Source: Anaerolineae bacterium
GTDB lineage: Bacteria > Chloroflexota > Anaerolineae > S140-20
Assembly: GCA_027021705.1 (NCBI GenBank)
Contig: JALUTT010000059.1
Span: 1-64,000, forward strand
Direction: 5' to 3'
DNA length: 64,000 nt
The notes under the pieces were generated by a model, which was not told the DNA's origin, made no database searches, and was given only the letters and a program-made list of their open reading frames with translations. The translations under genes and the position numbers were made by a program. This document shows positions 1-64,000 of the stretch, one piece after another. The number at the start of each line of letters is the position of its first letter. Positions within the stretch are counted from its first letter, which is position 1.

Positions 1-52
1 TAAGGTGCTGATATAGCAGGTCTCGGAACCGGCGAAGTTGGGATTCGCTCAT
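1..52 (-). CDS. 5' end of an ORF running off the left edge (MSESQLRRFRDLLYQHL...), possibly a transposase
   Basis: ATG at 52 preceded by GGGAGT; open to the window edge; start codon lies in the loop of a long hairpin (17-80). Confidence 0.3.
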   Translation of the reverse strand, partial: MSESQLRRFRDLLYQHL

Positions 53-132
53 ACTCCCAACTTTGCCCGGTTCCGGCCTGATTGTCAAGTCCTCCCAAGG
101 ATGGGAGCAGCTTTGTCAAAAGTCCAATCCTT

Positions 133-1437
133 TCACACAAGAGTCTTTAGGAATGCCTTCAGAACGTCAGGCTCACCATCCAATGGTTCGATGAGACGTA
201 CTTCGTCCTGGGTAAGTCCTGCTTCTGGATGGGCAATCACTTGGCCAGAACTCTGGCGCTTCAATACATACCCGCCAGGAGGGTCTACAGGTCCCTGAAG
301 AATACAAGCCAGCCCCACGACGCCGTTCTGACAGGCAACTGGCCGTAAGAGCAATCGGCTGGCAAACCGTTCACTCTCAGCAGCCTCGAGTACAGTTTTA
401 TAGGGATCACCTTGCGCTTCATCTTTGAATTGAAAAATGATCGGAAGTCCTAACTGTCCACGCGGGAACTTGTCTTCGACGGGATGCTCTGGTCGATGAG
501 CTGGCTGACGGTCCTCTTGCTCATCAAGTAGGAAACGTCGTATTGCGTCTGGTTCTGGCCACTTGCTGCGCCCGTAGGGGCGTCCCCGTGCATCGGGATA
601 GCGTGCCTGGCGGAATTCTCTTAGCGCCTTGAAGAGATTCCTCCAGGCTTGGTCTGCACTTTGGAATCGCTTGGTGACGACTAAGGGCATCTGTGGGTGC
701 AGATGAGGAACACCGTCCGGCCATCGTTGGCCCGCCATATGCTGGTGTAGTCTCTGGCGGATGTCACGATCCATATTGTCAGGATGTGGTAAAGGGATTT
801 CTTGACCATTTACTTCAAGCAACTGTAACGCTCCGAAACCTCGCCGCGTGCGTGCGCCCACACCACCAAATGTTTCCCACGCCCAGAGCGCTGCTTCTAC
901 ATCCTCGCGAAGGCGCTCGGGGAACGTGATGCTGAGTTCAAATTCCACATCACGCCACACGCTTCCCGCCGGCTTCGTTATGCTCCCATTTTGGTCGTGT
1001 TCCTCACGTAGTGGGAAAGCCACATAGCTGTATGGCGAGCGTGGATCACCAAGTGAAACTCGCCTTTTCCTAGGCCGCGTGGTAATCTCAACATCTCTCC
1101 AGATATTTCCTTGGTTCAAAACCTTAACTTCTAACCACACCTCCGATGGTCCCGGCTTGCCCTCCGCTGCCGCCGAGCCCCAGATAGCCTCTTCTGCACG
1201 GCGCATAGCTTCCAAATCACCATTGAACTGCCCACCGCGTGTGGCACGCCACCAAAAACGTAGTAGCCCGCGAATCTCGCTGGCACGTACCACCGTCACC
1301 TCGTCCGGCTGCTGTGGCTCAGCGCCGCCGCCAAAGAGCGGCGTGATAAGATGATAGCGACGCACCTGTCGAACGTGGTCGCTTTTGGGCTGCACTCGCG
1401 GTGGTGATGTGGCAGGTGGTTTACGATTATCGAACAT
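133..1437 (-). CDS. cmr1: Type III-B CRISPR RAMP protein Cmr1
   Basis: ITPLFGGG, RASEIRGLLRFWWRA and Gly-rich FGGVGARTRRGFG RAMP motifs; GGAGG RBS before ATG 1437. Confidence 0.92.
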   Translation of the reverse strand: MFDNRKPPATSPPRVQPKSDHVRQVRRYHLITPLFGGGAEPQQPDEVTVVRASEIRGLLRFWWRATRGGQFNGDLEAMRRAEEAIWGSAAAEGKPGPSEVWLEVKVLNQGNIWRDVEITTRPRKRRVSLGDPRSPYSYVAFPLREEHDQNGSITKPAGSVWRDVEFELSITFPERLREDVEAALWAWETFGGVGARTRRGFGALQLLEVNGQEIPLPHPDNMDRDIRQRLHQHMAGQRWPDGVPHLHPQMPLVVTKRFQSADQAWRNLFKALREFRQARYPDARGRPYGRSKWPEPDAIRRFLLDEQEDRQPAHRPEHPVEDKFPRGQLGLPIIFQFKDEAQGDPYKTVLEAAESERFASRLLLRPVACQNGVVGLACILQGPVDPPGGYVLKRQSSGQVIAHPEAGLTQDEVRLIEPLDGEPDVLKAFLKTLV

Positions 1438-1447
1438 CTTAAGCCTC

Positions 1448-2656
1448 CTACGTCTTGCTCCACGTGCCCAGCAGGGCCACGCCAAACCCATCACGACGAT
1501 GTTGGTCGCTGTAGCGGCAATCGGGACCGTCTTGATCATCGCTCACTGGCTGCATCCAGATTGCCTCAATGAACTGTTCGATGGCAGCCGTGTTGCCATT
1601 GATGATCTCAAAGAAGTAAACGCTCCCAGCCGGCGCCAGACGGCGTGTTGGCTTCGGGGTCCTCCTCTCATAGTCCCAGCCAGAGATGTGGACTGGCCGC
1701 GGAACGGCTGCCGCCACGATGTGCAACTTCACCCCGCTTGGGTGGTTAAGCACCCAAGTAGGCAAGAAGCCTTTCTGGAAGAAGGCGGGCGTTGCCAGCA
1801 CCAGGCGACCACGGCGATGCTTCGCAATCTGCTGGCGAACCTCCACAGGACACGTGGGTAACTCGACTTCAGATCGCCGCCAGAAAACAACCCGCCGCTC
1901 ACCGCCTAACGAGCCCACCCCTTCCTCGAACGGTTGCGCATTCGTTCGTATAAGTAGCGCAAACTGACTGGCCTCTCCGAGCGCAGCGTGGTGCTGCTTG
2001 ATTGGTGCACGAACAAAGCTCAGGCCTCCTGTCTGGAAGAGTGCACCCTCTTCAGTTTTGGCCGTCCGGGTTTCGGAGTTGATGCCTACATGCGTGCGAA
2101 AATCCAGAAGCAGATCTTCCAGTCCCCAATCGTGTAAGGGAATTCGCTCTTGCACGTGAGGTGCCTTCAGCCAGGTCTCTAGATGCTCCCAATTCCAAAA
2201 TCGTGGCGCCCTGGGGTGGCGTTTGGCGCGTGTGAGCTCAACAGGCGCGACCAGTTGCAGGCCGTTCGGCAGGTTGGTTTGTACATCATCGAAAGCTCTT
2301 GTAGGTTGTAGTGGAACCAGACGGGCTTCGCGCTCGTTCGATGACTCAATGTAGGTGAATAGAGCATCTCGGGGTGCTGGCAGTAGCAATGAGTCTGTCT
2401 TCATGTCATACAGAAACGGTCCCACGATCTGATAGCTGAGAATCTGCCTGATGACTTGCTCGTCACCATCGGGGAAGATGCCTCCGTGCTGGAGCACCGC
2501 GCTGCGCGTGCGGACAGCCCCTGCCAGCGTCGAAGGATACGGGAACGGTACCGATTTGGCTCGCGCGCCCGGGACACCAGTGAAAGGCTTCCCATCACGG
2601 AACACGAGCGGATCGCGTGGTTCGACCAGCCAGGTTTTCAAACTTTTCTCCCTCAT
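1448..2656 (-). CDS. cmr3: Type III-B CRISPR protein Cmr3 (Cas5 group)
   Basis: PRDPLVFRDGKPF, PYPSTLAGAVRT, LGGERR, SGWD, PAGSVYFF and DGFGVALLG motifs; ATGA overlap with the cas10 stop. Confidence 0.92.
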   Translation of the reverse strand: MREKSLKTWLVEPRDPLVFRDGKPFTGVPGARAKSVPFPYPSTLAGAVRTRSAVLQHGGIFPDGDEQVIRQILSYQIVGPFLYDMKTDSLLLPAPRDALFTYIESSNEREARLVPLQPTRAFDDVQTNLPNGLQLVAPVELTRAKRHPRAPRFWNWEHLETWLKAPHVQERIPLHDWGLEDLLLDFRTHVGINSETRTAKTEEGALFQTGGLSFVRAPIKQHHAALGEASQFALLIRTNAQPFEEGVGSLGGERRVVFWRRSEVELPTCPVEVRQQIAKHRRGRLVLATPAFFQKGFLPTWVLNHPSGVKLHIVAAAVPRPVHISGWDYERRTPKPTRRLAPAGSVYFFEIINGNTAAIEQFIEAIWMQPVSDDQDGPDCRYSDQHRRDGFGVALLGTWSKT

Positions 2657-4422
2657 GATGTTCCCCCTCGAACGTCTTGGTTCGATCCCGCCATCTCCTC
2701 TGCGCTGGCGATCTCGGCCGCAATGATCATCTCCTGTGCCAGTTCGTTTAGTGGCACTCTCGTCAACCATCGCTTGATCGCGCCGATCACTTCTTCGGCA
2801 AGTTCTTTGTCGCTTTCCGATTCGCGCTTGCGCCTCAGAATGCGGGTGGCTTCAGCACGTAAGGCTGCTTCTGAGAGCACGCTTCCCATCGTGTATGCCA
2901 GGCGCTCGAATTCATAGGGTGTGCCTTTGCTGAGCGTGCCTGTACGCCACCACCCCGCCATAGTTCGCAGACGCTCGACCAACGGCTTGACATCTGCCTG
3001 TTCCTCAGTGTCTGATTTGAGCAGATGTCCCTTCACTCGCCGCTCGATACCACTGCGCCTGCTAAGTGTAATGGCGAGGGCGTTCTTACCTTTTACCAGC
3101 TTAGCCACTTTCTCCGTACTGCGCACCAACTCAAGCGCATCGCTCAACGGTTCCATGTAGTGGATGATAACCAGCCCGGCTGATAGCGTAGGATGCATTT
3201 CTTTTCGCAGACCCTGCTCATCGGTCTCGAAGGAGAAAGATCCCAGGCGTTCTTCAAATTTTTCAGCCAACCGCTGGACACAATCCAGGACAGTATGCAG
3301 CGGCAGATACGCCAGTATATCATCGCCGCCAGTATAAACGGTAATGCCCTGATGCTTACTGACGATTTCAAGCACTTCCTTGGCGAATCTGCTCAAGGCC
3401 TGTGAAAGCCGTCTGTGATCTTTCGGTGTCTCTTGGGCATCAATTACTTTACCCATATTGTCGCCGTCAGCCAATAGCAGAGCATAGTAAGTGCCGGGGC
3501 GCTGTGATCCAGCATATCTCAGTACGATCTCATCGTGCTTGCGCAGCACGGTGTCCACGATATCCTCTTGACCAAAGGTGAAGCGGACCTCTGAAGGGTA
3601 AACAACACCATAATCACGAATAAAGTTAATTGCCCCATAACGCTCAAAGAGGGCTATCAATTCACCAAAGAGCGCCTCTGCTTTCTCTTCTCCTAGCCCT
3701 TCCATAAAAGGCAGCGCAGCCATATGAGAGGTGCTCTTGAAAGTTCCCTCCTCACGCAGCTTGCCCCAGCGCTTGAGCAGGTCTACGCCCGAGAGCAACT
3801 CACCACGCCGCACCTTATAGCGTTTCATCTGCGCTTCATTGGGTGATGGCGCATGGTCTGGAACCAATGCCATAACATGCTCTCGCGCACCATCTATGGA
3901 TGACTTAAAACGCCTTTTCCCCTGGTAAGTGCTGAAGTCACGTGTCGCCTTGCGGGCAGCCAGAGCTCGTTCGCAGCGGTCACGCACGTCTGGGTACTCA
4001 TTCTCATCAGGGAGTGGCGCAGCAACCCAGTAAAACTCGATCAGGTCTTTCAACTGCCACTCGGCAAGGCTACGGTCAACGATTTTTTCCAGACTTTCTG
4101 CGGCGAATTGCCATTCACCGAACAGGAAATCATACAGCGTTCGTTCGGTGTGTTCTGCCAAGCTTGCAGGATCGCTCTGCACAATAGCCACCACTTTATT
4201 GGCGACCGAGAGCGGACTCCCTGCCCTCAACTCATCCTGGCTTGCAGGGGCAGGAAAGACAAGTGCCTTGAAGTCCTCTTTCTCAGCGATGGTACGCGCG
4301 ATGGCCTTCGCCAGTTCACTAAGCAATTGCGAGCCGTACGCCAAGTCGTGGCTGCTTCGCGCCGCAGCAATGAAGCTTTGCACCGGCCCAATTGTGCAGA
4401 TGAACAGATACTTATGATCCAT
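2653..4422 (-). CDS. cas10: Type III-B Cas10/Cmr2 with intact GGDD palm and no N-terminal HD domain
   Basis: TIGPVQSFIAAAR N-terminus, YYALLLADGDNMG, VYTGGDDIL; AGGAGG RBS before ATG 4422. Confidence 0.93.
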   Translation of the reverse strand: MDHKYLFICTIGPVQSFIAAARSSHDLAYGSQLLSELAKAIARTIAEKEDFKALVFPAPASQDELRAGSPLSVANKVVAIVQSDPASLAEHTERTLYDFLFGEWQFAAESLEKIVDRSLAEWQLKDLIEFYWVAAPLPDENEYPDVRDRCERALAARKATRDFSTYQGKRRFKSSIDGAREHVMALVPDHAPSPNEAQMKRYKVRRGELLSGVDLLKRWGKLREEGTFKSTSHMAALPFMEGLGEEKAEALFGELIALFERYGAINFIRDYGVVYPSEVRFTFGQEDIVDTVLRKHDEIVLRYAGSQRPGTYYALLLADGDNMGKVIDAQETPKDHRRLSQALSRFAKEVLEIVSKHQGITVYTGGDDILAYLPLHTVLDCVQRLAEKFEERLGSFSFETDEQGLRKEMHPTLSAGLVIIHYMEPLSDALELVRSTEKVAKLVKGKNALAITLSRRSGIERRVKGHLLKSDTEEQADVKPLVERLRTMAGWWRTGTLSKGTPYEFERLAYTMGSVLSEAALRAEATRILRRKRESESDKELAEEVIGAIKRWLTRVPLNELAQEMIIAAEIASAEEMAGSNQDVRGGTS

Positions 4423-4600
4423 TCGCAAACCTCCTGGCTTCTTCACTATACCGATATCGGGGCGTCTGCTGGGAGTGATCTCAAGAGCCGGCGACAACGC
4501 CGGGAACTATAGCACTCTGACCACCCGGTGCCACGACAGCCCAACGCAGTCCGGGTTCGCCCCACAGATGAGGGGCAAGTCTTCGGCTACAGGGTCTACG

Positions 4601-4673
4601 CCATTCTACCCTCCCTCCCACTTCCCCACATCCCACCTTCCCCCGAAATCTTTCGCAGGTTTCTGGGATGTGG
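4601..4673 (-). promoter_or_regulatory. Putative promoter (-10 TAGAAT) and inverted-repeat operator upstream of the cmr operon
   Basis: CCACATCCCA (4626-4635) / TGGGATGTGG (4664-4673) inverted repeat; ATTCTA at 4603-4608. Confidence 0.45.
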
Positions 4674-4723
4674 AACCCCCGCAAACGGGGTATGCTTCTC
4701 CTATGGGATGGGGAGCCGTGGCC

Positions 4724-5596
4724 CTACCGAAAGAAAGGTCCGAACTTCTCGTGCAGAAAGTGGTACGTCAACCAGGTCCCCTCCGGCAACTCCCAGGCGT
4801 TCCGGCACTCGGCCAGGATCACCCGCTTGTGGTCGTCCACCGTGCTCAGGGTGATGCAGAGGGCCTCGGCCACCTCCTGCGGGGTGGCCCCCGCCGCAAA
4901 GGCCCGCAGCACCTCGCACTGCCGTGGCGTCAAGCGCTCGATCACTGCCTGACAGCGCCGGCGGTCCGCCTCGTCCAGCCAGAGAGCGGGCGCGGCCATC
5001 GCCTCCCCGGGGAGGAGCTGGCTCAACTGGCGCAACGGAGGGAAGTAGGCCCCCCACGGCACCAGCGGCACCCGGATCAACCGCACCCCGTCCTCCGGGT
5101 GAGCGTGCATAATGGCCCCCTCCGCCGCCCGGGCCAGGAAATCCCTCGGCGTGTACAGGTGCCACATCCGGTCCTGGTGCGAGAAGTGCAGCATCGCCGC
5201 CGACATGGCCAGCAGGGCCAGCAGCCGCCGCCCCCCGGCGATGCAGACGTGCAGCCGCCGTCCCTGGGCCTTCAACGTGGCGATCAACTCGTGCACTGCC
5301 TGGAAGGCCGCCTCCGCCTCCACCTCGTCGCGGATGTCCGGCAGCCGCCTCCGCCCATCCCGCACCGGCACCGGACGGAAGCGGATGCGCTGCCCCCGAT
5401 ACCGGTCACCGGCGAACTCCATCGCCAGCCGGGCCAGCGCCTGCCCGAACCGGGGGTTCTCCGGCCCCAGGTGGAGCACCACCACCTCCCGGATGCGCTC
5501 GCCCCGCGCCAGCAGCGCGTCCAACGCGAAGGTGACCACCTGGGGCTGCCCCCCCAGCGTCGCCAACAACGTGCTCTCCTGCATCGCTTCCGGCAT
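4724..5596 (-). CDS. CRISPR-associated CARF-family (NE0113/Csx14-like) protein with C-terminal LuxR-type HTH
   Basis: LLATLGGQPQVVT and HVCIAGGRR CARF motifs; LTPRQCEVL...EVAEALCITLSTVDDH HTH; adjacent to cas10. Confidence 0.8.
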   Translation of the reverse strand: MPEAMQESTLLATLGGQPQVVTFALDALLARGERIREVVVLHLGPENPRFGQALARLAMEFAGDRYRGQRIRFRPVPVRDGRRRLPDIRDEVEAEAAFQAVHELIATLKAQGRRLHVCIAGGRRLLALLAMSAAMLHFSHQDRMWHLYTPRDFLARAAEGAIMHAHPEDGVRLIRVPLVPWGAYFPPLRQLSQLLPGEAMAAPALWLDEADRRRCQAVIERLTPRQCEVLRAFAAGATPQEVAEALCITLSTVDDHKRVILAECRNAWELPEGTWLTYHFLHEKFGPFFR

Positions 5597-5612
5597 ATTG
5601 CTTCCTCCCTCG

Positions 5613-5731
5613 ACTGTTCACCCTCCCGCAGGTTAGGCGCGTTTCCGACGCGAAACCGTGCTTCAAATAGCCCATCGGGGCTGAGAGCGCCCTCGACCGG
5701 TGACCTGCGGGAGGGTAGGCTGATAGATACC
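5613..5731 (-). mobile_element. MITE family A copy (about 120 bp)
   Basis: Internal IR ACCCTCCCGCAGGT/ACCTGCGGGAGGGT; flanking direct repeat TCCTCCCTCG (5603-5612, 5732-5741); four other copies in the window. Confidence 0.8.
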
Positions 5732-5784
5732 TCCTCCCTCGGTTGCACCTTGCCAACTGACCTCGATGCCTGTGAACCAGGAGT

Positions 5785-6951
5785 GTGGCTATGGAACTCT
5801 TCCCGGCCGTCGTCATCGGTGGACCGCCCCACAGCGGCAAATCCGTCCTGACCTACAACCTCACCCAGGCCCTGCGAGCGCGGGGGATCCAGCACTACGT
5901 CCTGCGGGCCGCCCCCGACGGCGAGGGCGATTGGAGCTACGAGGCCGCCCAGGAGACCGTGCGCCTCCTGCGGATCAAAGGGGAATTCTCCCCCGGGTTC
6001 GTGGACCACGTCTGCCGCAGCCTGGCGGACCGCCACCTCCCCCTCCTCGTGGACGTGGGGGGGCGACCTACCACCGACCAGGAACGCATCTTCGACTACT
6101 GCACCCACGCCATCCTGCTGACCCCCGACCCGGCCTCCCACGCCACCTGGCTGGACCTGATGCAGCGCCACGCCCTGCCCCTCATCGCCGACCTGACCTC
6201 CAAGCTGACGGGGGAGAGCACCCTCACCGACGCCGGCCCCGTGCTGCGCGGCGTGATCACCGGGTTGGAACGCGGGAGAGCGATCGGCGGCCCCCTCTTC
6301 GAGGCGCTGGTCGAACGGGTGGCCGACCTTTTCGCCTACGACAGCGAGGAGCTGCGCCGGATGCACACCCGTATGGCCCCCGTGGAGACCGTGGTGGAGC
6401 TGGACCGGCTGCTACGGACGCTGCACGCCTCCGCCCCGGACGAAGGAGCGCGGTGGAACCCCCTTGACCTCCTCCCTGCCTTGGATTACCTGCCTCATCA
6501 GACCCCTTTGGGGCTCTACGGTCGGGCTCCCAACTGGCTCTACGCCGCCCTGGCCCTCCACGTCCACCCGGCCCCCCTCCACCAGTTCGACGTCCGCCTG
6601 GGCTGGGTGACCCCGCCCGCGCTGAAGCTGGGGAAACCGCCCGCCCGGTCCCCCTTGCAGGCGCGGGAGCTCGTCCGCCCCAATCACCTCCGCATCGAGT
6701 TCACCCTTCCCAGGGCCTACCTGGACTACGAAGAGGCCCAGGGGCTCCTCGTCCCACCGCCGCCGCCCGATCGCGGGCTGGTCCTCAGCGGCCGGCTGCC
6801 CCTCTGGCTCTGGACCGCCCTGGCCATCGCCTATCGGGGGGCACCGTGGCTGGCGGCCTACCACCCCTCCTTGGGGGACCAGGCGCTGGTGGTCCACTCG
6901 CACCTCCCCCGGCCCCGACTAGGGGAACGGGTCCTCTCGCCGCCGCCGTAG
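5785..6951 (+). CDS. csx3: P-loop NTPase fused to two Csx3 (Crn3 ring-nuclease-like) domains
   Basis: GGPPHSGKS Walker A, APDGEGDW, LVDVGG; Csx3-like motifs GRAPNWLY..FDVRLG and SGRLPLWLW..YHPSLG..VVHSH. Confidence 0.82.
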   Translation: MAMELFPAVVIGGPPHSGKSVLTYNLTQALRARGIQHYVLRAAPDGEGDWSYEAAQETVRLLRIKGEFSPGFVDHVCRSLADRHLPLLVDVGGRPTTDQERIFDYCTHAILLTPDPASHATWLDLMQRHALPLIADLTSKLTGESTLTDAGPVLRGVITGLERGRAIGGPLFEALVERVADLFAYDSEELRRMHTRMAPVETVVELDRLLRTLHASAPDEGARWNPLDLLPALDYLPHQTPLGLYGRAPNWLYAALALHVHPAPLHQFDVRLGWVTPPALKLGKPPARSPLQARELVRPNHLRIEFTLPRAYLDYEEAQGLLVPPPPPDRGLVLSGRLPLWLWTALAIAYRGAPWLAAYHPSLGDQALVVHSHLPRPRLGERVLSPPP

Positions 6952-7045
6952 GCCGGCACCATCACCCGTCCACCCCATTTTACCATCCCCCCACCCCCAC
7001 ATCGGTGGGGGAGCAGACTCGACCATCCGACCAAGCGCCCTAGCG

Positions 7046-7094
7046 GCGGACCGAGGACTGAGGACTGCGGACTGAGGACTGCGGACTGCGGACC
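7046..7094. repeat. Heptamer tandem repeat, 7 copies of G(A/C)GGAC(T/C)
   Basis: Read directly between the convergent csx3 and WYL genes. Confidence 0.9.
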
Positions 7095-7136
7095 ACCCGA
7101 CCAAAAGAACAGACCGGGGGCCCGCAGGCCCCCAGG

Positions 7137-8156
7137 TCACAGGTCATAATTGGACATCATCTCGCGCACAATCCGGCGCATCTCTTGCACCATCTCCGGC
7201 CCCCCCACCACCCGGCAGTTGGGGCCGTAGTGGAGGAGAGACCGGACCGCCAGGAAGAGGTCCTCTGTGTGGCCCCGCACCAGGACGCTCCCGTCCTCCC
7301 GCCGCTCGATCGCCTCGACCTCGATGACCGGGTGACGGGTCACCCCCAGCCGCGCCACCCGGGCCGCCAGCTCGTACTCCACGGCGTAGCGCGGGGCCGA
7401 GGGGGGGTAGGGAGGGAGCTTCTGGGGCAACACCTGCAGGTTGAAGATCCGGCCCAGCCGGTAGGTGAAGTACCGCTTCTGATCGTACCGACCCAGCGGG
7501 CCGTCGGTGTAGTGGCACCAGCCCCGCAGGTAGTAGTGGCCCCGCACCGTGTCGAAGTAGCGCTTGTAAGGGTCCACCACGTGACGGCGGGGCGTGTGAT
7601 CGGCCTGCTGGGGTGAGCGGTAGGAGAACTCCACCCGACGGCGCTCCAACAGCGCCCGCGTCAGCCCGTCCCACACCTCCGGCGCGATCTCATCCTCGTC
7701 CCGCTGCCGCAGGTCCAGAGCCAGCGCCGTGCGGTGGCGCTCGATGGCCGCCCTGCGCTCCAGGGGCAGGTAGAGACGCAATCGCCCCAGCAGGCCGTGG
7801 ATCTGGTCGTGCTGGGGCGAACCGAGGTCGAAGGTCTCTTCCAGCCAGGCGATGGTCGCCAGGTCCTCGTCGGGCATGTCCAGGAGCGGTAACCAGGCGT
7901 CCCCGATGACGTATCCACCCTCCTGGCGGGAGAAGTAGAGGTCCACCAGCAGGTGGTCCCGAATCCGCCGCAGGTCGTTCTCCAGCCGGCGGTAGAGGGC
8001 AGCCCCCTGGACGCCGCCGTAGGCTTCCTCCCCTTCGTCCTTGAGGACGGCCTCGATCAGGTCATCCCGGTTGGCCGGCCCCCGCTGGACGCGCCGGATG
8101 ATGGCCAGGCAGCGGCGCAGGACCAGCCAATGGCTCTCGCGTTTCCCCCGTGACAT
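7137..8156 (-). CDS. WYL-domain transcriptional regulator
   Basis: N-terminal wHTH-like region, RVEFSYRSP..VDPY..HYYLRGWC..TYRLGRI WYL core, LLHYGPNCRVVGGPE WCX end. Confidence 0.88.
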   Translation of the reverse strand: MSRGKRESHWLVLRRCLAIIRRVQRGPANRDDLIEAVLKDEGEEAYGGVQGAALYRRLENDLRRIRDHLLVDLYFSRQEGGYVIGDAWLPLLDMPDEDLATIAWLEETFDLGSPQHDQIHGLLGRLRLYLPLERRAAIERHRTALALDLRQRDEDEIAPEVWDGLTRALLERRRVEFSYRSPQQADHTPRRHVVDPYKRYFDTVRGHYYLRGWCHYTDGPLGRYDQKRYFTYRLGRIFNLQVLPQKLPPYPPSAPRYAVEYELAARVARLGVTRHPVIEVEAIERREDGSVLVRGHTEDLFLAVRSLLHYGPNCRVVGGPEMVQEMRRIVREMMSNYDL

Positions 8157-8174
8157 CGTGCCTCCGAGCGTGCC

Positions 8175-8585
8175 TCACCGCGAGGAGACGGTGAGGGGTT
8201 TGACGCGGGGCCAGGCGTGGATGCCGAAGGCCACGACCGCGCCCGCCTCCAACAGCCGTCCCAGGAAGAAGAGCCCCGTCGGAGCCCCCAACGCCGGCCC
8301 CACCCCCGTCAGGAGCAGGCCGGCGTTGAGCAGGACGAAGGCCGCCCAAGCCGCCTTCACATTGCCCCGCGACCCGCCGAAGCGGGGTAGGATCCAGAAG
8401 GCGACGCCCATCACCAGTTGGACCACCCAGCCCAGGAGCAGGAACTCGATGTGGGCCGGCAGGACGCGCCAGAGCGCGGGGTAGAGCGGCACCCCTTTGT
8501 TGAAGAGGAGCAGCCCGCCCAGGGTGAAGCCGGCGAGCAGGTAGATGAGGGAGGCTTTCACAAACCAGCAACTCAGTCGGGGCAT
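8175..8585 (-). CDS. Small 4-TM membrane protein resembling a heme-copper oxidase subunit I fragment
   Basis: HIEFLLLGWVVQLVMGVAFWILPRF; paralog of the adjacent gene. Confidence 0.7.
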   Translation of the reverse strand: MPRLSCWFVKASLIYLLAGFTLGGLLLFNKGVPLYPALWRVLPAHIEFLLLGWVVQLVMGVAFWILPRFGGSRGNVKAAWAAFVLLNAGLLLTGVGPALGAPTGLFFLGRLLEAGAVVAFGIHAWPRVKPLTVSSR

Positions 8586-8586
8586 C

Positions 8587-9006
8587 TCACCGCTCCTTCA
8601 CCCGGCCCCAGGAGTTGAGCACGAACCCCAGGCCGGCCAGCCACTGCAACAGGGCCGAGAGGGCCAGCAGCCCCCCCCAGACCCCTCCCGGATGGGCCGC
8701 TTGCAGCGGCTCCGCCACCGCCCGGAGGAGCAGCCCGCCGTTGAGCAGGCCGTAGGTGGCCCATCCCAGCGCCTCGCTGCCCCGGGGCTTCTCCCGGGAG
8801 TACTTGGGGAACATCCAGTAGGCCACGCCGAAGATGAGCTGGGTCACCCAGCCGACCATGAACAGGTGGAAGTAGACCGGTCCCAGCGCCGCCAGGCCGG
8901 CGGGCAGGCCCAGCAGGCCCCGCCCTGCCAGCACCACGCCGACCAGCAGGGCGGCCACCAGGTAGAGCAGCGAAGACTTGATGAACCAGCGGACGAGGCG
9001 AGGCAT
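8587..9006 (-). CDS. Small 4-TM membrane protein resembling a heme-copper oxidase subunit I fragment
   Basis: HLFMVGWVTQLIFGVAYWMFPK; paralog of 8175-8585. Confidence 0.7.
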   Translation of the reverse strand: MPRLVRWFIKSSLLYLVAALLVGVVLAGRGLLGLPAGLAALGPVYFHLFMVGWVTQLIFGVAYWMFPKYSREKPRGSEALGWATYGLLNGGLLLRAVAEPLQAAHPGGVWGGLLALSALLQWLAGLGFVLNSWGRVKER

Positions 9007-9034
9007 CGGACGATCTCCCGTCGGCGGTCGGCCG

Positions 9035-9361
9035 TCAGCGGTCCTTCAGGAGGAGCAACAACATCACCACGGGGGTCTTGGCCACGATGCTGTGGGGGAG
9101 TTGGGGCGGCATATGAACCCAGGTTCCGGCGCGAGCTTCCATCGAATCTTCGCCCAGCGTCAGGTGGGCCTCTCCCTCCAGGAAGTGGAGGATGGCCGGC
9201 TGCGACGCCGTGTGCTCGGAAAGCTCCTGGCCAGCGGCGAAGCCGAAGAGCACCACCTTCACGCGGTCATCGTTGTAGACGGTCCGGCTGAGGATGCTGT
9301 CGGAGGGCACCTCCGGCACCAGGTCCGACAAGCGGGCGATGTAGGTGTACGCTGCGTCCAT
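9035..9361 (-). CDS. Cupin domain protein
   Basis: FAAGQELSEHT..LEGE..WVHMPPQLPHS cupin motifs. Confidence 0.85.
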   Translation of the reverse strand: MDAAYTYIARLSDLVPEVPSDSILSRTVYNDDRVKVVLFGFAAGQELSEHTASQPAILHFLEGEAHLTLGEDSMEARAGTWVHMPPQLPHSIVAKTPVVMLLLLLKDR

Positions 9362-9418
9362 CAGAGCATTCCTCCCCTCTTTGGGATGAGAACCTTACAC
9401 GGGTAATCACCAACACCC

Positions 9419-9919
9419 TTAAGACCGCACCGACTCGGCTATCGTCCCGTCAAAATGGCCCGGGCAGAGGAACTCGACGACTATCCCGTGGGCCTCGAGG
9501 GTGTGCCGATAATGCCACCAATCGCTGTCCACGGCATTCCAAACCGGTGCCTCGGCGACAACGGCGGTGGCCGCGAACTTCCGGTCGTTCGGGTCAAAGG
9601 TATCCAGGGCCGGGTCATCGGGGAATTCGGCAAAGCCGCGCCTGCCGCCTACCTCTGTGATCGGCACCTCCTCCACCCGACTTGTTCCCCGATGTTGAAG
9701 CACCCAGAGGTAAAATTCATCACCAACGCCGGGCTGGCCTGTATCGGAGGCATGGCTGCCGTACTCACGCAAGATGCGCCAGCCATCGTCAATGACGATG
9801 CGCCCTTCCTGACGCAACCGCTGAAGATGGTGCACACATGCGAGAACGCAACCGGGGCCGGCTTGAGGGCTGCGCTCGTTGGCCACGACAAGGACATTGG
9901 TGTCAACAACAGCCCTCAT
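9419..9919 (-). CDS. PIN-like domain nuclease
   Basis: VVDTNVL, ILREY, DPNDRKF and VDSD acidic residues; ATGA overlap with the upstream ATPase. Confidence 0.75.
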   Translation of the reverse strand: MRAVVDTNVLVVANERSPQAGPGCVLACVHHLQRLRQEGRIVIDDGWRILREYGSHASDTGQPGVGDEFYLWVLQHRGTSRVEEVPITEVGGRRGFAEFPDDPALDTFDPNDRKFAATAVVAEAPVWNAVDSDWWHYRHTLEAHGIVVEFLCPGHFDGTIAESVRS

Positions 9920-11301
9920 CTCCCATCTCCACCGAGCTTGCGTCGCATCGCGGCCTCCGTGCGCGCCACAGCTTCCCCCATTCGATCCCCAAAGAAGTCT
10001 TCGGGCCAGTTCACAATGGTGCCGTACTCGTCCATCTCCAAGGGGATCAATAGGGAACGTTCGTCCCGATAATCGGTGAAGTAGAGGCGGATGTCACGGG
10101 CCAATTGCCCATCTGCATCCTCGGCAACGCGCCGCTGCAAGCGCTGGAGGAGATACTCGCTGTGGCTCTCGACGATGATCTGCACGCCACGCCAACGGGC
10201 GGCATCGAGGAAAACATCGGCCAAAGCGTACTGGACCGAGGGGTGCAAATGGATCTCCGGCTGCTCGAAGAGCAGGATGGACCCTTCGGGAGCGTAGTAG
10301 CAGAGGACCAGAACGGGCAGAATCTGGGAGACCCCAAACCCCACGTCGGTCAAGAGAACCTCCGGGCCCTGAGCAGTCCGGCGGATGCGTACCTCGTAGT
10401 CTTTCCGGCCCTCGGCGATAGGCGCCAGGCGGAAGCTGTGGATCAGCTTCATCTCTCGGAGCCACTCGGCCACCCGTTCCTCGACGGTGCGTCGCTTGTA
10501 GCCTCTCCCCCGACGGATGTCCGCCCCACGGGCCCGGGACGCCAACAAGGCCGGAACGGCCAGTTCGCCCCGCCGCCCCACGTCGGAGACCATCTCCCCG
10601 CTCCAGATGTAGCGGCGCTTGGGATACTCCCGCAGTGGACCGAGGTAGTAGATTCGGGAGAAGAGCTTTTCCAAGGCCAGGGCAACCTGGCCCAGAAAGT
10701 CCACATTCTGATAGTAGGCAAAAGTCTCATCGGGAAAGCCATAGAACCGCACCGGTGCAGGAAGAGGCCAAGGACGCCCCCGGGAGCGTTTGGGAGTGAA
10801 CCCCTCGGCGATGAGGTCATAAGTGCCTTCCTCGGGCGATGCCAGTGACATCCCGAAGGTATAGCGGGGTGCTCCGCCGGCCCGCCGAAAGAGACGGTAG
10901 CGGAAGGAGGCAACGCGCAGTGGTCCCCCTTCCCCCTCCCGCCCGATCCGACCCTCAAACCTAACCTGCTGGAACGATGCCGAGGACGAACCGACGGTGA
11001 GGTCAAGCCGTTCTTGCCACTCGAAGGCGAAGTCCAGGGAGCGCTCCTCTTCGTGCCGGTAGATGATGTCTTGAAACGTACCTAGGTCCACCGGCGTGCG
11101 TTCATCACCCAGATGAAGCACCAGTGAGCGATCCGTGGACTCGACCGTCTGTTTCAACATGAGCAGGAATTGCAGAATCCCCGTCTTGCCCGAACTGTTG
11201 GGGCCGAAGAAGCCGGTAATCTTGCCCAGCGGGAAAGAGGGGAGGTCTTCCCAAGATTTGAAGTTGTGGGTTTCCAGTTGGGTGATCATCGTGGTTTCCA
11301 C
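9916..11301 (-). CDS. ABC-type ATPase (AAA_15/AAA_21-like) with DUF3696-like C-terminus
   Basis: NFKS, GPNSSGKT Walker A, VGFGVSQILP, LLFEQPEIHLHP Walker B/D-loop, ESHSE, WPEDFFGD. Confidence 0.85.
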   Translation of the reverse strand: METTMITQLETHNFKSWEDLPSFPLGKITGFFGPNSSGKTGILQFLLMLKQTVESTDRSLVLHLGDERTPVDLGTFQDIIYRHEEERSLDFAFEWQERLDLTVGSSSASFQQVRFEGRIGREGEGGPLRVASFRYRLFRRAGGAPRYTFGMSLASPEEGTYDLIAEGFTPKRSRGRPWPLPAPVRFYGFPDETFAYYQNVDFLGQVALALEKLFSRIYYLGPLREYPKRRYIWSGEMVSDVGRRGELAVPALLASRARGADIRRGRGYKRRTVEERVAEWLREMKLIHSFRLAPIAEGRKDYEVRIRRTAQGPEVLLTDVGFGVSQILPVLVLCYYAPEGSILLFEQPEIHLHPSVQYALADVFLDAARWRGVQIIVESHSEYLLQRLQRRVAEDADGQLARDIRLYFTDYRDERSLLIPLEMDEYGTIVNWPEDFFGDRMGEAVARTEAAMRRKLGGDGR

Positions 11302-11376
11302 CCCAGAGGCTCGGGTTAGCTAGTGGCGTATGACGCCCATACGGCTGTGGCAACGTAACCTTAAAAACAGTCCTCC

Positions 11377-12492
11377 TCACCAGGGCGCACCCAGAGGAGC
11401 GGTGCCGTCCAGGACGGCGGCGACCTTCGGCCCGTGGACGGGGTCCTTCTGGGCGTAGGCCCGCAGCAGCCCGAAGCAGCCGGCCAGCATCATGTCGCCG
11501 TGGGGCACCGCCTGGTAGACGGGTAGGTCTCCCCCCTCCAGCATCCTCCGGCGCGGCCCCACCACGGCGAAGCGCTCCGGCGCAGGAGCCTCTGGGTTCA
11601 GGACCAGGGCCCCGTGCCCCATGTCCTCGAAGACCTCCGCGTTGGTGAGGGTGCCGGCCGCCAGCTTGCGCAGGTAGGCCACCAGCGCCTCGCGGGTCAG
11701 CTCCCCCGTGTGGTGCTCGAAGAGGCCGACGATCTCCCCTTCGACCAGGTGGAAGGCCAGGCAGTGGAAGTTGCCCACGTTGGTCACCACGACGCTCCGG
11801 CAGCGGGAGACCTGGGGGTCCTCCAGAGCGCCCAGGATGGCGGCCGGGGCCGTGTCCATGATCAGCGTGGGCAGGTCCGAGGGGGCAGAATCGGCCGCAG
11901 CCTGGAGGCGGGTGAAGCGGTCGGGAACCTCCTCCCGCCAGAAGGCAAAGCCGGCCAGCCCCTCTCCCTGGGCCAGCCGGTCACTCAGGTAATCGAATCG
12001 AAAGCGGCGGTCGCTGTAGCCCGGTGGGGCCGCCCCGTGGTCGAAGACGGCCAGCGCCAACCCATCCACCGCCGGCTCCACGTCGAAGGCGGCCAGGGCT
12101 GCCCGGATCGCCTCGAAGTCGAAGTCCCGGAGCTCGATGCGGCAGACCCGTTCATCCCCCTCGGCGAAGGCCCCCTCCTCGACCAACTCGATGCCCATCT
12201 CCCGCACCCGGTCCAGGTCGTCGTCGAAGGTCTGGGCGGCCGCCGGCGTGGCGAAGACCCGATAGCCCGCCCGCAGGTGGTCCATCGTCGCCCAGTGGCA
12301 GGGGCCGCCTCCCATAATGCGGCCCGTCAGGAAGAGGTCCTGGCCAGCCGCCGTCGCCCGACGCACCCGCCGGGCCACCAGGATGGTCGGCGAGGGCATC
12401 ACCATCTGGAAGCAGTTCTCGATCTGCCGCTCGCTGTCGAAGAGCAGGATGTCCTGCGTTCCCGTCCCTACGTCTACCACCAGAAGGCGCAT
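11377..12492 (-). CDS. DUF1786-family protein (ASKHA-like fold)
   Basis: VDVGTGTQDILL, VMPSPT, MGGGP, DHGAAP..SDRRFRF, NVGNFH, FEHHT, PHGDMMLAGCFG. Confidence 0.75.
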   Translation of the reverse strand: MRLLVVDVGTGTQDILLFDSERQIENCFQMVMPSPTILVARRVRRATAAGQDLFLTGRIMGGGPCHWATMDHLRAGYRVFATPAAAQTFDDDLDRVREMGIELVEEGAFAEGDERVCRIELRDFDFEAIRAALAAFDVEPAVDGLALAVFDHGAAPPGYSDRRFRFDYLSDRLAQGEGLAGFAFWREEVPDRFTRLQAAADSAPSDLPTLIMDTAPAAILGALEDPQVSRCRSVVVTNVGNFHCLAFHLVEGEIVGLFEHHTGELTREALVAYLRKLAAGTLTNAEVFEDMGHGALVLNPEAPAPERFAVVGPRRRMLEGGDLPVYQAVPHGDMMLAGCFGLLRAYAQKDPVHGPKVAAVLDGTAPLGAPW

Positions 12493-12659
12493 CGCGTTCC
12501 TCCCGTCGGTCGGCTTCCCGCGAGCCACGCGGTGCCGGGAGGCCGGCGGATCCCCAGGAGACCGCTCCGGTGTAGGGGATAAGCACCATTTTACGGGGTT
12601 TTGTCCGTTTTGTCCAGTGGGGGGCTCCCAGGGTAGGGCTTTTCAGCGCTCTAACCCTT

Positions 12660-12762
12660 GGGGGAACCCTCCCGCAGGTTCTTCCCACGGCCTAAGCGTG
12701 TTGTAGGCCGCTGCCGGTAAGTCGTTGCCATCGCCGGGCACCTTTGACCTGCGGGAGGGTGA
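12660..12762 (+). repeat. Repeat family B (about 105 bp palindromic element)
   Basis: GGGGGAACCCTCCCGCAGGT...ACCTGCGGGAGGGTGA; near-identical to the tandem pair at 33321-33533. Confidence 0.8.
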
Positions 12763-12765
12763 AGA

Positions 12766-14235
12766 TCACTGGCTGACGACGATCTGGGCGTCGGGGTAGG
12801 CCGCGAAGTAGTCGCGGGCCGGAATCCGGTCGTAGCGGGTGCCCCAGCGGGTCTCGAACTCCATAATCCCGAAAGGGCCTTCGCCAAAGAGGGCGAGCAC
12901 CCGGGCCGTCTTGGCGATCTTGTCCCGGGCCGGATTGGGATCGCGCCCACCGTAGCCGTCGAAGATGGGGATGACGGCACCACCGGGGTACCGGCGACGC
13001 AGCGCCGCCGGGTTGGTCACCTGGTCCTCCTTGAAGACGTAGAAGGCGAAGATGCCGGGCGTCGTATACCCCCGGGCCTCCCGGCGGGCGAAGTAAGCGG
13101 CCGCCACCCGGTTGATCGCCTCCGCATCCACCACCCCTCCCGCCGTGTGCTCCAAGTCCCAGTCGAACCAGACGTTCTCCTGCAGGAAGCGGTCCATCAA
13201 CCCCTCGAAGAGGGAGAGCGGGTCCTCCTCGCCCGTCTGGACGTCCAGCATCACGTAGTAGCCCTGGCGCCGGGCCTCGGCGATGAGGTAGTCCAGGTAG
13301 AGCTCGCGCTCCATCACCCGGCCCGCCATCGCCACGTTGGGGTTAACGGCCACGACCACCGGCTTCTCCCCATTCCACCCGTCCACCCGCCCGGCGAAGG
13401 TGCGGGCCAGGTAGAGAGCGTGGTCGGCGATCACCGTCTGGCCCAGGCTCCCCCAGCCTCCGGGGCCGGGCCGGCCGTAAACCATCGCCACCGTCGCCCC
13501 CCGCCAGTCGGGCAGGGGGGGCAGCGGCAGCGCCGGGGTGACCGGCACCACGGACACCTCCACGGCCTCCGAGGTCACCCGCCAGAGGAAGTAGAGGTCC
13601 CGGTCCGTGGGGTTGCGGACGACCAGGTCGTCGCGCCCCCAGAGGATGTTGACCGTCTCCTCCAGGGAGAAGCCGGGGATGGGGCGGGCGTGGGGGCGAG
13701 AGGTCACGGGCAGCCCTGCCCGGACGGCGGCGGCCCGGAAGAGGGTGGCCAGAGCGCAGTGCCCACCGGCCAGGATGCCCCCGGCCTCCTTGTAGCCCGG
13801 CCCCTGCTGGAAGGTCTCGTTGAAGCTCCAGGCGAAGCCGGCCGGCACCAGGATCGTCCCCGTCTGGGAGACCCGGCGCAGGGCAGCCCAGTCCACCCCC
13901 TCCTCCGGGCGGTAGACCTGGGCCGCTGTGGGGGTGCGCCGCACCAGGGCCCAGCGGACGTTGTCGGCGTCGTCCACCGAGAAGGCCTCGGCCAGCGCCG
14001 CCAGGTCCAGACGGGCCTGACCCAGGACCTCCGGCAGCTCGGACACCGGCGGGGAAGGCTCCTCGCCGGCCAGCGGTGGGGTCAGGCCCGTCGTATCCGC
14101 CAGGACCCGGCTCTGGAGGCGGGCCGAGCCGGCGCTCCAGAGGATCAGCGGGCCGCCCAGCAGCAGGGCGAGGGTCAGGCAGAGGGCCCAGAGGAGCACT
14201 TCCTTACGCCACGTCGTCGGTTGCCTCAGCATCAT
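12766..14235 (-). CDS. Membrane-anchored or secreted protein with VanW-like domain and C-terminal hydrolase-like barrel domain
   Basis: N-terminal hydrophobic helix; WSFNE..GGHCALATLFRAA..RPH..DLVVRNPT resembles VanW; C-terminal MLDVQ, DWDLEH, FDGYG. Confidence 0.6.
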   Translation of the reverse strand: MMLRQPTTWRKEVLLWALCLTLALLLGGPLILWSAGSARLQSRVLADTTGLTPPLAGEEPSPPVSELPEVLGQARLDLAALAEAFSVDDADNVRWALVRRTPTAAQVYRPEEGVDWAALRRVSQTGTILVPAGFAWSFNETFQQGPGYKEAGGILAGGHCALATLFRAAAVRAGLPVTSRPHARPIPGFSLEETVNILWGRDDLVVRNPTDRDLYFLWRVTSEAVEVSVVPVTPALPLPPLPDWRGATVAMVYGRPGPGGWGSLGQTVIADHALYLARTFAGRVDGWNGEKPVVVAVNPNVAMAGRVMERELYLDYLIAEARRQGYYVMLDVQTGEEDPLSLFEGLMDRFLQENVWFDWDLEHTAGGVVDAEAINRVAAAYFARREARGYTTPGIFAFYVFKEDQVTNPAALRRRYPGGAVIPIFDGYGGRDPNPARDKIAKTARVLALFGEGPFGIMEFETRWGTRYDRIPARDYFAAYPDAQIVVSQ

Positions 14236-15514
14236 TGTTCTGCTCCTCCTGGGCCTCCGTCTCCGTTGTGGGGTTGGAGGCCGAGGGCTCCTGGCGCCGG
14301 CTGACGATGTAGAGCCAGCAGCCGTAGGCCAGGATGGTGGCCCCCAGGGTCAGCAGGCCGTTCCACAGGGCGCGGAAGAGGAAGCCGGCCACCACCCCCA
14401 GGGTGAAGGGGCCACGGTAGACGACGGTCTGGACTACCAGGGTCACCAAGCCGACGAGCAGGGCCGGAGCGACGACCGGGGCGTAGCGGGCGATGCCGCC
14501 CACCAGCAGGTCGGTGACGCTCTCCACCACACCCCACAGGCCGCCACCGACGGCCCCGATCACCCCGCCCACCAGCATGGCGATCCGGTGGCGCATCCGT
14601 TCCCGGAAGAGGGCCTCGCGCAGCGGGTTGATCTCGCGCCGGGTCTCCACCAGGCCGGGCAGAAGCCGGCTGTTGATGCGGTCCTCGGCCCGCTCCCCCT
14701 CCAGGGCGATCTGGCGACGGGCCAGGGCCGCGCCCCGCCGGGCGATGGCGTCCTCGGCTTCGGCCAGGGCGACGAAGTAGGCGTGGAGCAGGTGGAGGTA
14801 GTAGGCCTCCTCGCGGGAGTAGGGCTTGGGCAGGGGCAGCCCCTGCTCCTCGCAGAAGACCTCGAGCTGGGGGCGCAGTTGCTGGCGCAGCCGCTCCACC
14901 CGCGTCAGCGCCACGTCCCGCTCGGCGTCGGTTCCCGCCATACGGGCCGCGTAGAGGGCGGCCTCGCTGAGGGCGCTCTCGATCTGGGCCTCGGTGCGGG
15001 CCTGGCGAGCCCGGGCGCTCAGCCGGGCGATGAGGGCACGGGGAGAGAGGAGCCAGCCCTGGAGACCGGCCGGCTTCATCCGCTCCCGCATCAGGCTCTG
15101 GACCTGGCGCTGTAACGCCTGGGAGAGATCGCCGACCGCCAGCTCCTCCGTCTCGGACGGGGCCTGCTGCCGAGCGAGGGTCTCCTCTACCGCCGCCAGG
15201 AAGTCGGTCGGTCGAGCCAGGTCCCACAGCGGCCCTTCGGTCTCACGGTTGTGCTGGCGGATCGCCTCGACGATGCGCCGCCATCCCTCCTTGGAGAGGT
15301 GCTCCTTAAGCAGGTCCACCAGGCCGGCGACGGAGACTTCAGAGCGCAGGATCCACTCCCCCGGCGGCGTGATCTCGCCCTGGATCATCCGGGCCTCCCG
15401 AAGCCGGGCGATGAGCTGGAGCACCCGATCCATCGGGATGGTCGCCTCAGACGGGGTGACCGCCCGCTCCACGTCTTCAGTTACCGTTTCCTGAACCAGC
15501 AGGTCCTTCAGCAT
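14204..15514 (-). CDS. Hypothetical protein, helical or coiled-coil cytoplasmic region plus C-terminal TM helices
   Basis: GGAGGTG RBS before ATG 15514; hydrophobic C-terminus; overlaps the downstream VanW-like gene. Confidence 0.7.
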   Translation of the reverse strand: MLKDLLVQETVTEDVERAVTPSEATIPMDRVLQLIARLREARMIQGEITPPGEWILRSEVSVAGLVDLLKEHLSKEGWRRIVEAIRQHNRETEGPLWDLARPTDFLAAVEETLARQQAPSETEELAVGDLSQALQRQVQSLMRERMKPAGLQGWLLSPRALIARLSARARQARTEAQIESALSEAALYAARMAGTDAERDVALTRVERLRQQLRPQLEVFCEEQGLPLPKPYSREEAYYLHLLHAYFVALAEAEDAIARRGAALARRQIALEGERAEDRINSRLLPGLVETRREINPLREALFRERMRHRIAMLVGGVIGAVGGGLWGVVESVTDLLVGGIARYAPVVAPALLVGLVTLVVQTVVYRGPFTLGVVAGFLFRALWNGLLTLGATILAYGCWLYIVSRRQEPSASNPTTETEAQEEQNNDAEATDDVA

Positions 15515-15796
15515 GGCACCACCTCCTCGCCGAGAACAAAACAGGACCGGCCTGAGGCAGTCGAGACCCCAGGCCGGTCCGCCCACAGGGGGCAGGGGGG
15601 CACGATGGAGCAGGGCGATGGACGCCTACCGGGCACCACCACCCGCATCCGGTGGCGGTGATCGCAAGCCGGACCCGGGTGGGGCCTCGGGATGCCTCGC
15701 TGAGTTCCCTCGTCTGGGACGGGGGACGGGTATGCCGCGCCGGACGGTCTGTTCGTCCATAGTTCAGAATCCGAGTTTGCGGTCCACGACGATTAC

Positions 15797-15844
15797 AGAA
15801 CAAGTGTTCGAGCAGAATTATACACCGTTCTCGCCAGATGTCAA
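15797..15844 (-). promoter_or_regulatory. Sigma70 promoter (TTGACA-16-TATAAT) with LexA-type SOS box CGAACACTTGTTCT just downstream of -10
   Basis: tgtcaa 15839-15844, attata 15817-15822, agaacaagtgttcg 15797-15810 (GAAC-N4-GTTC). Confidence 0.7.
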
Positions 15845-15859
15845 GGGGAAGGGGGCCGC

Positions 15860-15980
15860 GGTGATTACCCATATCTTTGGAGATAGAGAGACCAGCCGTC
15901 CACGAATGGGGCACGAATACGCGAATTAAGGACCGTCTCATTCGTGCATTCGTGAGGAATTCGTGGATGGCCTGCTACGG
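15860..15980 (+). mobile_element. MITE family C, right-truncated copy
   Basis: Starts GGTGATTACCCA; interior closely matches 62982-63128. Confidence 0.75.
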
Positions 15981-16634
15981 TCAAGCCACCACCCAGATGA
16001 TGCCGGCCAGGGGGCGCGATTCGGCCTCCCCACCGATGGGGACCCGGTAGATGCGGGGCTGGTCCAGGAAGCGCTTCACGGCGGGAGCGATGCGGGCCCG
16101 GTCACGACGCAGGAGCCAGGCCCCTCGGGGATCGCGGCGGTCGTGGAAGACAACGAAGATGCGGTTGGCCCGGTGATACCGCCCCTCCCTCGACTGATTG
16201 CGGTACAGCCATGCCATCAGGTGGACCGGATGCCGGAGGGCGTAGGAGAAGGAACGGGGGTAATCCCGGGGAAAGCGGGTGAGCTTCAGGTCGAAGCCCA
16301 CCTCCCGCCCCTCCCGATCCCGGAGGTAGAAGTCTACGGTCGGGTGACGGCGGTCTGGATGGGCCCGGGCGCGGGGATGGTCCAGGATCAGGGCCAACAC
16401 CGCCTCGTGGGTATGGTAGCTGTACCAGCGGTGGAGGGCGTAGCGCTGCACCTCCTCCAGGGGGGCCCGGAGTTGGCGGGCCGCTTCTTCGCACCGTTCC
16501 AGGACCTCGGCATAGGTCAGTGTCGTATAGATGAAGTCGGTGGCCCGGTCCCAGGCATCGTTCTGCTGCCGGCCCCAAGCCCCCGGCTCGACCTGAGCGA
16601 GTTCATCCCATAGCGTCATCTCTCCCGACTCCAA
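15981..16634 (-). CDS. Hypothetical protein, possible PD-(D/E)XK nuclease fold
   Basis: E..., PTVDFYL..GFDLKLT pattern resembles PD-(D/E)XK. Confidence 0.5.
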   Translation of the reverse strand: MESGEMTLWDELAQVEPGAWGRQQNDAWDRATDFIYTTLTYAEVLERCEEAARQLRAPLEEVQRYALHRWYSYHTHEAVLALILDHPRARAHPDRRHPTVDFYLRDREGREVGFDLKLTRFPRDYPRSFSYALRHPVHLMAWLYRNQSREGRYHRANRIFVVFHDRRDPRGAWLLRRDRARIAPAVKRFLDQPRIYRVPIGGEAESRPLAGIIWVVA

Positions 16635-16658
16635 TCTCTCCGTCGCCCAAGCACCCGG

Positions 16659-17489
16659 TTACCTCGCTGCTCGACTCCCCCCCATCCAGCGCTTCTCCAG
16701 TTGCTCCAGCGTGCCATCCCGACGCATCGCGTCGAGGGCTGCGTTGACGGCCCGCAGGAGCGCCTGATCCTCCCGCCGGAGGACGATGGCGTACTGCTCA
16801 TCGGTCAGGGGGGGCTCGGCGACGACGAGAGCGGGCCGCGCACCGGTGTAGAGGAGGGCGGTCACCCGGTCCGTCACGGCGGCGTCGGCCTCATCCTGGA
16901 GCACCGCTTGCATCGCATGCTCTGCCGTGTCGTAGTGGTGCAAGGTCAGGTTCGGCAGCCGTCGGGCCCACCACCGGGCCAACTCGTCCCCCGCCGACCC
17001 CAGCTCTACGGCCAGCCGTCGGCCCGCCAGCGGGGGCAGTCTCCCCCTCCCGCCCCGCAGCGCCTCCTCCCCTCGACGCACGACCAGCACCTGCCCCGCG
17101 TCGAAGTAGGCCCGCGAGTAGGCGAAGTCGGCCATCCGGGCCGGGTCCACCACGATGGCCGAGATCACCAGGTCCACCTGGCCGGCGCGGAGGGCATCGT
17201 AGAGCCCATCGTAGCTCAGGTTGGCCACGAACCGGACCTGGACGCCCAACCGCCCGCCCAGCTCTCGGGCCAAGTCCACGTCGAAGCCCACCAACTCTCC
17301 CTGCTCGTCCAGGTACTCGAAGGGCATCCAGTTCGCTTCCATACCCACGCGCAGCGTCCCCCGCGCCAGCGTCGGGGGGAGCGTCGCCTCTTTGACCGAT
17401 CGGCAGCCCAGGGCCGGCCCCAGGAGAGCTATGGCGATGCAGAGCAGTGGGGGGAAAGGGGACCGATGTCCCGTTGTGAACGGCATCAC
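16659..17489 (-). CDS. Polar amino-acid ABC transporter substrate-binding lipoprotein (family 3)
   Basis: Lipobox ALGC, LRVGMEANWMPFEY, GFDVDLA, DLVISA; no permease nearby. Confidence 0.85.
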   Translation of the reverse strand: MMPFTTGHRSPFPPLLCIAIALLGPALGCRSVKEATLPPTLARGTLRVGMEANWMPFEYLDEQGELVGFDVDLARELGGRLGVQVRFVANLSYDGLYDALRAGQVDLVISAIVVDPARMADFAYSRAYFDAGQVLVVRRGEEALRGGRGRLPPLAGRRLAVELGSAGDELARWWARRLPNLTLHHYDTAEHAMQAVLQDEADAAVTDRVTALLYTGARPALVVAEPPLTDEQYAIVLRREDQALLRAVNAALDAMRRDGTLEQLEKRWMGGSRAAR

Positions 17490-17585
17490 ACCACTCCAGT
17501 GAAAATGGGCATAGGTGAAGGGGGAAAATGTGGTATAATAACCAGTACCAGGGTACTACCAACGGTACGGAAGGGGGGATTTTCG

Positions 17586-17762
17586 ATGGACATGGAAAAA
17601 CTCCAACGCTGGCGCTGGCAGAGACCGGACCCCGAGATGGCCCGCCGTCGGCGTCTTCTGGCTACGCTGATGAGCCATCCTGATGTGGATCCATCCTCCA
17701 AGTCGCCGGGGAAGCTCTTCCTGCGAATCCGACGGAATGCGAAACGGACAAGACCCTCATAG
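17586..17762 (+). CDS. Possible small basic protein (58 aa)
   Basis: AAGGGGG upstream of ATG and TATAAT at about 17534; ends 8 bp before the next gene. Confidence 0.3.
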   Translation: MDMEKLQRWRWQRPDPEMARRRRLLATLMSHPDVDPSSKSPGKLFLRIRRNAKRTRPS

Positions 17763-17770
17763 GCGCGACA

Positions 17771-18370
17771 ATGGACAAAATTCGCGTTCTGGTCGTCAAC
17801 AAGCACCCTGAACTGCGGCAATGGGTCTGCGATTACCTGAACGAGACGGAAGATATTGAAGCGGTCGCGGCCACGGCAGACGGGGAAGAGGCGGTTCGAC
17901 TGGTCGGTCGGCTCCGCCCCGATGTGGTCGTGACCGGTTTGGTTTTGGGCAACTCCGATCCCATCTATGTGACTCGGAGGATCCTCGAGACGCGGCCCGA
18001 GACCCGGGTGCTGTTGTACACCTTTCTAGCTCCTGGCACCGAGGCCCAGGCTGCCGCCGCCCTGGAGGCAGGCGCTGTGGGCTACGTCCTGAAGACGGAT
18101 CCGCCCGAGGTGCTCTGCCAGGCCATTCGGCGGGCCTGTCAGGGAGCGTTGGACATCCGAGAGCAGGAGGAGCGTAAGCCATCCGAGTCATCGGCGGGAC
18201 CGTCCTCGGAGGGAGGCAGCCTGTCCACCTTCGTCCCTTTCTCCTCCTCGGGATGGCAAAGCCAGCGTGCTGTGGCTGCCCGCACCTCGATGATCCTTTT
18301 CCAATCCCACCGCGTCCTGTTGCGCCACAATAGTGGCCAAGAGGTCCAGCGAATCCAGCTCCGGCCCTGA
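17771..18370 (+). CDS. Atypical NarL-like receiver domain protein with no recognisable HTH
   Basis: IRVLVVNKH, PDVVVTG, GAVGYVLK; acidic pocket and phospho-Asp replaced. Confidence 0.65.
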   Translation: MDKIRVLVVNKHPELRQWVCDYLNETEDIEAVAATADGEEAVRLVGRLRPDVVVTGLVLGNSDPIYVTRRILETRPETRVLLYTFLAPGTEAQAAAALEAGAVGYVLKTDPPEVLCQAIRRACQGALDIREQEERKPSESSAGPSSEGGSLSTFVPFSSSGWQSQRAVAARTSMILFQSHRVLLRHNSGQEVQRIQLRP

Positions 18371-18723
18371 CCTGGTCGGATGATCATCTATGCGGAGGCG
18401 GGACGAACCGAACCATCAGGAGCCCTTCCCACCTCCGGTCCTCTGCGATCTTCCCTGCTCCCTCCCTGAGCGGACTCGTGGTCCTTAGGGCGTGTTGGCC
18501 GTCTGACGGTGGCAGCCATCGGACCTTCCTCCCCTGCTTCCCACCCACTACGGGATGGACCTCATCCCTTTTTAGCTCGGCGAACCGGCCTACCTCCCTA
18601 TTTGAGCCCCCCGGATAGTACCTCCGATACCATTGACAGGGAGCATCTTTCCTTGTAAACTAGTTCTGGCACGATGTTCTGCCATAGGGGGGATGGACCA
18701 GGGAGAGGACCGGAGGCGGGACC

Positions 18724-20019
18724 GTGGCACAACAGAGCGACAGAATGCGCATCCTGATCGTGGATGACAGCGGCGAGACGCGGGAATACCTGCGCAAGCT
18801 GCTGTACTTCGAGCAAAACCTGGAGCTGGTGGGGGCGGCCGCCGATGGAGAGGAGGGGGTGGAGCTGGCCCGGCAGCTCAAGCCCGACCTGGTGTTGATG
18901 GACATCAACATGCCGGGGATGGATGGCATCACGGCGGCCGACATCATCTCCCGGGAACTGCCCACCACCCGCATCGTGATGATGTCCGTCCAGCGTGAGA
19001 TCGAGTACCTGCGGCGGGCGATGCAGGCCGGTGCCCGGGAGTTCCTCATTAAGCCCTTCTCTTACGACGAGTTGATGAACGTCATCGGCCAGGTGGGCAG
19101 CCTGTCAACGCCGGCCCCGGACGTCGCCGTCCCCACCGCGCCGACCGAAGCCGTCGCCCCTACTCCGGCGGTCGCCCCGGCCGTCGTCACCGCCGTCTTC
19201 AGCCCGCGCGGAGGGGCCGGCTGTAGCACCATTGCCGCGAACCTGGCCGTCGCGGTGGCAGGCCAGCGGCAGGCCAAGGTGGTCCTCCTGGACTTCAACT
19301 TCCGTTTCGGGGCGCTAGATGCGCTGCTGAACCTGCAGCCGACCCGGAGCATCGCTGATCTCATTCACCACCTGGACACCCAGCCGGTGGACATAGACCT
19401 GGTCGAATCGGTTCTGCTGCCCCACCCCACCGGCCTCTACCTCCTGGCCGCTCCCCCCAGCCCGGAGATGGCGGACCTGGTGACCACCGTCCACCTGGAA
19501 AACCTGCTTCACGCGCTTCGGTCCCGCTTCGACTACATCATCGTGGACGTGGGCACGGCGCTGGATGATAACGCGTTGACCGCGTTGGATGCAGCCGACC
19601 GCATCTTCCTGGTGGTCACACCCGACATCCCCGCCATCAAGAACGCCCGCCTCTTCCTGGCCCTCTCCAGCGGGCTGGACTACCCCCCCGAGAAGATCGT
19701 GCTGGTCCTGAACCAGGACAACCCCCGTACCGGCATCACCGCCGCCGCCATCGAGAAACATATCCAGTGGACCTTCGGTGGGGTGATCCCCAGCGATCCC
19801 CGCTCCGCCCTGGGAGCGATCAACCGGGGTGTCCCCCTGATTATGCACAACCCCTCCTCGCCGGCCACCAAGGGTTTCCTCGCGCTGGTGGAGCGGATTC
19901 CCGAAAAAGAGACCGCGCCCTCACCCCCGGTTCCTCCCAGAAGGCGGGCGAGGCGTGCTGCTCCCCCACCCCAGAAGAAGCCCGGTTTCCTGAAGAGCCT
20001 CTTCCGCCGAGGAGGCTGA
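18724..20019 (+). CDS. cpaE: Receiver + MinD/ParA-like protein (CpaE/TadZ family)
   Basis: ILIVDD..DLVLMDINMP receiver; FSPRGGAGCSTIAANLA deviant Walker A; DYIIVD, LVLNQ. Confidence 0.8.
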   Translation: MAQQSDRMRILIVDDSGETREYLRKLLYFEQNLELVGAAADGEEGVELARQLKPDLVLMDINMPGMDGITAADIISRELPTTRIVMMSVQREIEYLRRAMQAGAREFLIKPFSYDELMNVIGQVGSLSTPAPDVAVPTAPTEAVAPTPAVAPAVVTAVFSPRGGAGCSTIAANLAVAVAGQRQAKVVLLDFNFRFGALDALLNLQPTRSIADLIHHLDTQPVDIDLVESVLLPHPTGLYLLAAPPSPEMADLVTTVHLENLLHALRSRFDYIIVDVGTALDDNALTALDAADRIFLVVTPDIPAIKNARLFLALSSGLDYPPEKIVLVLNQDNPRTGITAAAIEKHIQWTFGGVIPSDPRSALGAINRGVPLIMHNPSSPATKGFLALVERIPEKETAPSPPVPPRRRARRAAPPPQKKPGFLKSLFRRGG

Positions 20020-20083
20020 GTCGCCGTGGTGGCAATGTGCAAGCCCCCACTTTCCCGTTCCCAGATGCGGGTGATCGGGAACG

Positions 20084-22654
20084 TCAGGAGGACCAAACGA
20101 TCAGCCCCGGTTCATAGGGGTTGACCAGGTCCTCGTGATGGGGCAACACCCGCAGTGCGTAACCGTGTTGCCCGCTGCTGGTGCAGGAGATCGTTCCGAC
20201 GAAGGTGTACCAACCTTCATCGTCGGATTGAGGCCGATCCGCCTCCAGGGTCAGGGTCGCCGTCTTCCCCTGCACAATCCTCCCCTCCGCGCTGATGGGG
20301 CCGTAGTAGACCTGGACGGAGACATCGTCGGGGGAGAGGCTGCCCAACCGGACCCGGGCTCGAATGGCCAGGCGGTCACCCACCTTCACCTCACGGATCG
20401 CATTGGCGGTGATGTCTTCGACGCGGACCTCCGACCAGTGCTGACGCACGCGGGCCTTCCAACGGGCCAAAGCCCGGGCTCGGGAGAGGTTGTCTTCCAT
20501 CAGCCGGCGGTAGCGACCGGTGGCAGGCTGGTAGAACCGCTCGTTGTATTCCTGGACCATCCGGTTGGTGTTGAAGGTGGGGCAGAGAGCACGCATCGAA
20601 GCCTTCATCCGGGCGATCCAGCCCCGGGGCAGCCCGTCGCTCCCTCGGTTGTAGAAGAGGGGAATCACTTCCTTCTCCAGCAGGTTGTACAGGGCCTGAG
20701 ACTCCACCTGGTCCTGGTAGGCGTAGTCCTGATAGACCTCCCCCCGGCCAATGGCCCAACCGATCTCTGGGCGATAAGCCTCGTCCCACCAGCCATCCAG
20801 GATGCTGATGTTGAGCACCCCGTTGGCCGCTGCCTTCATCCCGCTGGTTCCACAGGCTTCCAGGAAACGACGGGGGGTGTTCAGCCACAGGTCCGCGCCC
20901 TGGACCAGGTAGCGGGCCACGTTCATGTCGTAGTCCTCGAGGAAGACGATGTGATGGCGGAGTCCTTCCTGGCTGGCGTACTGGACCACCTGGCGGATCA
21001 GGGCCTTCCCTTCGTCGTCCCGGGGATGGGCTTTGCCGGCGAAGATGATCTGTACCGGCCTCTCTCTGTCCATCAGGAGGCGCGTCAACCGCTCCAGGTC
21101 CTGAAAGATCAACGTGGCCCGCTTGTAGGCGGCGAAGCGGCGGGCGAAGCCGATGGTCAGGGCCTCCGGTGAGAGGACCTCGCTGGCCAGGGCGATCTCC
21201 GCGGGAGACGCCCCCCGCTGGGCCAACTGAGCCCGCAGGCGGCGACGGGCGAAGGCCACCATCCGCTCTCGACGCCGCTCGTGGGTCCGCCAGAGTTCCT
21301 CGTCAGGAATCTCCGTCACCCCTTCCCACACCGTCTGATCGGCCGGCTCATCCCGCCAGCGCGGCCCCAGATAGCGGTCGTAGAGCTCCGCCATATCCCG
21401 GGAGATCCAGGAGCGGACGTGGATGCCGTTGGTCACCCAGGTGATAGGAATCTCCTCTTCCGGCACGTCCGGCCAGACGTTCCGCCACATCCTGCGGGCG
21501 ATGGTGCTGTGGAGCCGGCTGACGGCGTTGACCTGACCGGAGAGGTGGATGGCCAAGATGGCCATATTGAAAGGAGCCTGCGAGTCCTCTGGTCGGGCCC
21601 GGCCCAAGGCCAGAAAGTCCTCTCGGGAGATCCCCAGGGCGGTGTAGTAGTGGCCCAAGTAGCGATCCACCAGGTCCACGGGAAAGACATCAATCCCGGC
21701 AGGAACGGGGGTGTGGGTGGTGAAGATGTTGCCGGCCATCGCCACCTCACGGGCCTCGGCGAAGGTGAGGCCGTGTTCTTCCATCAGGAGGCGGATGTGC
21801 TCCAGAGCCAGAAAGGCCGAGTGGCCCTCGTTCATATGGAAGACGTAGGGTCGGAACCCCACCGCCCGCAGGGCCCGCAGCCCTCCGATGCCCAACAGCA
21901 TCTCCTGCTGGATCCGTGTCTCGATGTCCCCTCCGTAGAGCTCGTCGGAGATCTCCCGATCCTCGGGGCGGTTCTCGGCGATGTTGGTGTCCAGCAGGAA
22001 GAGGGGGACCCGCCCCACCTGGGCACGCCAGACCTGGACCGTCACCGTGCGCCCGGGAAACTCGAGGGGGATCTTCACCGGCTGACCATCCTCGTGGCGC
22101 TGGAGCAGGAGGGGCATATTGTAGAAGTCGTTGACGGGATAGGACTCCTGCTGCCAGCCATCGGCGCTGAGGTACTGGCGGAAGTAGCCCCGTTGGTAGA
22201 GGATACCAACCCCCACCAAGGGGATCCCCAGATCGCTGGCCGACTTCAGATGATCGCCGGCCAGGATGCCTAGCCCGCCCGAGTAGATGGGAATGCACTC
22301 GGTGAGGCCGAACTCGGCCGAGAAGTAGGCGATGCAGGCAGGCCCTTGGGTGCCATAGCACGCTTCGTACCAGGTCCTGGCCTGCATGTAGTGCAGGAAC
22401 CGCTGGTGCACCCGCTCCAGATGGGCCAAGAAGCCGGGATCCGAAGCGGCCTCCTCCAGACGCTCCTGTCGGATCGTCCCCAGCATCCGCACCGGGTTGT
22501 GACCGGAGCTCTCCCACAGCTCCCGATCCAGCCGCCGGAAGAGGGCGATTGTCTCGTGGTCCCACGACCAGTGCAGGTTGTAGGCCAGCTCCCGCAGGGG
22601 TTGCAACGGCTCTGGAAGCGAGGGAATCACGGTAAAAGTACGGATGGGGCGCAT
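20084..22654 (-). CDS. glgP: Alpha-glucan (glycogen) phosphorylase
   Basis: YFSAEFG, YSGGLGILAGDHLKSASD, HMNEGH, EACGTSGMKAAANG PLP-lysine motif; AGGAGG RBS. Confidence 0.95.
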   Translation of the reverse strand: MRPIRTFTVIPSLPEPLQPLRELAYNLHWSWDHETIALFRRLDRELWESSGHNPVRMLGTIRQERLEEAASDPGFLAHLERVHQRFLHYMQARTWYEACYGTQGPACIAYFSAEFGLTECIPIYSGGLGILAGDHLKSASDLGIPLVGVGILYQRGYFRQYLSADGWQQESYPVNDFYNMPLLLQRHEDGQPVKIPLEFPGRTVTVQVWRAQVGRVPLFLLDTNIAENRPEDREISDELYGGDIETRIQQEMLLGIGGLRALRAVGFRPYVFHMNEGHSAFLALEHIRLLMEEHGLTFAEAREVAMAGNIFTTHTPVPAGIDVFPVDLVDRYLGHYYTALGISREDFLALGRARPEDSQAPFNMAILAIHLSGQVNAVSRLHSTIARRMWRNVWPDVPEEEIPITWVTNGIHVRSWISRDMAELYDRYLGPRWRDEPADQTVWEGVTEIPDEELWRTHERRRERMVAFARRRLRAQLAQRGASPAEIALASEVLSPEALTIGFARRFAAYKRATLIFQDLERLTRLLMDRERPVQIIFAGKAHPRDDEGKALIRQVVQYASQEGLRHHIVFLEDYDMNVARYLVQGADLWLNTPRRFLEACGTSGMKAAANGVLNISILDGWWDEAYRPEIGWAIGRGEVYQDYAYQDQVESQALYNLLEKEVIPLFYNRGSDGLPRGWIARMKASMRALCPTFNTNRMVQEYNERFYQPATGRYRRLMEDNLSRARALARWKARVRQHWSEVRVEDITANAIREVKVGDRLAIRARVRLGSLSPDDVSVQVYYGPISAEGRIVQGKTATLTLEADRPQSDDEGWYTFVGTISCTSSGQHGYALRVLPHHEDLVNPYEPGLIVWSS

Positions 22655-22865
22655 CGCTGGCCTCCTTCTTGCTTGAGAAGCGGTGGGTGAAGGGAAGGGA
22701 TCGCACAGGCAACCTGCCGAGAACGAGGACCTTCTCGGAGGACCGTCTGCAAGGGATTGTACCACAAAGTCGAAGAGGGGCACAATCCCCCCCCTTGGCA
22801 AATCAGACCTGTTTGGTTATAATTGCTCTGCTGCCACGGAGGCCCGCCGAGGAGGTGCTGCAACG

Positions 22866-23330
22866 ATGTATCCGCTTATCTTGACCATCCACTCGTGGGC
22901 GCGTTGGATCGTGCTCGTCTTGGCTGTGGCAACCGTCGGACAAGCGGTCCGGGGATGGGTGGGCCGGAAGGCGTGGACATCTCAGGACCGGCGGTTGGGG
23001 ATGCTCTTCACCATCAGCCTGGACGTTCAGGTGCTCTTGGGATTGATCCTCTACTTCCTCCTGAGTCCTACTACCACACCGGTGCTATCGGATCCCGGCA
23101 GGATGATGTCGGAGGTCCTCCTTCGCTACTGGACCACCGAACACGGCGTGCCGATGATCGCCGCCTTGGTGCTGGCCCACCTGGGGCAGATACTGACCAA
23201 AGGGTCCGAGGGGACGACCCAGAAGCACCGGAGGGCCGCCCTTCTCTTCGGACTGGCCGCTCTGGTCATCTTCCTCGCTATCCCCTGGCCCTTCTACCCC
23301 CATGGTCGCCCGCTCCTGCGGCTGGGCTAG
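22866..23330 (+). CDS. 4-TM membrane protein (cytochrome b-like, conserved His)
   Basis: IHSWARW, DVQVLLG, EHGVPMI, IPWP; GGAGGTG RBS. Confidence 0.7.
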   Translation: MYPLILTIHSWARWIVLVLAVATVGQAVRGWVGRKAWTSQDRRLGMLFTISLDVQVLLGLILYFLLSPTTTPVLSDPGRMMSEVLLRYWTTEHGVPMIAALVLAHLGQILTKGSEGTTQKHRRAALLFGLAALVIFLAIPWPFYPHGRPLLRLG

Positions 23331-23339
23331 CAGATCATT

Positions 23340-23405
23340 ATTCGTGCATTTGTGCCCCGTTCATAGACGGCTGATCTCCCTACCCCCAAGATATGGGTGA
23401 TCACC
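23340..23405 (-). mobile_element. MITE family C fragment
   Basis: Reverse complement matches the left end of the 15860 and 62982 copies (GGTGATCACCCATATCTT...GGGGCACAAATGCACGAAT). Confidence 0.65.
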
Positions 23406-23530
23406 AAGGCCGCCTCAGAGTTGTGCACACCCTCACTTCATGCTACAATAGGATACGGTGGTGATGGTCGGTCGCCACTGCACAATACCGATCGTCCGCA
23501 AAGGGAACACGACGTTTAGGGAGGAACTGG

Positions 23531-24049
23531 GTGACTCAGGAAAAGCCGCCTTCGACGATGCCTGTCTTCAAGGTCGTCGTTGCCGGGGATGGCGGCGTGG
23601 GCAAGACGAGCCTGATCCGCCGTTATTGCACGGGAAAGTTTCAGGAGTCCCGGATTATGACCATCGGCGTGGATTTCCAGATTCAGGTGGTCCACCTCGG
23701 CGATCGCGCCGTGAAGCTCTCTATCTGGGACGTCGCCGGACAGGAACGCTTTGGCTCCTTTCGTGCTTCCTTCTATCGGGGTGCCCGGGCTGTGGCCCTG
23801 GTCTACGACGTCACCGACCCGATCTCCTTGAGAAACCTCCCCCTCTGGCGCGCGGAGATCGCCCAGGTGGCTCCCCAGGCCCAGTTTATGGTGGTGGGCA
23901 ACAAGATAGACCTGGAACGCAAGGTGCCCCGGGAGAAGGTCGAGGCGTGGATCCGCCGGATTGGCCTCCCCTATGTAGAAACCAGTGCGCTGACCGGCGA
24001 GGGTGTCCAAGCCTTCTTCACGACCTTGGCCCGTCTGGCCGCCACCTGA
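23531..24049 (+). CDS. Small Ras-superfamily GTPase, Rab-like
   Basis: G1 GDGGVGKT, TIGVDF, KLSIWDVAGQERF, FYRGA, LVYDVT, G4 NKID, G5 ETSA; GGGAGG RBS. Confidence 0.92.
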   Translation: MTQEKPPSTMPVFKVVVAGDGGVGKTSLIRRYCTGKFQESRIMTIGVDFQIQVVHLGDRAVKLSIWDVAGQERFGSFRASFYRGARAVALVYDVTDPISLRNLPLWRAEIAQVAPQAQFMVVGNKIDLERKVPREKVEAWIRRIGLPYVETSALTGEGVQAFFTTLARLAAT

Positions 24050-24055
24050 GCGACG

Positions 24056-25282
24056 ATGCGCATCCTCTTCCTCACTCCCCAACTTCCTTATCCCCCTCAC
24101 CAGGGGACCGCGTTGCGCAACTACGGGCTCATCGCCGGCCTGGCCCGCCGCCATCAGGTCTCGCTGCTCTCCTTCCAGGAGACATTGGGAGAGACAACTC
24201 GTCCGGCTCGGGAGACCGATCTGACACCGCTCACCACCCTCTGCCAGCGGATGGAGACGGTTCCCGTTCCCCGGCGGACGTCGGGCCAGCGGGTGCTGGC
24301 CCTCTTCCTCTCCCGCCGTCCCGATATGGCCCTGCGGCTGGCCTCCCCCACCTTTGAGGCCCGCTTGATCGCTTGGCTGGCCCGGGAGCCCTTCGACATC
24401 GTGCACATCGAGGGGATCGAGATGGCCCCGTACCTGCCCGTGGTCGCCTCGGCCCGTCCTCGCCCCCTCATCGTCTACGACGATCACAACTGTGAGTACC
24501 TGTTGCAGAAGCGGGCCTTCCTGACCGACCTACGCCACCCCCGCCGTTGGGTGGGGGCGGCCTACTCCTTCGTCCAGTGGCAACGGCTGGCCCGCTTTGA
24601 GGCCGCCGTCTGCCGGGCCGCCGACCGGGTCCTGGCCGTCTCCGAGCCCGACGCGGCGATGCTGCGCCGGCTGGTGCCCGGCCTGGAGCCGACGGTGATC
24701 CCCAACGGCATTGACACCGCCCGCTACCGCGAGAGGGTGGGGGAGCCGGAGGTCAAGATGGGGTCGGCCGCCCTCGTCTTCACGGGCAAGATGGACTTCC
24801 GCCCCAACGTGGATGCCGTCCTCTGGTTCGCCGAGACCGTCCTCCCCCGGGTGCGGGCGCAGGTGCCCGAAGCCCACTTCGTCGTCGTCGGTCAGCGCCC
24901 CCACCGGCGGCTGGCACGGCTGCGGAACCGGCCTGGCATCACGTTGACCGGATGGGTAGCCGACGTGCGGCCCTACATCGCCCGGGCTGCCGTCTACGTC
25001 GCCCCGCTGCGCATCGGCGGGGGCACGCGGCTGAAGCTGTTGGAGGCGATGGCGATGGAGCGGGCCATCGTCGCCACCCGGCTGGGGGCCGAGGGGTTCC
25101 CGGTCACGGCGGGACGCGAGCTCCTCCTGGCCGACCGTCCGGAGGCCTTCGCCCAGGCCGTCGTCGCCCTACTGCGGGACCCGGCCCGTCGGGCGGCGCT
25201 GGGGGCTGCTGCCCGCGCCTTCGTCGTCCGCCACTACGACTGGCAGGTGATCATCCCCCGGTTAGAAGCGGTCTATGGGTAG
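24056..25282 (+). CDS. Glycosyltransferase family 4
   Basis: RILFLTP..PYPP, FTGKMDFRPNVDA, GGGTRLKLLEAMA. Confidence 0.9.
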   Translation: MRILFLTPQLPYPPHQGTALRNYGLIAGLARRHQVSLLSFQETLGETTRPARETDLTPLTTLCQRMETVPVPRRTSGQRVLALFLSRRPDMALRLASPTFEARLIAWLAREPFDIVHIEGIEMAPYLPVVASARPRPLIVYDDHNCEYLLQKRAFLTDLRHPRRWVGAAYSFVQWQRLARFEAAVCRAADRVLAVSEPDAAMLRRLVPGLEPTVIPNGIDTARYRERVGEPEVKMGSAALVFTGKMDFRPNVDAVLWFAETVLPRVRAQVPEAHFVVVGQRPHRRLARLRNRPGITLTGWVADVRPYIARAAVYVAPLRIGGGTRLKLLEAMAMERAIVATRLGAEGFPVTAGRELLLADRPEAFAQAVVALLRDPARRAALGAAARAFVVRHYDWQVIIPRLEAVYG

Positions 25283-26414
25283 CCGTCAGCGCCTGCGTCT
25301 GGGGCTGTTGCGCCTCTTCGCCCGGCTCTCTCGGCGGTGGCAGAGCGGTCGGGAGCGGGCAGCAGCCGCCGACCCCAACGCCATCCTGGTCATCCGGCCC
25401 GACCACCTGGGCGATCTGCTCTTCACGACGCCGGCCCTGCGCTCTCTGCGCCGGCGCTACCCGGAGGCCCGCATCACCGCCCTCGTCGGCCCCTGGGGGG
25501 AGCCGGTCTTGGCCGACCATCCCGATCTGGACGCGGTGTGGACGCTGTCCTTCCCCGGCTTCACCCGCCGTCCCAAGCCCTCGCCCTGGCAGCCTTACCG
25601 GCTGCTGGTCCAAGCGGCCCGTCGCCTGCGCCATCACCGCTTCACGATGGCCCTGGTGCTCCGCTTCGACCACTGGTGGGGAGCGTTGCTGGCCTACCTG
25701 GCCGGCATCCCCCACCGCGTCGGCTACGCCATCCCGGAGGTCGCTCCCTTTCTGACCCAGGCGCTGCCCTACCGACCGGGCCGGCACGAAGTGCTCCAGA
25801 ACCTGACGCTGGTGGGCGCCGATGGGGAGGGGGGCTGGGAGCGGTGGCCCCTGCACTTTCCGGTGCGGGCCGAGGACGCGGCCTGGGCCGAGGCGCAGTT
25901 CGAGGAAGCGCGACCCATCGCCATCCATCCGGGGACGGGCGCGCCGGTGAAGCGCTGGCGGGTGGAGGGTTGGGCTCAGGTGGCCGACGGGCTGGCCCAG
26001 CTCACCGGTGCGCCGATCCTGCTGACGGGGACGGCGAGGGAGCGTCCCCTCTGTGAAGCGATCGCTGCTCAGGCCCAGAGCCGGCCGGCCGCGTTGGCGG
26101 GGGAGACGACGCTGGGGCAGTTGGCCGCCCTCTTCGCCCGCTGCCGGCTGGTGCTAGGGTCGGACAGTGGGCCGCTGCACCTGGCCGTCGCCGTGGGCAC
26201 GCCCACCCTGCACCTCTACGGACCGGTGGACGTGGCGACCTTTGGCCCCTGGGGGCCTCCCGACCGCCATCGGGTCCTGGTCTCGGCCTGGCCCTGCGTT
26301 CCCTGCAACCGGCTGGACTACCCACCGGAGGCGGTGGACCACCACCCGTGCCTGCGCGAGATCGGGCCGGAAGCGGTGTTGAGCACTGCCCGCGAGTTGC
26401 TGCACGGAGGGTGA
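25275..26414 (+). CDS. Glycosyltransferase family 9 (heptosyltransferase-like)
   Basis: ILVIRPDHLGDLL, IHPG, KRW, DSGPLHLAVAVGTP, LYGP. Confidence 0.9.
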   Translation: MGSRQRLRLGLLRLFARLSRRWQSGRERAAAADPNAILVIRPDHLGDLLFTTPALRSLRRRYPEARITALVGPWGEPVLADHPDLDAVWTLSFPGFTRRPKPSPWQPYRLLVQAARRLRHHRFTMALVLRFDHWWGALLAYLAGIPHRVGYAIPEVAPFLTQALPYRPGRHEVLQNLTLVGADGEGGWERWPLHFPVRAEDAAWAEAQFEEARPIAIHPGTGAPVKRWRVEGWAQVADGLAQLTGAPILLTGTARERPLCEAIAAQAQSRPAALAGETTLGQLAALFARCRLVLGSDSGPLHLAVAVGTPTLHLYGPVDVATFGPWGPPDRHRVLVSAWPCVPCNRLDYPPEAVDHHPCLREIGPEAVLSTARELLHGG

Positions 26415-26519
26415 CCCGAGGAAGACGACCGGCCTACGGAGCCGTCGTCTCCCATCTGCTCAATCCGTTTCCCAATCCGCCGACAGCCCTCCGCTCCAAA
26501 AGGGCGGATTGAGCAACTG

Positions 26520-27971
26520 ATGAAAGGAAAGGATATGCCCCAGACCAAGATCGTCTGCACCATCGGGCCGGCCACGGCCCACGAGGAGGGGCTGCGGGGC
26601 CTGATCCAGGCCGGAATGGACGTGGCCCGCATCAACTTCTCCCACGGCGACCCCGAGACCCACACCAGCACCATCCGGGCCATCCGCCGCCTGGCCGCTG
26701 AAGAGGGACGGCTGGTCGCCGTGATGGCCGACCTGCAGGGGCCGAAGCTGCGGGTGGGTGCTCTGCCCCCTGAGGGCATACGGCTCCGGGAGGGCCAGGA
26801 GGTGGTCCTGACGCCCTCCCCCGGTACCCCCGACGAGATTCCCTTGCCCCATCCTGAACTGATCCGCGACCTGGAACCCGGCCAGACGGTGCTCCTGGAC
26901 GATGGGCAGATGGAGTTGATCGTCACCGACAAGACATCCGGCGCCCTCCGCTGCCGGGTAGTCGTGGGTGGGGTGCTCACTTCCCACAAGGGGGTGAACG
27001 TGCCGGGAGCCTCTCTCCGCTTCTCCGCCCTTACCGAGAAGGACCGGCGGGACGTGCAACTGGCCGTCCGGGAGGGGGTGGACTACATCGCCCTCTCCTT
27101 CGTGCGCCGACCGGAGGATGTCCTGGAGCTACGTCGTTTGCTGGAGCAGGCGGAGGCAGAGATCGCCATCATCGCCAAGATCGAGAAGCCGGAGGCACTG
27201 GAGGCCATCCACGAGATCGTTGCCGTGGCCGATGGGGTGATGGTGGCCCGGGGCGACCTGGGTGTGGAAGCGCCGGCCGAGGAGGTGCCCTTCTACCAGA
27301 AGGCGATCATCCGCCTGGCCAACCAGGTGGGCAAGCCGGTCATCACCGCCACCCAGATGCTGCAGTCTATGATCCACAGCCCCCGGCCCACCCGTGCCGA
27401 GGCGTCCGACGTGGCCAACGCCATCCTGGACGGGACCGACGCGGTGATGCTCTCCGGGGAGACAGCGGTGGGGGAGTATCCGCTGGAGGCGACGCGCACG
27501 ATGGCCCGCATTGCTGCCAACGCCGAAGCACACCTACCCCGCCAGCAGATGCGCCAGCCACGGCCCGATGAACCCGGCCAGGAGGCCGTCACCCGTGTCA
27601 CCGATGCCATCAGCCGGGCGACGGTGGAGTTGGCTGTCGAGGTAGGAGCTCGGGCCATCATCACCTCAACCATCTCGGGGACCACCGCCCGGATGGTGGC
27701 CCGCCATCGCCCCTGTCTGCCCATCATCGCTGCCACGCCCAGCCCCATCACCCAGCGTCGGCTCGCCCTCGTCTGGGGGGTGGTCCCTCTGCGCGTGCCC
27801 GACTACCGAAGCACCGACGAGATGCTCTCCCTGACCATCCGGGCTGCCTCTCAGGCCGGGCTCGTGGCCCGGGGGGATACGGTAGTCATCACCGCTGGCA
27901 TCCCCTTCGGCGGGCGGGGGAAGACAAATATGCTCAAGGTCCACGTGGTCGGAGAAGCAGAGGAGGTGTGA
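26520..27971 (+). CDS. pyk: Pyruvate kinase
   Basis: TKIVCTIGPA, ARINFSHG, DLQGPKLR, AKIEKPEA, MVARGDLGVE, ATQML, MLSGETA. Confidence 0.97.
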   Translation: MKGKDMPQTKIVCTIGPATAHEEGLRGLIQAGMDVARINFSHGDPETHTSTIRAIRRLAAEEGRLVAVMADLQGPKLRVGALPPEGIRLREGQEVVLTPSPGTPDEIPLPHPELIRDLEPGQTVLLDDGQMELIVTDKTSGALRCRVVVGGVLTSHKGVNVPGASLRFSALTEKDRRDVQLAVREGVDYIALSFVRRPEDVLELRRLLEQAEAEIAIIAKIEKPEALEAIHEIVAVADGVMVARGDLGVEAPAEEVPFYQKAIIRLANQVGKPVITATQMLQSMIHSPRPTRAEASDVANAILDGTDAVMLSGETAVGEYPLEATRTMARIAANAEAHLPRQQMRQPRPDEPGQEAVTRVTDAISRATVELAVEVGARAIITSTISGTTARMVARHRPCLPIIAATPSPITQRRLALVWGVVPLRVPDYRSTDEMLSLTIRAASQAGLVARGDTVVITAGIPFGGRGKTNMLKVHVVGEAEEV

Positions 27972-27977
27972 GCATCC

Positions 27978-28772
27978 GTGGAAGCGTTGGTTTTCCTGAA
28001 GTTGGGAGGATCGCTGATCACCGACAAGCAGCGGGCCGAGACCCCCCGCCGAGAGGTGATCGCCCGGCTGGCCCGCGAGGTGCGGGAGGCGCTGGAGGCA
28101 GCCCCGGACCTGCGGCTGGTGCTGGGCCACGGGGCGGGCTCCTTCGGTCACTGGGTAGCCCGGCAGTACGGGACGCGCCAGGGCGTCCACACACGAGAGG
28201 AGTGGCTAGGCTACGCAAAAGTCGCAGCAGCGGCGGCCCGTCTCCACCGCATCGTCGCCGACCTTTGCCTGGAGGCCGGCCTGCCCGTCGTCGGCTTTCA
28301 GCCCTCGGCCTCCGCCCTCTGTCGGAAAGGGGTCCTACGTACCCTCGCCCTCCACCCCATCCACGTCGTCCTGGAGCACGGGTTGATCCCTCTGGTCTAC
28401 GGGGATGTGGCCCTGGACCTGGCCCAGGGGGGGACCATCGTCTCCACCGAGGAGCTCTTCGCCTACATGGCGCAGCGGCTACGGCCCGATCGCATCCTCC
28501 TGGCGGGGGAGGCGGCCGGCGTCTACGACCTCCAGGGCGCAGTCATCCCGATCATCACACCAGCCAACCTCTCGGCGCTGCGGCCGGCGTTGGCGGGCTC
28601 CGAAGCCCCCGATGTGACGGGGGGGATGGCGGCCAAGGTGGAAGCGATGCTGGCCCTGGTTCGGGCCCATCCCGGCCTCCAGGTCCACATCTTCTCCGGT
28701 CGGGAGCCGGGGTTGCTCACCCAGGTTTTGCTCCATCCCGACCTGCCCGTGGGCACCCGCATTCACGCCTAG
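27978..28772 (+). CDS. ipk: Isopentenyl phosphate kinase (amino-acid kinase family)
   Basis: LKLGGSLITDK, HGAGSFGH with the IPK-type His, YGDV, DVTGGMAAK. Confidence 0.8.
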   Translation: MEALVFLKLGGSLITDKQRAETPRREVIARLAREVREALEAAPDLRLVLGHGAGSFGHWVARQYGTRQGVHTREEWLGYAKVAAAAARLHRIVADLCLEAGLPVVGFQPSASALCRKGVLRTLALHPIHVVLEHGLIPLVYGDVALDLAQGGTIVSTEELFAYMAQRLRPDRILLAGEAAGVYDLQGAVIPIITPANLSALRPALAGSEAPDVTGGMAAKVEAMLALVRAHPGLQVHIFSGREPGLLTQVLLHPDLPVGTRIHA

Positions 28773-28812
28773 CCCGCGCCCTGCCGTTCACCATCCACAA
28801 TTTGCAATTCGC

Positions 28813-28933
28813 GTGTCTACTCAGCCTACCCTCCCGCAGGTTACCGGTCGAGGGCGCTTTCAGCCCCGATGGGCTGTTTGAAGCACGGTTTCGCGTCGGA
28901 ACACGTCTAACCCGCGGGAGGGTGAACAGCTAC
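28813..28933 (+). mobile_element. MITE family A copy
   Basis: Matches the other copies; flanked by CAATTCGC (28805-28812, 28934-28941), inside a heptamer-like tract. Confidence 0.8.
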
Positions 28934-28979
28934 CAATTCGCAATCCACAATCCGCACTTGCAGACACCGGAGTGACCCT

Positions 28980-30536
28980 ATGCCCTTCCCTCGTTCCAGC
29001 GGTATCCTGCTGCACCCTACCTCCTTCCCCGGGCGCTTCGGCATCGGTGACCTGGGCCAGGAGGCCTACCGCTTCCTCGACTTCCTTGCCGACCACGGTC
29101 AGACGCTGTGGCAGGTGATGCCCCTGGGGCCAACCGGCTACGGCGACTCCCCCTACGCCACCTTCTCCGCCTTCGCCGGCAACCCGCTCCTGATCGCCCT
29201 GGAGCCCCTGATCGAGGCGGGCTACCTGACGCCGGAGGAGGCGGCTTCGGCCCCTCCCTTCCCCGATGGGCAGGTGGACTACGGCGCGGTCATCCCCTTC
29301 AAGCTCTCCCTGCTCAAGCGGGCCTTCCACCGCTTTCGGGACCAGGCCCCGCCGGAGGAGCGGGCCGCCTTCCACCGCTTCTGCCAGGAGGAGGCGGACT
29401 GGCTCGACGACTTCGCCCTCTTCATGGCGCTGAAGGAGCACCACGGCGGGGCGATCTGGAGCCGATGGGAGCCGGCGGTGGCGGCCCGCCGGCCCGACGC
29501 CCTCGCTCACTGGTCCCGGCGGCTGGAGCAAGAGGTGCTGGCTCACCGGTACTTCCAGTTCCTCTTCTTCCGGCAGTGGGGAGCGCTGAAGCAATACGCC
29601 AACACCCAAGGCATCCGAGTCATCGGCGACATCCCCATCTTCGTCGCCTACGACAGCGCCGATGTCTGGGTCCATCGGGCGCTCTTCCACCTGGATGAGG
29701 CGGGTAACCCGACCGTTGTGGCCGGCGTCCCGCCCGACTACTTCAGCCCCACCGGTCAACTCTGGGGCAACCCCCTCTACCGCTGGGAGGTGATGGCCGA
29801 GACCGGCTATGCCTGGTGGATCGCCCGCTTGCGGATGCTGCTGCGGCTGGTGGACATCGTGCGGTTGGACCACTTCCGGGGCTTCGAGGCCTACTGGGAG
29901 GTGCCCGCCGGCGAGGAGACGGCCGTCCACGGGCGCTGGGTTCCGGGGCCGGGGGCGGCCTTCTTCGAGGCGGTGCGGGAGGCCCTGGGTGATCTTCCCA
30001 TCATCGCCGAGGACTTGGGCTTCATCACGCCCGAGGTGGAAGCGCTGCGGGAGCGGTTCGGCTTCCCCGGCATGAAGGTCCTTCAGTTCGCCTTCGACGG
30101 CGATCCCACCAACCCCTTCCTGCCTCACAACTACCCGCGCAACTGCGTCGTCTATACGGGCACTCACGACAACGACACCACCGTTGGTTGGTTCCAGAAG
30201 GCCCCGGCCGAGGAGCGGGCCTTCGCCCTCAAGTACCTGGGCACCGACGGCCGCGAGATCCACTGGGACCTGATCCGGCTGGCGCTGGCCTCGGTGGCCG
30301 ACCTGGCGGTGATCCCGCTCCAGGACCTGCTGGGGCTGGGGAGCGAAGCGCGGATGAACTACCCCAGCCGGGCCGGCGGCAACTGGAGGTGGCGCTATCG
30401 GGCCGGGGACCTCACCGCCGCCCTCGGCCAACGGCTGGCGGAGATGACGGAGGTCTACGGACGGTGGCCCCAGGACTCCCAGGCCGACGCGGTGATTACC
30501 CATAAGTCGACGCTGGGCGCTAAACCGCCTGGCTGA
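28980..30536 (+). CDS. malQ: 4-alpha-glucanotransferase (amylomaltase, GH77)
   Basis: GILLHPTS, SPY, GDIPIFV, GQLWGNP, RLDHFRG, AEDLG, YTGTHDNDT, RMNYP. Confidence 0.95.
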   Translation: MPFPRSSGILLHPTSFPGRFGIGDLGQEAYRFLDFLADHGQTLWQVMPLGPTGYGDSPYATFSAFAGNPLLIALEPLIEAGYLTPEEAASAPPFPDGQVDYGAVIPFKLSLLKRAFHRFRDQAPPEERAAFHRFCQEEADWLDDFALFMALKEHHGGAIWSRWEPAVAARRPDALAHWSRRLEQEVLAHRYFQFLFFRQWGALKQYANTQGIRVIGDIPIFVAYDSADVWVHRALFHLDEAGNPTVVAGVPPDYFSPTGQLWGNPLYRWEVMAETGYAWWIARLRMLLRLVDIVRLDHFRGFEAYWEVPAGEETAVHGRWVPGPGAAFFEAVREALGDLPIIAEDLGFITPEVEALRERFGFPGMKVLQFAFDGDPTNPFLPHNYPRNCVVYTGTHDNDTTVGWFQKAPAEERAFALKYLGTDGREIHWDLIRLALASVADLAVIPLQDLLGLGSEARMNYPSRAGGNWRWRYRAGDLTAALGQRLAEMTEVYGRWPQDSQADAVITHKSTLGAKPPG

Positions 30537-30653
30537 GAAGGGGAAAGCCCCCTCCGGGGGCTGCGAGACAGCCCGTTAGGGCTTTGCTCCCCTCAGCCCG
30601 GACCTTCCGGGTCCGGGCGGGCCGGGCGGATTCCCGAGATGTGGGTAATCACC
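30491..30653. mobile_element. Element with family C terminal inverted repeats but an unrelated palindromic interior
   Basis: GGTGATTACCCA at 30491 and TGGGTAATCACC ending at 30653; overlaps the malQ 3' end. Confidence 0.6.
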
Positions 30654-30715
30654 GGGGCCAACGGCTTGCCGTAGGCCATCCTTTTCCAGGTCTGTTTTGA
30701 AAATAGGGAGGAGGT

Positions 30716-30961
30716 GTGGCAATGAAGCGCGTGCAGTGGCAAGAGCGCATCGTCATCGAACCAGACCTTCACCACGGTGATCCGTGCATCAAGGGGACCC
30801 GCATCCCCGTGGCGATGATCGTTGGAAGCCTGGCCGACGGGATGACTCCGGCGGAGATCCAGGAAGCCTACCCTCAACTCAGTATGGAAGACATCTTCGC
30901 AGCTCTGGCCTACGCTGCTGAGATCGTCCGCTCTGACCCAGTTCCAGGAGGCCTCCGATGA
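30716..30961 (+). CDS. DUF433 family protein (antitoxin-like)
   Basis: GDPCIKGTRIPV..G..EIQEAYPQLSMEDIFAALAYA. Confidence 0.88.
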   Translation: MAMKRVQWQERIVIEPDLHHGDPCIKGTRIPVAMIVGSLADGMTPAEIQEAYPQLSMEDIFAALAYAAEIVRSDPVPGGLR

Positions 30962-32070
30962 CGATTCTAGGACTGACCACCTCGGAATGGACGGAGATCG
31001 CTCTCTCGGCGCTCATCGTCGTGGTCGCTGCCCTCGTGGGCCGGCTGCTCGTCAGCCTCCTTTTGGACCAAGGGGCACGTCGGCTGGCAAAGCGCACCTC
31101 GACCACCCTCGACGATGCGATCCTGCGGGCCGTCCGCCCTCCCCTTGTCTGGCTGATCGCCGTCCTGGCCCTGCGGATCGCCATCGCCCGGCTGACCTTC
31201 CTGCCGGCGTCGTGGCGGTCTCCCCTGAGCGATCTCTTCTTCGTGCTCTACCTCCTATTGGCCTTCGTCTTCGCTTGGCGGCTCCTCTCCAACCTCTTCA
31301 CCTGGTACGGTCGGGAGATGGCCCGGCGGACGGAGACCCCCCTGGACGAGCAGTTGATGCCCTTCTTCCGGCGGGTGGCCCTCGTCCTCCTGAGCGTCCT
31401 CGTCTTCATCACCTTGCTGAGCCACTTTCAGGTGGATGTGACCGCCTTCGTCACCACCCTGGGGATCGGCTCTCTCGCCATCGCCCTGGCCGCCCAGGCC
31501 GCCTTGGAGGACATCATCAGCGGATTCCTGGTGATGGTGGACCGACCCTACCGCATCGGCGATCGGATTGAAGTCCTGGAACTGAACACCTGGGGGGATG
31601 TGGTGGACATCGGGCTGCGGAGCACTCGCATCCGCACCCGGGACAACCGGATGGTGATCGTGCCCAACTCGATCATCGGCAAGAGCCTCATCGTCAACCA
31701 CGCCTACCCGAACACCCAGTATCGCATCCAAGTGGAGGTGGGCGTGGCCTATGGGACCGACATCGAGCTGGCCCGCCGGACGCTGATCGAAGCGGTGCGG
31801 GGCGTCAAGGGCGTGCTGCCCAACCGACCTGTGGAGGCTCTCTTCCTGCAGTTCGGCGACTCGGCCCTCATCTTTCGGGTGCGCTGGTGGATCGAATCCT
31901 ACGAGGACACACGTCGGATGTTCGACCGGGTGAACACGGCCATCTACAAGGCGCTGAACGAGGCCGGCATCGCCATCCCCTTCCCCCAGCGCGACGTGCA
32001 CCACAAGGTGGACCCGGAGGACGTGGACCGGATCGCCCGCCTCTTCCATCCCCGGGGGGAGGGGCCGTAA
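30958..32070 (+). CDS. mscS: MscS-family mechanosensitive channel
   Basis: LGIGSLAIALAAQ, DRPYRIGDRI, IGLRSTRIRT, IVPNS, IPFPQR. Confidence 0.9.
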   Translation: MTILGLTTSEWTEIALSALIVVVAALVGRLLVSLLLDQGARRLAKRTSTTLDDAILRAVRPPLVWLIAVLALRIAIARLTFLPASWRSPLSDLFFVLYLLLAFVFAWRLLSNLFTWYGREMARRTETPLDEQLMPFFRRVALVLLSVLVFITLLSHFQVDVTAFVTTLGIGSLAIALAAQAALEDIISGFLVMVDRPYRIGDRIEVLELNTWGDVVDIGLRSTRIRTRDNRMVIVPNSIIGKSLIVNHAYPNTQYRIQVEVGVAYGTDIELARRTLIEAVRGVKGVLPNRPVEALFLQFGDSALIFRVRWWIESYEDTRRMFDRVNTAIYKALNEAGIAIPFPQRDVHHKVDPEDVDRIARLFHPRGEGP

Positions 32071-32074
32071 GCCC

Positions 32075-32866
32075 TCAGACCGTCTCCCGCAGCGCCTGGA
32101 TCTCGGCCTCGGTCAGCTCACGCCACCGGCCCGGCTCGAGACCGGACAGCGTGAGCGGACCGATGGCGATCCGCACCAACCGCAGCGTCGGGTGGCCCAC
32201 CGCCGCCGTCATCCGGCGCACCTGCCGTTTGCGCCCCTCGTAGAGGGTGATCCGCAGCCAGGCGGTGGGCACTCGCTTGCGGTAGCGGATGGGAACAGGG
32301 CGGGGAGGGAGGTTTGGGTCCTCGGCCAACCGTTCCACCTCGGCGGGGCGGGTCCGTCGGCCCTCGATCTCGACGCCCTGCCGCAGCCGCTCCAACGCCT
32401 CCTCTGAAGGGATCCGTTCCACCTGCACCAGGTAGGTCCGGGGGTGACCGAACTGGGGATCGGTGAGGCGGTGGATCAGCCAGCCGTCGTCGGTCAGCAG
32501 GAGCAGCCCCTCGCTGTCCCGGTCCAGCCGGCCGGCGGCGTAGACGCCGGTCACCGGGACGTAATCGGCCAGGGTGGGGCGTCCCAGCCGATCGGTGAAG
32601 TGGCTCATCACCCCATAGGGCTTGTAGAAGAGCAGGTAACGGCAGTGGGGGATCGTCAGCGGCCGGCCGTCCAGGGTGATCCGGTCCCGCAGCGGGTCGG
32701 CCCGGGCGCGGTGGGAGGTCACCCGGCGGTCGTTCACCCGGACCCGCCCCTGGCGGAGGGCCTGCTGGGGGTTGGGAACGCCGGCCGCCTCCAGCAGTAC
32801 CGTCAGCAACTGCCGGCCGGCCACGCGGCTGGCGCAGCGAGAGCGGGGTTTGACACGTCGCTCCAT
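32075..32866 (-). CDS. RsuA/RluE-family pseudouridine synthase with S4-like N-terminus
   Basis: FYKPYGV, AGRLDRDSEGLLLLTDDG, EGRKRQVRRM, LRLVR. Confidence 0.9.
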   Translation of the reverse strand: MERRVKPRSRCASRVAGRQLLTVLLEAAGVPNPQQALRQGRVRVNDRRVTSHRARADPLRDRITLDGRPLTIPHCRYLLFYKPYGVMSHFTDRLGRPTLADYVPVTGVYAAGRLDRDSEGLLLLTDDGWLIHRLTDPQFGHPRTYLVQVERIPSEEALERLRQGVEIEGRRTRPAEVERLAEDPNLPPRPVPIRYRKRVPTAWLRITLYEGRKRQVRRMTAAVGHPTLRLVRIAIGPLTLSGLEPGRWRELTEAEIQALRETV

Positions 32867-32927
32867 CGAGCCTCTCCGATGCGTTCTCGACCTTCGGCAG
32901 CCCACTCCTGTCGGCGAAAGCCTGCAC

Positions 32928-32951
32928 GGGCGGGTACGAAACCCGCCCTAC
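32928..32951 (-). repeat. GTAG-type REP palindrome
   Basis: GTAG-GGCGGGT-TTCGT-ACCCGCCC on the minus strand. Confidence 0.55.
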
Positions 32952-32980
32952 GGTAGGGTACGGAAGAGGGACCCCTGACG

Positions 32981-33101
32981 GTATCTATCAGCCTACCCTC
33001 CCGCGGGCCACCGGTCGAGGGCGCTTTTAGCCCCGATGGGCTATCTGAAGCACGGTTTCGCGTCGGAAACGCGCCCAACCTGCGGGAGGGTGAACAGTTG
33101 C
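32981..33101 (+). mobile_element. MITE family A copy
   Basis: Matches the other copies; flanks CCCTGACG / CCTTGACG (8 bp, 1 mismatch). Confidence 0.8.
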
Positions 33102-33192
33102 CCTTGACGAAAGAGAAGAGCCCCCGTTTGGGGGCTCCTGGCGTTACGTCGTTTTCTCCCTCCCGTCAGGCTGGCAAGTTGGGTAGGCCGAG

Positions 33193-33275
33193 TGCCCCGG
33201 AGAGGACTCGAACCTCCACGCCCTTACGGGCACAGGCCCTCAACCTGCTGCGTATGCCTATTCCGCCACCGGGGC
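33193..33275 (-). tRNA. tRNA-Leu (anticodon GAG), CCA not encoded
   Basis: GCCCCGG/CCGGGGC acceptor stem, GCAGG-TTGAGGG-CCTGT anticodon arm, long variable arm, GGTTCGAGTCC T-arm; TTGACA/TATAAT promoter at 33287-33314. Confidence 0.95.
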
Positions 33276-33320
33276 ATCCGGGTAATATTATAATCCATTC
33301 TGTGGCTTTGTCAACCGCTA

Positions 33321-33533
33321 GGGGGAACCCTCCCGCAGGTTCCTCCCACGGCCTAAAGCGCGTTGTAGGCCGCTGCCGGTAAGCCGCTGCCGTCGCCGAG
33401 CACCTTGTGACCTGCGGGAGGGTGATAGGGGGGAACCCTCCCGCAGGTTCCTCCCACGGCCTAAAGCGCGTTGTAGGCCGCTGTCGGTAAGCCGTTGCCG
33501 TCGCCGAGCACCTTGTGACCTGCGGGAGGGTGA
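33321..33533 (+). repeat. Tandem pair of repeat family B units (33321-33425 and 33428-33533)
   Basis: Two near-identical units separated by TA; same element as 12660-12762. Confidence 0.85.
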
Positions 33534-33546
33534 TAATTGAAAAGCC

Positions 33547-33744
33547 CTACTCCGCCAGGCTGGCCACCTGCCGAAGCAATCCGAAGAGGTTGAAGGTCAC
33601 TTTGAGCAGATCGCTCGTCTTAACCTTCGGCGGGGCCTCAGCGCCGCTGTCCTCGACGGCGCGGACGTAAAGCCGGGCTGCTCCTAGGCCAACCAGCACT
33701 CCTACCACGATTCCAATCAGGTAAACCCGTTGCTTCCAGCTCAT
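33547..33744 (-). CDS. Small single-TM hypothetical protein
   Basis: GGAGGA RBS, hydrophobic N-terminus, ATGA overlap with the upstream gene. Confidence 0.7.
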   Translation of the reverse strand: MSWKQRVYLIGIVVGVLVGLGAARLYVRAVEDSGAEAPPKVKTSDLLKVTFNLFGLLRQVASLAE

Positions 33745-34043
33745 TGTTCCTCCTCCCTTCGGATCAGTCTGGGCAGATTTCGGACGAAAAAGCGAACCGC
33801 TGCTGCCGCTGCGGAGGCCCGGATGAAGGGTTCGGCCACTGCCGTGCTCGCCCGATCCGCCCCTTCGGCAGCGCGCCGGGCCAGCCGGCTCCCTTGCTGC
33901 AACGCCGGCCGGGCTGCCTGGTTCACCCGGCGCATCCCATAGACGGCCCCGCCGAAGAGCAGCAGCGGAACCAGACAGAGGATGAAGATTTCCACAACCA
34001 GCAAGATCGCAGCCAGGTCCGCTAGAGTCGAAATGGTCTCCAT
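33741..34043 (-). CDS. Small membrane protein
   Basis: GAGG RBS, N-terminal TM helix. Confidence 0.65.
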   Translation of the reverse strand: METISTLADLAAILLVVEIFILCLVPLLLFGGAVYGMRRVNQAARPALQQGSRLARRAAEGADRASTAVAEPFIRASAAAAAVRFFVRNLPRLIRREEEQ

Positions 34044-34083
34044 ATCGCCCTCACCTCACGTGTTGCGTATTGCGGGTTGCGTG

Positions 34084-36681
34084 TTATGCCAGCGAGACCC
34101 GCTCGGCGGTCAACGAGGCGGCCTCGGCCTGGGCCTCCGCGTAGAGGTCCAGAGGAAAGCGTCCGTGGAGCGGGCTGAGTCGGGCCCCCACCGCCGAGGC
34201 ATAGTAGAGGGTCCAGGCCAGAGGCTTGCCCAGACTGCTCAGCCGGGCCGCCCGGCGCAGTTCCCGCAGCCCATCGTCATCCCAGCCGCCCAGGAGGGCG
34301 TTGAAAAAGCAATAGACGGGCAGCGAGGGGAGAAGGGCCACGACGAAGAGCAGCATTCCGCTGACCGGGTTCAGCCCCACCGCCCCCTCGACGAAGGCCC
34401 CCAGGCTCCGCAGGAGGGCATAGTTGAGAAGGCCGGCCAGCAACGGTGCGACCACCGTCTGCCACCAGGGGATGCGGAAGGAAAGGATCAGCCGACCGTT
34501 GATCAGCCAAGCCGCTACATCCTTCGTCGGCAGGGCGATGATGTAGGCCAACACCAACCCCATCAACTGCAGGCGGGGGACGAAGAGGAGCATTAGGATG
34601 ATGCGCAGTGCTTGCTCCCCAACGATCAGCCACATCTGCAGGTCGGGCCGACCGCTGCCCTCCTGGAATCGGTCGGAGAACCAGGCCGGAAACTGGGCCA
34701 CGCCCCAGAGCCCCATCACCGCCATCAGGGCCGCCGCCCGTTCGTAGCCCGTGCCCAGCGCTCCCAGGATGAAGCGGTCGCCAACGCCGATGAGGGCCGA
34801 GGCGATGAAGGCGCTGAAGAAGCCGCCGTAGCGAAAGCCCTGGGCGATGTAGTAGCGGGTCAGCTGGTACCGCCCGTGGGTGATGGCTTCGGAGATGGCC
34901 GGCATCATGTCCAGGTAGAGCCCGCCGACCGCGCTGTAGGCCAGCAGCAAGCCGTTGGGGGAGACGACGTCCCAGTTGCCCTGGACCTCGGCCCAGTTCA
35001 GAATGAAGGCAGCGGTCAGGACGGTCTGCACCGTGTAGCCCAGCCCGCCGGCCACCCCGGCGACGGCGATGGGAGCTCCGAACTTGAGGGCGCTGACCAC
35101 CGTCTGCCGGTCGAAGTGGGCCAGGAAGAGGACACGGGCCCGATAGCCCAGCCGCCGCAACAGCCAGTAGCCGATGAGGAAGGCCGCCACCTGGGTCAGA
35201 TAAGCCCCGACCCCCAGCCCGAAGACGCCCCCCATCGCGCTTCCGAAGATGGGATGGTTGGCTCCCCAACGCCACCCTAGGAAGTAGACGGCGACCGACT
35301 GGAGGATGACCGGCCCCAGGAAGATTACCAGGTTGAGGGCCTGGTCGTAGTCCTGCTTCTGGAAGGCTCGGAAGACCAACTGAAAGACGGTCAGGAATCC
35401 GGGGAACTGGATGAGGGCGTGGATGATTAGGTAGTAGCTCATGAAGGCGTTGGCCGTGTGGGGCACGATAAAGGCCGCCGCCAGGGCCACCAGTCCCAGT
35501 TGGATCGTCCCCGTGATCGCCTGCCACCAGATGTAGAGCTGACCGTACTTGATCCCCTCCCTGGGATCGTCTATCCGCTTCTCGGCGAAGAACTTGACGA
35601 AGGCGACGCTGGTCCCCCAATCGAAGAGGATCCAGAAGGTGTTGAAGAAAGCGAGGATGATGGACCAGGCTCCCCTGGCCTGGGCGGAGGGGAGCAGGAT
35701 GCCGTAGAGCACTACCTGCTGGTAGGTCATCAGGACGATGAAGAGGACCAGGCCGACGGCCATCAGGAAGAGGAAGCCGGCCAGGGGCCGGTGAAATCCC
35801 ACCTGTCCCCAGTCGCCCGATTCCACCTGACGGTAGCGCCCCACGTCGGCTACCAACTGGTCCAGGGCCTCGGGATGGCGCTGGCTGTAGCGCCGCACCA
35901 GCAGGAACGCCCCCACCGTCCCCGACAGGAGGAGGACTAGCAGGCCGACCAACAGCCCCCGCTCCCGCGCGTGGGGGACGGGGGAGGCGGGATAGTCGGC
36001 GTAGCTCAGGGGCGTTGCTCCGGCCCCCCGCACAGCCAGGTGGTAGACCAAGTAGTTCCAATAGGGCCATTCTAGCAGGTCCCGGTTCTGCTCTCGGTCG
36101 GCTCGGGGCCAGGGGGTGAAGACGTAGACGACCCCCGCCCCGGGTCGGGCGCGGGCCAGCACCGCCTCGCCGTCGTCCGCCGTGCGGACCAGCACTTCCA
36201 GCGCCGGACCGGTTACCGGCGTGCGGGCGCGGATCTGGGGCGCAGAGCGCCAGGCGATCTGCTCCAGCAGAGGATCGCTCACGCCGGGGACCGGCTCCAG
36301 GGAGCGGGGCTCGGTCGGGTAGCCTTCGCCCCGGGTCAGCCCTAGGTCGGCCAAGGCCGGCACCTGGGGATCCAGGCGCGGCCCGATGAAGAGGACCAAC
36401 CCGACCCGTCCTTCCCGCACCGCCTGGATGACGGGCTGGGGAGGACGCTCGTCGTGGGCGACGACAACGTCGGCCTCTTCCAGCCGGTCCACCAACGCCA
36501 ATTGATCGGTCAGCGTGAGGGCCTGGCGGATGACATCTTGGTCGGCGGCAGGGCCGGCCGGACGCAGGTAGTAGACACGAATGGGGGAAGGGGGCTGGCC
36601 ACGGGTAGCATAGGTGGCTCTCCCCACCAACAGCAGGGGGAGGAAGATCAGGGGCAGAAGCCAGAACCGTCGTCGGGACAT
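34084..36681 (-). CDS. Large membrane protein: extracellular N-terminal domain fused to a multi-TM flippase-like (MOP/Wzx/MATE-like) domain
   Basis: Signal-like N-terminus, about 200 aa soluble domain, then roughly 12-14 hydrophobic helices (FDWGTSVAFVKFFAE). Confidence 0.6.
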   Translation of the reverse strand: MSRRRFWLLPLIFLPLLLVGRATYATRGQPPSPIRVYYLRPAGPAADQDVIRQALTLTDQLALVDRLEEADVVVAHDERPPQPVIQAVREGRVGLVLFIGPRLDPQVPALADLGLTRGEGYPTEPRSLEPVPGVSDPLLEQIAWRSAPQIRARTPVTGPALEVLVRTADDGEAVLARARPGAGVVYVFTPWPRADREQNRDLLEWPYWNYLVYHLAVRGAGATPLSYADYPASPVPHARERGLLVGLLVLLLSGTVGAFLLVRRYSQRHPEALDQLVADVGRYRQVESGDWGQVGFHRPLAGFLFLMAVGLVLFIVLMTYQQVVLYGILLPSAQARGAWSIILAFFNTFWILFDWGTSVAFVKFFAEKRIDDPREGIKYGQLYIWWQAITGTIQLGLVALAAAFIVPHTANAFMSYYLIIHALIQFPGFLTVFQLVFRAFQKQDYDQALNLVIFLGPVILQSVAVYFLGWRWGANHPIFGSAMGGVFGLGVGAYLTQVAAFLIGYWLLRRLGYRARVLFLAHFDRQTVVSALKFGAPIAVAGVAGGLGYTVQTVLTAAFILNWAEVQGNWDVVSPNGLLLAYSAVGGLYLDMMPAISEAITHGRYQLTRYYIAQGFRYGGFFSAFIASALIGVGDRFILGALGTGYERAAALMAVMGLWGVAQFPAWFSDRFQEGSGRPDLQMWLIVGEQALRIILMLLFVPRLQLMGLVLAYIIALPTKDVAAWLINGRLILSFRIPWWQTVVAPLLAGLLNYALLRSLGAFVEGAVGLNPVSGMLLFVVALLPSLPVYCFFNALLGGWDDDGLRELRRAARLSSLGKPLAWTLYYASAVGARLSPLHGRFPLDLYAEAQAEAASLTAERVSLA

Positions 36682-36782
36682 CAGGGTCCTATCCGTGCCA
36701 GCCCGGCGTCAAGAGCATTCGGTAGTCCCCTGGAGGAGGACTACCAGACATAGAACGGGAGGTATGGGAGATGACACCCTGC

Positions 36783-36944
36783 CTACTCAGGGATGGGTGC
36801 TAGAGGACTGATCTTCTTGATCTTCTCGATGATCCGCTGGCGTTCTTTGGGGTCATTGGTCTCGGCCAGACGGGCCCGCAGGCGACGCAGCTTGGCCCGC
36901 CGCCGGCGACGACGTCGGATTTCACGATCACGCTCGCGGAACAT
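36783..36944 (-). CDS. Small Arg-rich basic protein
   Basis: AAGGAGG RBS; MFRERDREIRRRRRRRAKLRRLR...IIEKIKKISP. Confidence 0.7.
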   Translation of the reverse strand: MFRERDREIRRRRRRRAKLRRLRARLAETNDPKERQRIIEKIKKISPLAPIPE

Positions 36945-37012
36945 AGGGATCGTTTCCTCCTTTCGCGTTTTCTTGTGGCTTCTCTGGACCGGTCTGCCAT
37001 CGTCAAGGATTG

Positions 37013-37107
37013 GCATCTATTCAGCCTACCCTCCTGCCCCGATGGGCTATTTGAAGCACGGTTTCGCGTCGGAAACGCGCCTAACCTACGGGAGGGTGAA
37101 CAGTTAC
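37013..37107 (+). mobile_element. MITE family A copy with internal deletion
   Basis: Perfect AAGGATTG duplication (37005-37012, 37108-37115). Confidence 0.82.
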
Positions 37108-37266
37108 AAGGATTGTACCTCAAGCTTCCCTCAGAGGCAAGGGGTTTCCTTTGCGGTGATTACCCACAGGCGAGGGAGGGGGAGAGAGAATAGCCTTAGG
37201 GAGGAGAAGGTCTACCGCCAACAAGCCGGAGAGGGCTTGGGATGGCGGTGGGGGGAAAGACCGGCT

Positions 37267-38064
37267 TCAGCGCATCAACCGGCGCCACTCTTCCTTCAGT
37301 TGCAGGGTGTCCAGATCGTCGGTGACCAGGAAGTCGCGCAGCAGTCGGTTGAACTTGGCCTTTTCCTCCAGCATCGGGAAGTGGCGGGTCGAGGGCAGGG
37401 TGATGAAGTGGACCTGCCCCCCTGTTCCCAACAGCCCGTTGAGCCGCTCAGCTTGGGGGGGAGGGACGACGTTATCTCGTTCCCCGTGCACCAGCAGCAC
37501 AGGGACCTGGATACGGGCCAGCTTGAGGGAAAGGTTCAGCCCCCGGACGGAGTTGGCGCTGTTGATCACGGCGGTCTCTTCCGTCTTGGTGGCCTCAACG
37601 CGTACGGGTTCGTATTCGGGGGGAAGACGCCGGCCCAGGACACGGTCCACCGGTGTGCTCCCCCCCTGGTTGGAAAGGCGAGGGTTCAGGGTTTCTCCCA
37701 GCAAAGGCAGGCTGACGGCCATCACTCGAGAGACCATATCGGGATGGCGGGCGGCCAGCAGCACAGCGGTCACAGCCCCCAGGGCGTGGCCCACCAACGG
37801 GACAGGGGGTTTGATGCCCAGGTTGGTGATGAAGTCCCGCACCAGCGCTACGTAAGATTCGACGTCGTAATGGCTGTCCAGCCGGTCCGAATCACCGAAT
37901 CCCCAGAGGTCCAGGGCATAGGTGCGGTATTCGATGGAGAGTTCCTCCATCGTCGGCACCCAATAGCGCCACGAGCCCAGCCAGCCATGGATGAAGAGCA
38001 GCGGAGGTCCTCGGCCAATGGCTTCGTAATGGACCAGGCCATCACCGATGATAATCGCGCTCAT
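37267..38064 (-). CDS. Alpha/beta hydrolase fold protein with nucleophile Ser replaced by Ala
   Basis: FIHGW, ALDLWGFGDS, GHALG, HGERDNVV, RHFPMLE. Confidence 0.85.
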   Translation of the reverse strand: MSAIIIGDGLVHYEAIGRGPPLLFIHGWLGSWRYWVPTMEELSIEYRTYALDLWGFGDSDRLDSHYDVESYVALVRDFITNLGIKPPVPLVGHALGAVTAVLLAARHPDMVSRVMAVSLPLLGETLNPRLSNQGGSTPVDRVLGRRLPPEYEPVRVEATKTEETAVINSANSVRGLNLSLKLARIQVPVLLVHGERDNVVPPPQAERLNGLLGTGGQVHFITLPSTRHFPMLEEKAKFNRLLRDFLVTDDLDTLQLKEEWRRLMR

Positions 38065-38082
38065 CGGATTCTTATCCTCTCC

Positions 38083-38484
38083 CTATACCTGTACCTGCTC
38101 CGCTCTGCGGGCTTGGACGCGCCTCAGGATGGCACGGATCTTCTCGACCAACTCTCCCGGGTCGAAGGGCTTCAGGATATATTCCTCTGCCCCTAGCTCC
38201 AGCCCCTGCTGAATCTCCGCCTCTTGCCCTTTGGCCGAGAGGAAAACGATAGGGATGTTCTGGGTGAGCGGATCGGCCTTCAGTTGGGAACAGGCCTCGT
38301 AGCCGGTCATCTTGGGCATGCGCACATCGAGCAGAATCAGGTCGGGGATCTCCTCTCGAGCCTTCTCGACGGCTTCCTCCCCATTGTTGGCCTTGATGAT
38401 CTCAAAGCCCCCCAAACTGCTCAGGGTGAACGCGATCAACTCCCGAATATCCCGTTCGTCTTCGGCAACCAGTATCTTCGTCAT
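38083..38484 (-). CDS. Single-domain response regulator
   Basis: ILVAEDE, DLILLDVRMP, FLSAK, ILKPF. Confidence 0.92.
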   Translation of the reverse strand: MTKILVAEDERDIRELIAFTLSSLGGFEIIKANNGEEAVEKAREEIPDLILLDVRMPKMTGYEACSQLKADPLTQNIPIVFLSAKGQEAEIQQGLELGAEEYILKPFDPGELVEKIRAILRRVQARRAEQVQV

Positions 38485-38566
38485 TGGTAACCCCTGCTTT
38501 CCTCGCCCCTTCTTCGATGTTCTTCCCTTGCACCTGGGCTTCTGGGGCCCAGGATGACGGGCCCGA

Positions 38567-41500
38567 TCAGGCCGTCCCTTTGCCCTCCAACGTGCTTTCC
38601 ATCAACCGCTCGATCTCTTCCATCAACGTCTCGATGGCAAAGGGCTTGGTCAGAAAGTGAGACGCTCCCAGCGCCAGAACTTTCTCCCGATGCCGCTCCG
38701 GCTCCGTCAGGCTGGCGGTCATAACCACGACCGGGATCTCCCGGGTGGCGGGGTCCTCCTTCAGGCGGGTCAACGTCGTGTACCCGTCCAGTCCCGGAAT
38801 CTTCAGGTCCAACAGGATCAGGTCGGGGCGGTGTTCTCGGGCCAGGGCCAGCCCCTCCTCGCCCCGGTAAGCGGCGAGAACGGTGAACCCACGCTCCTGG
38901 AGGACCTGCTGCAGCAAGGCGATGGTGTCCCGATCGTCGTCCACCACCAGGATGCTCCCTTTGGACTCCAGGATCTGGTCAACGACGTGGAGCAGTCGGC
39001 CCTCGTCTATGGGTTTGGTCAGGTAGTCCACGGCCCCCAAACGGAGCCCTTTCTGCTTGTCCTGCAGGATGGAGACGATCACGACGGGGATGTCGGTTGT
39101 GGAAGCGTCTTCCTTCAAGCTCTGCAGGAGTTCGAACCCATCCATGTCGGGCAGCCGAATGTCCAGCGTGATCAGGTCGGGGTGCATCTGGCGGGCCAGG
39201 GCCAGGGCCGTCTGCCCCTGATGAGCGATGATGGCCTGGTAGCCGCTGCCCTCCAGGTGATGACCAAGCAGGTTGGCGATGTCCGGGTCGTCCTCAACGA
39301 TGAGCACCCGGCGCACCCGAGGACCACGACCGTTGCCGGGATGGCCTTGGACGACCTCTTCCTCGACCTCCGGGGGGGCCTGGGGAAGAGGTTCCTCTTC
39401 CTCCTCCTGCGCAATGGGGAGGGTGAAGCTGAAGGTACTCCCTTGACCCGGCTCGCTCTCCACCCAAATCTCCCCGCCGTGCATCTCCACCAGCGATTTG
39501 ACGATGGAGAGCCCCAGACCCGTCCCCCGAATCTCCTGGACGAGGGGATGATCGGCCCGGAAGAAGCGGTCAAAGATCTTCTCCTGATCCTGAGGGGTGA
39601 TGCCGATGCCGGTATCCTTAACCTGGATCAGGACCATCTCACCCTGGCGCTCTGCCTGCACCGTGATCTCCCCTTCTGGCGGGGTGTACTGGTAGGCATT
39701 GCTGACCAGGTTGGTGAGGACTTGGATGAGACGGGCCGAGTCGCCCCAGACGGGGGGCAGGTCGGGCGCGACTTGGGAGTGCAGCCGCAGCCCCTTCTCC
39801 TCGGCCTTGCGGCGCAGGCTTTCCATCACCTGTTCCACCAGGCTGGCGACGTTGACCGCCCGCTTCTCCAACTCGATGCGACCGCTGTCAATGCGACCGA
39901 TGTCCAAGAGATCGTTCACCAGGTCGCTCAAGCGGTCGGCGTTGGACTTGATGATGCGCAGGAACCGCTCCTGGCCCTCGGTCAGCCGCCCGGCCGTGCC
40001 CAGGAGGAGCAGGTCGGCATACCCCTTGATGGAGGTCATCGGGGTGCGCAGTTCGTGGGAGACGGTGGAGACGAACTCGCTCTTGGCGCGCTCAGCTTCC
40101 ACCTCCTTGGTAATGTCCCGGAAGACGGAGACGGTGCCCAGGAACTCTTCTTCCATATGGACAGGGGCCAGGTGGACGCTGACGACCCGCCCCTCAATCT
40201 CCAGCCGCTCCTCCAGGTATCGGGTCTCGGCGTCCAGCATCTCTTCTGGTTCCTGCATCCACCGCTCCACCAGGGCGACCCAGGAACGGCCAGCGGTCCC
40301 GTAGAGCCCCAGCAGCTCATCAATGGAACGGCCTATAATCTGCCGACGTGGGGTGTTGAGGATCCGTTCCGCTGCCGCGTTGAAGAGGATCACGTGGCCG
40401 GTGGTGTCGGTGACCATGACGCCATCGGCGACGCCTTCCAAGATGGCCTGGCTCTTGGCCGCCTCGACCTGGATCTTCTTGAGCATCGCTCCCAGCCGTT
40501 CAGCACCCTCCCGAATCAGCCGGTAGAGCTCGGCGTTGTTGATGGCATTGGCCACTTGGATGGCGGCCGCCTCGACCAGGCGCAGATGGTCTTCGGTGAA
40601 GCGATCGGCCTCTTTGTGGAAGAGGAGGAGGGCCCCCATCGCTTCATCTCCTACAATGAGGGGGATCGCCAGGGCGGAGCGGTAGGAGCGCGGCTGTCCG
40701 TTGTCCACCCAGCGGGGGTCATGGTGGATGTCGGGCACGATGGCCGGCTCTTTGTGGGCGATGACCCAGCCGGCCAGCCCCTCCCCTCGGCGGAAGGGTG
40801 TGGGGGCTCCCCGGGGTGGGAGCCGCCGTGAGCCTCCCAGGCTCGCCCGCTGGATCAGATGGTCGGTCTGGGGATCCACCATGAAGATGGCTCCCCGATC
40901 CGCCTCCACAGCCTCTACCACCAGTTCCAACGCCCGGTTCAGCACACGATCCAGGTCCAGACTGGCGCTCAACTCACTGGTGATCCGATAAAGGGTTTCG
41001 ACCCGATCCCGCTCCATCGTTAGTTCTTCCAGCGCCTGGGCCAGCTCCTGGGTTCGCTCCTCAACCCGCTGCTCCAGCTCCTGGCTGAAGCGGGTGACCT
41101 GCTCGAAGAGCCGGGCATTTTCAATGGCTACAGCGGCGCCGTTGGCGAAGGTGAGGGCCAGTTCTGCCTTCGCCCTGTCGTAGAAGTTGGGCTCCTTCTT
41201 GTCCAAGGTCAGCATCCCCAGCAACCGATCTCCGTAGAGGAGGGGGACGCCCATCCAGGAGCGGATGTGGTCGTGGGGCGGTTCCCGGAAGGGTGCGTAG
41301 ACGGCCGGAGCATCGGCCACGATGAAGGGGGCCCGCCGCCGCACCACCTCCGTGTTGGGGTTGTCCCCACCGATGGGGAAGGTCAGCCCTACCACCGCTT
41401 CCAACTCCTCGAAGCCTCGCCCGCCGATGATCCGCAGGTGATCCTCCTCCAGCAATTGGATGGAGGCGCTGTCATACTCGACCACCTTGCGCAGTTCGTC

Positions 41501-44500
41501 CAGGATCAGGTCCAGCACTTCCTCTAGCCGCAGGGTAGAGCTGATCACCCGGGAGACCTCGACAAGGGCGGCCAGTTCCGCTGCCCGCCGCTCGGCGGCC
41601 TCGTACAGACGGGCGTTGACGATGGCCACGGCGGCTTGGGCCGCCACCGTGGTCAGCACCCGCAGGTGCTCCTCGTCGTAAGCCTGACTGTCTTGGAAAT
41701 CTTGGACGGCGATGACGCCGATCACCTCTTCGCCGGCGATCATCGGGACGCCCAACCAGGAGCAGGCTGGTCGGCCCAAGGGGGTGATGCCCATCCTCTC
41801 CATCTGGGCTTCAATATCGCCGACCAGGAGCAACGGCTGGCGGGTTCTAAGCACGTAGCCCGTCAGGCCAGCGTGGAGGGGGATGGGCTCCTGGAAGACC
41901 GGCTTCCCTTCCTCGTAGAAGAGGGGGAAGCAGATCTGCCCTTTTTCCTCCTCCAGCAGCGCGACGAAGATGTTGGAAGTGTCCATCAACCGGCCCAACT
42001 GCTGGCGGAGCGATTCTAGCACGTCGTCCAAGCGAACCGTGGCGGACAGGGCCCGTCCGATCTCGTTAACGATGGAGAGCTCGGTGAGTCGTCGCTCCTT
42101 CTCGGCATAGAGCCGGGCGTTCTCGATGGCGATGGCCGCCTGGGTGGCGAAGATCTCCAGCACCTCCACCGTGTTGCGGTCGGGGATGCGGTCGTCGCGG
42201 GGCTCGTCCACGGACATAATGCCCCAGATCTGACCGCCGGGGCCGCGCAGGGGCACGATGAGCATATCCTCCGCGTGCCAGTGTCCTGGCTCCCGCTCGA
42301 CCACGGGCAGGAGGGTGTAGGTATCCAGCCCCTCGGTCACCTCGGTCCTCTCGGCCGGGATGTAGTAGCTCTGACTGATGCGGAACTCGTCACATAGGAC
42401 CTTCTCCACTTCGGACCAGGGCTGAGTGACCTGCTTCAGCCGCTCGAAGACGGCCAAGGGGAGGCCGGCCATCGCCGCCCGGCGCAGGTGCTCGCCCTCC
42501 AAGACGCTGATGAGGACGATGTTGAACCCCACCGCCTCCTGGACGGCGTAGGCCACCTCCTCCAGGATCTCCTCCAGAGGGCGGTCGGCCCGGAAGGCCT
42601 GGCTGATCTGGAAGAGGTTGGCCAACTGCTCGGCCCGGCGGCGGAGCAGGTCACTGCGTTCCAACTGTTCCTGGTAGCGCCGAGCATTGCCGATGGCCAA
42701 GGCCGCCTGGGCCGCCAGCGCCTCCAGGAACTCGACGTGGCTGGGGGTGAAAGCGGCCTGGCGCGGGCTCTCCAGGTTGAGCACCCCGACCACGGTGGCG
42801 GCGTGCCGGATAGGGATGGCCACTTCGGAACGGGTCTCTGGAATGACCGGCAGGTAGTCGGGATCCTGGTGCACATCATCCACCCGGGCCGGCTCCCCGG
42901 TCTGAGCGACCCGTCCGACGATCCCTACCCCGGGCTGGAGCTCTATCTTCATCTCCCGGCGAGGACGGGCAGCTCCCTTGCTCGCCCGCAGGACCAGGTG
43001 CTCTCCTTCGGGGTCCAGCAGGTAGATGCTCCCGTAGAAGGCATCAGTGGCCCGGAGCGCCTCCGTCAGCACCATGTCCAAGATGCGGTTCAGGTCCAAC
43101 GTAGCATTGAGTTCCTGACCAATGCGGCTCAGGGCGGTTAGTTCCTCCACCCGCTCCTGGAGTTGCTCATCGGTCTGGCCGTAGAGGCGGGCGTTCTGGA
43201 TGGCCACGGTGACGTGCTGGGCGAAGATGCGGGCCACTTCGATCTCATCCTGGCTGAAACGGCGAGGGGCTCCCTTGCTGGCGACGGCCAGGGCTCCCAT
43301 CACCTCATCCCCGAAGATGAGGGGGATGGCCAAGACGGAGCGCAGCCCCTCACGATCGGCCAATCCAGGCCGCCCCAGGTTGGCCTCGGGAAGATCGGGG
43401 ATGACGATGGGAGTCCAAGAGCGATCGGGAGAGGTAATCAGGGCGAGAGCCCGGTCCCGGAGGATTTGCTCCTGGGCGACGTACTCCTGGGAGAGGCCGT
43501 AGCTGGCCTGGAAACGGAGCACTTCGTCGTCCGGCTCACTCATCAGGAGGGCGGTGGCCGGGGCGTCGAAGAGATGGGCGGCCTGCTCCACGATGGTGGG
43601 CAGGAGCTCCGGCAGGTTGAGCTTGGTGCTGATGGTGGCAACGCTGCTCTGGAGACGCTCCAGGGCCAGGCGTCGCCGCTGCTCCGCCCGGTAGAGGCGG
43701 GCGTTTTCTACGACGGCTGCCGCCTGGTGGGCGAAGAGGGCCAGCAGCCGGGCGTCGGCCTCGCTAAAGGGTTTCCCATCGCGCCGGTTGGATGCCTGGA
43801 TGATGCCGATCCGACGCTCCCCGACAATCATCGGGGCCAGGATGGTCGCCCGGACGCCGGCGATGAGGGCCAGAGGCTTGAGGCCCGCCTCGGCAACCAG
43901 CGGTTCCCCGGGTAGGTCGTTGCTCATCCAGTACTCCCCCTCGGTCCAGATCTGCCAGGCGGTCGTGTCCGGCTGGAGGGGGATTCGATAGCGCTGCACG
44001 ATCTCGTCGGGCACGCCATAGAAAGGAGCCTGAGCGACCAGGGCCTGCTCCTCTTCCTCGTAGAGGAGGACGCCTACCATCTCCACGTCCATCAGGTCCG
44101 CGATCCGCTGGGTCAGGTAGGTGTAGAGCTCATGTTGGTCGGTCAAGGCCCCGATCGCCTTGGAGATCTCGTGCAGCCCCGCCATCACCGTCAGACGTTG
44201 CTCGCGCTCCTGGTAGAGTTGGGCGTTCTCGATGACCGCCGCCGCCTGGTTGGCCAGGATGCAGAGCAGGCGGATGTCGTTCTCGTCGAAGGGGGAGCCA
44301 TCGTGCTTGTTGGAGACCTGCAGGATGCCGAACCGACGTCCGCCCACCGACAGCGGGGCCAGGAGCGTGCGCTGCACCCCGACCGTCGTGGCCAAGGGGA
44401 TGAGTCCGGCCTCGGCCACCATCGGGTCCTGAGCGACCTGGTTGCTCACCCAGTACTCGCTCTCCCGCCAGATCCGCTCCATCCGGCTGCCGGGAGGGAC

Positions 44501-46129
44501 GGGAATCTTGTAGTAGGCGACCAACTCGTCGGGTACCCCGTAGAAGGGAGGGCGGCTGACCAGCGCCTGTTGGGCCTCGTTGTAGAGGAGTACACCGGCC
44601 ATCTCTACCCCCATCAGCCGGGCAACGCGCTCGCTGATGCGGGCGTAGACCTGGTCCACGTCCTCCAGGGCGCTGATGGCCTGAGAGATCTGGTAGAGAC
44701 CGGCCAGCTCCTTGAGCCGCTGCTGTCGCTCTTCGTAGAGGCGGGCGTTCTGAATGGCGATGGCCGCTTGGTTAGCCAGGGAGTTCAGGGTGCTCAGGAT
44801 GCTCTCGGGAAAGGCCCCCAGCTCGTAACTGACCAACTCCAAGGAGCCGATGAACTCGTCGCCGGCCATCAGGGGCAGCCCCACGTAGGAGCGGAAGGGG
44901 TACTCGGGGCTGTCCAGCTTGGGGCGCACGTCCCGGCGGGCTTGCACATCAGGGATCCAGAGCATCTGCCGGTGGCGAGCGATCCAGCCGCTGTATCCCT
45001 CGTCCAGGTGATAGACGTTGCCCACGCGCTCGGCGTAATCCCTGTGGCCCTCCTGGGTGAAGGAGCGCATCACCTGGGCCTCCGGGTCCCACAGGCAGAT
45101 CTCCGCAATGGCATAGGGGGCCAGTTCCCCTGCAGCCTCCAGGATGGCCTGCAGGGTCTCCTCCAAATTGAGGCTGGTGCTGATGGTGCGGCTGATGCGG
45201 TTGACGATGGAGAGTTCCTCCACTCGGCGGGCCAGGGAGGTGTCGGCGATCTGGTAGAGGCGGGCATTTTCGATGGCGATGGCGCTCTTCTCGGCGATCG
45301 CCTCCAGCAGTTCCAGGTCACTCTGCTCGAAGCCCCCCTGCACCTTGTTGTAGAAGCAGAGCAGGCCGAAGGGTTCACGACCGCGCCGCAGAGGGACGGC
45401 CAACATCGTGTGGATGAAGCCGCTGCTCCGATCTACCGTCCAGCAGTAGCGGTGGTCTGAGGGGAGATCGTTGTGCAGGAAAGGCTGGTTACGGTGCAGG
45501 ATCCAATCGGCCAGGGTCTCTCGATCGAGGGGGCGCTCATTGGCCCGTTGCACCAGTTCGGGAGGCAAGCCTCGGCTCGCCGTCAGGCGCAGACGGCGCT
45601 CTCGCTCGTCGTAGAGGAGCACCTCGGCCGCCGTGGCCGAGAGGAGGGGCATCGCCCGGTCCAAAATCAAATCCAACAACTCGTCCAGGTTCAACTCCCG
45701 GCTGAAGGCCGCCCCCAGGGTGTCCAGCGTGCGATAGAGTTCCTTCTGACGACGCTGAACGCCGGCCAGTTGGCCGACCACGTAGGCCAGGACGTTGAAG
45801 AGGACGATGGAGGTGAGCATCTCAATGGCCTGAGGTGAGAACCCCTCCTCGCTGAGGATGGGAGCCAGAAGGGGGATGAAGAGGGAAACGGCTGCCAGGG
45901 CTGTGGCCAATCCGGCACCCACCCCCCAGAAGGCGGCGGCTAGGATGATGGGGACCAGGTAGAGGTAACGAAGGGCCTGGGCCCAGGGGACCCCCATATT
46001 CGCTGTGGAGTAGACCACCACCGTGACCAGGGCAGTGCTCAGGACCACAGTGCCCAGGATGATGCCATAGGGCTGTTGGACGGAGAGTCGTAGTCTGCCT
46101 CGTTGTGTCTGGGATGTCAGGAGGTTCAT
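38567..46129 (-). CDS. Membrane-bound hybrid histidine kinase: TM region, 10 GAF, PAS, HisKA, HATPase, 2 receiver domains
   Basis: Ten A(I/V)xNA(R/Q/E)(L/R)(Y/F) GAF ends, FNAAAE PAS, VSHELRTP H-box, NLVSNA, DTGIGI, GTGLGL, two REC domains. Confidence 0.92.
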   Translation of the reverse strand: MNLLTSQTQRGRLRLSVQQPYGIILGTVVLSTALVTVVVYSTANMGVPWAQALRYLYLVPIILAAAFWGVGAGLATALAAVSLFIPLLAPILSEEGFSPQAIEMLTSIVLFNVLAYVVGQLAGVQRRQKELYRTLDTLGAAFSRELNLDELLDLILDRAMPLLSATAAEVLLYDERERRLRLTASRGLPPELVQRANERPLDRETLADWILHRNQPFLHNDLPSDHRYCWTVDRSSGFIHTMLAVPLRRGREPFGLLCFYNKVQGGFEQSDLELLEAIAEKSAIAIENARLYQIADTSLARRVEELSIVNRISRTISTSLNLEETLQAILEAAGELAPYAIAEICLWDPEAQVMRSFTQEGHRDYAERVGNVYHLDEGYSGWIARHRQMLWIPDVQARRDVRPKLDSPEYPFRSYVGLPLMAGDEFIGSLELVSYELGAFPESILSTLNSLANQAAIAIQNARLYEERQQRLKELAGLYQISQAISALEDVDQVYARISERVARLMGVEMAGVLLYNEAQQALVSRPPFYGVPDELVAYYKIPVPPGSRMERIWRESEYWVSNQVAQDPMVAEAGLIPLATTVGVQRTLLAPLSVGGRRFGILQVSNKHDGSPFDENDIRLLCILANQAAAVIENAQLYQEREQRLTVMAGLHEISKAIGALTDQHELYTYLTQRIADLMDVEMVGVLLYEEEEQALVAQAPFYGVPDEIVQRYRIPLQPDTTAWQIWTEGEYWMSNDLPGEPLVAEAGLKPLALIAGVRATILAPMIVGERRIGIIQASNRRDGKPFSEADARLLALFAHQAAAVVENARLYRAEQRRRLALERLQSSVATISTKLNLPELLPTIVEQAAHLFDAPATALLMSEPDDEVLRFQASYGLSQEYVAQEQILRDRALALITSPDRSWTPIVIPDLPEANLGRPGLADREGLRSVLAIPLIFGDEVMGALAVASKGAPRRFSQDEIEVARIFAQHVTVAIQNARLYGQTDEQLQERVEELTALSRIGQELNATLDLNRILDMVLTEALRATDAFYGSIYLLDPEGEHLVLRASKGAARPRREMKIELQPGVGIVGRVAQTGEPARVDDVHQDPDYLPVIPETRSEVAIPIRHAATVVGVLNLESPRQAAFTPSHVEFLEALAAQAALAIGNARRYQEQLERSDLLRRRAEQLANLFQISQAFRADRPLEEILEEVAYAVQEAVGFNIVLISVLEGEHLRRAAMAGLPLAVFERLKQVTQPWSEVEKVLCDEFRISQSYYIPAERTEVTEGLDTYTLLPVVEREPGHWHAEDMLIVPLRGPGGQIWGIMSVDEPRDDRIPDRNTVEVLEIFATQAAIAIENARLYAEKERRLTELSIVNEIGRALSATVRLDDVLESLRQQLGRLMDTSNIFVALLEEEKGQICFPLFYEEGKPVFQEPIPLHAGLTGYVLRTRQPLLLVGDIEAQMERMGITPLGRPACSWLGVPMIAGEEVIGVIAVQDFQDSQAYDEEHLRVLTTVAAQAAVAIVNARLYEAAERRAAELAALVEVSRVISSTLRLEEVLDLILDELRKVVEYDSASIQLLEEDHLRIIGGRGFEELEAVVGLTFPIGGDNPNTEVVRRRAPFIVADAPAVYAPFREPPHDHIRSWMGVPLLYGDRLLGMLTLDKKEPNFYDRAKAELALTFANGAAVAIENARLFEQVTRFSQELEQRVEERTQELAQALEELTMERDRVETLYRITSELSASLDLDRVLNRALELVVEAVEADRGAIFMVDPQTDHLIQRASLGGSRRLPPRGAPTPFRRGEGLAGWVIAHKEPAIVPDIHHDPRWVDNGQPRSYRSALAIPLIVGDEAMGALLLFHKEADRFTEDHLRLVEAAAIQVANAINNAELYRLIREGAERLGAMLKKIQVEAAKSQAILEGVADGVMVTDTTGHVILFNAAAERILNTPRRQIIGRSIDELLGLYGTAGRSWVALVERWMQEPEEMLDAETRYLEERLEIEGRVVSVHLAPVHMEEEFLGTVSVFRDITKEVEAERAKSEFVSTVSHELRTPMTSIKGYADLLLLGTAGRLTEGQERFLRIIKSNADRLSDLVNDLLDIGRIDSGRIELEKRAVNVASLVEQVMESLRRKAEEKGLRLHSQVAPDLPPVWGDSARLIQVLTNLVSNAYQYTPPEGEITVQAERQGEMVLIQVKDTGIGITPQDQEKIFDRFFRADHPLVQEIRGTGLGLSIVKSLVEMHGGEIWVESEPGQGSTFSFTLPIAQEEEEEPLPQAPPEVEEEVVQGHPGNGRGPRVRRVLIVEDDPDIANLLGHHLEGSGYQAIIAHQGQTALALARQMHPDLITLDIRLPDMDGFELLQSLKEDASTTDIPVVIVSILQDKQKGLRLGAVDYLTKPIDEGRLLHVVDQILESKGSILVVDDDRDTIALLQQVLQERGFTVLAAYRGEEGLALAREHRPDLILLDLKIPGLDGYTTLTRLKEDPATREIPVVVMTASLTEPERHREKVLALGASHFLTKPFAIETLMEEIERLMESTLEGKGTA

Positions 46130-47025
46130 CGTAGCACGCTCATCAGACCAAAGACCACGTTGCTAGCATAGCCTGGCAGGATGCTGCGGGACCAGCGGAA
46201 GAGGGCCGAGGCCGTGAACGCAGCAGTCAGGCTGTAGAAGGCCGCGCCTACGATGATCAAAGGATCCGCACTGAAGTTCTGCTTGACCAAGACGGTAGCC
46301 GCTTCCAGCCCGGCAGTCAGGAAGGCAGCCGTCCAGAATCCGAGCCCTCGGGAGAAGTAGAGTTCGTTGAAGACAACCCCACGCATGAAGAGCTCTTCGG
46401 ACAGGGACTGAGGCCCAACCTCGTAGCAGGTTTGCCAGAAGAAATAGGGCCAGGGTTTCCAGGAGAGAGAGTCCAGGCCAGAGAGGGCGATAATGGCGAG
46501 GAGGTGACTGCCGATGAGCAGGCCCACACTCGCACCCACCGGCACCTGGGCCCGCCAGTGACGGAAATCGAGCCCCACCCGGCGCATTGCTTCGGGCTTC
46601 TTCTTCACGGCGAAGGCTACGATGCCCCAGAAGAGGAGCATTATCCCCCCCCAGAGCAGGCGGAGGCTGGAGGCGCGGGGACTTCGGAGCAGTTCTCCTT
46701 GGAGTCCGCCCTTCGTCAGAAGATCGCTCCCGATCATCACGCCTAGCCCCACGACATAGGCGAAGAAGGTCCAGCGCCGAGCCTGTCGGGGGCGGTGGCG
46801 CAATCCGTACCAGATGGCGGCTGCCAGGTAGAGACAGAGTGAGAAAGCCTCAGCGGTAATGGAGGTGATCACCGTTGGCCATCCCATCCGGTCCACGATG
46901 CCCACACCTGCTATGGACAACACGGCTACCAGAAAGATGACGCCCGTGGTCCGGCGGCGTTCTTGCCTCAGTCTCTCCGTTCGCTCTACCCAGTCGTCGC
47001 GGACGGTGTAAACAAGGGCCGACAT
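46126..47025 (-). CDS. CPBP (CAAX protease-like) intramembrane protein, probably degenerate
   Basis: EELFMRG motif, multiple TMs; downstream His motifs not evident; ATGA overlap with the kinase. Confidence 0.65.
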   Translation of the reverse strand: MSALVYTVRDDWVERTERLRQERRRTTGVIFLVAVLSIAGVGIVDRMGWPTVITSITAEAFSLCLYLAAAIWYGLRHRPRQARRWTFFAYVVGLGVMIGSDLLTKGGLQGELLRSPRASSLRLLWGGIMLLFWGIVAFAVKKKPEAMRRVGLDFRHWRAQVPVGASVGLLIGSHLLAIIALSGLDSLSWKPWPYFFWQTCYEVGPQSLSEELFMRGVVFNELYFSRGLGFWTAAFLTAGLEAATVLVKQNFSADPLIIVGAAFYSLTAAFTASALFRWSRSILPGYASNVVFGLMSVLR

Positions 47026-47162
47026 AGCCTCCTCCCCTGATGAGCTCCTCACTGCCCTAGCTCCGGCCCTCTGAGGCCGAGAGGCGGCGAGGAGGTCCTT
47101 TCCGCTGACCCTGCCCTCTCGGTGCCTGAGGACCCTCCAAGGCGTCCGTCAGGGCGGGGGGA

Positions 47163-48089
47163 TCAGGCAGGCAGGCGGCTCTGACTCTGGGCCTGCATCT
47201 GGCGGGCGGCGATACGGCGTTTCTCTGCCGCGACTTCGGTGATCTCGCGGATGTCGGAGAACGGCCCATCGTCAGGGGTCACAATGCCGACGGCCAAGCT
47301 CATCAGCGGGACCTTCTGCTCCTGCCCCCGTTCATCTTTAGCAACGATGTAACCCCGCTCCCGATCCATGAAGTTGTAGTGGGTCCCGACCTCCTGAGAG
47401 AAGCGGGCCACGATCCGGTCGCGGATGGCCGGCCCACGCTCGGTCGTGGTGATGACGACGAAATCGTCACCTCCCCGATGGCCCACGAAGTCGTCGGGCG
47501 TCCCCAGTTCGTTCAGGGTCTGGTTCAGGATGTGGGCGAGGGAGCGGAGCACCTGGTTGCCTGCGATGAAACCGTAGACGTTGTCGAACTGCTCCTTGTA
47601 GTTGATGCCGATGAAGAGAAAGCTCCAATCATCCCGCCGCATCAGCTCTCGGAGCTGTTCTTCGATCAGCTTGCCGCTGGGCAGTCCCGTGTTGGGCTCC
47701 GTCAAGCCCTCCCGACGATACCACTCCAAGGCGCGCTGCACCCGCAGTCGGAGCTCTTCGATGTCGAAGGGCTTGGTAATGTAGTCGTCGGCCCCGAGTT
47801 CCAGCCCCTGGATTTTGTCGGAGCGCTCATCCCGCTGGGTCAGGAAGATGATGGGGATGTGGCTGGTGCGCAAGGTGCTGCGCAGGCGCCGGCAGACCTC
47901 GAACCCATCAATGTCGGGCAGGTTGATGTCCAGCACGATCACTTCTGGAGGCTGCTGGCGGCATCGTTCCAGCGCTTCTCCTCCCCGGGGAGCGACCTCG
48001 ACCTCGTATTCCTGCGACTGGAAGTAGATACGCAGCATGTTCGAGATGTCGAAGTCGTCCTCGACGATCAGGATATGACCCTTGCTCAT
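47163..48089 (-). CDS. Receiver + GGDEF-like domain protein (GGDDF)
   Basis: ILIVEDD, LDINLP, ITKPF; VYGFIAGNQVL, GHRGGDDFVV. Confidence 0.85.
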   Translation of the reverse strand: MSKGHILIVEDDFDISNMLRIYFQSQEYEVEVAPRGGEALERCRQQPPEVIVLDINLPDIDGFEVCRRLRSTLRTSHIPIIFLTQRDERSDKIQGLELGADDYITKPFDIEELRLRVQRALEWYRREGLTEPNTGLPSGKLIEEQLRELMRRDDWSFLFIGINYKEQFDNVYGFIAGNQVLRSLAHILNQTLNELGTPDDFVGHRGGDDFVVITTTERGPAIRDRIVARFSQEVGTHYNFMDRERGYIVAKDERGQEQKVPLMSLAVGIVTPDDGPFSDIREITEVAAEKRRIAARQMQAQSQSRLPA

Positions 48090-48174
48090 TGGCTCACCTC
48101 CGCCTGCTCAAGTGGCATCACCTACGCTCCCAAAGGCGATGGCCTGGACATCGCCGGGATGACCAGGCATCCAT

Positions 48175-49257
48175 CTACCCCCCCGTCCGTTGGGCCTTGG
48201 TGCGAATGCGTTCAATCTCCTCCTCGCTCACCGGGCGTTCGAAGCTGCGAAACCCCTCGACCCGAAACCCGTGTTTCTCGGCCAGATGACCAATCTCCTG
48301 CACCCTCTCGATCTGGATCTCCTTGCCCAAGGTGAAGGGCTCAAAGCGTCCCTCCAGGGCCAGGATCATCGTCTCTGCCATACAGGCGTAAGCCTTGCCT
48401 GGTGGAAAGCCGAAGTCGAAGTGGAAGTCCACCGGACCCGGCACTTTGACCATGCCTCCCTCGATGACCAGGACGTCGTCCCGGGCCTCGACGACCTGGC
48501 GCGAAACGTCCCGAGGACGGGCCACGTCGCAGACCACAGCTCCTGATTTCAGATGGTGCGGTTCGATGATGGACTCGATCGCGCTGGTCACGGTGATCAC
48601 AACGTCGGCCTGACGCAGGGCGCTTAGGTCTGTCGTGGTGCGGACCTTGGCGTCCGTCTCCGCCTCGATCTGCTCGCGCAATGCGTCCAACCGCTCCTGA
48701 CGGCGACCGACGAGGATCATCTCGGGGACCTCCCGACTGAGCAGCCGGGCGGAGACGGAACCGATGGCCCCCGTCGCTCCCACCACGGCGGCCACCGCCT
48801 GGTTCAAGACAATCCCCATTCGCTGCGCGGCCTGGCGCGCTGCCTCCACAGCCACGTAGACGGTGTAGCTGTCCCCCGTCGTGACGGGTATCCGCAGGCC
48901 CTTGGAGATGGTCACGCCCGCATCTCCGATCACCGAGGTGAAGGCCCCCAATCCCAAGATCTGGGCTCCCAGCCGTTCGGCCAGCCGCCCTGTCTGGATG
49001 ATCTTCTTGTAGACCACCGGAGGCGGCAGTGTCATCATCCGCTGAGGGGTGAAAGGGCAGGCCACGAACCATCCCTCGACCTCCTCCCCCGTCGCTTCCG
49101 AGCGCACGCCGGTGATGTGGGAGATGTAGACCGGGGGGAAGTAACGGGAGAAGAAGTTGATGGCTGCGACGGGCAACAGCTTCCCCAGCAGCGGGAACTT
49201 GCGCTGGACGTCTTTCTTGGGGTCTATGGGATGGATGATGAAGGCGAAGGTGTTCAT
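48175..49257 (-). CDS. NAD(P)-dependent reductase related to long-chain acyl-ACP reductase
   Basis: FAFIIHP, LGLGAFTS, TTGDSYT, VVGATGAIG, DVARPRD, YACMAE resemble the cyanobacterial AAR motifs TTGNTHT, GATGDIG, FACFAE. Confidence 0.7.
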   Translation of the reverse strand: MNTFAFIIHPIDPKKDVQRKFPLLGKLLPVAAINFFSRYFPPVYISHITGVRSEATGEEVEGWFVACPFTPQRMMTLPPPVVYKKIIQTGRLAERLGAQILGLGAFTSVIGDAGVTISKGLRIPVTTGDSYTVYVAVEAARQAAQRMGIVLNQAVAAVVGATGAIGSVSARLLSREVPEMILVGRRQERLDALREQIEAETDAKVRTTTDLSALRQADVVITVTSAIESIIEPHHLKSGAVVCDVARPRDVSRQVVEARDDVLVIEGGMVKVPGPVDFHFDFGFPPGKAYACMAETMILALEGRFEPFTLGKEIQIERVQEIGHLAEKHGFRVEGFRSFERPVSEEEIERIRTKAQRTGG

Positions 49258-49297
49258 TGTCTCCCCAGGCTTCGTCGTAGGGTGGGATGGGAATCGC

Positions 49298-50566
49298 TCA
49301 CGCCTCGGCCTGCGGCTCTCGGGGGTAGAGGCGTGGATGCATCTCTGTCCCGCCGGGAATCTTGTGATGGTCGCTCTCCTCGTAACGGACGTTCTTGGCG
49401 ATGACCCGCCGCTCCGGTGACGCGAAGAGCACCGTGTCCGATTCGATCATCCGGGCCGGGTAGATGATCAGTCCGGAGCCCAGACGGCAGTTGTGCCCCA
49501 CGCACCCTCCCAGGACGGGGAACCCTGCCTCTTGTAACTCCCCTTCGTGCAGGGCCCGAATGGGCTTGGGGAGCAGGTTGAAGTCGGTGAAGGTGGTCCC
49601 AGCACCGATGAAGGTGTTGCGTCCCACCACGCACATCTGCAGGCAGGTGTTCTGGGCCACGATGGAGTGTTCCATCAACGTGGTCATGAACAGGGAGGCG
49701 CGAAAGGGTAGATAGCAGCCGTCGGAGACGACGCTCAGCAGCAATTGGGCTCCCTGCATGATGTTCACGTTCTCGCCCACGATGGAGTTGCAGACGTAGG
49801 CGCCGGCGTGAATCCGACTGTTGTCCCCAATGTAGGTCGGTCCTTGAATGACCGCTGTCGGATCGATCTCGACGTTCTTGCCCACGTAGACGAGGGCGGA
49901 ACTGGAGAGGAACTGGCGACGCTCCAGGAGCGAACGGCCCAGGATGCGCAGCTTGGCCCACAGGTTCTGCTTGACTTCCTTTTCCTTGCGTGCTCCCTCG
50001 GCGAAGATACCGAAAACGATGTTGGCCACGAAAACGTGCACCCAGTGTTCGATGGAGAGAAACGCCTTGGTGGGAACCTGGTAGACCAGGTCACCCTGCT
50101 GGGGGGCCATGTAGGTCGGCACGTGGTAGTATCCGACTTCGTAGGCCTCCGTGTCGATCACCAAGGGGACGACTTCCTCCTCCAGACCCCGGGGGAAGTA
50201 CCACATGTCGGCCACGTAGACATCCCCCTGACGTCGGATCCCCTTTTGCAGCGTCAGGGCGTGGGAGGTGATCGCCTTGTCCTCTAGGGAGAAGGCGACC
50301 CGACAAGCCTTGCCCAGCTCACGCGCCCGCTGGATGAACTCCTCGAAGAAGGGCTTGTCGAAGAAGAGGTTATCCCGGTAGACCAGGGTCTCGACGCGGT
50401 CCTTGGGGATCTCTTCGAAGGAGTGGACGGGCCGTTCCCGATCACAGTAGGGGGCCAGGATGTCCCGCTGATGGAGCCAGAGCCGCTTGTTGAGCACGGT
50501 CAGCTCTCGGGCCGGCTCGTTGAAAGGGGGAATGTACCGCTTATCCTCGATAATGATCTTGCGCAT
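49298..50566 (-). CDS. Hexapeptide-repeat (left-handed beta-helix) transferase-like protein
   Basis: VGKNVEIDPTAVIQGPTYIGDNSRI, VVGRNTFIGAGT, VGHNCRLGSG; GlmU-like architecture. Confidence 0.75.
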   Translation of the reverse strand: MRKIIIEDKRYIPPFNEPARELTVLNKRLWLHQRDILAPYCDRERPVHSFEEIPKDRVETLVYRDNLFFDKPFFEEFIQRARELGKACRVAFSLEDKAITSHALTLQKGIRRQGDVYVADMWYFPRGLEEEVVPLVIDTEAYEVGYYHVPTYMAPQQGDLVYQVPTKAFLSIEHWVHVFVANIVFGIFAEGARKEKEVKQNLWAKLRILGRSLLERRQFLSSSALVYVGKNVEIDPTAVIQGPTYIGDNSRIHAGAYVCNSIVGENVNIMQGAQLLLSVVSDGCYLPFRASLFMTTLMEHSIVAQNTCLQMCVVGRNTFIGAGTTFTDFNLLPKPIRALHEGELQEAGFPVLGGCVGHNCRLGSGLIIYPARMIESDTVLFASPERRVIAKNVRYEESDHHKIPGGTEMHPRLYPREPQAEA

Positions 50567-50666
50567 TGCGGTTGGCCCTCATCTCAAACCGTCCCAACGA
50601 TCACCAAGACCATCCCCGACCGATGAGCTGTTGAAGACACCACTGTCCTGCTCCTCCCAAGCGCCG

Positions 50667-51317
50667 TCAGTCCAGGGGTTGCTTGTCAATGAGGATGGTG
50701 CATGTCTCGTCTCCCTGGGCGATGCAGGAAACCTCTTCCACGTAGAAGTTCTTCCCTCCGCTGACCCAGTATAGCGATTCCTGCAGGATGCCCACGGCCA
50801 GGAAACAGGCCGGGTAGGAGGTGTGGCGTCCCCAGCAGACGGGACACCGTTCGATGATCCAGAAGAAGTGCTCCTCGTCCTCGTCCAGGCGCACCACCTG
50901 GTCGGTGAACTTGTTGAAGGTCTCGGCGAAGACCTCAAACCCCACCTTGAGCTTCATCCCCAGGGGGAGCAATCGAAAGGCCAGGTCGGCGATGCCCAGG
51001 ACAGGTCCAAATTCCTTGATGCCGTACTTGAAACAGGCCCGTCCGGCCCGTAGGGCCAGGCCCCGTCCTCCCCGGGGGCCGTACATCTCGTCGAGAGCCC
51101 GTTGGATGGCTCCGATCTCCTCGAAGCTGAACTGAAGGTCAAAGTTGTTGGGGGGGTAGTTGTTCACCCGATGTTGCAACCGAGCCAGGTTTAGCACTGC
51201 GTTGACCCCATTGCGTCCCATCACCTCCTCCATAGCCAGGAGGATGATGCGGCCCATCTTGTTGGGGTAGTGGTAGCCGGATGAGCGTTCTGTCGCAGCT
51301 TCGCGCATTGGTGTCAA
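50667..51317 (-). CDS. V4R (4-vinyl reductase) domain protein
   Basis: ERCPVC, PACF..GIL, VEEVSCIAQGDETC V4R signature. Confidence 0.85.
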   Translation of the reverse strand: MTPMREAATERSSGYHYPNKMGRIILLAMEEVMGRNGVNAVLNLARLQHRVNNYPPNNFDLQFSFEEIGAIQRALDEMYGPRGGRGLALRAGRACFKYGIKEFGPVLGIADLAFRLLPLGMKLKVGFEVFAETFNKFTDQVVRLDEDEEHFFWIIERCPVCWGRHTSYPACFLAVGILQESLYWVSGGKNFYVEEVSCIAQGDETCTILIDKQPLD

Positions 51318-52123
51318 CCGCCCTTTCGTATCGGTGTGCTCGTGCTCAGAAAGTCCTGGATGGTCGCGATGAACCGCTCGGGTTCATCCAGCATTGGGAA
51401 GTGGCGGGAACGGGGCATCATCTGGACGCGGGCGTGGGGGACTCCCTGGGTGAGCATCTCTGCCTGATTGGGATTGACGATGTTGTCCCGCACGCCGAAG
51501 ACGCCTAGCGTGGGCACCCGGATCTCCTGGAGGCGGGGGAAGAGGTTGGTGTGGTGGAGATCCCCAATGCTTCGGAAGAAGGACTCGGTGTTGGCCTTCG
51601 AGACATCCCGGAAGATCATCCGGCGGACTTTGGGAGAATCCCCGGCTAGAACGATCCACATCACCATCCGGAGGATGAGGGGGATGCGCCAGATCAGATG
51701 GGCGATCCAGCGCACGCCGGCCAGCTTCAGGAAGAGGTTCAGCGACCGCCCGTCTATGGGAGAGCCCACGATGGCCACCCGGGTCACCCGCTGGGGGTGG
51801 TCGAGGGTGAGCTTGAGGGCCACGGTTCCCCCCATTGAGTGGCCGAACACCGGCGCCCGTTCAATCCCCAGCGCCTCCATGAACTGGTCCACCATCTGGG
51901 CGTAGGAATCAATTTTGAAGGGCGGTGCCTGCTCCTTGGCGGATTCCCCAAAGCCCCAGAAGTCGAGGGCGTAGACCTTGTAACGTCCCAGGCTCGCAAT
52001 GGCGATCATCGAGTCCCGCCACACATCCCAGGAGTTGATCCAACCGTGGAGCAGGATGACTGGCTTGCCCCGGCCATAGGCTTCGTAGTGAACAATCCCT
52101 TGGTCGGTAACAATGGAACTCAC
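51314..52123 (-). CDS. Alpha/beta hydrolase with intact catalytic Ser
   Basis: LHGW, ALDFWGFGES, GHSMGG, DNIV, RHFPMLDE. Confidence 0.9.
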   Translation of the reverse strand: MSSIVTDQGIVHYEAYGRGKPVILLHGWINSWDVWRDSMIAIASLGRYKVYALDFWGFGESAKEQAPPFKIDSYAQMVDQFMEALGIERAPVFGHSMGGTVALKLTLDHPQRVTRVAIVGSPIDGRSLNLFLKLAGVRWIAHLIWRIPLILRMVMWIVLAGDSPKVRRMIFRDVSKANTESFFRSIGDLHHTNLFPRLQEIRVPTLGVFGVRDNIVNPNQAEMLTQGVPHARVQMMPRSRHFPMLDEPERFIATIQDFLSTSTPIRKGG

Positions 52124-52144
52124 CGTCTGTTCCTATCTCCCTCA

Positions 52145-52407
52145 TCCCGCACGCAGGCGGTCGGGTTCCCCGGGCTCCGGGGATACCTCAGTCCTTTCGA
52201 CGCAGCAGGATAATTCGCAGACGCGCCCGCCACCGAAGGCAGGCGCGACCTGAACCAGAACCTTTGAACGGCTCAGGTGCCCGGCCCTCGCGAGCCAGCG
52301 TGCGGAATCGTCTGGACGCAGAACCCCTCTCCGATGATCCCCTGAGATCACAGTCGAAAGTGCCGGGCACCCTCTGATTCTGCCTGTAGCGATACAGGCC
52401 CCAGACG
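52145..52407 (-). ncRNA. Candidate structured RNA with two closed multi-hairpin domains
   Basis: Closing stems TTCCGCACGC/GCGTGCGGGA and CGTCTGG/CCAGACG; several internal hairpins with G-U pairs on the minus strand; family not identified. Confidence 0.35.
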
Positions 52408-52409
52408 TG

Positions 52410-52967
52410 TTACTCGCTTTCCGCCTCTTCAGCGTCCATCCGTTCCAGAATGGAGTAGAGGAGTTCCAGGAGAACCCGCTTCACGCTCTCCCGGTCGGTG
52501 GCTACACAGGGCAGGACCTTCACGCCATCCTCAATCCGCAGGGCGATGCGCAGGTCCTCCACAGACCAGGCATCTTCCATATCCTGCTTGTTCGCCGCCA
52601 CCACGTAAGGGGTTGGGGCGTAGGCGCGGAAGGTGTCCAGGATATTCCGCGCCTCCCGGAAGGTCTCCGGACGCACACTGTCAATCAACACAATGAAGCC
52701 TAGCATTCCTTCGGAGAGGATCTCCCACATGAAGTCGAAGCGCTTCTGTCCGGGGGTGCCGAAGAGGTAGAGCACCAGGTCCTCGTCCACGGTGATCCGA
52801 CCAAAGTCCATGGCCACCGTGGTGCGCTCTTTGATACGCTCCGACTCGCTGGAGATTTTGCGCTCCGTGGAGACGACCTCGATCTCACTGATCGTCTGGA
52901 TGAACTGGGTTTTGCCTGCCGCGAAGGGGCCTGTGACGACCATCTTGACGGTTTGTACTTTGCCCAT
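52410..52967 (-). CDS. MglA/CvnD-like small GTPase
   Basis: VTGPFAAGKT, TTVAMDFG, LFGTPGQKRFDFMW, ANKQD, CVAT. Confidence 0.9.
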   Translation of the reverse strand: MGKVQTVKMVVTGPFAAGKTQFIQTISEIEVVSTERKISSESERIKERTTVAMDFGRITVDEDLVLYLFGTPGQKRFDFMWEILSEGMLGFIVLIDSVRPETFREARNILDTFRAYAPTPYVVAANKQDMEDAWSVEDLRIALRIEDGVKVLPCVATDRESVKRVLLELLYSILERMDAEEAESE

Positions 52968-53043
52968 TGTCCTGCGACCACCCTGTTGTGTCAATGACGA
53001 GAAGTAGGATTGCTTAGTCGAGAAGGGAAAGGGCCGATGGGGC

Positions 53044-53889
53044 TCAGAGTTGCTTGATGCGGTCTATCAACCGCATAACGACGGAGCGCTTGACCGCTGG
53101 CGGCCGTTGGGCCGGCGGTGGGAGGGGAGCTTCCCGGCGCTCCCCACCCCGACTGGGTGGAGCGACCTCTCTGCCCTCTGGACGGACCAGTTCGACCAGC
53201 CCCGCCTGCAGCATCCCGTAGACGATCTTCCGAATCTGGAACTCGCTCATGTTGGTGGCTTGAGCGATCTGGCGGATGGTGTTGCGCGGGTTGATAAAGG
53301 AAATCACCCGCCACTCCTCAATGCTCAGGCTGATGTTGCGCAAGGAGGTGCCGGGGCGATCGGTGAAGCGCAAGGCCATATCCAGGTCGGGCAGTTCGTC
53401 CTGGAGCTGCTCCCACTCCTTCATCCGCCGGGTGCCCTCGATGATGACGTTCTCCAGGCCGATGGGCACCGTGATCCGTTCCGGCGGGGGGAGTTGATTG
53501 GGTTCGAAGCGGAACTTCCCATCCGTCCAGGTGAAGAGCTGGTAGACGATCTCCAGCATGTGCTGCCGCACGCTCTGCAGGATGTCCTTCTGCGTAACGT
53601 AGCCCGCGTTGATGAGCCAGAGTCCCAGCTCCTTGTCGTCCGTCGCGTTCACCTGGGCCTGGATGAGCCGGGTCTGCTCGGTCGTTAGCCGCCCTGCCTT
53701 GAGCAGAATCTGGTCCAGCCGGTTGTGCTGGTTGCCCAGGGAGGCATAGACCAGTTTCCCCTCGCGAAAGCAGAGGTCTGCCCGCTCTGAAGAGCGTTCC
53801 ACCGTCAGGGTACCCGTCTTTCGGGCCAGATTGATGAGGTTCAACAGTTGGGTAATGCTAAAATCACGCAGGTTTCCTTTTAATGCCAT
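53044..53889 (-). CDS. DUF4388 (PATAN/PatA_N) domain protein with C-terminal wHTH
   Basis: MALKGNLRDFSITQLLNLI..KTGTL..FREGKLVYA..LFTWTDGKFRF. Confidence 0.88.
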   Translation of the reverse strand: MALKGNLRDFSITQLLNLINLARKTGTLTVERSSERADLCFREGKLVYASLGNQHNRLDQILLKAGRLTTEQTRLIQAQVNATDDKELGLWLINAGYVTQKDILQSVRQHMLEIVYQLFTWTDGKFRFEPNQLPPPERITVPIGLENVIIEGTRRMKEWEQLQDELPDLDMALRFTDRPGTSLRNISLSIEEWRVISFINPRNTIRQIAQATNMSEFQIRKIVYGMLQAGLVELVRPEGREVAPPSRGGERREAPLPPPAQRPPAVKRSVVMRLIDRIKQL

Positions 53890-54024
53890 GGCTCCCCGCC
53901 TTGCCGTCCGGTCTTGAAGACCTGCTTAGTTTGGCATAGTTGTCCCACGATCCTACGTCTCTCTATCCTTTCTCCCCCCTCCTGCTGCTCTGGGCCATAT
54001 GGGCAGACAGAAGAGGATATGGAG

Positions 54025-54053
54025 ATTATACCCGTTCTTATACAGCAAGTCAA
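54025..54053 (-). promoter_or_regulatory. Sigma70 promoter TTGACT-17-TATAAT for the DUF4388 locus
   Basis: agtcaa 54048-54053, attata 54025-54030. Confidence 0.65.
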
Positions 54054-54305
54054 CCGTCTTCTCTCTCCGCGTCCCGCGCCCGTTTTGTGAGGTTCTCTCG
54101 GTTCGTCGGAACGACGAGGGCAGACAGGGTAGCCGGATCGCAGGGTGGTCGCCGGTTTGTTGGGCCTGTGCTATAATTACAGGGCGTTGTCATACCTCCT
54201 CTTTCAGTCCAAGCTGCTCGATGCGCCACGCCAACGTTCCCTCAGATCGCGCTTGCGGATCTGGGGGAAGCGCGGATCCAGCTACGAGCGCGGAGGGATA
54301 AGCCT

Positions 54306-55502
54306 ATGCGCATTGCACCTTTTCGGCATCCCGCGGCCACGGTAGGGGTGTTGGTCTCCTTGCTCCTGGGGCTGATGTTGGGACTGGGGGGCTGCAAGGG
54401 CCGAGAGGAGCCTACACCTACGGCGACTTTGCCGCCTACCTCGCCCCCCCGGCTGACCGCACCGCTGGTGCCATCGCCATCTCCCCCACCGACACCAACC
54501 CCGACTACAGCACCCACGCCAACTCCTACACCGGAGCCTACTCCCACGCCCTTGATGGACTTCCCCCCCGACGTGAACCCCTTGACCGGGGAGAAGGTGG
54601 AGGACGTCCGGGTCCTGGAACGTCGTCCTCTGGCGATCAAGATCTCCAACTCTCCTCCCATCGTGCGCCCCCAGGCGGGCCTGAGCTTCGCGGACTTGGT
54701 CTTCGAGCACTACGCTGAGGGCGGTGTCACCCGATTCACCGCTGTCTTCCTGGGGCACGACGCGGAGAAGGTGGGCTCTATCCGCAGTGGCCGCCTCATT
54801 GATCTGGAGATTCCGGCGATGTACAAGGCGATGTTTGCCTACTCGGGCTCCAGCGGTGGCGTCAAGGAGCGGATTCGCAACGCCGACTTCTTCCCCGATC
54901 GGGTAATCTCCCCCGACTTCGGCGTAGGTGCCCCCGTCTTCGTCCGCATCCCGGCCGAGGGCAAGGCTTTCGAGCACACCCTCTTCACCAGCACCCAGGC
55001 TCTCTGGCAGCTCACGGAGCAGCGGGGGCTAAACCAGCGCCAGGACCTGCGGGGGATGGTCTTCAGTGAGTCCCCACCCGCTGGCGGGCAGCCGGCCCGC
55101 TACGTCGAGATCCCTTACGCTGCCTCCCCAGCCGCCTGGGAGTACGACGAGGCGCTGGGGAAGTACCGCCGCTTCACCGATGGCCAGGTCCACACAGACG
55201 AGTTGACCGGCGAACAGCTGACAGCCGCCAACGTCATCGTCGTCTACGCCAACCACGTGGAGACCGACATCCTGGAGGATATGGTGGGCGGCGGCCACTA
55301 CTCCATCGAGATTCAGATATGGGGAGAAGGGCCGGTGACCATCTTCCGGGACGGGTTGATGTTCCAGGGCGTTTGGAAGCGATGGGCACGGGAGGAGATG
55401 CTGACCTTCTGGGATGCTCAAGGCAATCCGATCCCGTTGAAACCCGGCAACTCCTGGTTCCAGCTTGTCCCCCTCGACTTCCAGATCCGCGTGACGGAGT
55501 GA
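54306..55502 (+). CDS. DUF3048-family lipoprotein with Pro/Thr linker
   Basis: Lipobox LGGC, PT repeats, NPLTG, RPQAGL..AD.VFEHYAEGGVTRF, GSIRSGR. Confidence 0.85.
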   Translation: MRIAPFRHPAATVGVLVSLLLGLMLGLGGCKGREEPTPTATLPPTSPPRLTAPLVPSPSPPPTPTPTTAPTPTPTPEPTPTPLMDFPPDVNPLTGEKVEDVRVLERRPLAIKISNSPPIVRPQAGLSFADLVFEHYAEGGVTRFTAVFLGHDAEKVGSIRSGRLIDLEIPAMYKAMFAYSGSSGGVKERIRNADFFPDRVISPDFGVGAPVFVRIPAEGKAFEHTLFTSTQALWQLTEQRGLNQRQDLRGMVFSESPPAGGQPARYVEIPYAASPAAWEYDEALGKYRRFTDGQVHTDELTGEQLTAANVIVVYANHVETDILEDMVGGGHYSIEIQIWGEGPVTIFRDGLMFQGVWKRWAREEMLTFWDAQGNPIPLKPGNSWFQLVPLDFQIRVTE

Positions 55503-55606
55503 CCAGGTGGCGCTCCTCTCGATTGTTAAAGAGCGGTGAAAGTCAGTTTCATCCTAGCATGAAGCGGTGCAAGCGGTGTTACAGCCAGGTTACAAAAGCA
55601 TAAACA

Positions 55607-55660
55607 GCGCGTGGGGGAGGTTCTTGGGATCGCCCCACGCGCCTCTCTTTTCTCTCTTTT
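55607..55660 (+). terminator. Hairpin followed by T-rich tract
   Basis: GCGCGTGGGG...CCCCACGCGC then CTCTCTTTTT between convergent genes. Confidence 0.45.
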
Positions 55661-55818
55661 GTAAGTAATCGCCAGTCCCCCGGTGGGTTGACGATGGAAG
55701 TCCGGCGTATCGTCCGCTCATCCCTGGCGACGGTCGCATCGCCGTAGTCGTCGTAGGTGTAGGCGACCCATCAGGAGGGAGAGCGAAGAGGGAGGGGATG
55801 CGGAGGCGAGGTTTGAAG

Positions 55819-57360
55819 TTATGGAGGCGGTTCGAGGCTCAACACCGGTCCCGTGGCCGGGTCGGGTGTCGTCATCCAGAGGACGTGCCGCCCTGGGAAG
55901 GCGGCGATGACCCCCGCGTTGACCTCAGGACCGCTGTCCCGGGCCGTCACGATCTCCCCCCGCAGCAGCGGGTCGTTGTGGGTCAGCAGCGCCCCGTACT
56001 CTAGCCAGCGCTCGGCCCGGACGATGACCAGGACCGGTCGCAGCCCCGTGGCCTGAACCGCTTCCAAAGGGCGTCGGGTCACCCCGTAGAGGCCCTGCAT
56101 CCGGGCCAGCTTGGGGGGGAGCACCCGGGTGAGGTTGATCAGCACCAGGCCGAGGAGGAGGAGCACCAGCAGCGGGCGGAGCGCGGCCCTCCCCCGGTGC
56201 AGGACCGTCCTGTCCATCCCCGCCGGCCTTCCCAGCGCCCACAGCTTGCGCACCCCCACCGCCGTCAGCAGCCACAGGAAGGGGCTCCCCTCGAACTGAT
56301 AGCGCGGACCGAAGAGCGATCCCGAGGCGATCCAGTAGGTGCTCTGGACCAGGACCAGGGAGAGCGGGGGGAGGAGCAGGGCGCCGTCGCGCCGTCGCCA
56401 GGGGGGGAGCAGCAGCGCCACAGGAAGAAAGAGCCAGCTCAGGCGCGGCCAACCCAGCAGCTCCGTCGCCAGATTCCCCAGGTCGTAGAGGGCGTTGTAG
56501 TAGGCGATGGCGGGCGTGTGCCCCCCCTCCCGCCAGCCGTGCCCCGGCCCGAAGCCGATCCGGTCGTAGGGCCACCAGAGGGTGTAGAGGCTCAGCATCC
56601 AGCGGTGGACCAGGGCGTAGTTGTAGAGCAGGTAGAGGGGGATGGCGGGCAGGGCGGCCAGGGCCAGGATCAGAAGCCGTCGGCGCTGCGCCCGCCGACC
56701 GCCCAGGAACCGGACCAATCCGTGCAGTGCGAAGGGGAGGGCGATTCCGAAAGCGGTCAGAGGTCGGATGAGGATGGCCATCCCCAGGGCCAGGCCGGCC
56801 AGCAGCGGGGTAGCACGCCCGTCTCCCTGGAGCGTTCGGACGTAGAGCCAGGCGAAGAGGGTGAGGGCCAGGGCGGCGGCCACGTGGGCCATATGGGTCC
56901 CGGCCAGGACGAGGAAGAGGGGGGAGGTCGCCCCCAGGGCGGCTGCCAGCAGGCCCGTCCCGTTGTCGTAGAGGCTCCTCCCCAGCCCGAAGAGGGCGGC
57001 CATCAGCAGGCCGGCCAGCACCGGGTTCACCAGCCAGTCGGCGCCCAGCCGGACGCCAACGGCCAGGAGGAGGGGGAAGCCGGGCGGGTACTTGCTGAAA
57101 CGCCGGCCCTCCACATCCAGGACGAAGGGGATCCAGAACGCCTCTTCTCCGTAGGGCGGGGTGGGCACGTAGAGCCGCCCCAGGGCGAAGACCTTGGCCT
57201 GGAAGAGGTAGGCCACCTCGTCCTCCACGTGGGGGATGCCCTCGAAGACGAACCAGGCGATGGCCGCCGTTGCCAGCAGCGTGATCAGGCAGATCAAGAG
57301 GAGCAGGGTGCGGGGGGAGAGCAGCCTTGTCCAAGGCCCTGTTGCCGAACGTTCTGCCAT
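55819..57360 (-). CDS. GT-C (PMT/ArnT-like, GT39/GT83) membrane glycosyltransferase
   Basis: PHVEDEVAYLFQA, KYPPG, IRPLT, GPRY, many TMs; GGAGGT RBS. Confidence 0.8.
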   Translation of the reverse strand: MAERSATGPWTRLLSPRTLLLLICLITLLATAAIAWFVFEGIPHVEDEVAYLFQAKVFALGRLYVPTPPYGEEAFWIPFVLDVEGRRFSKYPPGFPLLLAVGVRLGADWLVNPVLAGLLMAALFGLGRSLYDNGTGLLAAALGATSPLFLVLAGTHMAHVAAALALTLFAWLYVRTLQGDGRATPLLAGLALGMAILIRPLTAFGIALPFALHGLVRFLGGRRAQRRRLLILALAALPAIPLYLLYNYALVHRWMLSLYTLWWPYDRIGFGPGHGWREGGHTPAIAYYNALYDLGNLATELLGWPRLSWLFLPVALLLPPWRRRDGALLLPPLSLVLVQSTYWIASGSLFGPRYQFEGSPFLWLLTAVGVRKLWALGRPAGMDRTVLHRGRAALRPLLVLLLLGLVLINLTRVLPPKLARMQGLYGVTRRPLEAVQATGLRPVLVIVRAERWLEYGALLTHNDPLLRGEIVTARDSGPEVNAGVIAAFPGRHVLWMTTPDPATGPVLSLEPPP

Positions 57361-57454
57361 AGGGACCTCCTCCCCGACATCATACCACAACCTGGCGGGG
57401 AGGCAAGCTTGCCCAAATGGTCACTTTGTGGTATCATATCAGCCGCTGCGCCCG

Positions 57455-57499
57455 CTTTCCGCTCCTGACGGCGTTCAGGGGCAAACCCGTGGAAAGGAG
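57455..57499 (+). promoter_or_regulatory. S6:S18 autoregulatory mRNA leader
   Basis: CTTTCC/GGAAAG stem overlapping the RBS, inner hairpin GCTCCTGA/TCAGGGGC, unpaired CCCG; directly upstream of rpsF. Confidence 0.6.
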
Positions 57500-57510
57500 A
57501 ACGACATCTT

Positions 57511-57801
57511 ATGCGTAGCTACGAATTGACGTTTATCATTCACCCGGAGGTGGAGGAGCCGGACTTCAGTCAGCTCATCGAGAAGGTCAAGGGCTACATC
57601 ACCTCCAATGGCGGACAGGTGACCAACGTAGACATCTGGGGCAGACGTCGGCTGGCCTATCCCATTCGTCGGGTACGGGAGGGCCAGTACGTGTATATGG
57701 AGATGGAGATGGACGGTCAGGCCATCGCCAACCTGGAACGCAGCCTGCGCCTGACGGAACCGATTATGCGCCATCTGATCGTCCGCACCGATGAGGACTG
57801 A
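57511..57801 (+). CDS. rpsF: 30S ribosomal protein S6
   Basis: MRSYELTFIIHP, WGRRRLAYPI, IMRHLIVR. Confidence 0.97.
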   Translation: MRSYELTFIIHPEVEEPDFSQLIEKVKGYITSNGGQVTNVDIWGRRRLAYPIRRVREGQYVYMEMEMDGQAIANLERSLRLTEPIMRHLIVRTDED

Positions 57802-57824
57802 GGAGCCTGGGAAGGAGAGGCGTA

Positions 57825-58211
57825 ATGGCAAGGGGGTTGAACAAGGTTATGATCATCGGCTATCTGGGCTCAGACCCAGAGATGCGCTATACACCCAGTG
57901 GACGCCCGGTGACCTCCTTCAGCGTGGCCACGACCCGCACCTGGACGTCGGCCGACGGAGAGCGGCGGGAGGAGACCGAATGGTTCAACGTGGTGGCCTG
58001 GGGGAACCTGGCAGAGATCTGCAAGCAGTACCTGAGCAAGGGGCAGCAGGTCTACATCGAAGGCCGTCTGCAAACCCGAGGCTGGGAGGATGAGCACGGC
58101 AAGAAGCACTTCCGCACCGAGTTGGTTGCCAGCGAGATGATCATGCTGGGGGACCGCCGGGGCGGCAGCGATGCCGGCGAACGCGAGCGCGACGACGAAT
58201 TCACCTTCTAG
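57825..58211 (+). CDS. ssb: Single-stranded DNA-binding protein
   Basis: LNKVMIIG.LG.DPE, TEWFNVVAW, YIEGRLQTR, acidic tail DDEFTF. Confidence 0.97.
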   Translation: MARGLNKVMIIGYLGSDPEMRYTPSGRPVTSFSVATTRTWTSADGERREETEWFNVVAWGNLAEICKQYLSKGQQVYIEGRLQTRGWEDEHGKKHFRTELVASEMIMLGDRRGGSDAGERERDDEFTF

Positions 58212-58241
58212 CCCTTCGCATAGAGAGAGATGGAGCAAGGT

Positions 58242-58520
58242 ATGAGCAATCACAGCGCCGGTCAATCCAGCCGTCGTCGGCGTCGGGTCCGGGGCCGACG
58301 ACGTTCCAAGGTCTGTGCCTTCTGCGTCGAGCAGGTGGACAAGATTGATTACAAGCAGCCGGAACTGCTGATCCGCTACCTGACGGACCAGGGGAAGATT
58401 CGCCCCCGTCGTCAGACGGGGACCTGTGCCCGTCACCAACGGCGGTTGGCCGTGGCCATCAAGCGGGCCCGCCACCTGGCGTTGTTGCCCTTCACGGCCG
58501 AACATCTCCGCACGATGTAA
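58242..58520 (+). CDS. rpsR: 30S ribosomal protein S18 (Zn-binding form)
   Basis: [33 protein letters not shown]. Confidence 0.97.
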
Positions 58521-58551
58521 TCCCCAACGGTCAAACATCGGACGTGCCGGG

Positions 58552-58581
58552 AAAGGGCATAGGAGTTTTCCTATGCCCTTT
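58552..58581 (+). terminator. Intrinsic terminator after rpsR
   Basis: AAAGGGCATAGGA-GTTT-TCCTATGCCCTTT perfect hairpin. Confidence 0.7.
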
Positions 58582-58664
58582 GTGCGTGGGGTGACGGTCA
58601 CCTCAGGCTCACCGGCCTCCGATGGGGAACGCTACCCAGCCCACAAAGGACGCAAGGACGGGAA

Positions 58665-59843
58665 ATGGCCAAGAAGAAGCGAAAGAAGGCGGTTGCACCC
58701 AGGCTCACCCGCAAGCAGGTCTCCCGAGCAAAGCGGGAAGCCCGCCAGCGCAGGCTCCTGCTCATCGGCAGCGGCGTGGTGGCTGCCATCCTCGTTCTGG
58801 TGTTGGCCTGGGGGATCTACCACGACAAGGTGGCCGTGCCTAACCAGCCGGTGGTGCTGGTCAACGGGGAGCCCATCACCACCGCCGAGTTTCAGAAGCA
58901 GGTGATCTACCAGCGGATGAACATGATCGAGCAGGCTCGGGCCCTGCCCCAGTTGGCCGACCAGGTCCGCCAGCAGTTGGACAGCCCGCTGGTGCTGGGC
59001 CAGCAAGTGCTCACCGACCTCATCGAGGAGCGGATCATCCGCCAGGAGGCGGCCCGCCGGGGGATCACCGTCACCCCTGACGAGGTGCAGAAACGCATCG
59101 AGGAACTGATCGGCTATCCCTACCGGCCCACGCCGGAACCCCTGCCCACCCTCCCCCCACCGACCGTGCCCCCCACGGTGACGGTGACACCTCGACCGAC
59201 GCTGACGCCGACGCTGACGCCCACACCGATGAGCCGGGAGGCCTTCGAGGCGGCTTACCAGAGTGCCGTAGAACGGGCCCGCCGGGCCGGCCTCACGGAA
59301 GCGGACCTGCGTCGCTCGGTGGAGACGAGCCTCTACCGGGAGCGCCTGATGGAAGCGATGGGGCCGGAGTTGGTCCCCGAAGTGCAGGACCAGATCCAGA
59401 TCACCTACATCGTCGTCTCCACCACCCAGGAGGCCCAGGCGATGCTGGACCGGCTGGCGGCAGGGGAGGTCACCTTCGACGACCTGGCGGACGAGGTGCA
59501 GGATGACGACCGCCCCGATACGGCCAGCCGGGAGGTGGACTGGCAGACCCAGGACTTTCTGGGGCAGGTCTTCGGCGAGGAGACAGCGTCCCTGCTCTTC
59601 GAGCTGGAGGTGGGGGGCTACACCCGCGAACCGGTGCTGGGTCCTGACGGTCGGGTCTACCTGATCCGGGTGGACGGCCACGAGGAGCGTCCTCTCCCCG
59701 CCCTCGCGCTGGAGCAGTTGCGCCGCCAGGCTTTCCAGGAGTGGCTCGACGAGCAGGTGAACAACCCCGAGATCGTCCAGTACATCCTTGAAGGAGGAGT
59801 GCCCCGCTGGCAGGCCCGGGTACCTCAAGAGCCCACGCTGTGA
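58665..59843 (+). CDS. SurA/PrsA-like membrane-anchored chaperone (parvulin-like)
   Basis: TM anchor, VNGEPIT, LIEERIIRQEA..GITVT, PT linker, degenerate PPIase domain. Confidence 0.75.
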   Translation: MAKKKRKKAVAPRLTRKQVSRAKREARQRRLLLIGSGVVAAILVLVLAWGIYHDKVAVPNQPVVLVNGEPITTAEFQKQVIYQRMNMIEQARALPQLADQVRQQLDSPLVLGQQVLTDLIEERIIRQEAARRGITVTPDEVQKRIEELIGYPYRPTPEPLPTLPPPTVPPTVTVTPRPTLTPTLTPTPMSREAFEAAYQSAVERARRAGLTEADLRRSVETSLYRERLMEAMGPELVPEVQDQIQITYIVVSTTQEAQAMLDRLAAGEVTFDDLADEVQDDDRPDTASREVDWQTQDFLGQVFGEETASLLFELEVGGYTREPVLGPDGRVYLIRVDGHEERPLPALALEQLRRQAFQEWLDEQVNNPEIVQYILEGGVPRWQARVPQEPTL

Positions 59844-59899
59844 CGGGCCGCAGGAGGCGGGCAGCAGCCCCGGAATCCCCATTCCGGCGTTCTATCGGA

Positions 59900-60010
59900 G
59901 TTCAGCCTACCCTCCCGCAGGTCACCGGTCGAGGGCGCTTTCAGCCCCGATGGGCTATTGGAAGCACGGTTTTGCGTCGGAAACGTGCCTAACCTGCGGG
60001 AGGGTGAACA
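59900..60010 (+). mobile_element. MITE family A copy with shortened ends
   Basis: CTATCGGA duplication (59892-59899, 60011-60018). Confidence 0.8.
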
Positions 60011-60033
60011 CTATCGGAAAAGGAGGGGGAACG

Positions 60034-61209
60034 ATGGCTCAGACCTTTGACGCGGTGGTCATCGGCGCGGGCATTATGGGGTGCAGCACCGCCTTCCAAC
60101 TGGCCCGGCGCGGGCTGAAGGTAGCCCTGCTGGAAAAGGAGGCCATTGGCGCGGGCTCAACGGGCCGGTCCTCGGCCATCATCCGTCAGCACTACTCCAA
60201 CGAACTGACCGCCCGGATGGCCCTCTACAGCCTGCGGGTCTTCCAGAACTTCGACGAGGCGGTGGGGGGTGAGTGCGGCTTCACCCGGACGGGCTTCGTC
60301 GTCCTCGTCGCGGCCGAGGACCGGGAAGGGCTGGAGGCCAACGTGGCCCTGCAACGGCGGGTGGGCATTCAGACGGAGATCATCCCGCCGGAGGCGCTGC
60401 ACGAACTGATGCCGGGGCTGGAGACGGCGGACCTGGTGGCCGCGGCCTACGAGCCGGAGAGCGGTTACGCCGACCCCCACCTGACGGTGAACGCCTACGC
60501 CAGCGCTGCCCGCCGGCACGGAGCCCAACTCTTCCTGGATAGCGAGGTGGTCGGGGTGCGCTTCGCCGGGGATCGGGTGGTCGGCGTGGACACCCCCCGG
60601 GGGGCCTTCGACGCCCCCATCGTCATCAACTGCGCGGGGCCGTGGGGGGCACGGGTGGCCCGGATGGTCGGGGTGGAGGTGCCCATCAACCCCTGCCGCG
60701 TGCAGGTGGCCTTCTTCCGGCGTCCGGCCGGCTACGAGGCCCCCCATCCCGTCGTCGCCGACTTCATCTACGCCACCTACTTCCGCCCCGAGACGGGGGC
60801 GCTGACGCTGGTGGGGCTGATTGACCCCTCGGAGGCCGACAACGTCGTGGACCCCGACGGCTACAAGGAGTGGGTGGATGACGAGTTCGTGCTGACCATC
60901 GGCGAGCAGTTGGTGCGCCGCTACCCGATTATGGAGCAAAGCGAGAGCCGGGGCGGCTACGCGGCCCTCTACGCCATCACCCCCGACTGGCACCCGTTGG
61001 TGGACGAATTGATTGAGGGAAGCGGCTTCTACATCTGCGCCGGCTTCAGTGGCCACGGCTTCAAGCTTGGCCCGGCGGTGGGCGTGATGGTGGCCGATAT
61101 GGTCACCGGCGCGTCGGACCCCACCTTCGACCCCCATCTCTTCCGCCTCCGCCGCTACGCCGAAAACGAGCCGGTGCGCGGCCAGTACGAGTATAGCATC
61201 GCCGGGTAG
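60034..61209 (+). CDS. FAD-dependent oxidoreductase (sarcosine oxidase/DAO family)
   Basis: VIGAGIMG, GSTGRSSA, TPDWHP, GFSGHGFKLGP; AGGAGG RBS. Confidence 0.9.
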   Translation: MAQTFDAVVIGAGIMGCSTAFQLARRGLKVALLEKEAIGAGSTGRSSAIIRQHYSNELTARMALYSLRVFQNFDEAVGGECGFTRTGFVVLVAAEDREGLEANVALQRRVGIQTEIIPPEALHELMPGLETADLVAAAYEPESGYADPHLTVNAYASAARRHGAQLFLDSEVVGVRFAGDRVVGVDTPRGAFDAPIVINCAGPWGARVARMVGVEVPINPCRVQVAFFRRPAGYEAPHPVVADFIYATYFRPETGALTLVGLIDPSEADNVVDPDGYKEWVDDEFVLTIGEQLVRRYPIMEQSESRGGYAALYAITPDWHPLVDELIEGSGFYICAGFSGHGFKLGPAVGVMVADMVTGASDPTFDPHLFRLRRYAENEPVRGQYEYSIAG

Positions 61210-61449
61210 TTCCCCGGCGCCGACGCTCAGGCCGGTGCCTGCCCAGCACCGCCGTAAACCGGCGGTGCTGGGCTTTTCTCTCCTTTGCCCCTGCTCCCAC
61301 GCTCTGCGTGGGAGCCCTTTCGTCCGGGGCTGCTTTCGCCTGACTACGGAATCTCGACAAGTTTCGAGAATTGTGGTAAGCTCTCGATACGGTCGAGCGA
61401 CTTCCCGTGGTGGATGAACGGGAAGGGGAGATTGGAAAGAGAGGATGCT

Positions 61450-62853
61450 ATGCTCAACGGACGATGGGTGGGAAGAACCTTGTTGGTCCTCGGTGTGCTG
61501 CTCCTGGCAGCCTGCGGCGGAAAGTCATCGCCGGGCCTGATTCTGTACCAGCCGGCGGACGAGGCCGGACAGCCGGCCCTGGAGTTGGTCGTGGTTAACG
61601 TGAACGGCGATGAGCAGCGTCGGATCCCCTTATCCGGCCCGTTGCGCATGAAGGGGGTGGCCACGCAAACCAGTTACCGGGCTCTGTTCTTCACCGAGGA
61701 TGGCGCGGTCTATCTGGTGGACGCGCGGGATGGCACGGCCCAGAAACTGGACCTGTTGCCCCAGGACGGCCGCCAGTTATATCCTAACCATCTCGGCTTT
61801 AGTTGGGCCCACGGCAAGCGATGGACGGTGCTGGGCGATGTTCGGGGCAACCTGGCATATCTTACCGATCTGAAAACTGGGCAGGTCACGGATCTGGTAT
61901 ACGACCGCCTCGTTTTCTTTGGCCGCTTCTCCCCCGATGACGCTTATCTGGCCCTGGCCGGCGACAAAGGGTTCTGGCTGGTCCCTACCTCGTCTCCTGA
62001 GGATGCCCGAAGGTTGGATGCATGGAACGTCAGATTTTCCAACGATGGTCGTCAAATCGTCTACATTGAGATCGATCGAGAGGTAGGAGAACACCGAATT
62101 GTGGTGGAAGCGGTGGATGGCTCCGAATCGGAGGTCGTCTTCACTGCCGACTCGCCTCTCCTCGATGTGGCCTTTGGCCCGCGCGACAACCAACTCTTCG
62201 TCCGGGGTGAGGATGCGCTCTTTCTCCTGAACACTGACGACGGGACCAGCGAGGAACTGCTTCCCTATGACCCTCCGGCGCAGCTCCAGTTTTCGTCCGA
62301 TGGCACGAAGCTGGTTTTTGGCTACAAGCGTGAGGAAACGATGGTCTGGTACTGGATAGACCTGACCGAGGGCACGGTGAAACCGTTGGACAACCTGCCA
62401 CCCGACTATCCCATTCCCTGTCAAAACGCCCCAACCCGCCAGATGCTGTTTGCAGAACAGGCGTTAGAGGTCGAAGAGCGCCACTACACCCTCCTGAATC
62501 TGGAGAGCGGCGAGGCGAAGGACATGGCGCTCTCCGGCAAGGAGGCTGGGATGCCGTTTGTCCTGGAGTGTTCTGGGGATGGTCGTTTTGGGCTCGTCCT
62601 CAGCCTGTTTCAGGGGGCAGGGCAGCAGCAGCGTCAGCTCTGGCTCCTGGACGTGGGGAAGGGCCAGGCCCGGCTGCTGGCCCAGGCGGATGAGGTTCGT
62701 GGGGCGCTGTCCCCCGACGGTCAATGGGTTGCCGTCAACACGATCAAGCAAGAGGGAGAGACAGCGGAACCCACCCTGACGCTCGTGAGGACGGAAGGTG
62801 AGGAGACCCGCCCCCTGGGCGCAGGGTATTTGCATGCCTGGGTACGTCCTTGA
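61450..62853 (+). CDS. Lipoprotein with TolB/PD40-like beta-propeller repeats
   Basis: Lipobox LAAC; FSPDD, FSNDG, FSSDG, LSPDG repeats. Confidence 0.75.
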   Translation: MLNGRWVGRTLLVLGVLLLAACGGKSSPGLILYQPADEAGQPALELVVVNVNGDEQRRIPLSGPLRMKGVATQTSYRALFFTEDGAVYLVDARDGTAQKLDLLPQDGRQLYPNHLGFSWAHGKRWTVLGDVRGNLAYLTDLKTGQVTDLVYDRLVFFGRFSPDDAYLALAGDKGFWLVPTSSPEDARRLDAWNVRFSNDGRQIVYIEIDREVGEHRIVVEAVDGSESEVVFTADSPLLDVAFGPRDNQLFVRGEDALFLLNTDDGTSEELLPYDPPAQLQFSSDGTKLVFGYKREETMVWYWIDLTEGTVKPLDNLPPDYPIPCQNAPTRQMLFAEQALEVEERHYTLLNLESGEAKDMALSGKEAGMPFVLECSGDGRFGLVLSLFQGAGQQQRQLWLLDVGKGQARLLAQADEVRGALSPDGQWVAVNTIKQEGETAEPTLTLVRTEGEETRPLGAGYLHAWVRP

Positions 62854-62981
62854 GCCTTGGGCAGGGTGGGTACGACCGTTTCCAACACCCCCCTGGAAAG
62901 CCCGGACCTCGTGCTGGACACCGGCTTCCTGCTGGACGAGGTCAAGGTGCTGACCGTCTCCGAGAACGGCGACGTTTCCCC

Positions 62982-63128
62982 GGTGATTACCCTTGGAGAT
63001 GGGGAGACGAGCCGTCCACGAATGGGGCACGAATACACGAATTAAGGACCGCCTCATTCGTGCATTTGTGAGAAATTCGTGGATGGCCTGCTACGGATCA
63101 CTCTCTCGCTCACTTGTGGGTAATCACC
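62982..63128 (+). mobile_element. Complete MITE family C copy
   Basis: TIR GGTGATTACCC/GGGTAATCACC; 13-bp direct repeat GCGACGTTTCCCC at 62969-62981 and 63129-63141. Confidence 0.85.
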
Positions 63129-63142
63129 GCGACGTTTCCCCC

Positions 63143-63193
63143 TTGACACCCTTCTTCCTTTGTGCTATACTGATAACTGACCGACCGGTCAGT
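63143..63193 (+). promoter_or_regulatory. Promoter TTGACA-17-TATACT with palindromic TetR operator ACTGACC-GACC-GGTCAGT
   Basis: -35 at 63143-63148, -10 at 63166-63171, palindrome at 63176-63193. Confidence 0.75.
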
Positions 63194-63212
63194 CAATTAT
63201 CAGGAGCCCCCT

Positions 63213-63815
63213 ATGAGCCCTCGTCCCGACGTCAGCGAGCAGCGCAAGGACCAGATCCTCGACGCCGCCATCAACGTCTTCGCCCGGCTGGGCTTCCACA
63301 AAGCCCGGATGGACGACATCGCCCAGGAGGCCGGCCTGAGCAAAGGGGCCCTCTACTGGTACTACAAGGGGAAGGACGCCATCATCGCCGCCCTCCTGGA
63401 CCGCATCTTCGCCTGGGAGATGAAGGACCTGGAGGCCGTCCGCACCGCCGAAGGGCCGGTCGGCGACCGGCTGCTGGACCTGACCCGCCGGATGGCGGCC
63501 TATATGTGGCGCCTCTCCCTCCTCCTGCCCATCGCCTTCGAGTTCTACGCCGTCGCTGCCCGACAGGAGTCCGTGCGCCGTGCCCTGCAGCGCTACTTCC
63601 AGACCTACCGGGAGGCGATGGCCGACCTCATCCGGCAGGGCGTAGAGCGAGGGGAGTTCCACCCTGTGGATGCGGAGGAGGTCGCCATCACCTTCATCGG
63701 GCTCTTTGAAGGGCTCTTTCTCCTGTGGGCCGTGGACCCCCAGGCGGTGGACCTCCCCCAGGTCGGAGAGGTGGCCGTCCGCCTGTTGCTGGACGGTCTG
63801 AGAGCCAAGGAGTGA
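63213..63815 (+). CDS. TetR/AcrR family regulator
   Basis: QILDAAINVF..GFHKARMDDIAQEAGLSKGALYWYY. Confidence 0.93.
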   Translation: MSPRPDVSEQRKDQILDAAINVFARLGFHKARMDDIAQEAGLSKGALYWYYKGKDAIIAALLDRIFAWEMKDLEAVRTAEGPVGDRLLDLTRRMAAYMWRLSLLLPIAFEFYAVAARQESVRRALQRYFQTYREAMADLIRQGVERGEFHPVDAEEVAITFIGLFEGLFLLWAVDPQAVDLPQVGEVAVRLLLDGLRAKE

Positions 63816-63818
63816 GCG

Positions 63819-64000
63819 ATGGCCACCGTCTTTATGAAGTGGTTGGAGACCAGCCCCCGCGACTACGACCGGGGCATCCGGCTTCTCACCCTGGGCCGGC
63901 TCCAGACCCTCCAGGAGGAGATCGCTCGCCGGTACGTGGGCGAGGGCACCCGGGTGCTGGAGGTCGGCTGCGGCACGGGCACGCTGGCCACCTTGATGGC
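63819..64000 (+). CDS. Class I SAM-dependent methyltransferase (partial, runs off the window)
   Basis: RVLEVGCGTG motif I; ATG 3 bp after the tetR stop. Confidence 0.8.
   Translation, partial: MATVFMKWLETSPRDYDRGIRLLTLGRLQTLQEEIARRYVGEGTRVLEVGCGTGTLATLM

Follow-up and report, generated by a model that had tools for sequence, protein, structure and literature searches.

CqsA/CqsS, LqsA/LqsS, PhcB/PhcS and RpfF/RpfC are synthase-sensor pairs for acyl-derived signals. In these pairs, the gene of an enzyme that uses acyl thioesters neighbours that of a membrane histidine kinase, receivers and GGDEF-type proteins serve as outputs, and the synthase is a PLP enzyme, a methyltransferase or a crotonase. 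Bacterial small GTPases of the MglA family are the second point of comparison. In the portions of Wuichet and Sogaard-Andersen (2014, PMC4316618) available to us, Group 1 is characterized by TVPGQ at G3 and an intrinsic Arg adjoining the Thr of G2, and Group 5 by Thr-Thr at G2, GTPGQ at G3, [NT]KxD at G4, bacterial hosts such as Chloroflexi and an occasional PATAN neighbour; Table S2 of this paper lists ANT_06780 (179 aa) as an MglA-PATAN pair without MglB. Third, in the actinobacterial G protein systems, or conservons (CvnA-D, MfpB-E), a histidine kinase and a Ras-like GTPase share one operon, with a small partner encoded beside the GTPase, and MfpC acts as a GEF for MfpB (PMC13343842 and PMC11343762, partial texts). 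Fourth, PigE-N and the cyanobacterial acyl-ACP reductase (AAR) reduce thioesters to aldehydes via a cysteine (PMC8341465, partial text).

We analysed the locus 37267..53889 of a stretch of 64,000 nucleotides, hereafter the window (contig JALUTT010000059.1 of the Anaerolineae bacterium GCA_027021705.1, positions 1-64,000, forward strand). Unlike the above synthase-sensor pairs, it has a thioester reductase and a GlmU-fold protein as candidate synthase, no DNA-binding regulator and an attached GTPase. With the Group 5/PATAN pairs it shares TT at G2, GTPGQ at G3, NKxD at G4, the PATAN neighbour and the absence of a coupled roadblock; however, the available portions of PMC4316618 describe the pair only, in neighbourhoods called variable, and not the eight further conserved genes of the window operon. 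Similarly to the conservons, a histidine kinase, a GTPase and a small partner lie together, but the GTPase has NKQD at G4 instead of the Group 2 NxFD, the partner is a DUF4388 protein with a winged helix instead of CvnC/DUF742, there is no roadblock, the kinase is a multi-GAF HisKA protein with receivers, and enzymes and pseudo-enzymes are added. Our literature searches, which scarcely covered subscription journals, returned no paper describing this operon or the reductase-GlmU-like-kinase cassette presented below.

Operon structure and conservation

The eleven co-oriented genes announced by an earlier note on this DNA were all found on the minus strand (Table 1), and their domain order was borne out by Pfam/NCBIfam matches and by motifs read in the sequence. 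In operon order, from the DUF4388 gene to hydrolase 2, they are separated by 76, 286, −4, 100, 40, 85, 110, −4, 82 and 18 nt. The longest open frame of the 286-nt gap 3' of the GTPase gene has 95 codons and no ATG start, and no Rfam match occurs within 30000-60000. A downstream gene, encoding an 865-aa membrane protein, has neither a Pfam/NCBIfam family nor an assignment in related loci, and was therefore left out of the operon.

Table 1. Features of the operon, from the promoter to the last gene.
Feature	Coordinates	Strand	Evidence
Promoter, sigma-70-type housekeeping, TTGACT-N17-TATAAT	54025..54053	-	11/12 consensus match
DUF4388/PATAN protein, C-terminal winged helix	53044..53889	-	PF14332 E 3e-33
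MglA-family small GTPase, Group 5 type (as judged from motifs, host and neighbour)	52410..52967	-	ATP_bind_1 match; G1 GPFAAGKT, G2 TT, G3 GTPGQ, G4 NKQD
Alpha/beta hydrolase 1, triad S96-D213-H241 intact	51314..52123	-	GHSMG motif
V4R-domain protein, five Cys	50667..51317	-	PF02830
GlmU/ST0452-fold protein (nucleotidyltransferase-like + left-handed beta-helix)	49298..50566	-	hexapeptide match, fold match
Acyl-thioester reductase, PigE-N/cyanobacterial AAR type	48175..49257	-	PigE E 1e-65, AAR E 1e-40, both under family cut-off
REC + degenerate GGDEF (GGDDF in window)	47163..48089	-	REC, GGDEF matches
CPBP/Rce1-like membrane protein	46126..47052	-	E 0.0014, under cut-off
Membrane histidine kinase: 3 predicted TM, 10 GAF, PAS, HisKA (His2025), HATPase, 2 REC	38567..46129	-	Pfam/NCBIfam
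Single-domain receiver	38083..38484	-	PF00072; Asp53
Pseudo-hydrolase (hydrolase 2), Ala94 at nucleophile, KxEWxR tail	37267..38064	-	GHALG motif

The single consensus promoter proposed earlier was confirmed. Its hexamers are repeated in 40 relatives, with a spacer that is not conserved, and a looser match occurs in 47 of 53; upstream of seven internal genes (GTPase, both hydrolases, reductase, REC-GGDEF, kinase and REC) no such promoter was found in the relatives. Synteny, to which the earlier note had pointed, was counted over 80 GTDB loci with the informative loci per gene as denominators, and the order proved conserved across Anaerolineae: GlmU-like 63/68, REC-GGDEF 62/71, kinase 55/62, hydrolase 1 37/54, GTPase and DUF4388 31/45 each, REC 26/28, hydrolase 2 20/22 and V4R 24/61. 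As gene order and promoter are both conserved, the arrangement goes beyond chance, and these comparisons identify the eleven genes as one predicted operon, conserved in many Anaerolineae, of which the V4R protein is an optional member. The CPBP gene was correctly recognized in the window, as a Rce1-like match, but is not conserved (0/62 informative GTDB loci). It was found in only three class relatives (L001, L002, L013), and its slot is occupied by a periplasmic binding protein in three others (L021, L031, L035); we regard it as a predicted lineage-specific accessory.

The reductase and the GlmU-like family

The window reductase is homologous over its full length to AAR (TIGR04058, PDB 6JZQ) and to the PigE N-terminal thioester reductase (PDB 4PPM), with which it shares the NAD(P) motif and the catalytic Cys (Cys292 aligns with the AAR Cys); this Cys and the GATGAIG glycines are kept in 90/90. 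It differs from them in scoring below both cut-offs (for TIGR04058, 139.6 versus the curated 449.7 bits) and in that the locus has no aldehyde-deformylating oxygenase or aminotransferase partner. Across 301 genomes, a reductase homologue occurs in 52 of the 54 genomes bearing the GlmU-like gene, and the reverse holds in 52 of 53; among 41 genomes of the class, whose kin are not independent, 15/15 stand-alone reductases belong to genomes that carry the GlmU-like gene, and no stand-alone reductase occurs in the 23 genomes without it. Four otherwise intact operons cleanly lack the reductase (G001, of the same family, G019, G020 and G256), and no homologue was detected at the thresholds used in G019, G020, G256 and G301. 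No reductase lies near any of 14 loci of other classes, where 27 of the 29 genomes with both genes carry only a longer fused paralogue, elsewhere. The reductase is thus dispensable to the operon.

Upstream of the reductase gene stands what had been called a hexapeptide acyltransferase-like protein. The hexapeptide match holds, but the protein has the full GlmU/ST0452 fold without the GlmU catalytic motifs. Its whole-chain fold is common to archaeal GlmU ST0452 (PDB 5Z09/2GGO; match to 5z09: VIA Z 30.0, rmsd 2.9, 318 aa aligned), GMPPA/KONJAC (Z ~22) and eIF2B gamma/epsilon (Z ~18). Unlike GlmU/ST0452, the family has neither the GxGxR loop (GxG[TS]R in 0/120) nor the acetyltransferase His, both catalytic elements of GlmU, and it has invariant residues of its own. 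Aligned in register with the GlmU of this genome, all of 100 anchored homologues have Gln where GlmU has the His. Databases mislabel its members as 'multidrug transporter' or 'carbonic anhydrase', and a plasmid tblastn with the GlmU-like query gave no match. As far as can be read from sequence and fold, this is a distinct family and a marker of this system.

A distant subfamily (66 metagenome loci, 28% identity to the window protein) belongs to the same family (reciprocal match E 6e-67), also when the N-terminal domain alone is compared (median 70 bits versus at most 1.5 for the genome's own nucleotidyltransferases), and Asp328 is invariant in 33/33 of these distant homologues. A thioester-reductase-type SDR (NAD_binding_4/TIGR01746-like) lies directly upstream in 23/45 informative loci and a 7TM histidine kinase directly downstream in 19/42; after clustering at 70% identity, the SDR was found in 20/37, the kinase in 17/37 and both in 15/37. 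Six cassette loci have a kinase or an amidinotransferase-like gene with no reductase adjacent, and 12/45 have an unrelated gene upstream. As this SDR is not significantly similar to the window reductase (E 0.15), the unit of reductase, GlmU-like protein and kinase was put together using two different reductases, in support of a synthase-sensor reading. Its recurrence with an unrelated reductase is new here.

Sensory and output proteins

The active site of hydrolase 1, which the earlier note called active, is intact: the Ser-Asp-His triad is kept in 61/61 relatives, and unlinked orthologues occur in 5/5 genomes tested. The Ser-to-Ala paralogue was also confirmed, the Ala94 position being non-Ser in 28/33 relatives; it carries the KxEWxR tail in 30/32 and forms a branch separate from hydrolase 1. 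Among the PDB matches listed for the two hydrolases (43 and 60), neither RsbQ nor KAI2/D14 nor GID1, to which they had been likened, occurs, so that these serve here as analogies only. The Cys of the V4R protein are kept in 27-33 of 33; a likeness to PoxR/MopR was rejected as insignificant (E 0.08-0.1).

The kinase was announced as a 10-GAF hybrid, which describes the window protein, but its receivers occur in just 11/39 complete relatives' kinases. Its core has a median identity of 54% in relatives, while the input end and the number of GAF domains vary widely, the N-terminal 135 aa being matched in 2/66 only. The receiver aspartates are invariant (Asp53 of the single-domain receiver in 30/30, Asp54 of REC-GGDEF in 78/78). 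The GGDDF reported for the latter is present in the window, but the domain is degenerate: the first metal-ligand position is G/R/K/S instead of Asp in 78/78, the motif is mostly GGDNF (fourth position N in 55/78), and the combination of a metal-binding DxD with GG[DE]EF, presumably that of an active diguanylate cyclase, is lacking. A regular-expression search for canonical diguanylate cyclases across the window genome found none.

The motif positions of the GTPase listed in Table 1 are invariant in 49/49 relatives. Its motifs, host and PATAN neighbour point to the Group 5 type, the motifs being common to Groups 4 and 5. No match to a roadblock protein (MglB, the coupled GAP of Group 1) occurs on the window contig, five above the cut-off lie elsewhere in the genome, and only four related loci have a roadblock gene (L076, L104, L105, L160). 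The DUF4388 protein, which adjoins the GTPase in other classes too, is likely its regulator. In its predicted model (pLDDT 87), residues 164-239 fit best onto a subunit chain of GATOR1/SEA (Z 10.2, rmsd 1.9, 75 aa). The same winged-helix region gives Z 8.2 with a methyltransferase domain. A whole-chain likeness to GATOR1 was rejected (TM 0.25, rmsd 16). DUF742 (PF05331, MfpC family) has no match on the DUF4388 gene and is absent among 25 families listed for 40 members, and likewise in the Atlas.

Possible functions of the operon

We tentatively propose, at slightly under an even chance, that the reductase and the GlmU-like protein make or modify a fatty-acyl-derived small molecule and that the neighbouring kinase reads it, with predicted passage to the receivers and the small GTPase and no transcription factor. 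The making and sensing of an acyl-derived signal, as put forward in the earlier note, gains support from the conserved reductase Cys, from the triad of hydrolase 1 with the Ser loss in its paralogue and from the cassette with an unrelated SDR. Against the proposal stand the variable input end of the kinase, the PlsC-type neighbours of reductase homologues, the cassette loci with no adjacent reductase, the absence of the reductase near the loci of other classes and the operons that lack it.

The persistence of the system in these last operons suits a different function, which we consider rather unlikely, namely an intracellular sensor of metabolic state or stress, in which the GlmU-like, GGDEF and hydrolase 2 pseudo-enzymes would bind existing acyl-CoA/ACP, sugar-phosphates and GTP to tune the kinase and the GTPase, while the reductase and hydrolase 1 would trim an internal pool and nothing would be secreted. 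Catalytic motifs are indeed lost in these three conserved proteins, and GMPPA/KONJAC and eIF2B gamma/epsilon, which have a non-catalytic regulatory role, use the fold of the GlmU-like protein. The promoter is of the housekeeping type, with no conserved operator around it in the comparison across relatives, and RsbRST stressosome-type genes are inserted into some relatives' operons (G001, G002, G021; partly G005, G033). However, stressosome genes are absent from the genome that contains the window, and such a sensor leaves unexplained both the two unrelated reductases beside the GlmU-like gene and the external 7TM sensor of the distant cassette kinase.

It is improbable that the operon arose in Anaerolineae when two or three modules with no common signal came together to be co-expressed, the candidates being DUF4388-GTPase-V4R, GlmU-like-REC/GGDEF-kinase-pseudo-hydrolase and a bulk-lipid reductase. 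The modules are unlinked in other classes, G024, G040 and G232 have the DUF4388-GTPase-V4R part with no kinase half, and reductase homologues often adjoin PlsC-type acyltransferases, which is a bulk-lipid context. Yet the parts, even when unlinked, have almost the same distribution across genomes (54, 53 and 61 of 301), the V4R gene is attached to either half, depending on the locus, and the reductase-GlmU-like-kinase adjacency recurs independently.

The earlier note's polarity GTPase, spelled out as a switch that puts the response at the cell poles or septa and so directs gliding or filament patterning, is very doubtful. In its favour, PATAN, named after the heterocyst-patterning PatA, adjoins Group 1 and Group 5 MglA (available portions of PMC4316618), pili and channels occur at the septa of Chloroflexales (PMC7332563, partial text) and the output is probably at the protein level, but the GTPase has TT, GTPGQ and NKQD without the Group 1 TVPGQ and Arg finger, a separate Group 1 MglA with roadblocks lies on another contig (C179), and neither TadE (37/41) nor CheW (11/41) tracks the operon (p 0.12 and 0.49), so that these markers gave no link to motility.

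For the acyl-derived signal that we favour, the following steps can be envisaged. First, the reductase would convert an acyl-ACP/CoA thioester into an aldehyde. Second, the GlmU-like protein, whose enzyme activity is only putative as it lacks the known catalytic His, would acylate or carry the product at a non-GlmU site around the invariant Asp328. Third, hydrolase 1 would cleave the ester, which the dead paralogue and V4R would bind. Fourth, the kinase would phosphorylate REC and REC-GGDEF. Fifth, the DUF4388 winged-helix protein would set the nucleotide state of the GTPase, as MfpC does for MfpB. The operon includes no exporter gene, and since it has no DNA-binding response regulator either, its output is probably at the protein level.

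More speculatively, and in our view unlikely in its full extent, the GlmU-fold family may represent synthases of a new class for signals between cells, which with either thioester reductase would make an acylated fatty alcohol or aldehyde read by a membrane kinase. In Chloroflexota, a hydrolase as eraser and a pseudo-hydrolase as receptor would have been added to this cassette, along with a G-protein output via a PATAN-winged-helix regulator that in part resembles GATOR1. If true, this would be a bacterial hormone-to-G-protein pathway. The operon would represent, in filamentous Chloroflexota, a second architecture of kinase-linked bacterial G-protein signalling after the actinobacterial conservons, and the reductase-GlmU-like-7TM-kinase cassette would be the minimal, heterologously testable form of what may be a new class of chemical signalling. 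Together, they would give a first approach to the function of the widespread GlmU-fold family and of the MglA Group 5 GTPases.

Operon layout, promoter and gene order

The 11 ORFs are all encoded on the minus strand, with intergenic gaps of −4 to 286 nt, and the domain list of the earlier note agrees with our domain calls, except for CPBP, which fell under the cut-off. The consensus promoter noticed there was recovered as TTGACT-17-TATAAT. The exact TTGAC-N18-TATAAT pattern occurs upstream in 40 relatives, its spacer not being conserved, and a loose match is present in 47 of 53 upstream regions of related loci. This pattern, which has 64 sites in G000 (the window's own genome), was never found in related loci before the GTPase (0/58), hydrolase 1 (0/60), reductase (0/96), REC-GGDEF (0/101), kinase (0/100), REC (0/36) or hydrolase 2 (0/37) genes, and precedes only a few V4R (4/44) and GlmU-like (5/97) genes. 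The promoter counts as a phylogenetic footprint, and the operon is probably co-transcribed.

The gene order is kept in relatives. Among the best 80 of 210 GTDB matches to the reductase, with each denominator limited to loci that reach as far as the gene in question, the reductase neighbours GlmU-like (63/68), REC-GGDEF (62/71), kinase (55/62), hydrolase 1 (37/54), GTPase and DUF4388 (31/45 each), V4R (24/61), REC (26/28) and hydrolase 2 (20/22), and never CPBP (0/62 informative loci); all nine core genes occur together in 19 of these loci.

Coordinates of the features and related loci
Feature	Location	Remarks
Operon	window 53889-37267, minus strand	
Promoter	window 54053-54025	
DUF4388 winged helix	window 53173-53400	residues 164-239
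865-aa multi-pass membrane protein	window 34084-36681	own promoter-like site 37140-37112; no Pfam or NCBIfam family matched
Short, strongly basic ORF-like stretch	window ~36785-36997, minus strand	between hydrolase 2 and 865-aa gene; shorter than ORF length cut-off used
~70-nt dispersed intergenic repeat	window 33030-33099, 37036-37105, about 59880-59990	copies 96% identical; third suggested by ORF text near 59788
107-nt tandem duplication	window 33321-33535	
Second Group 5-type GTPase	G000:C132 32239-32739 (L019)	beside response regulator
Group 1 TVPGQ-type MglA	G000:C179	separate, among roadblock genes
Paralogous V4R + REC-GGDEF pair	G000:C2 57637-58263 + 56770-57588 (L018)	
Periplasmic binding protein	L021:12041-13249, L031, L035	slot before kinase (CPBP in window)
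SAM methyltransferase	L013:7827-8591	same slot
Stressosome-type insertions	L157:13681-16978 (G001), L001/L174 (G002), L004/L175 (G021), L008/L176 (G005), L012 (G033)	near kinase
Fused reductase paralogue, 680-800 aa	L127:6033-8087, L128, L129, L130, L131, L015, L016, L017, L146	unannotated ~300-aa N-terminal domain; adjoins hydrolases or PlsC-type acyltransferases
SDR, GlmU-fold, HisKA_7TM(-GAF) kinase cassette	L178:2717-7716, L182:4794-9500, L190-L193, L235, other metagenome loci	mostly low-GC contigs
PrsW-family metalloprotease	L191	downstream of cassette
391-aa protein, presumably glycine amidinotransferase-like	L210, L213, L214, L221, L223	in place of reductase, preceding GlmU-fold gene; no Pfam/NCBIfam match
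813-aa fusion	P0203	GT2 glycosyltransferase + GlmU-fold family

Catalytic states and the proposed signal

The reductase aligns lengthwise with PigE-N and cyanobacterial AAR, which perform the Cys-dependent reduction of thioesters to aldehydes (PMC8341465), and it keeps Cys292 and the NAD(P) motif in 90/90 relatives. Hydrolase 1 keeps its S-D-H triad in 61/61 relatives. Hydrolase 2 forms a separate branch, with a KxEWxR tail in 30/32 relatives; the loss of its Ser, claimed earlier, extends to most relatives, the nucleophile position being Gly in 24, Asp in 3, Ala in 1 and Ser in only 5. The kinase His and receiver Asp residues are intact. Receivers occur on only 11/39 complete kinases in relatives, and the kinase N-terminus is variable. 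The fold of the GlmU-like protein, the "acyltransferase-like" one of the earlier note, matches archaeal GlmU ST0452 from end to end (Z 30.0, rmsd 2.9, 318 aa), but the GxGxR loop is absent from its homologues (0/120), and Gln replaces a His of G000's own GlmU, which we take to be catalytic, in 100/100 homologues matched by alignment anchor.

We propose, as our best reading and at somewhat less than an even chance, that an acyl-derived signal is made, erased, bound and sensed within the operon, with a GTPase output; we infer every chemical and binding step. In this scheme the reductase would act on an acyl-thioester and the GlmU-like protein would modify or carry the product. Hydrolase 1 would then serve as eraser, hydrolase 2 and V4R as binding proteins and the kinase as sensor, and the receivers and the Group 5 GTPase would provide the output. 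In its working, the operon comes closest to a synthase-sensor pair with a conservon-like G-protein arm, but it fails membership of the conservons (whose Group 2 GTPase has NxFD at G4, against NKQD here), as it does of Group 1 MglA modules, of GlmU (from the loop and Gln counts), of the AAR family (on score cut-off) and of active diguanylate cyclases, since REC-GGDEF has lost the first metal ligand in 78/78.

Alternative readings

Several observations stand against a synthase-sensor pair. First, in G001, G019, G020 and G256 the operon persists without the reductase, and REC-GGDEF comes straight after the GlmU-like gene (the G019 locus lacks the kinase too); no reductase homologue was found in G019, G020, G256 and G301 at E 1e-20 or 1e-25. 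Second, reductase homologues away from the operon often adjoin PlsC-type acyltransferases. Third, RsbRST-type stress genes, in complete or partial sets (RsbT, GAF-STAS, STAS, RsbT, RsbX), are inserted in the operon of five class relatives, pointing to general stress input; none were found in G000. Therefore, the kinase may also read internal metabolites or signals of other makers. That the pseudo-enzymes sense an intracellular metabolic or stress state instead is a serious rival, which we nevertheless hold to be rather unlikely.

It is improbable that the operon merely merges independent modules. Outside the class, the system is split: 12/14 loci show (V4R)-GlmU-like-REC/GGDEF-kinase, with hydrolase 2 next wherever the stretch extends that far, DUF4388-GTPase lies at a separate site, as does hydrolase 1 (5/5 genomes), and the reductase is mostly a fused paralogue, a candidate wax-ester or long-chain alcohol enzyme. 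On the other side, among 301 phylum genomes the GlmU-like gene (54) and a reductase homologue (53) are common to 52, DUF4388 occurring in 61. Within the class (41 genomes), 18 genomes have the GlmU-like gene, 18 a reductase homologue and 22 DUF4388, and stand-alone reductases fall in GlmU-like-positive genomes in 15/15 cases; related genomes here do not count as independent, and the positive ones are somewhat larger.

The GTPase motifs (TT/GTPGQ/NKQD) are of the Groups 4/5 type (TT/GTPGQ/NKxD), Group 1 (polarity) having TVPGQ and an Arg finger and the conservon Group 2 NxFD (PMC4316618); in Table S2 of that work, a Group 5 MglA from Anaerolinea is paired with PATAN and has no MglB. Positioning by a polarity GTPase, perhaps in motility, as the earlier note suggested, is the least likely reading: the motifs are not Group 1, a separate TVPGQ-type MglA lies with roadblocks on C179, and TadE (37/41 class genomes) and CheW (11/41) fail to track the operon. 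Four relatives have a roadblock gene within the operon locus.

The DUF4388 C-terminal winged helix gave no match with DUF742, the family of the GEF MfpC (PMC11343762, PMC13343842). Its best structural match is a GATOR1/SEA chain domain (Z 10.2, rmsd 1.9, 75 aa, against Z 5-6 for ordinary winged helices), a predicted resemblance offered as a lead only; Npr2/Npr3 have tandem winged helices (PMC3521125). GATOR1, whose subunit domain is the closest, is a eukaryotic regulator of Rag GTPases.

The GlmU-like family outside the clade

A profile search yielded full-length GlmU-like homologues at ~28% identity, with no GxGxR (0/65) and an invariant Asp328 (33/33 aligned); their Atlas clusters are most often Myxococcota, among the few members with a phylum record. 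Twelve of these distant homologues were aligned for a narrower search, which retrieved 66 metagenome loci, mostly low GC. Directly upstream lies a NAD_binding_4/TIGR01746 thioester-reductase-type SDR in 23/45 informative loci (amidinotransferase-like, 4; another gene, 12; nothing, 6), and directly downstream a HisKA_7TM(-GAF) kinase in 19/42; by 70% identity clusters (n=37), SDR occurs in 20, kinase in 17 and both in 15. The SDR keeps its YxxxK motif (16/16). Literature searches found no published description of this cassette or of the operon.

Because the cassette SDR has no significant similarity to the window reductase, while the GlmU-like family is shared (the distant-subfamily profile matches in G000 only the window's GlmU-like gene, E 6e-67), the combination of reductase, GlmU-like protein and sensor kinase occurs in two forms with unrelated reductases. 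The acyl signal of the earlier note is supported by this recurrence and by Cys292, and weakened by the operons that lack the reductase. We regard the two-form recurrence as the best evidence that reductase, GlmU-like protein and kinase cooperate on an acyl-derived molecule.
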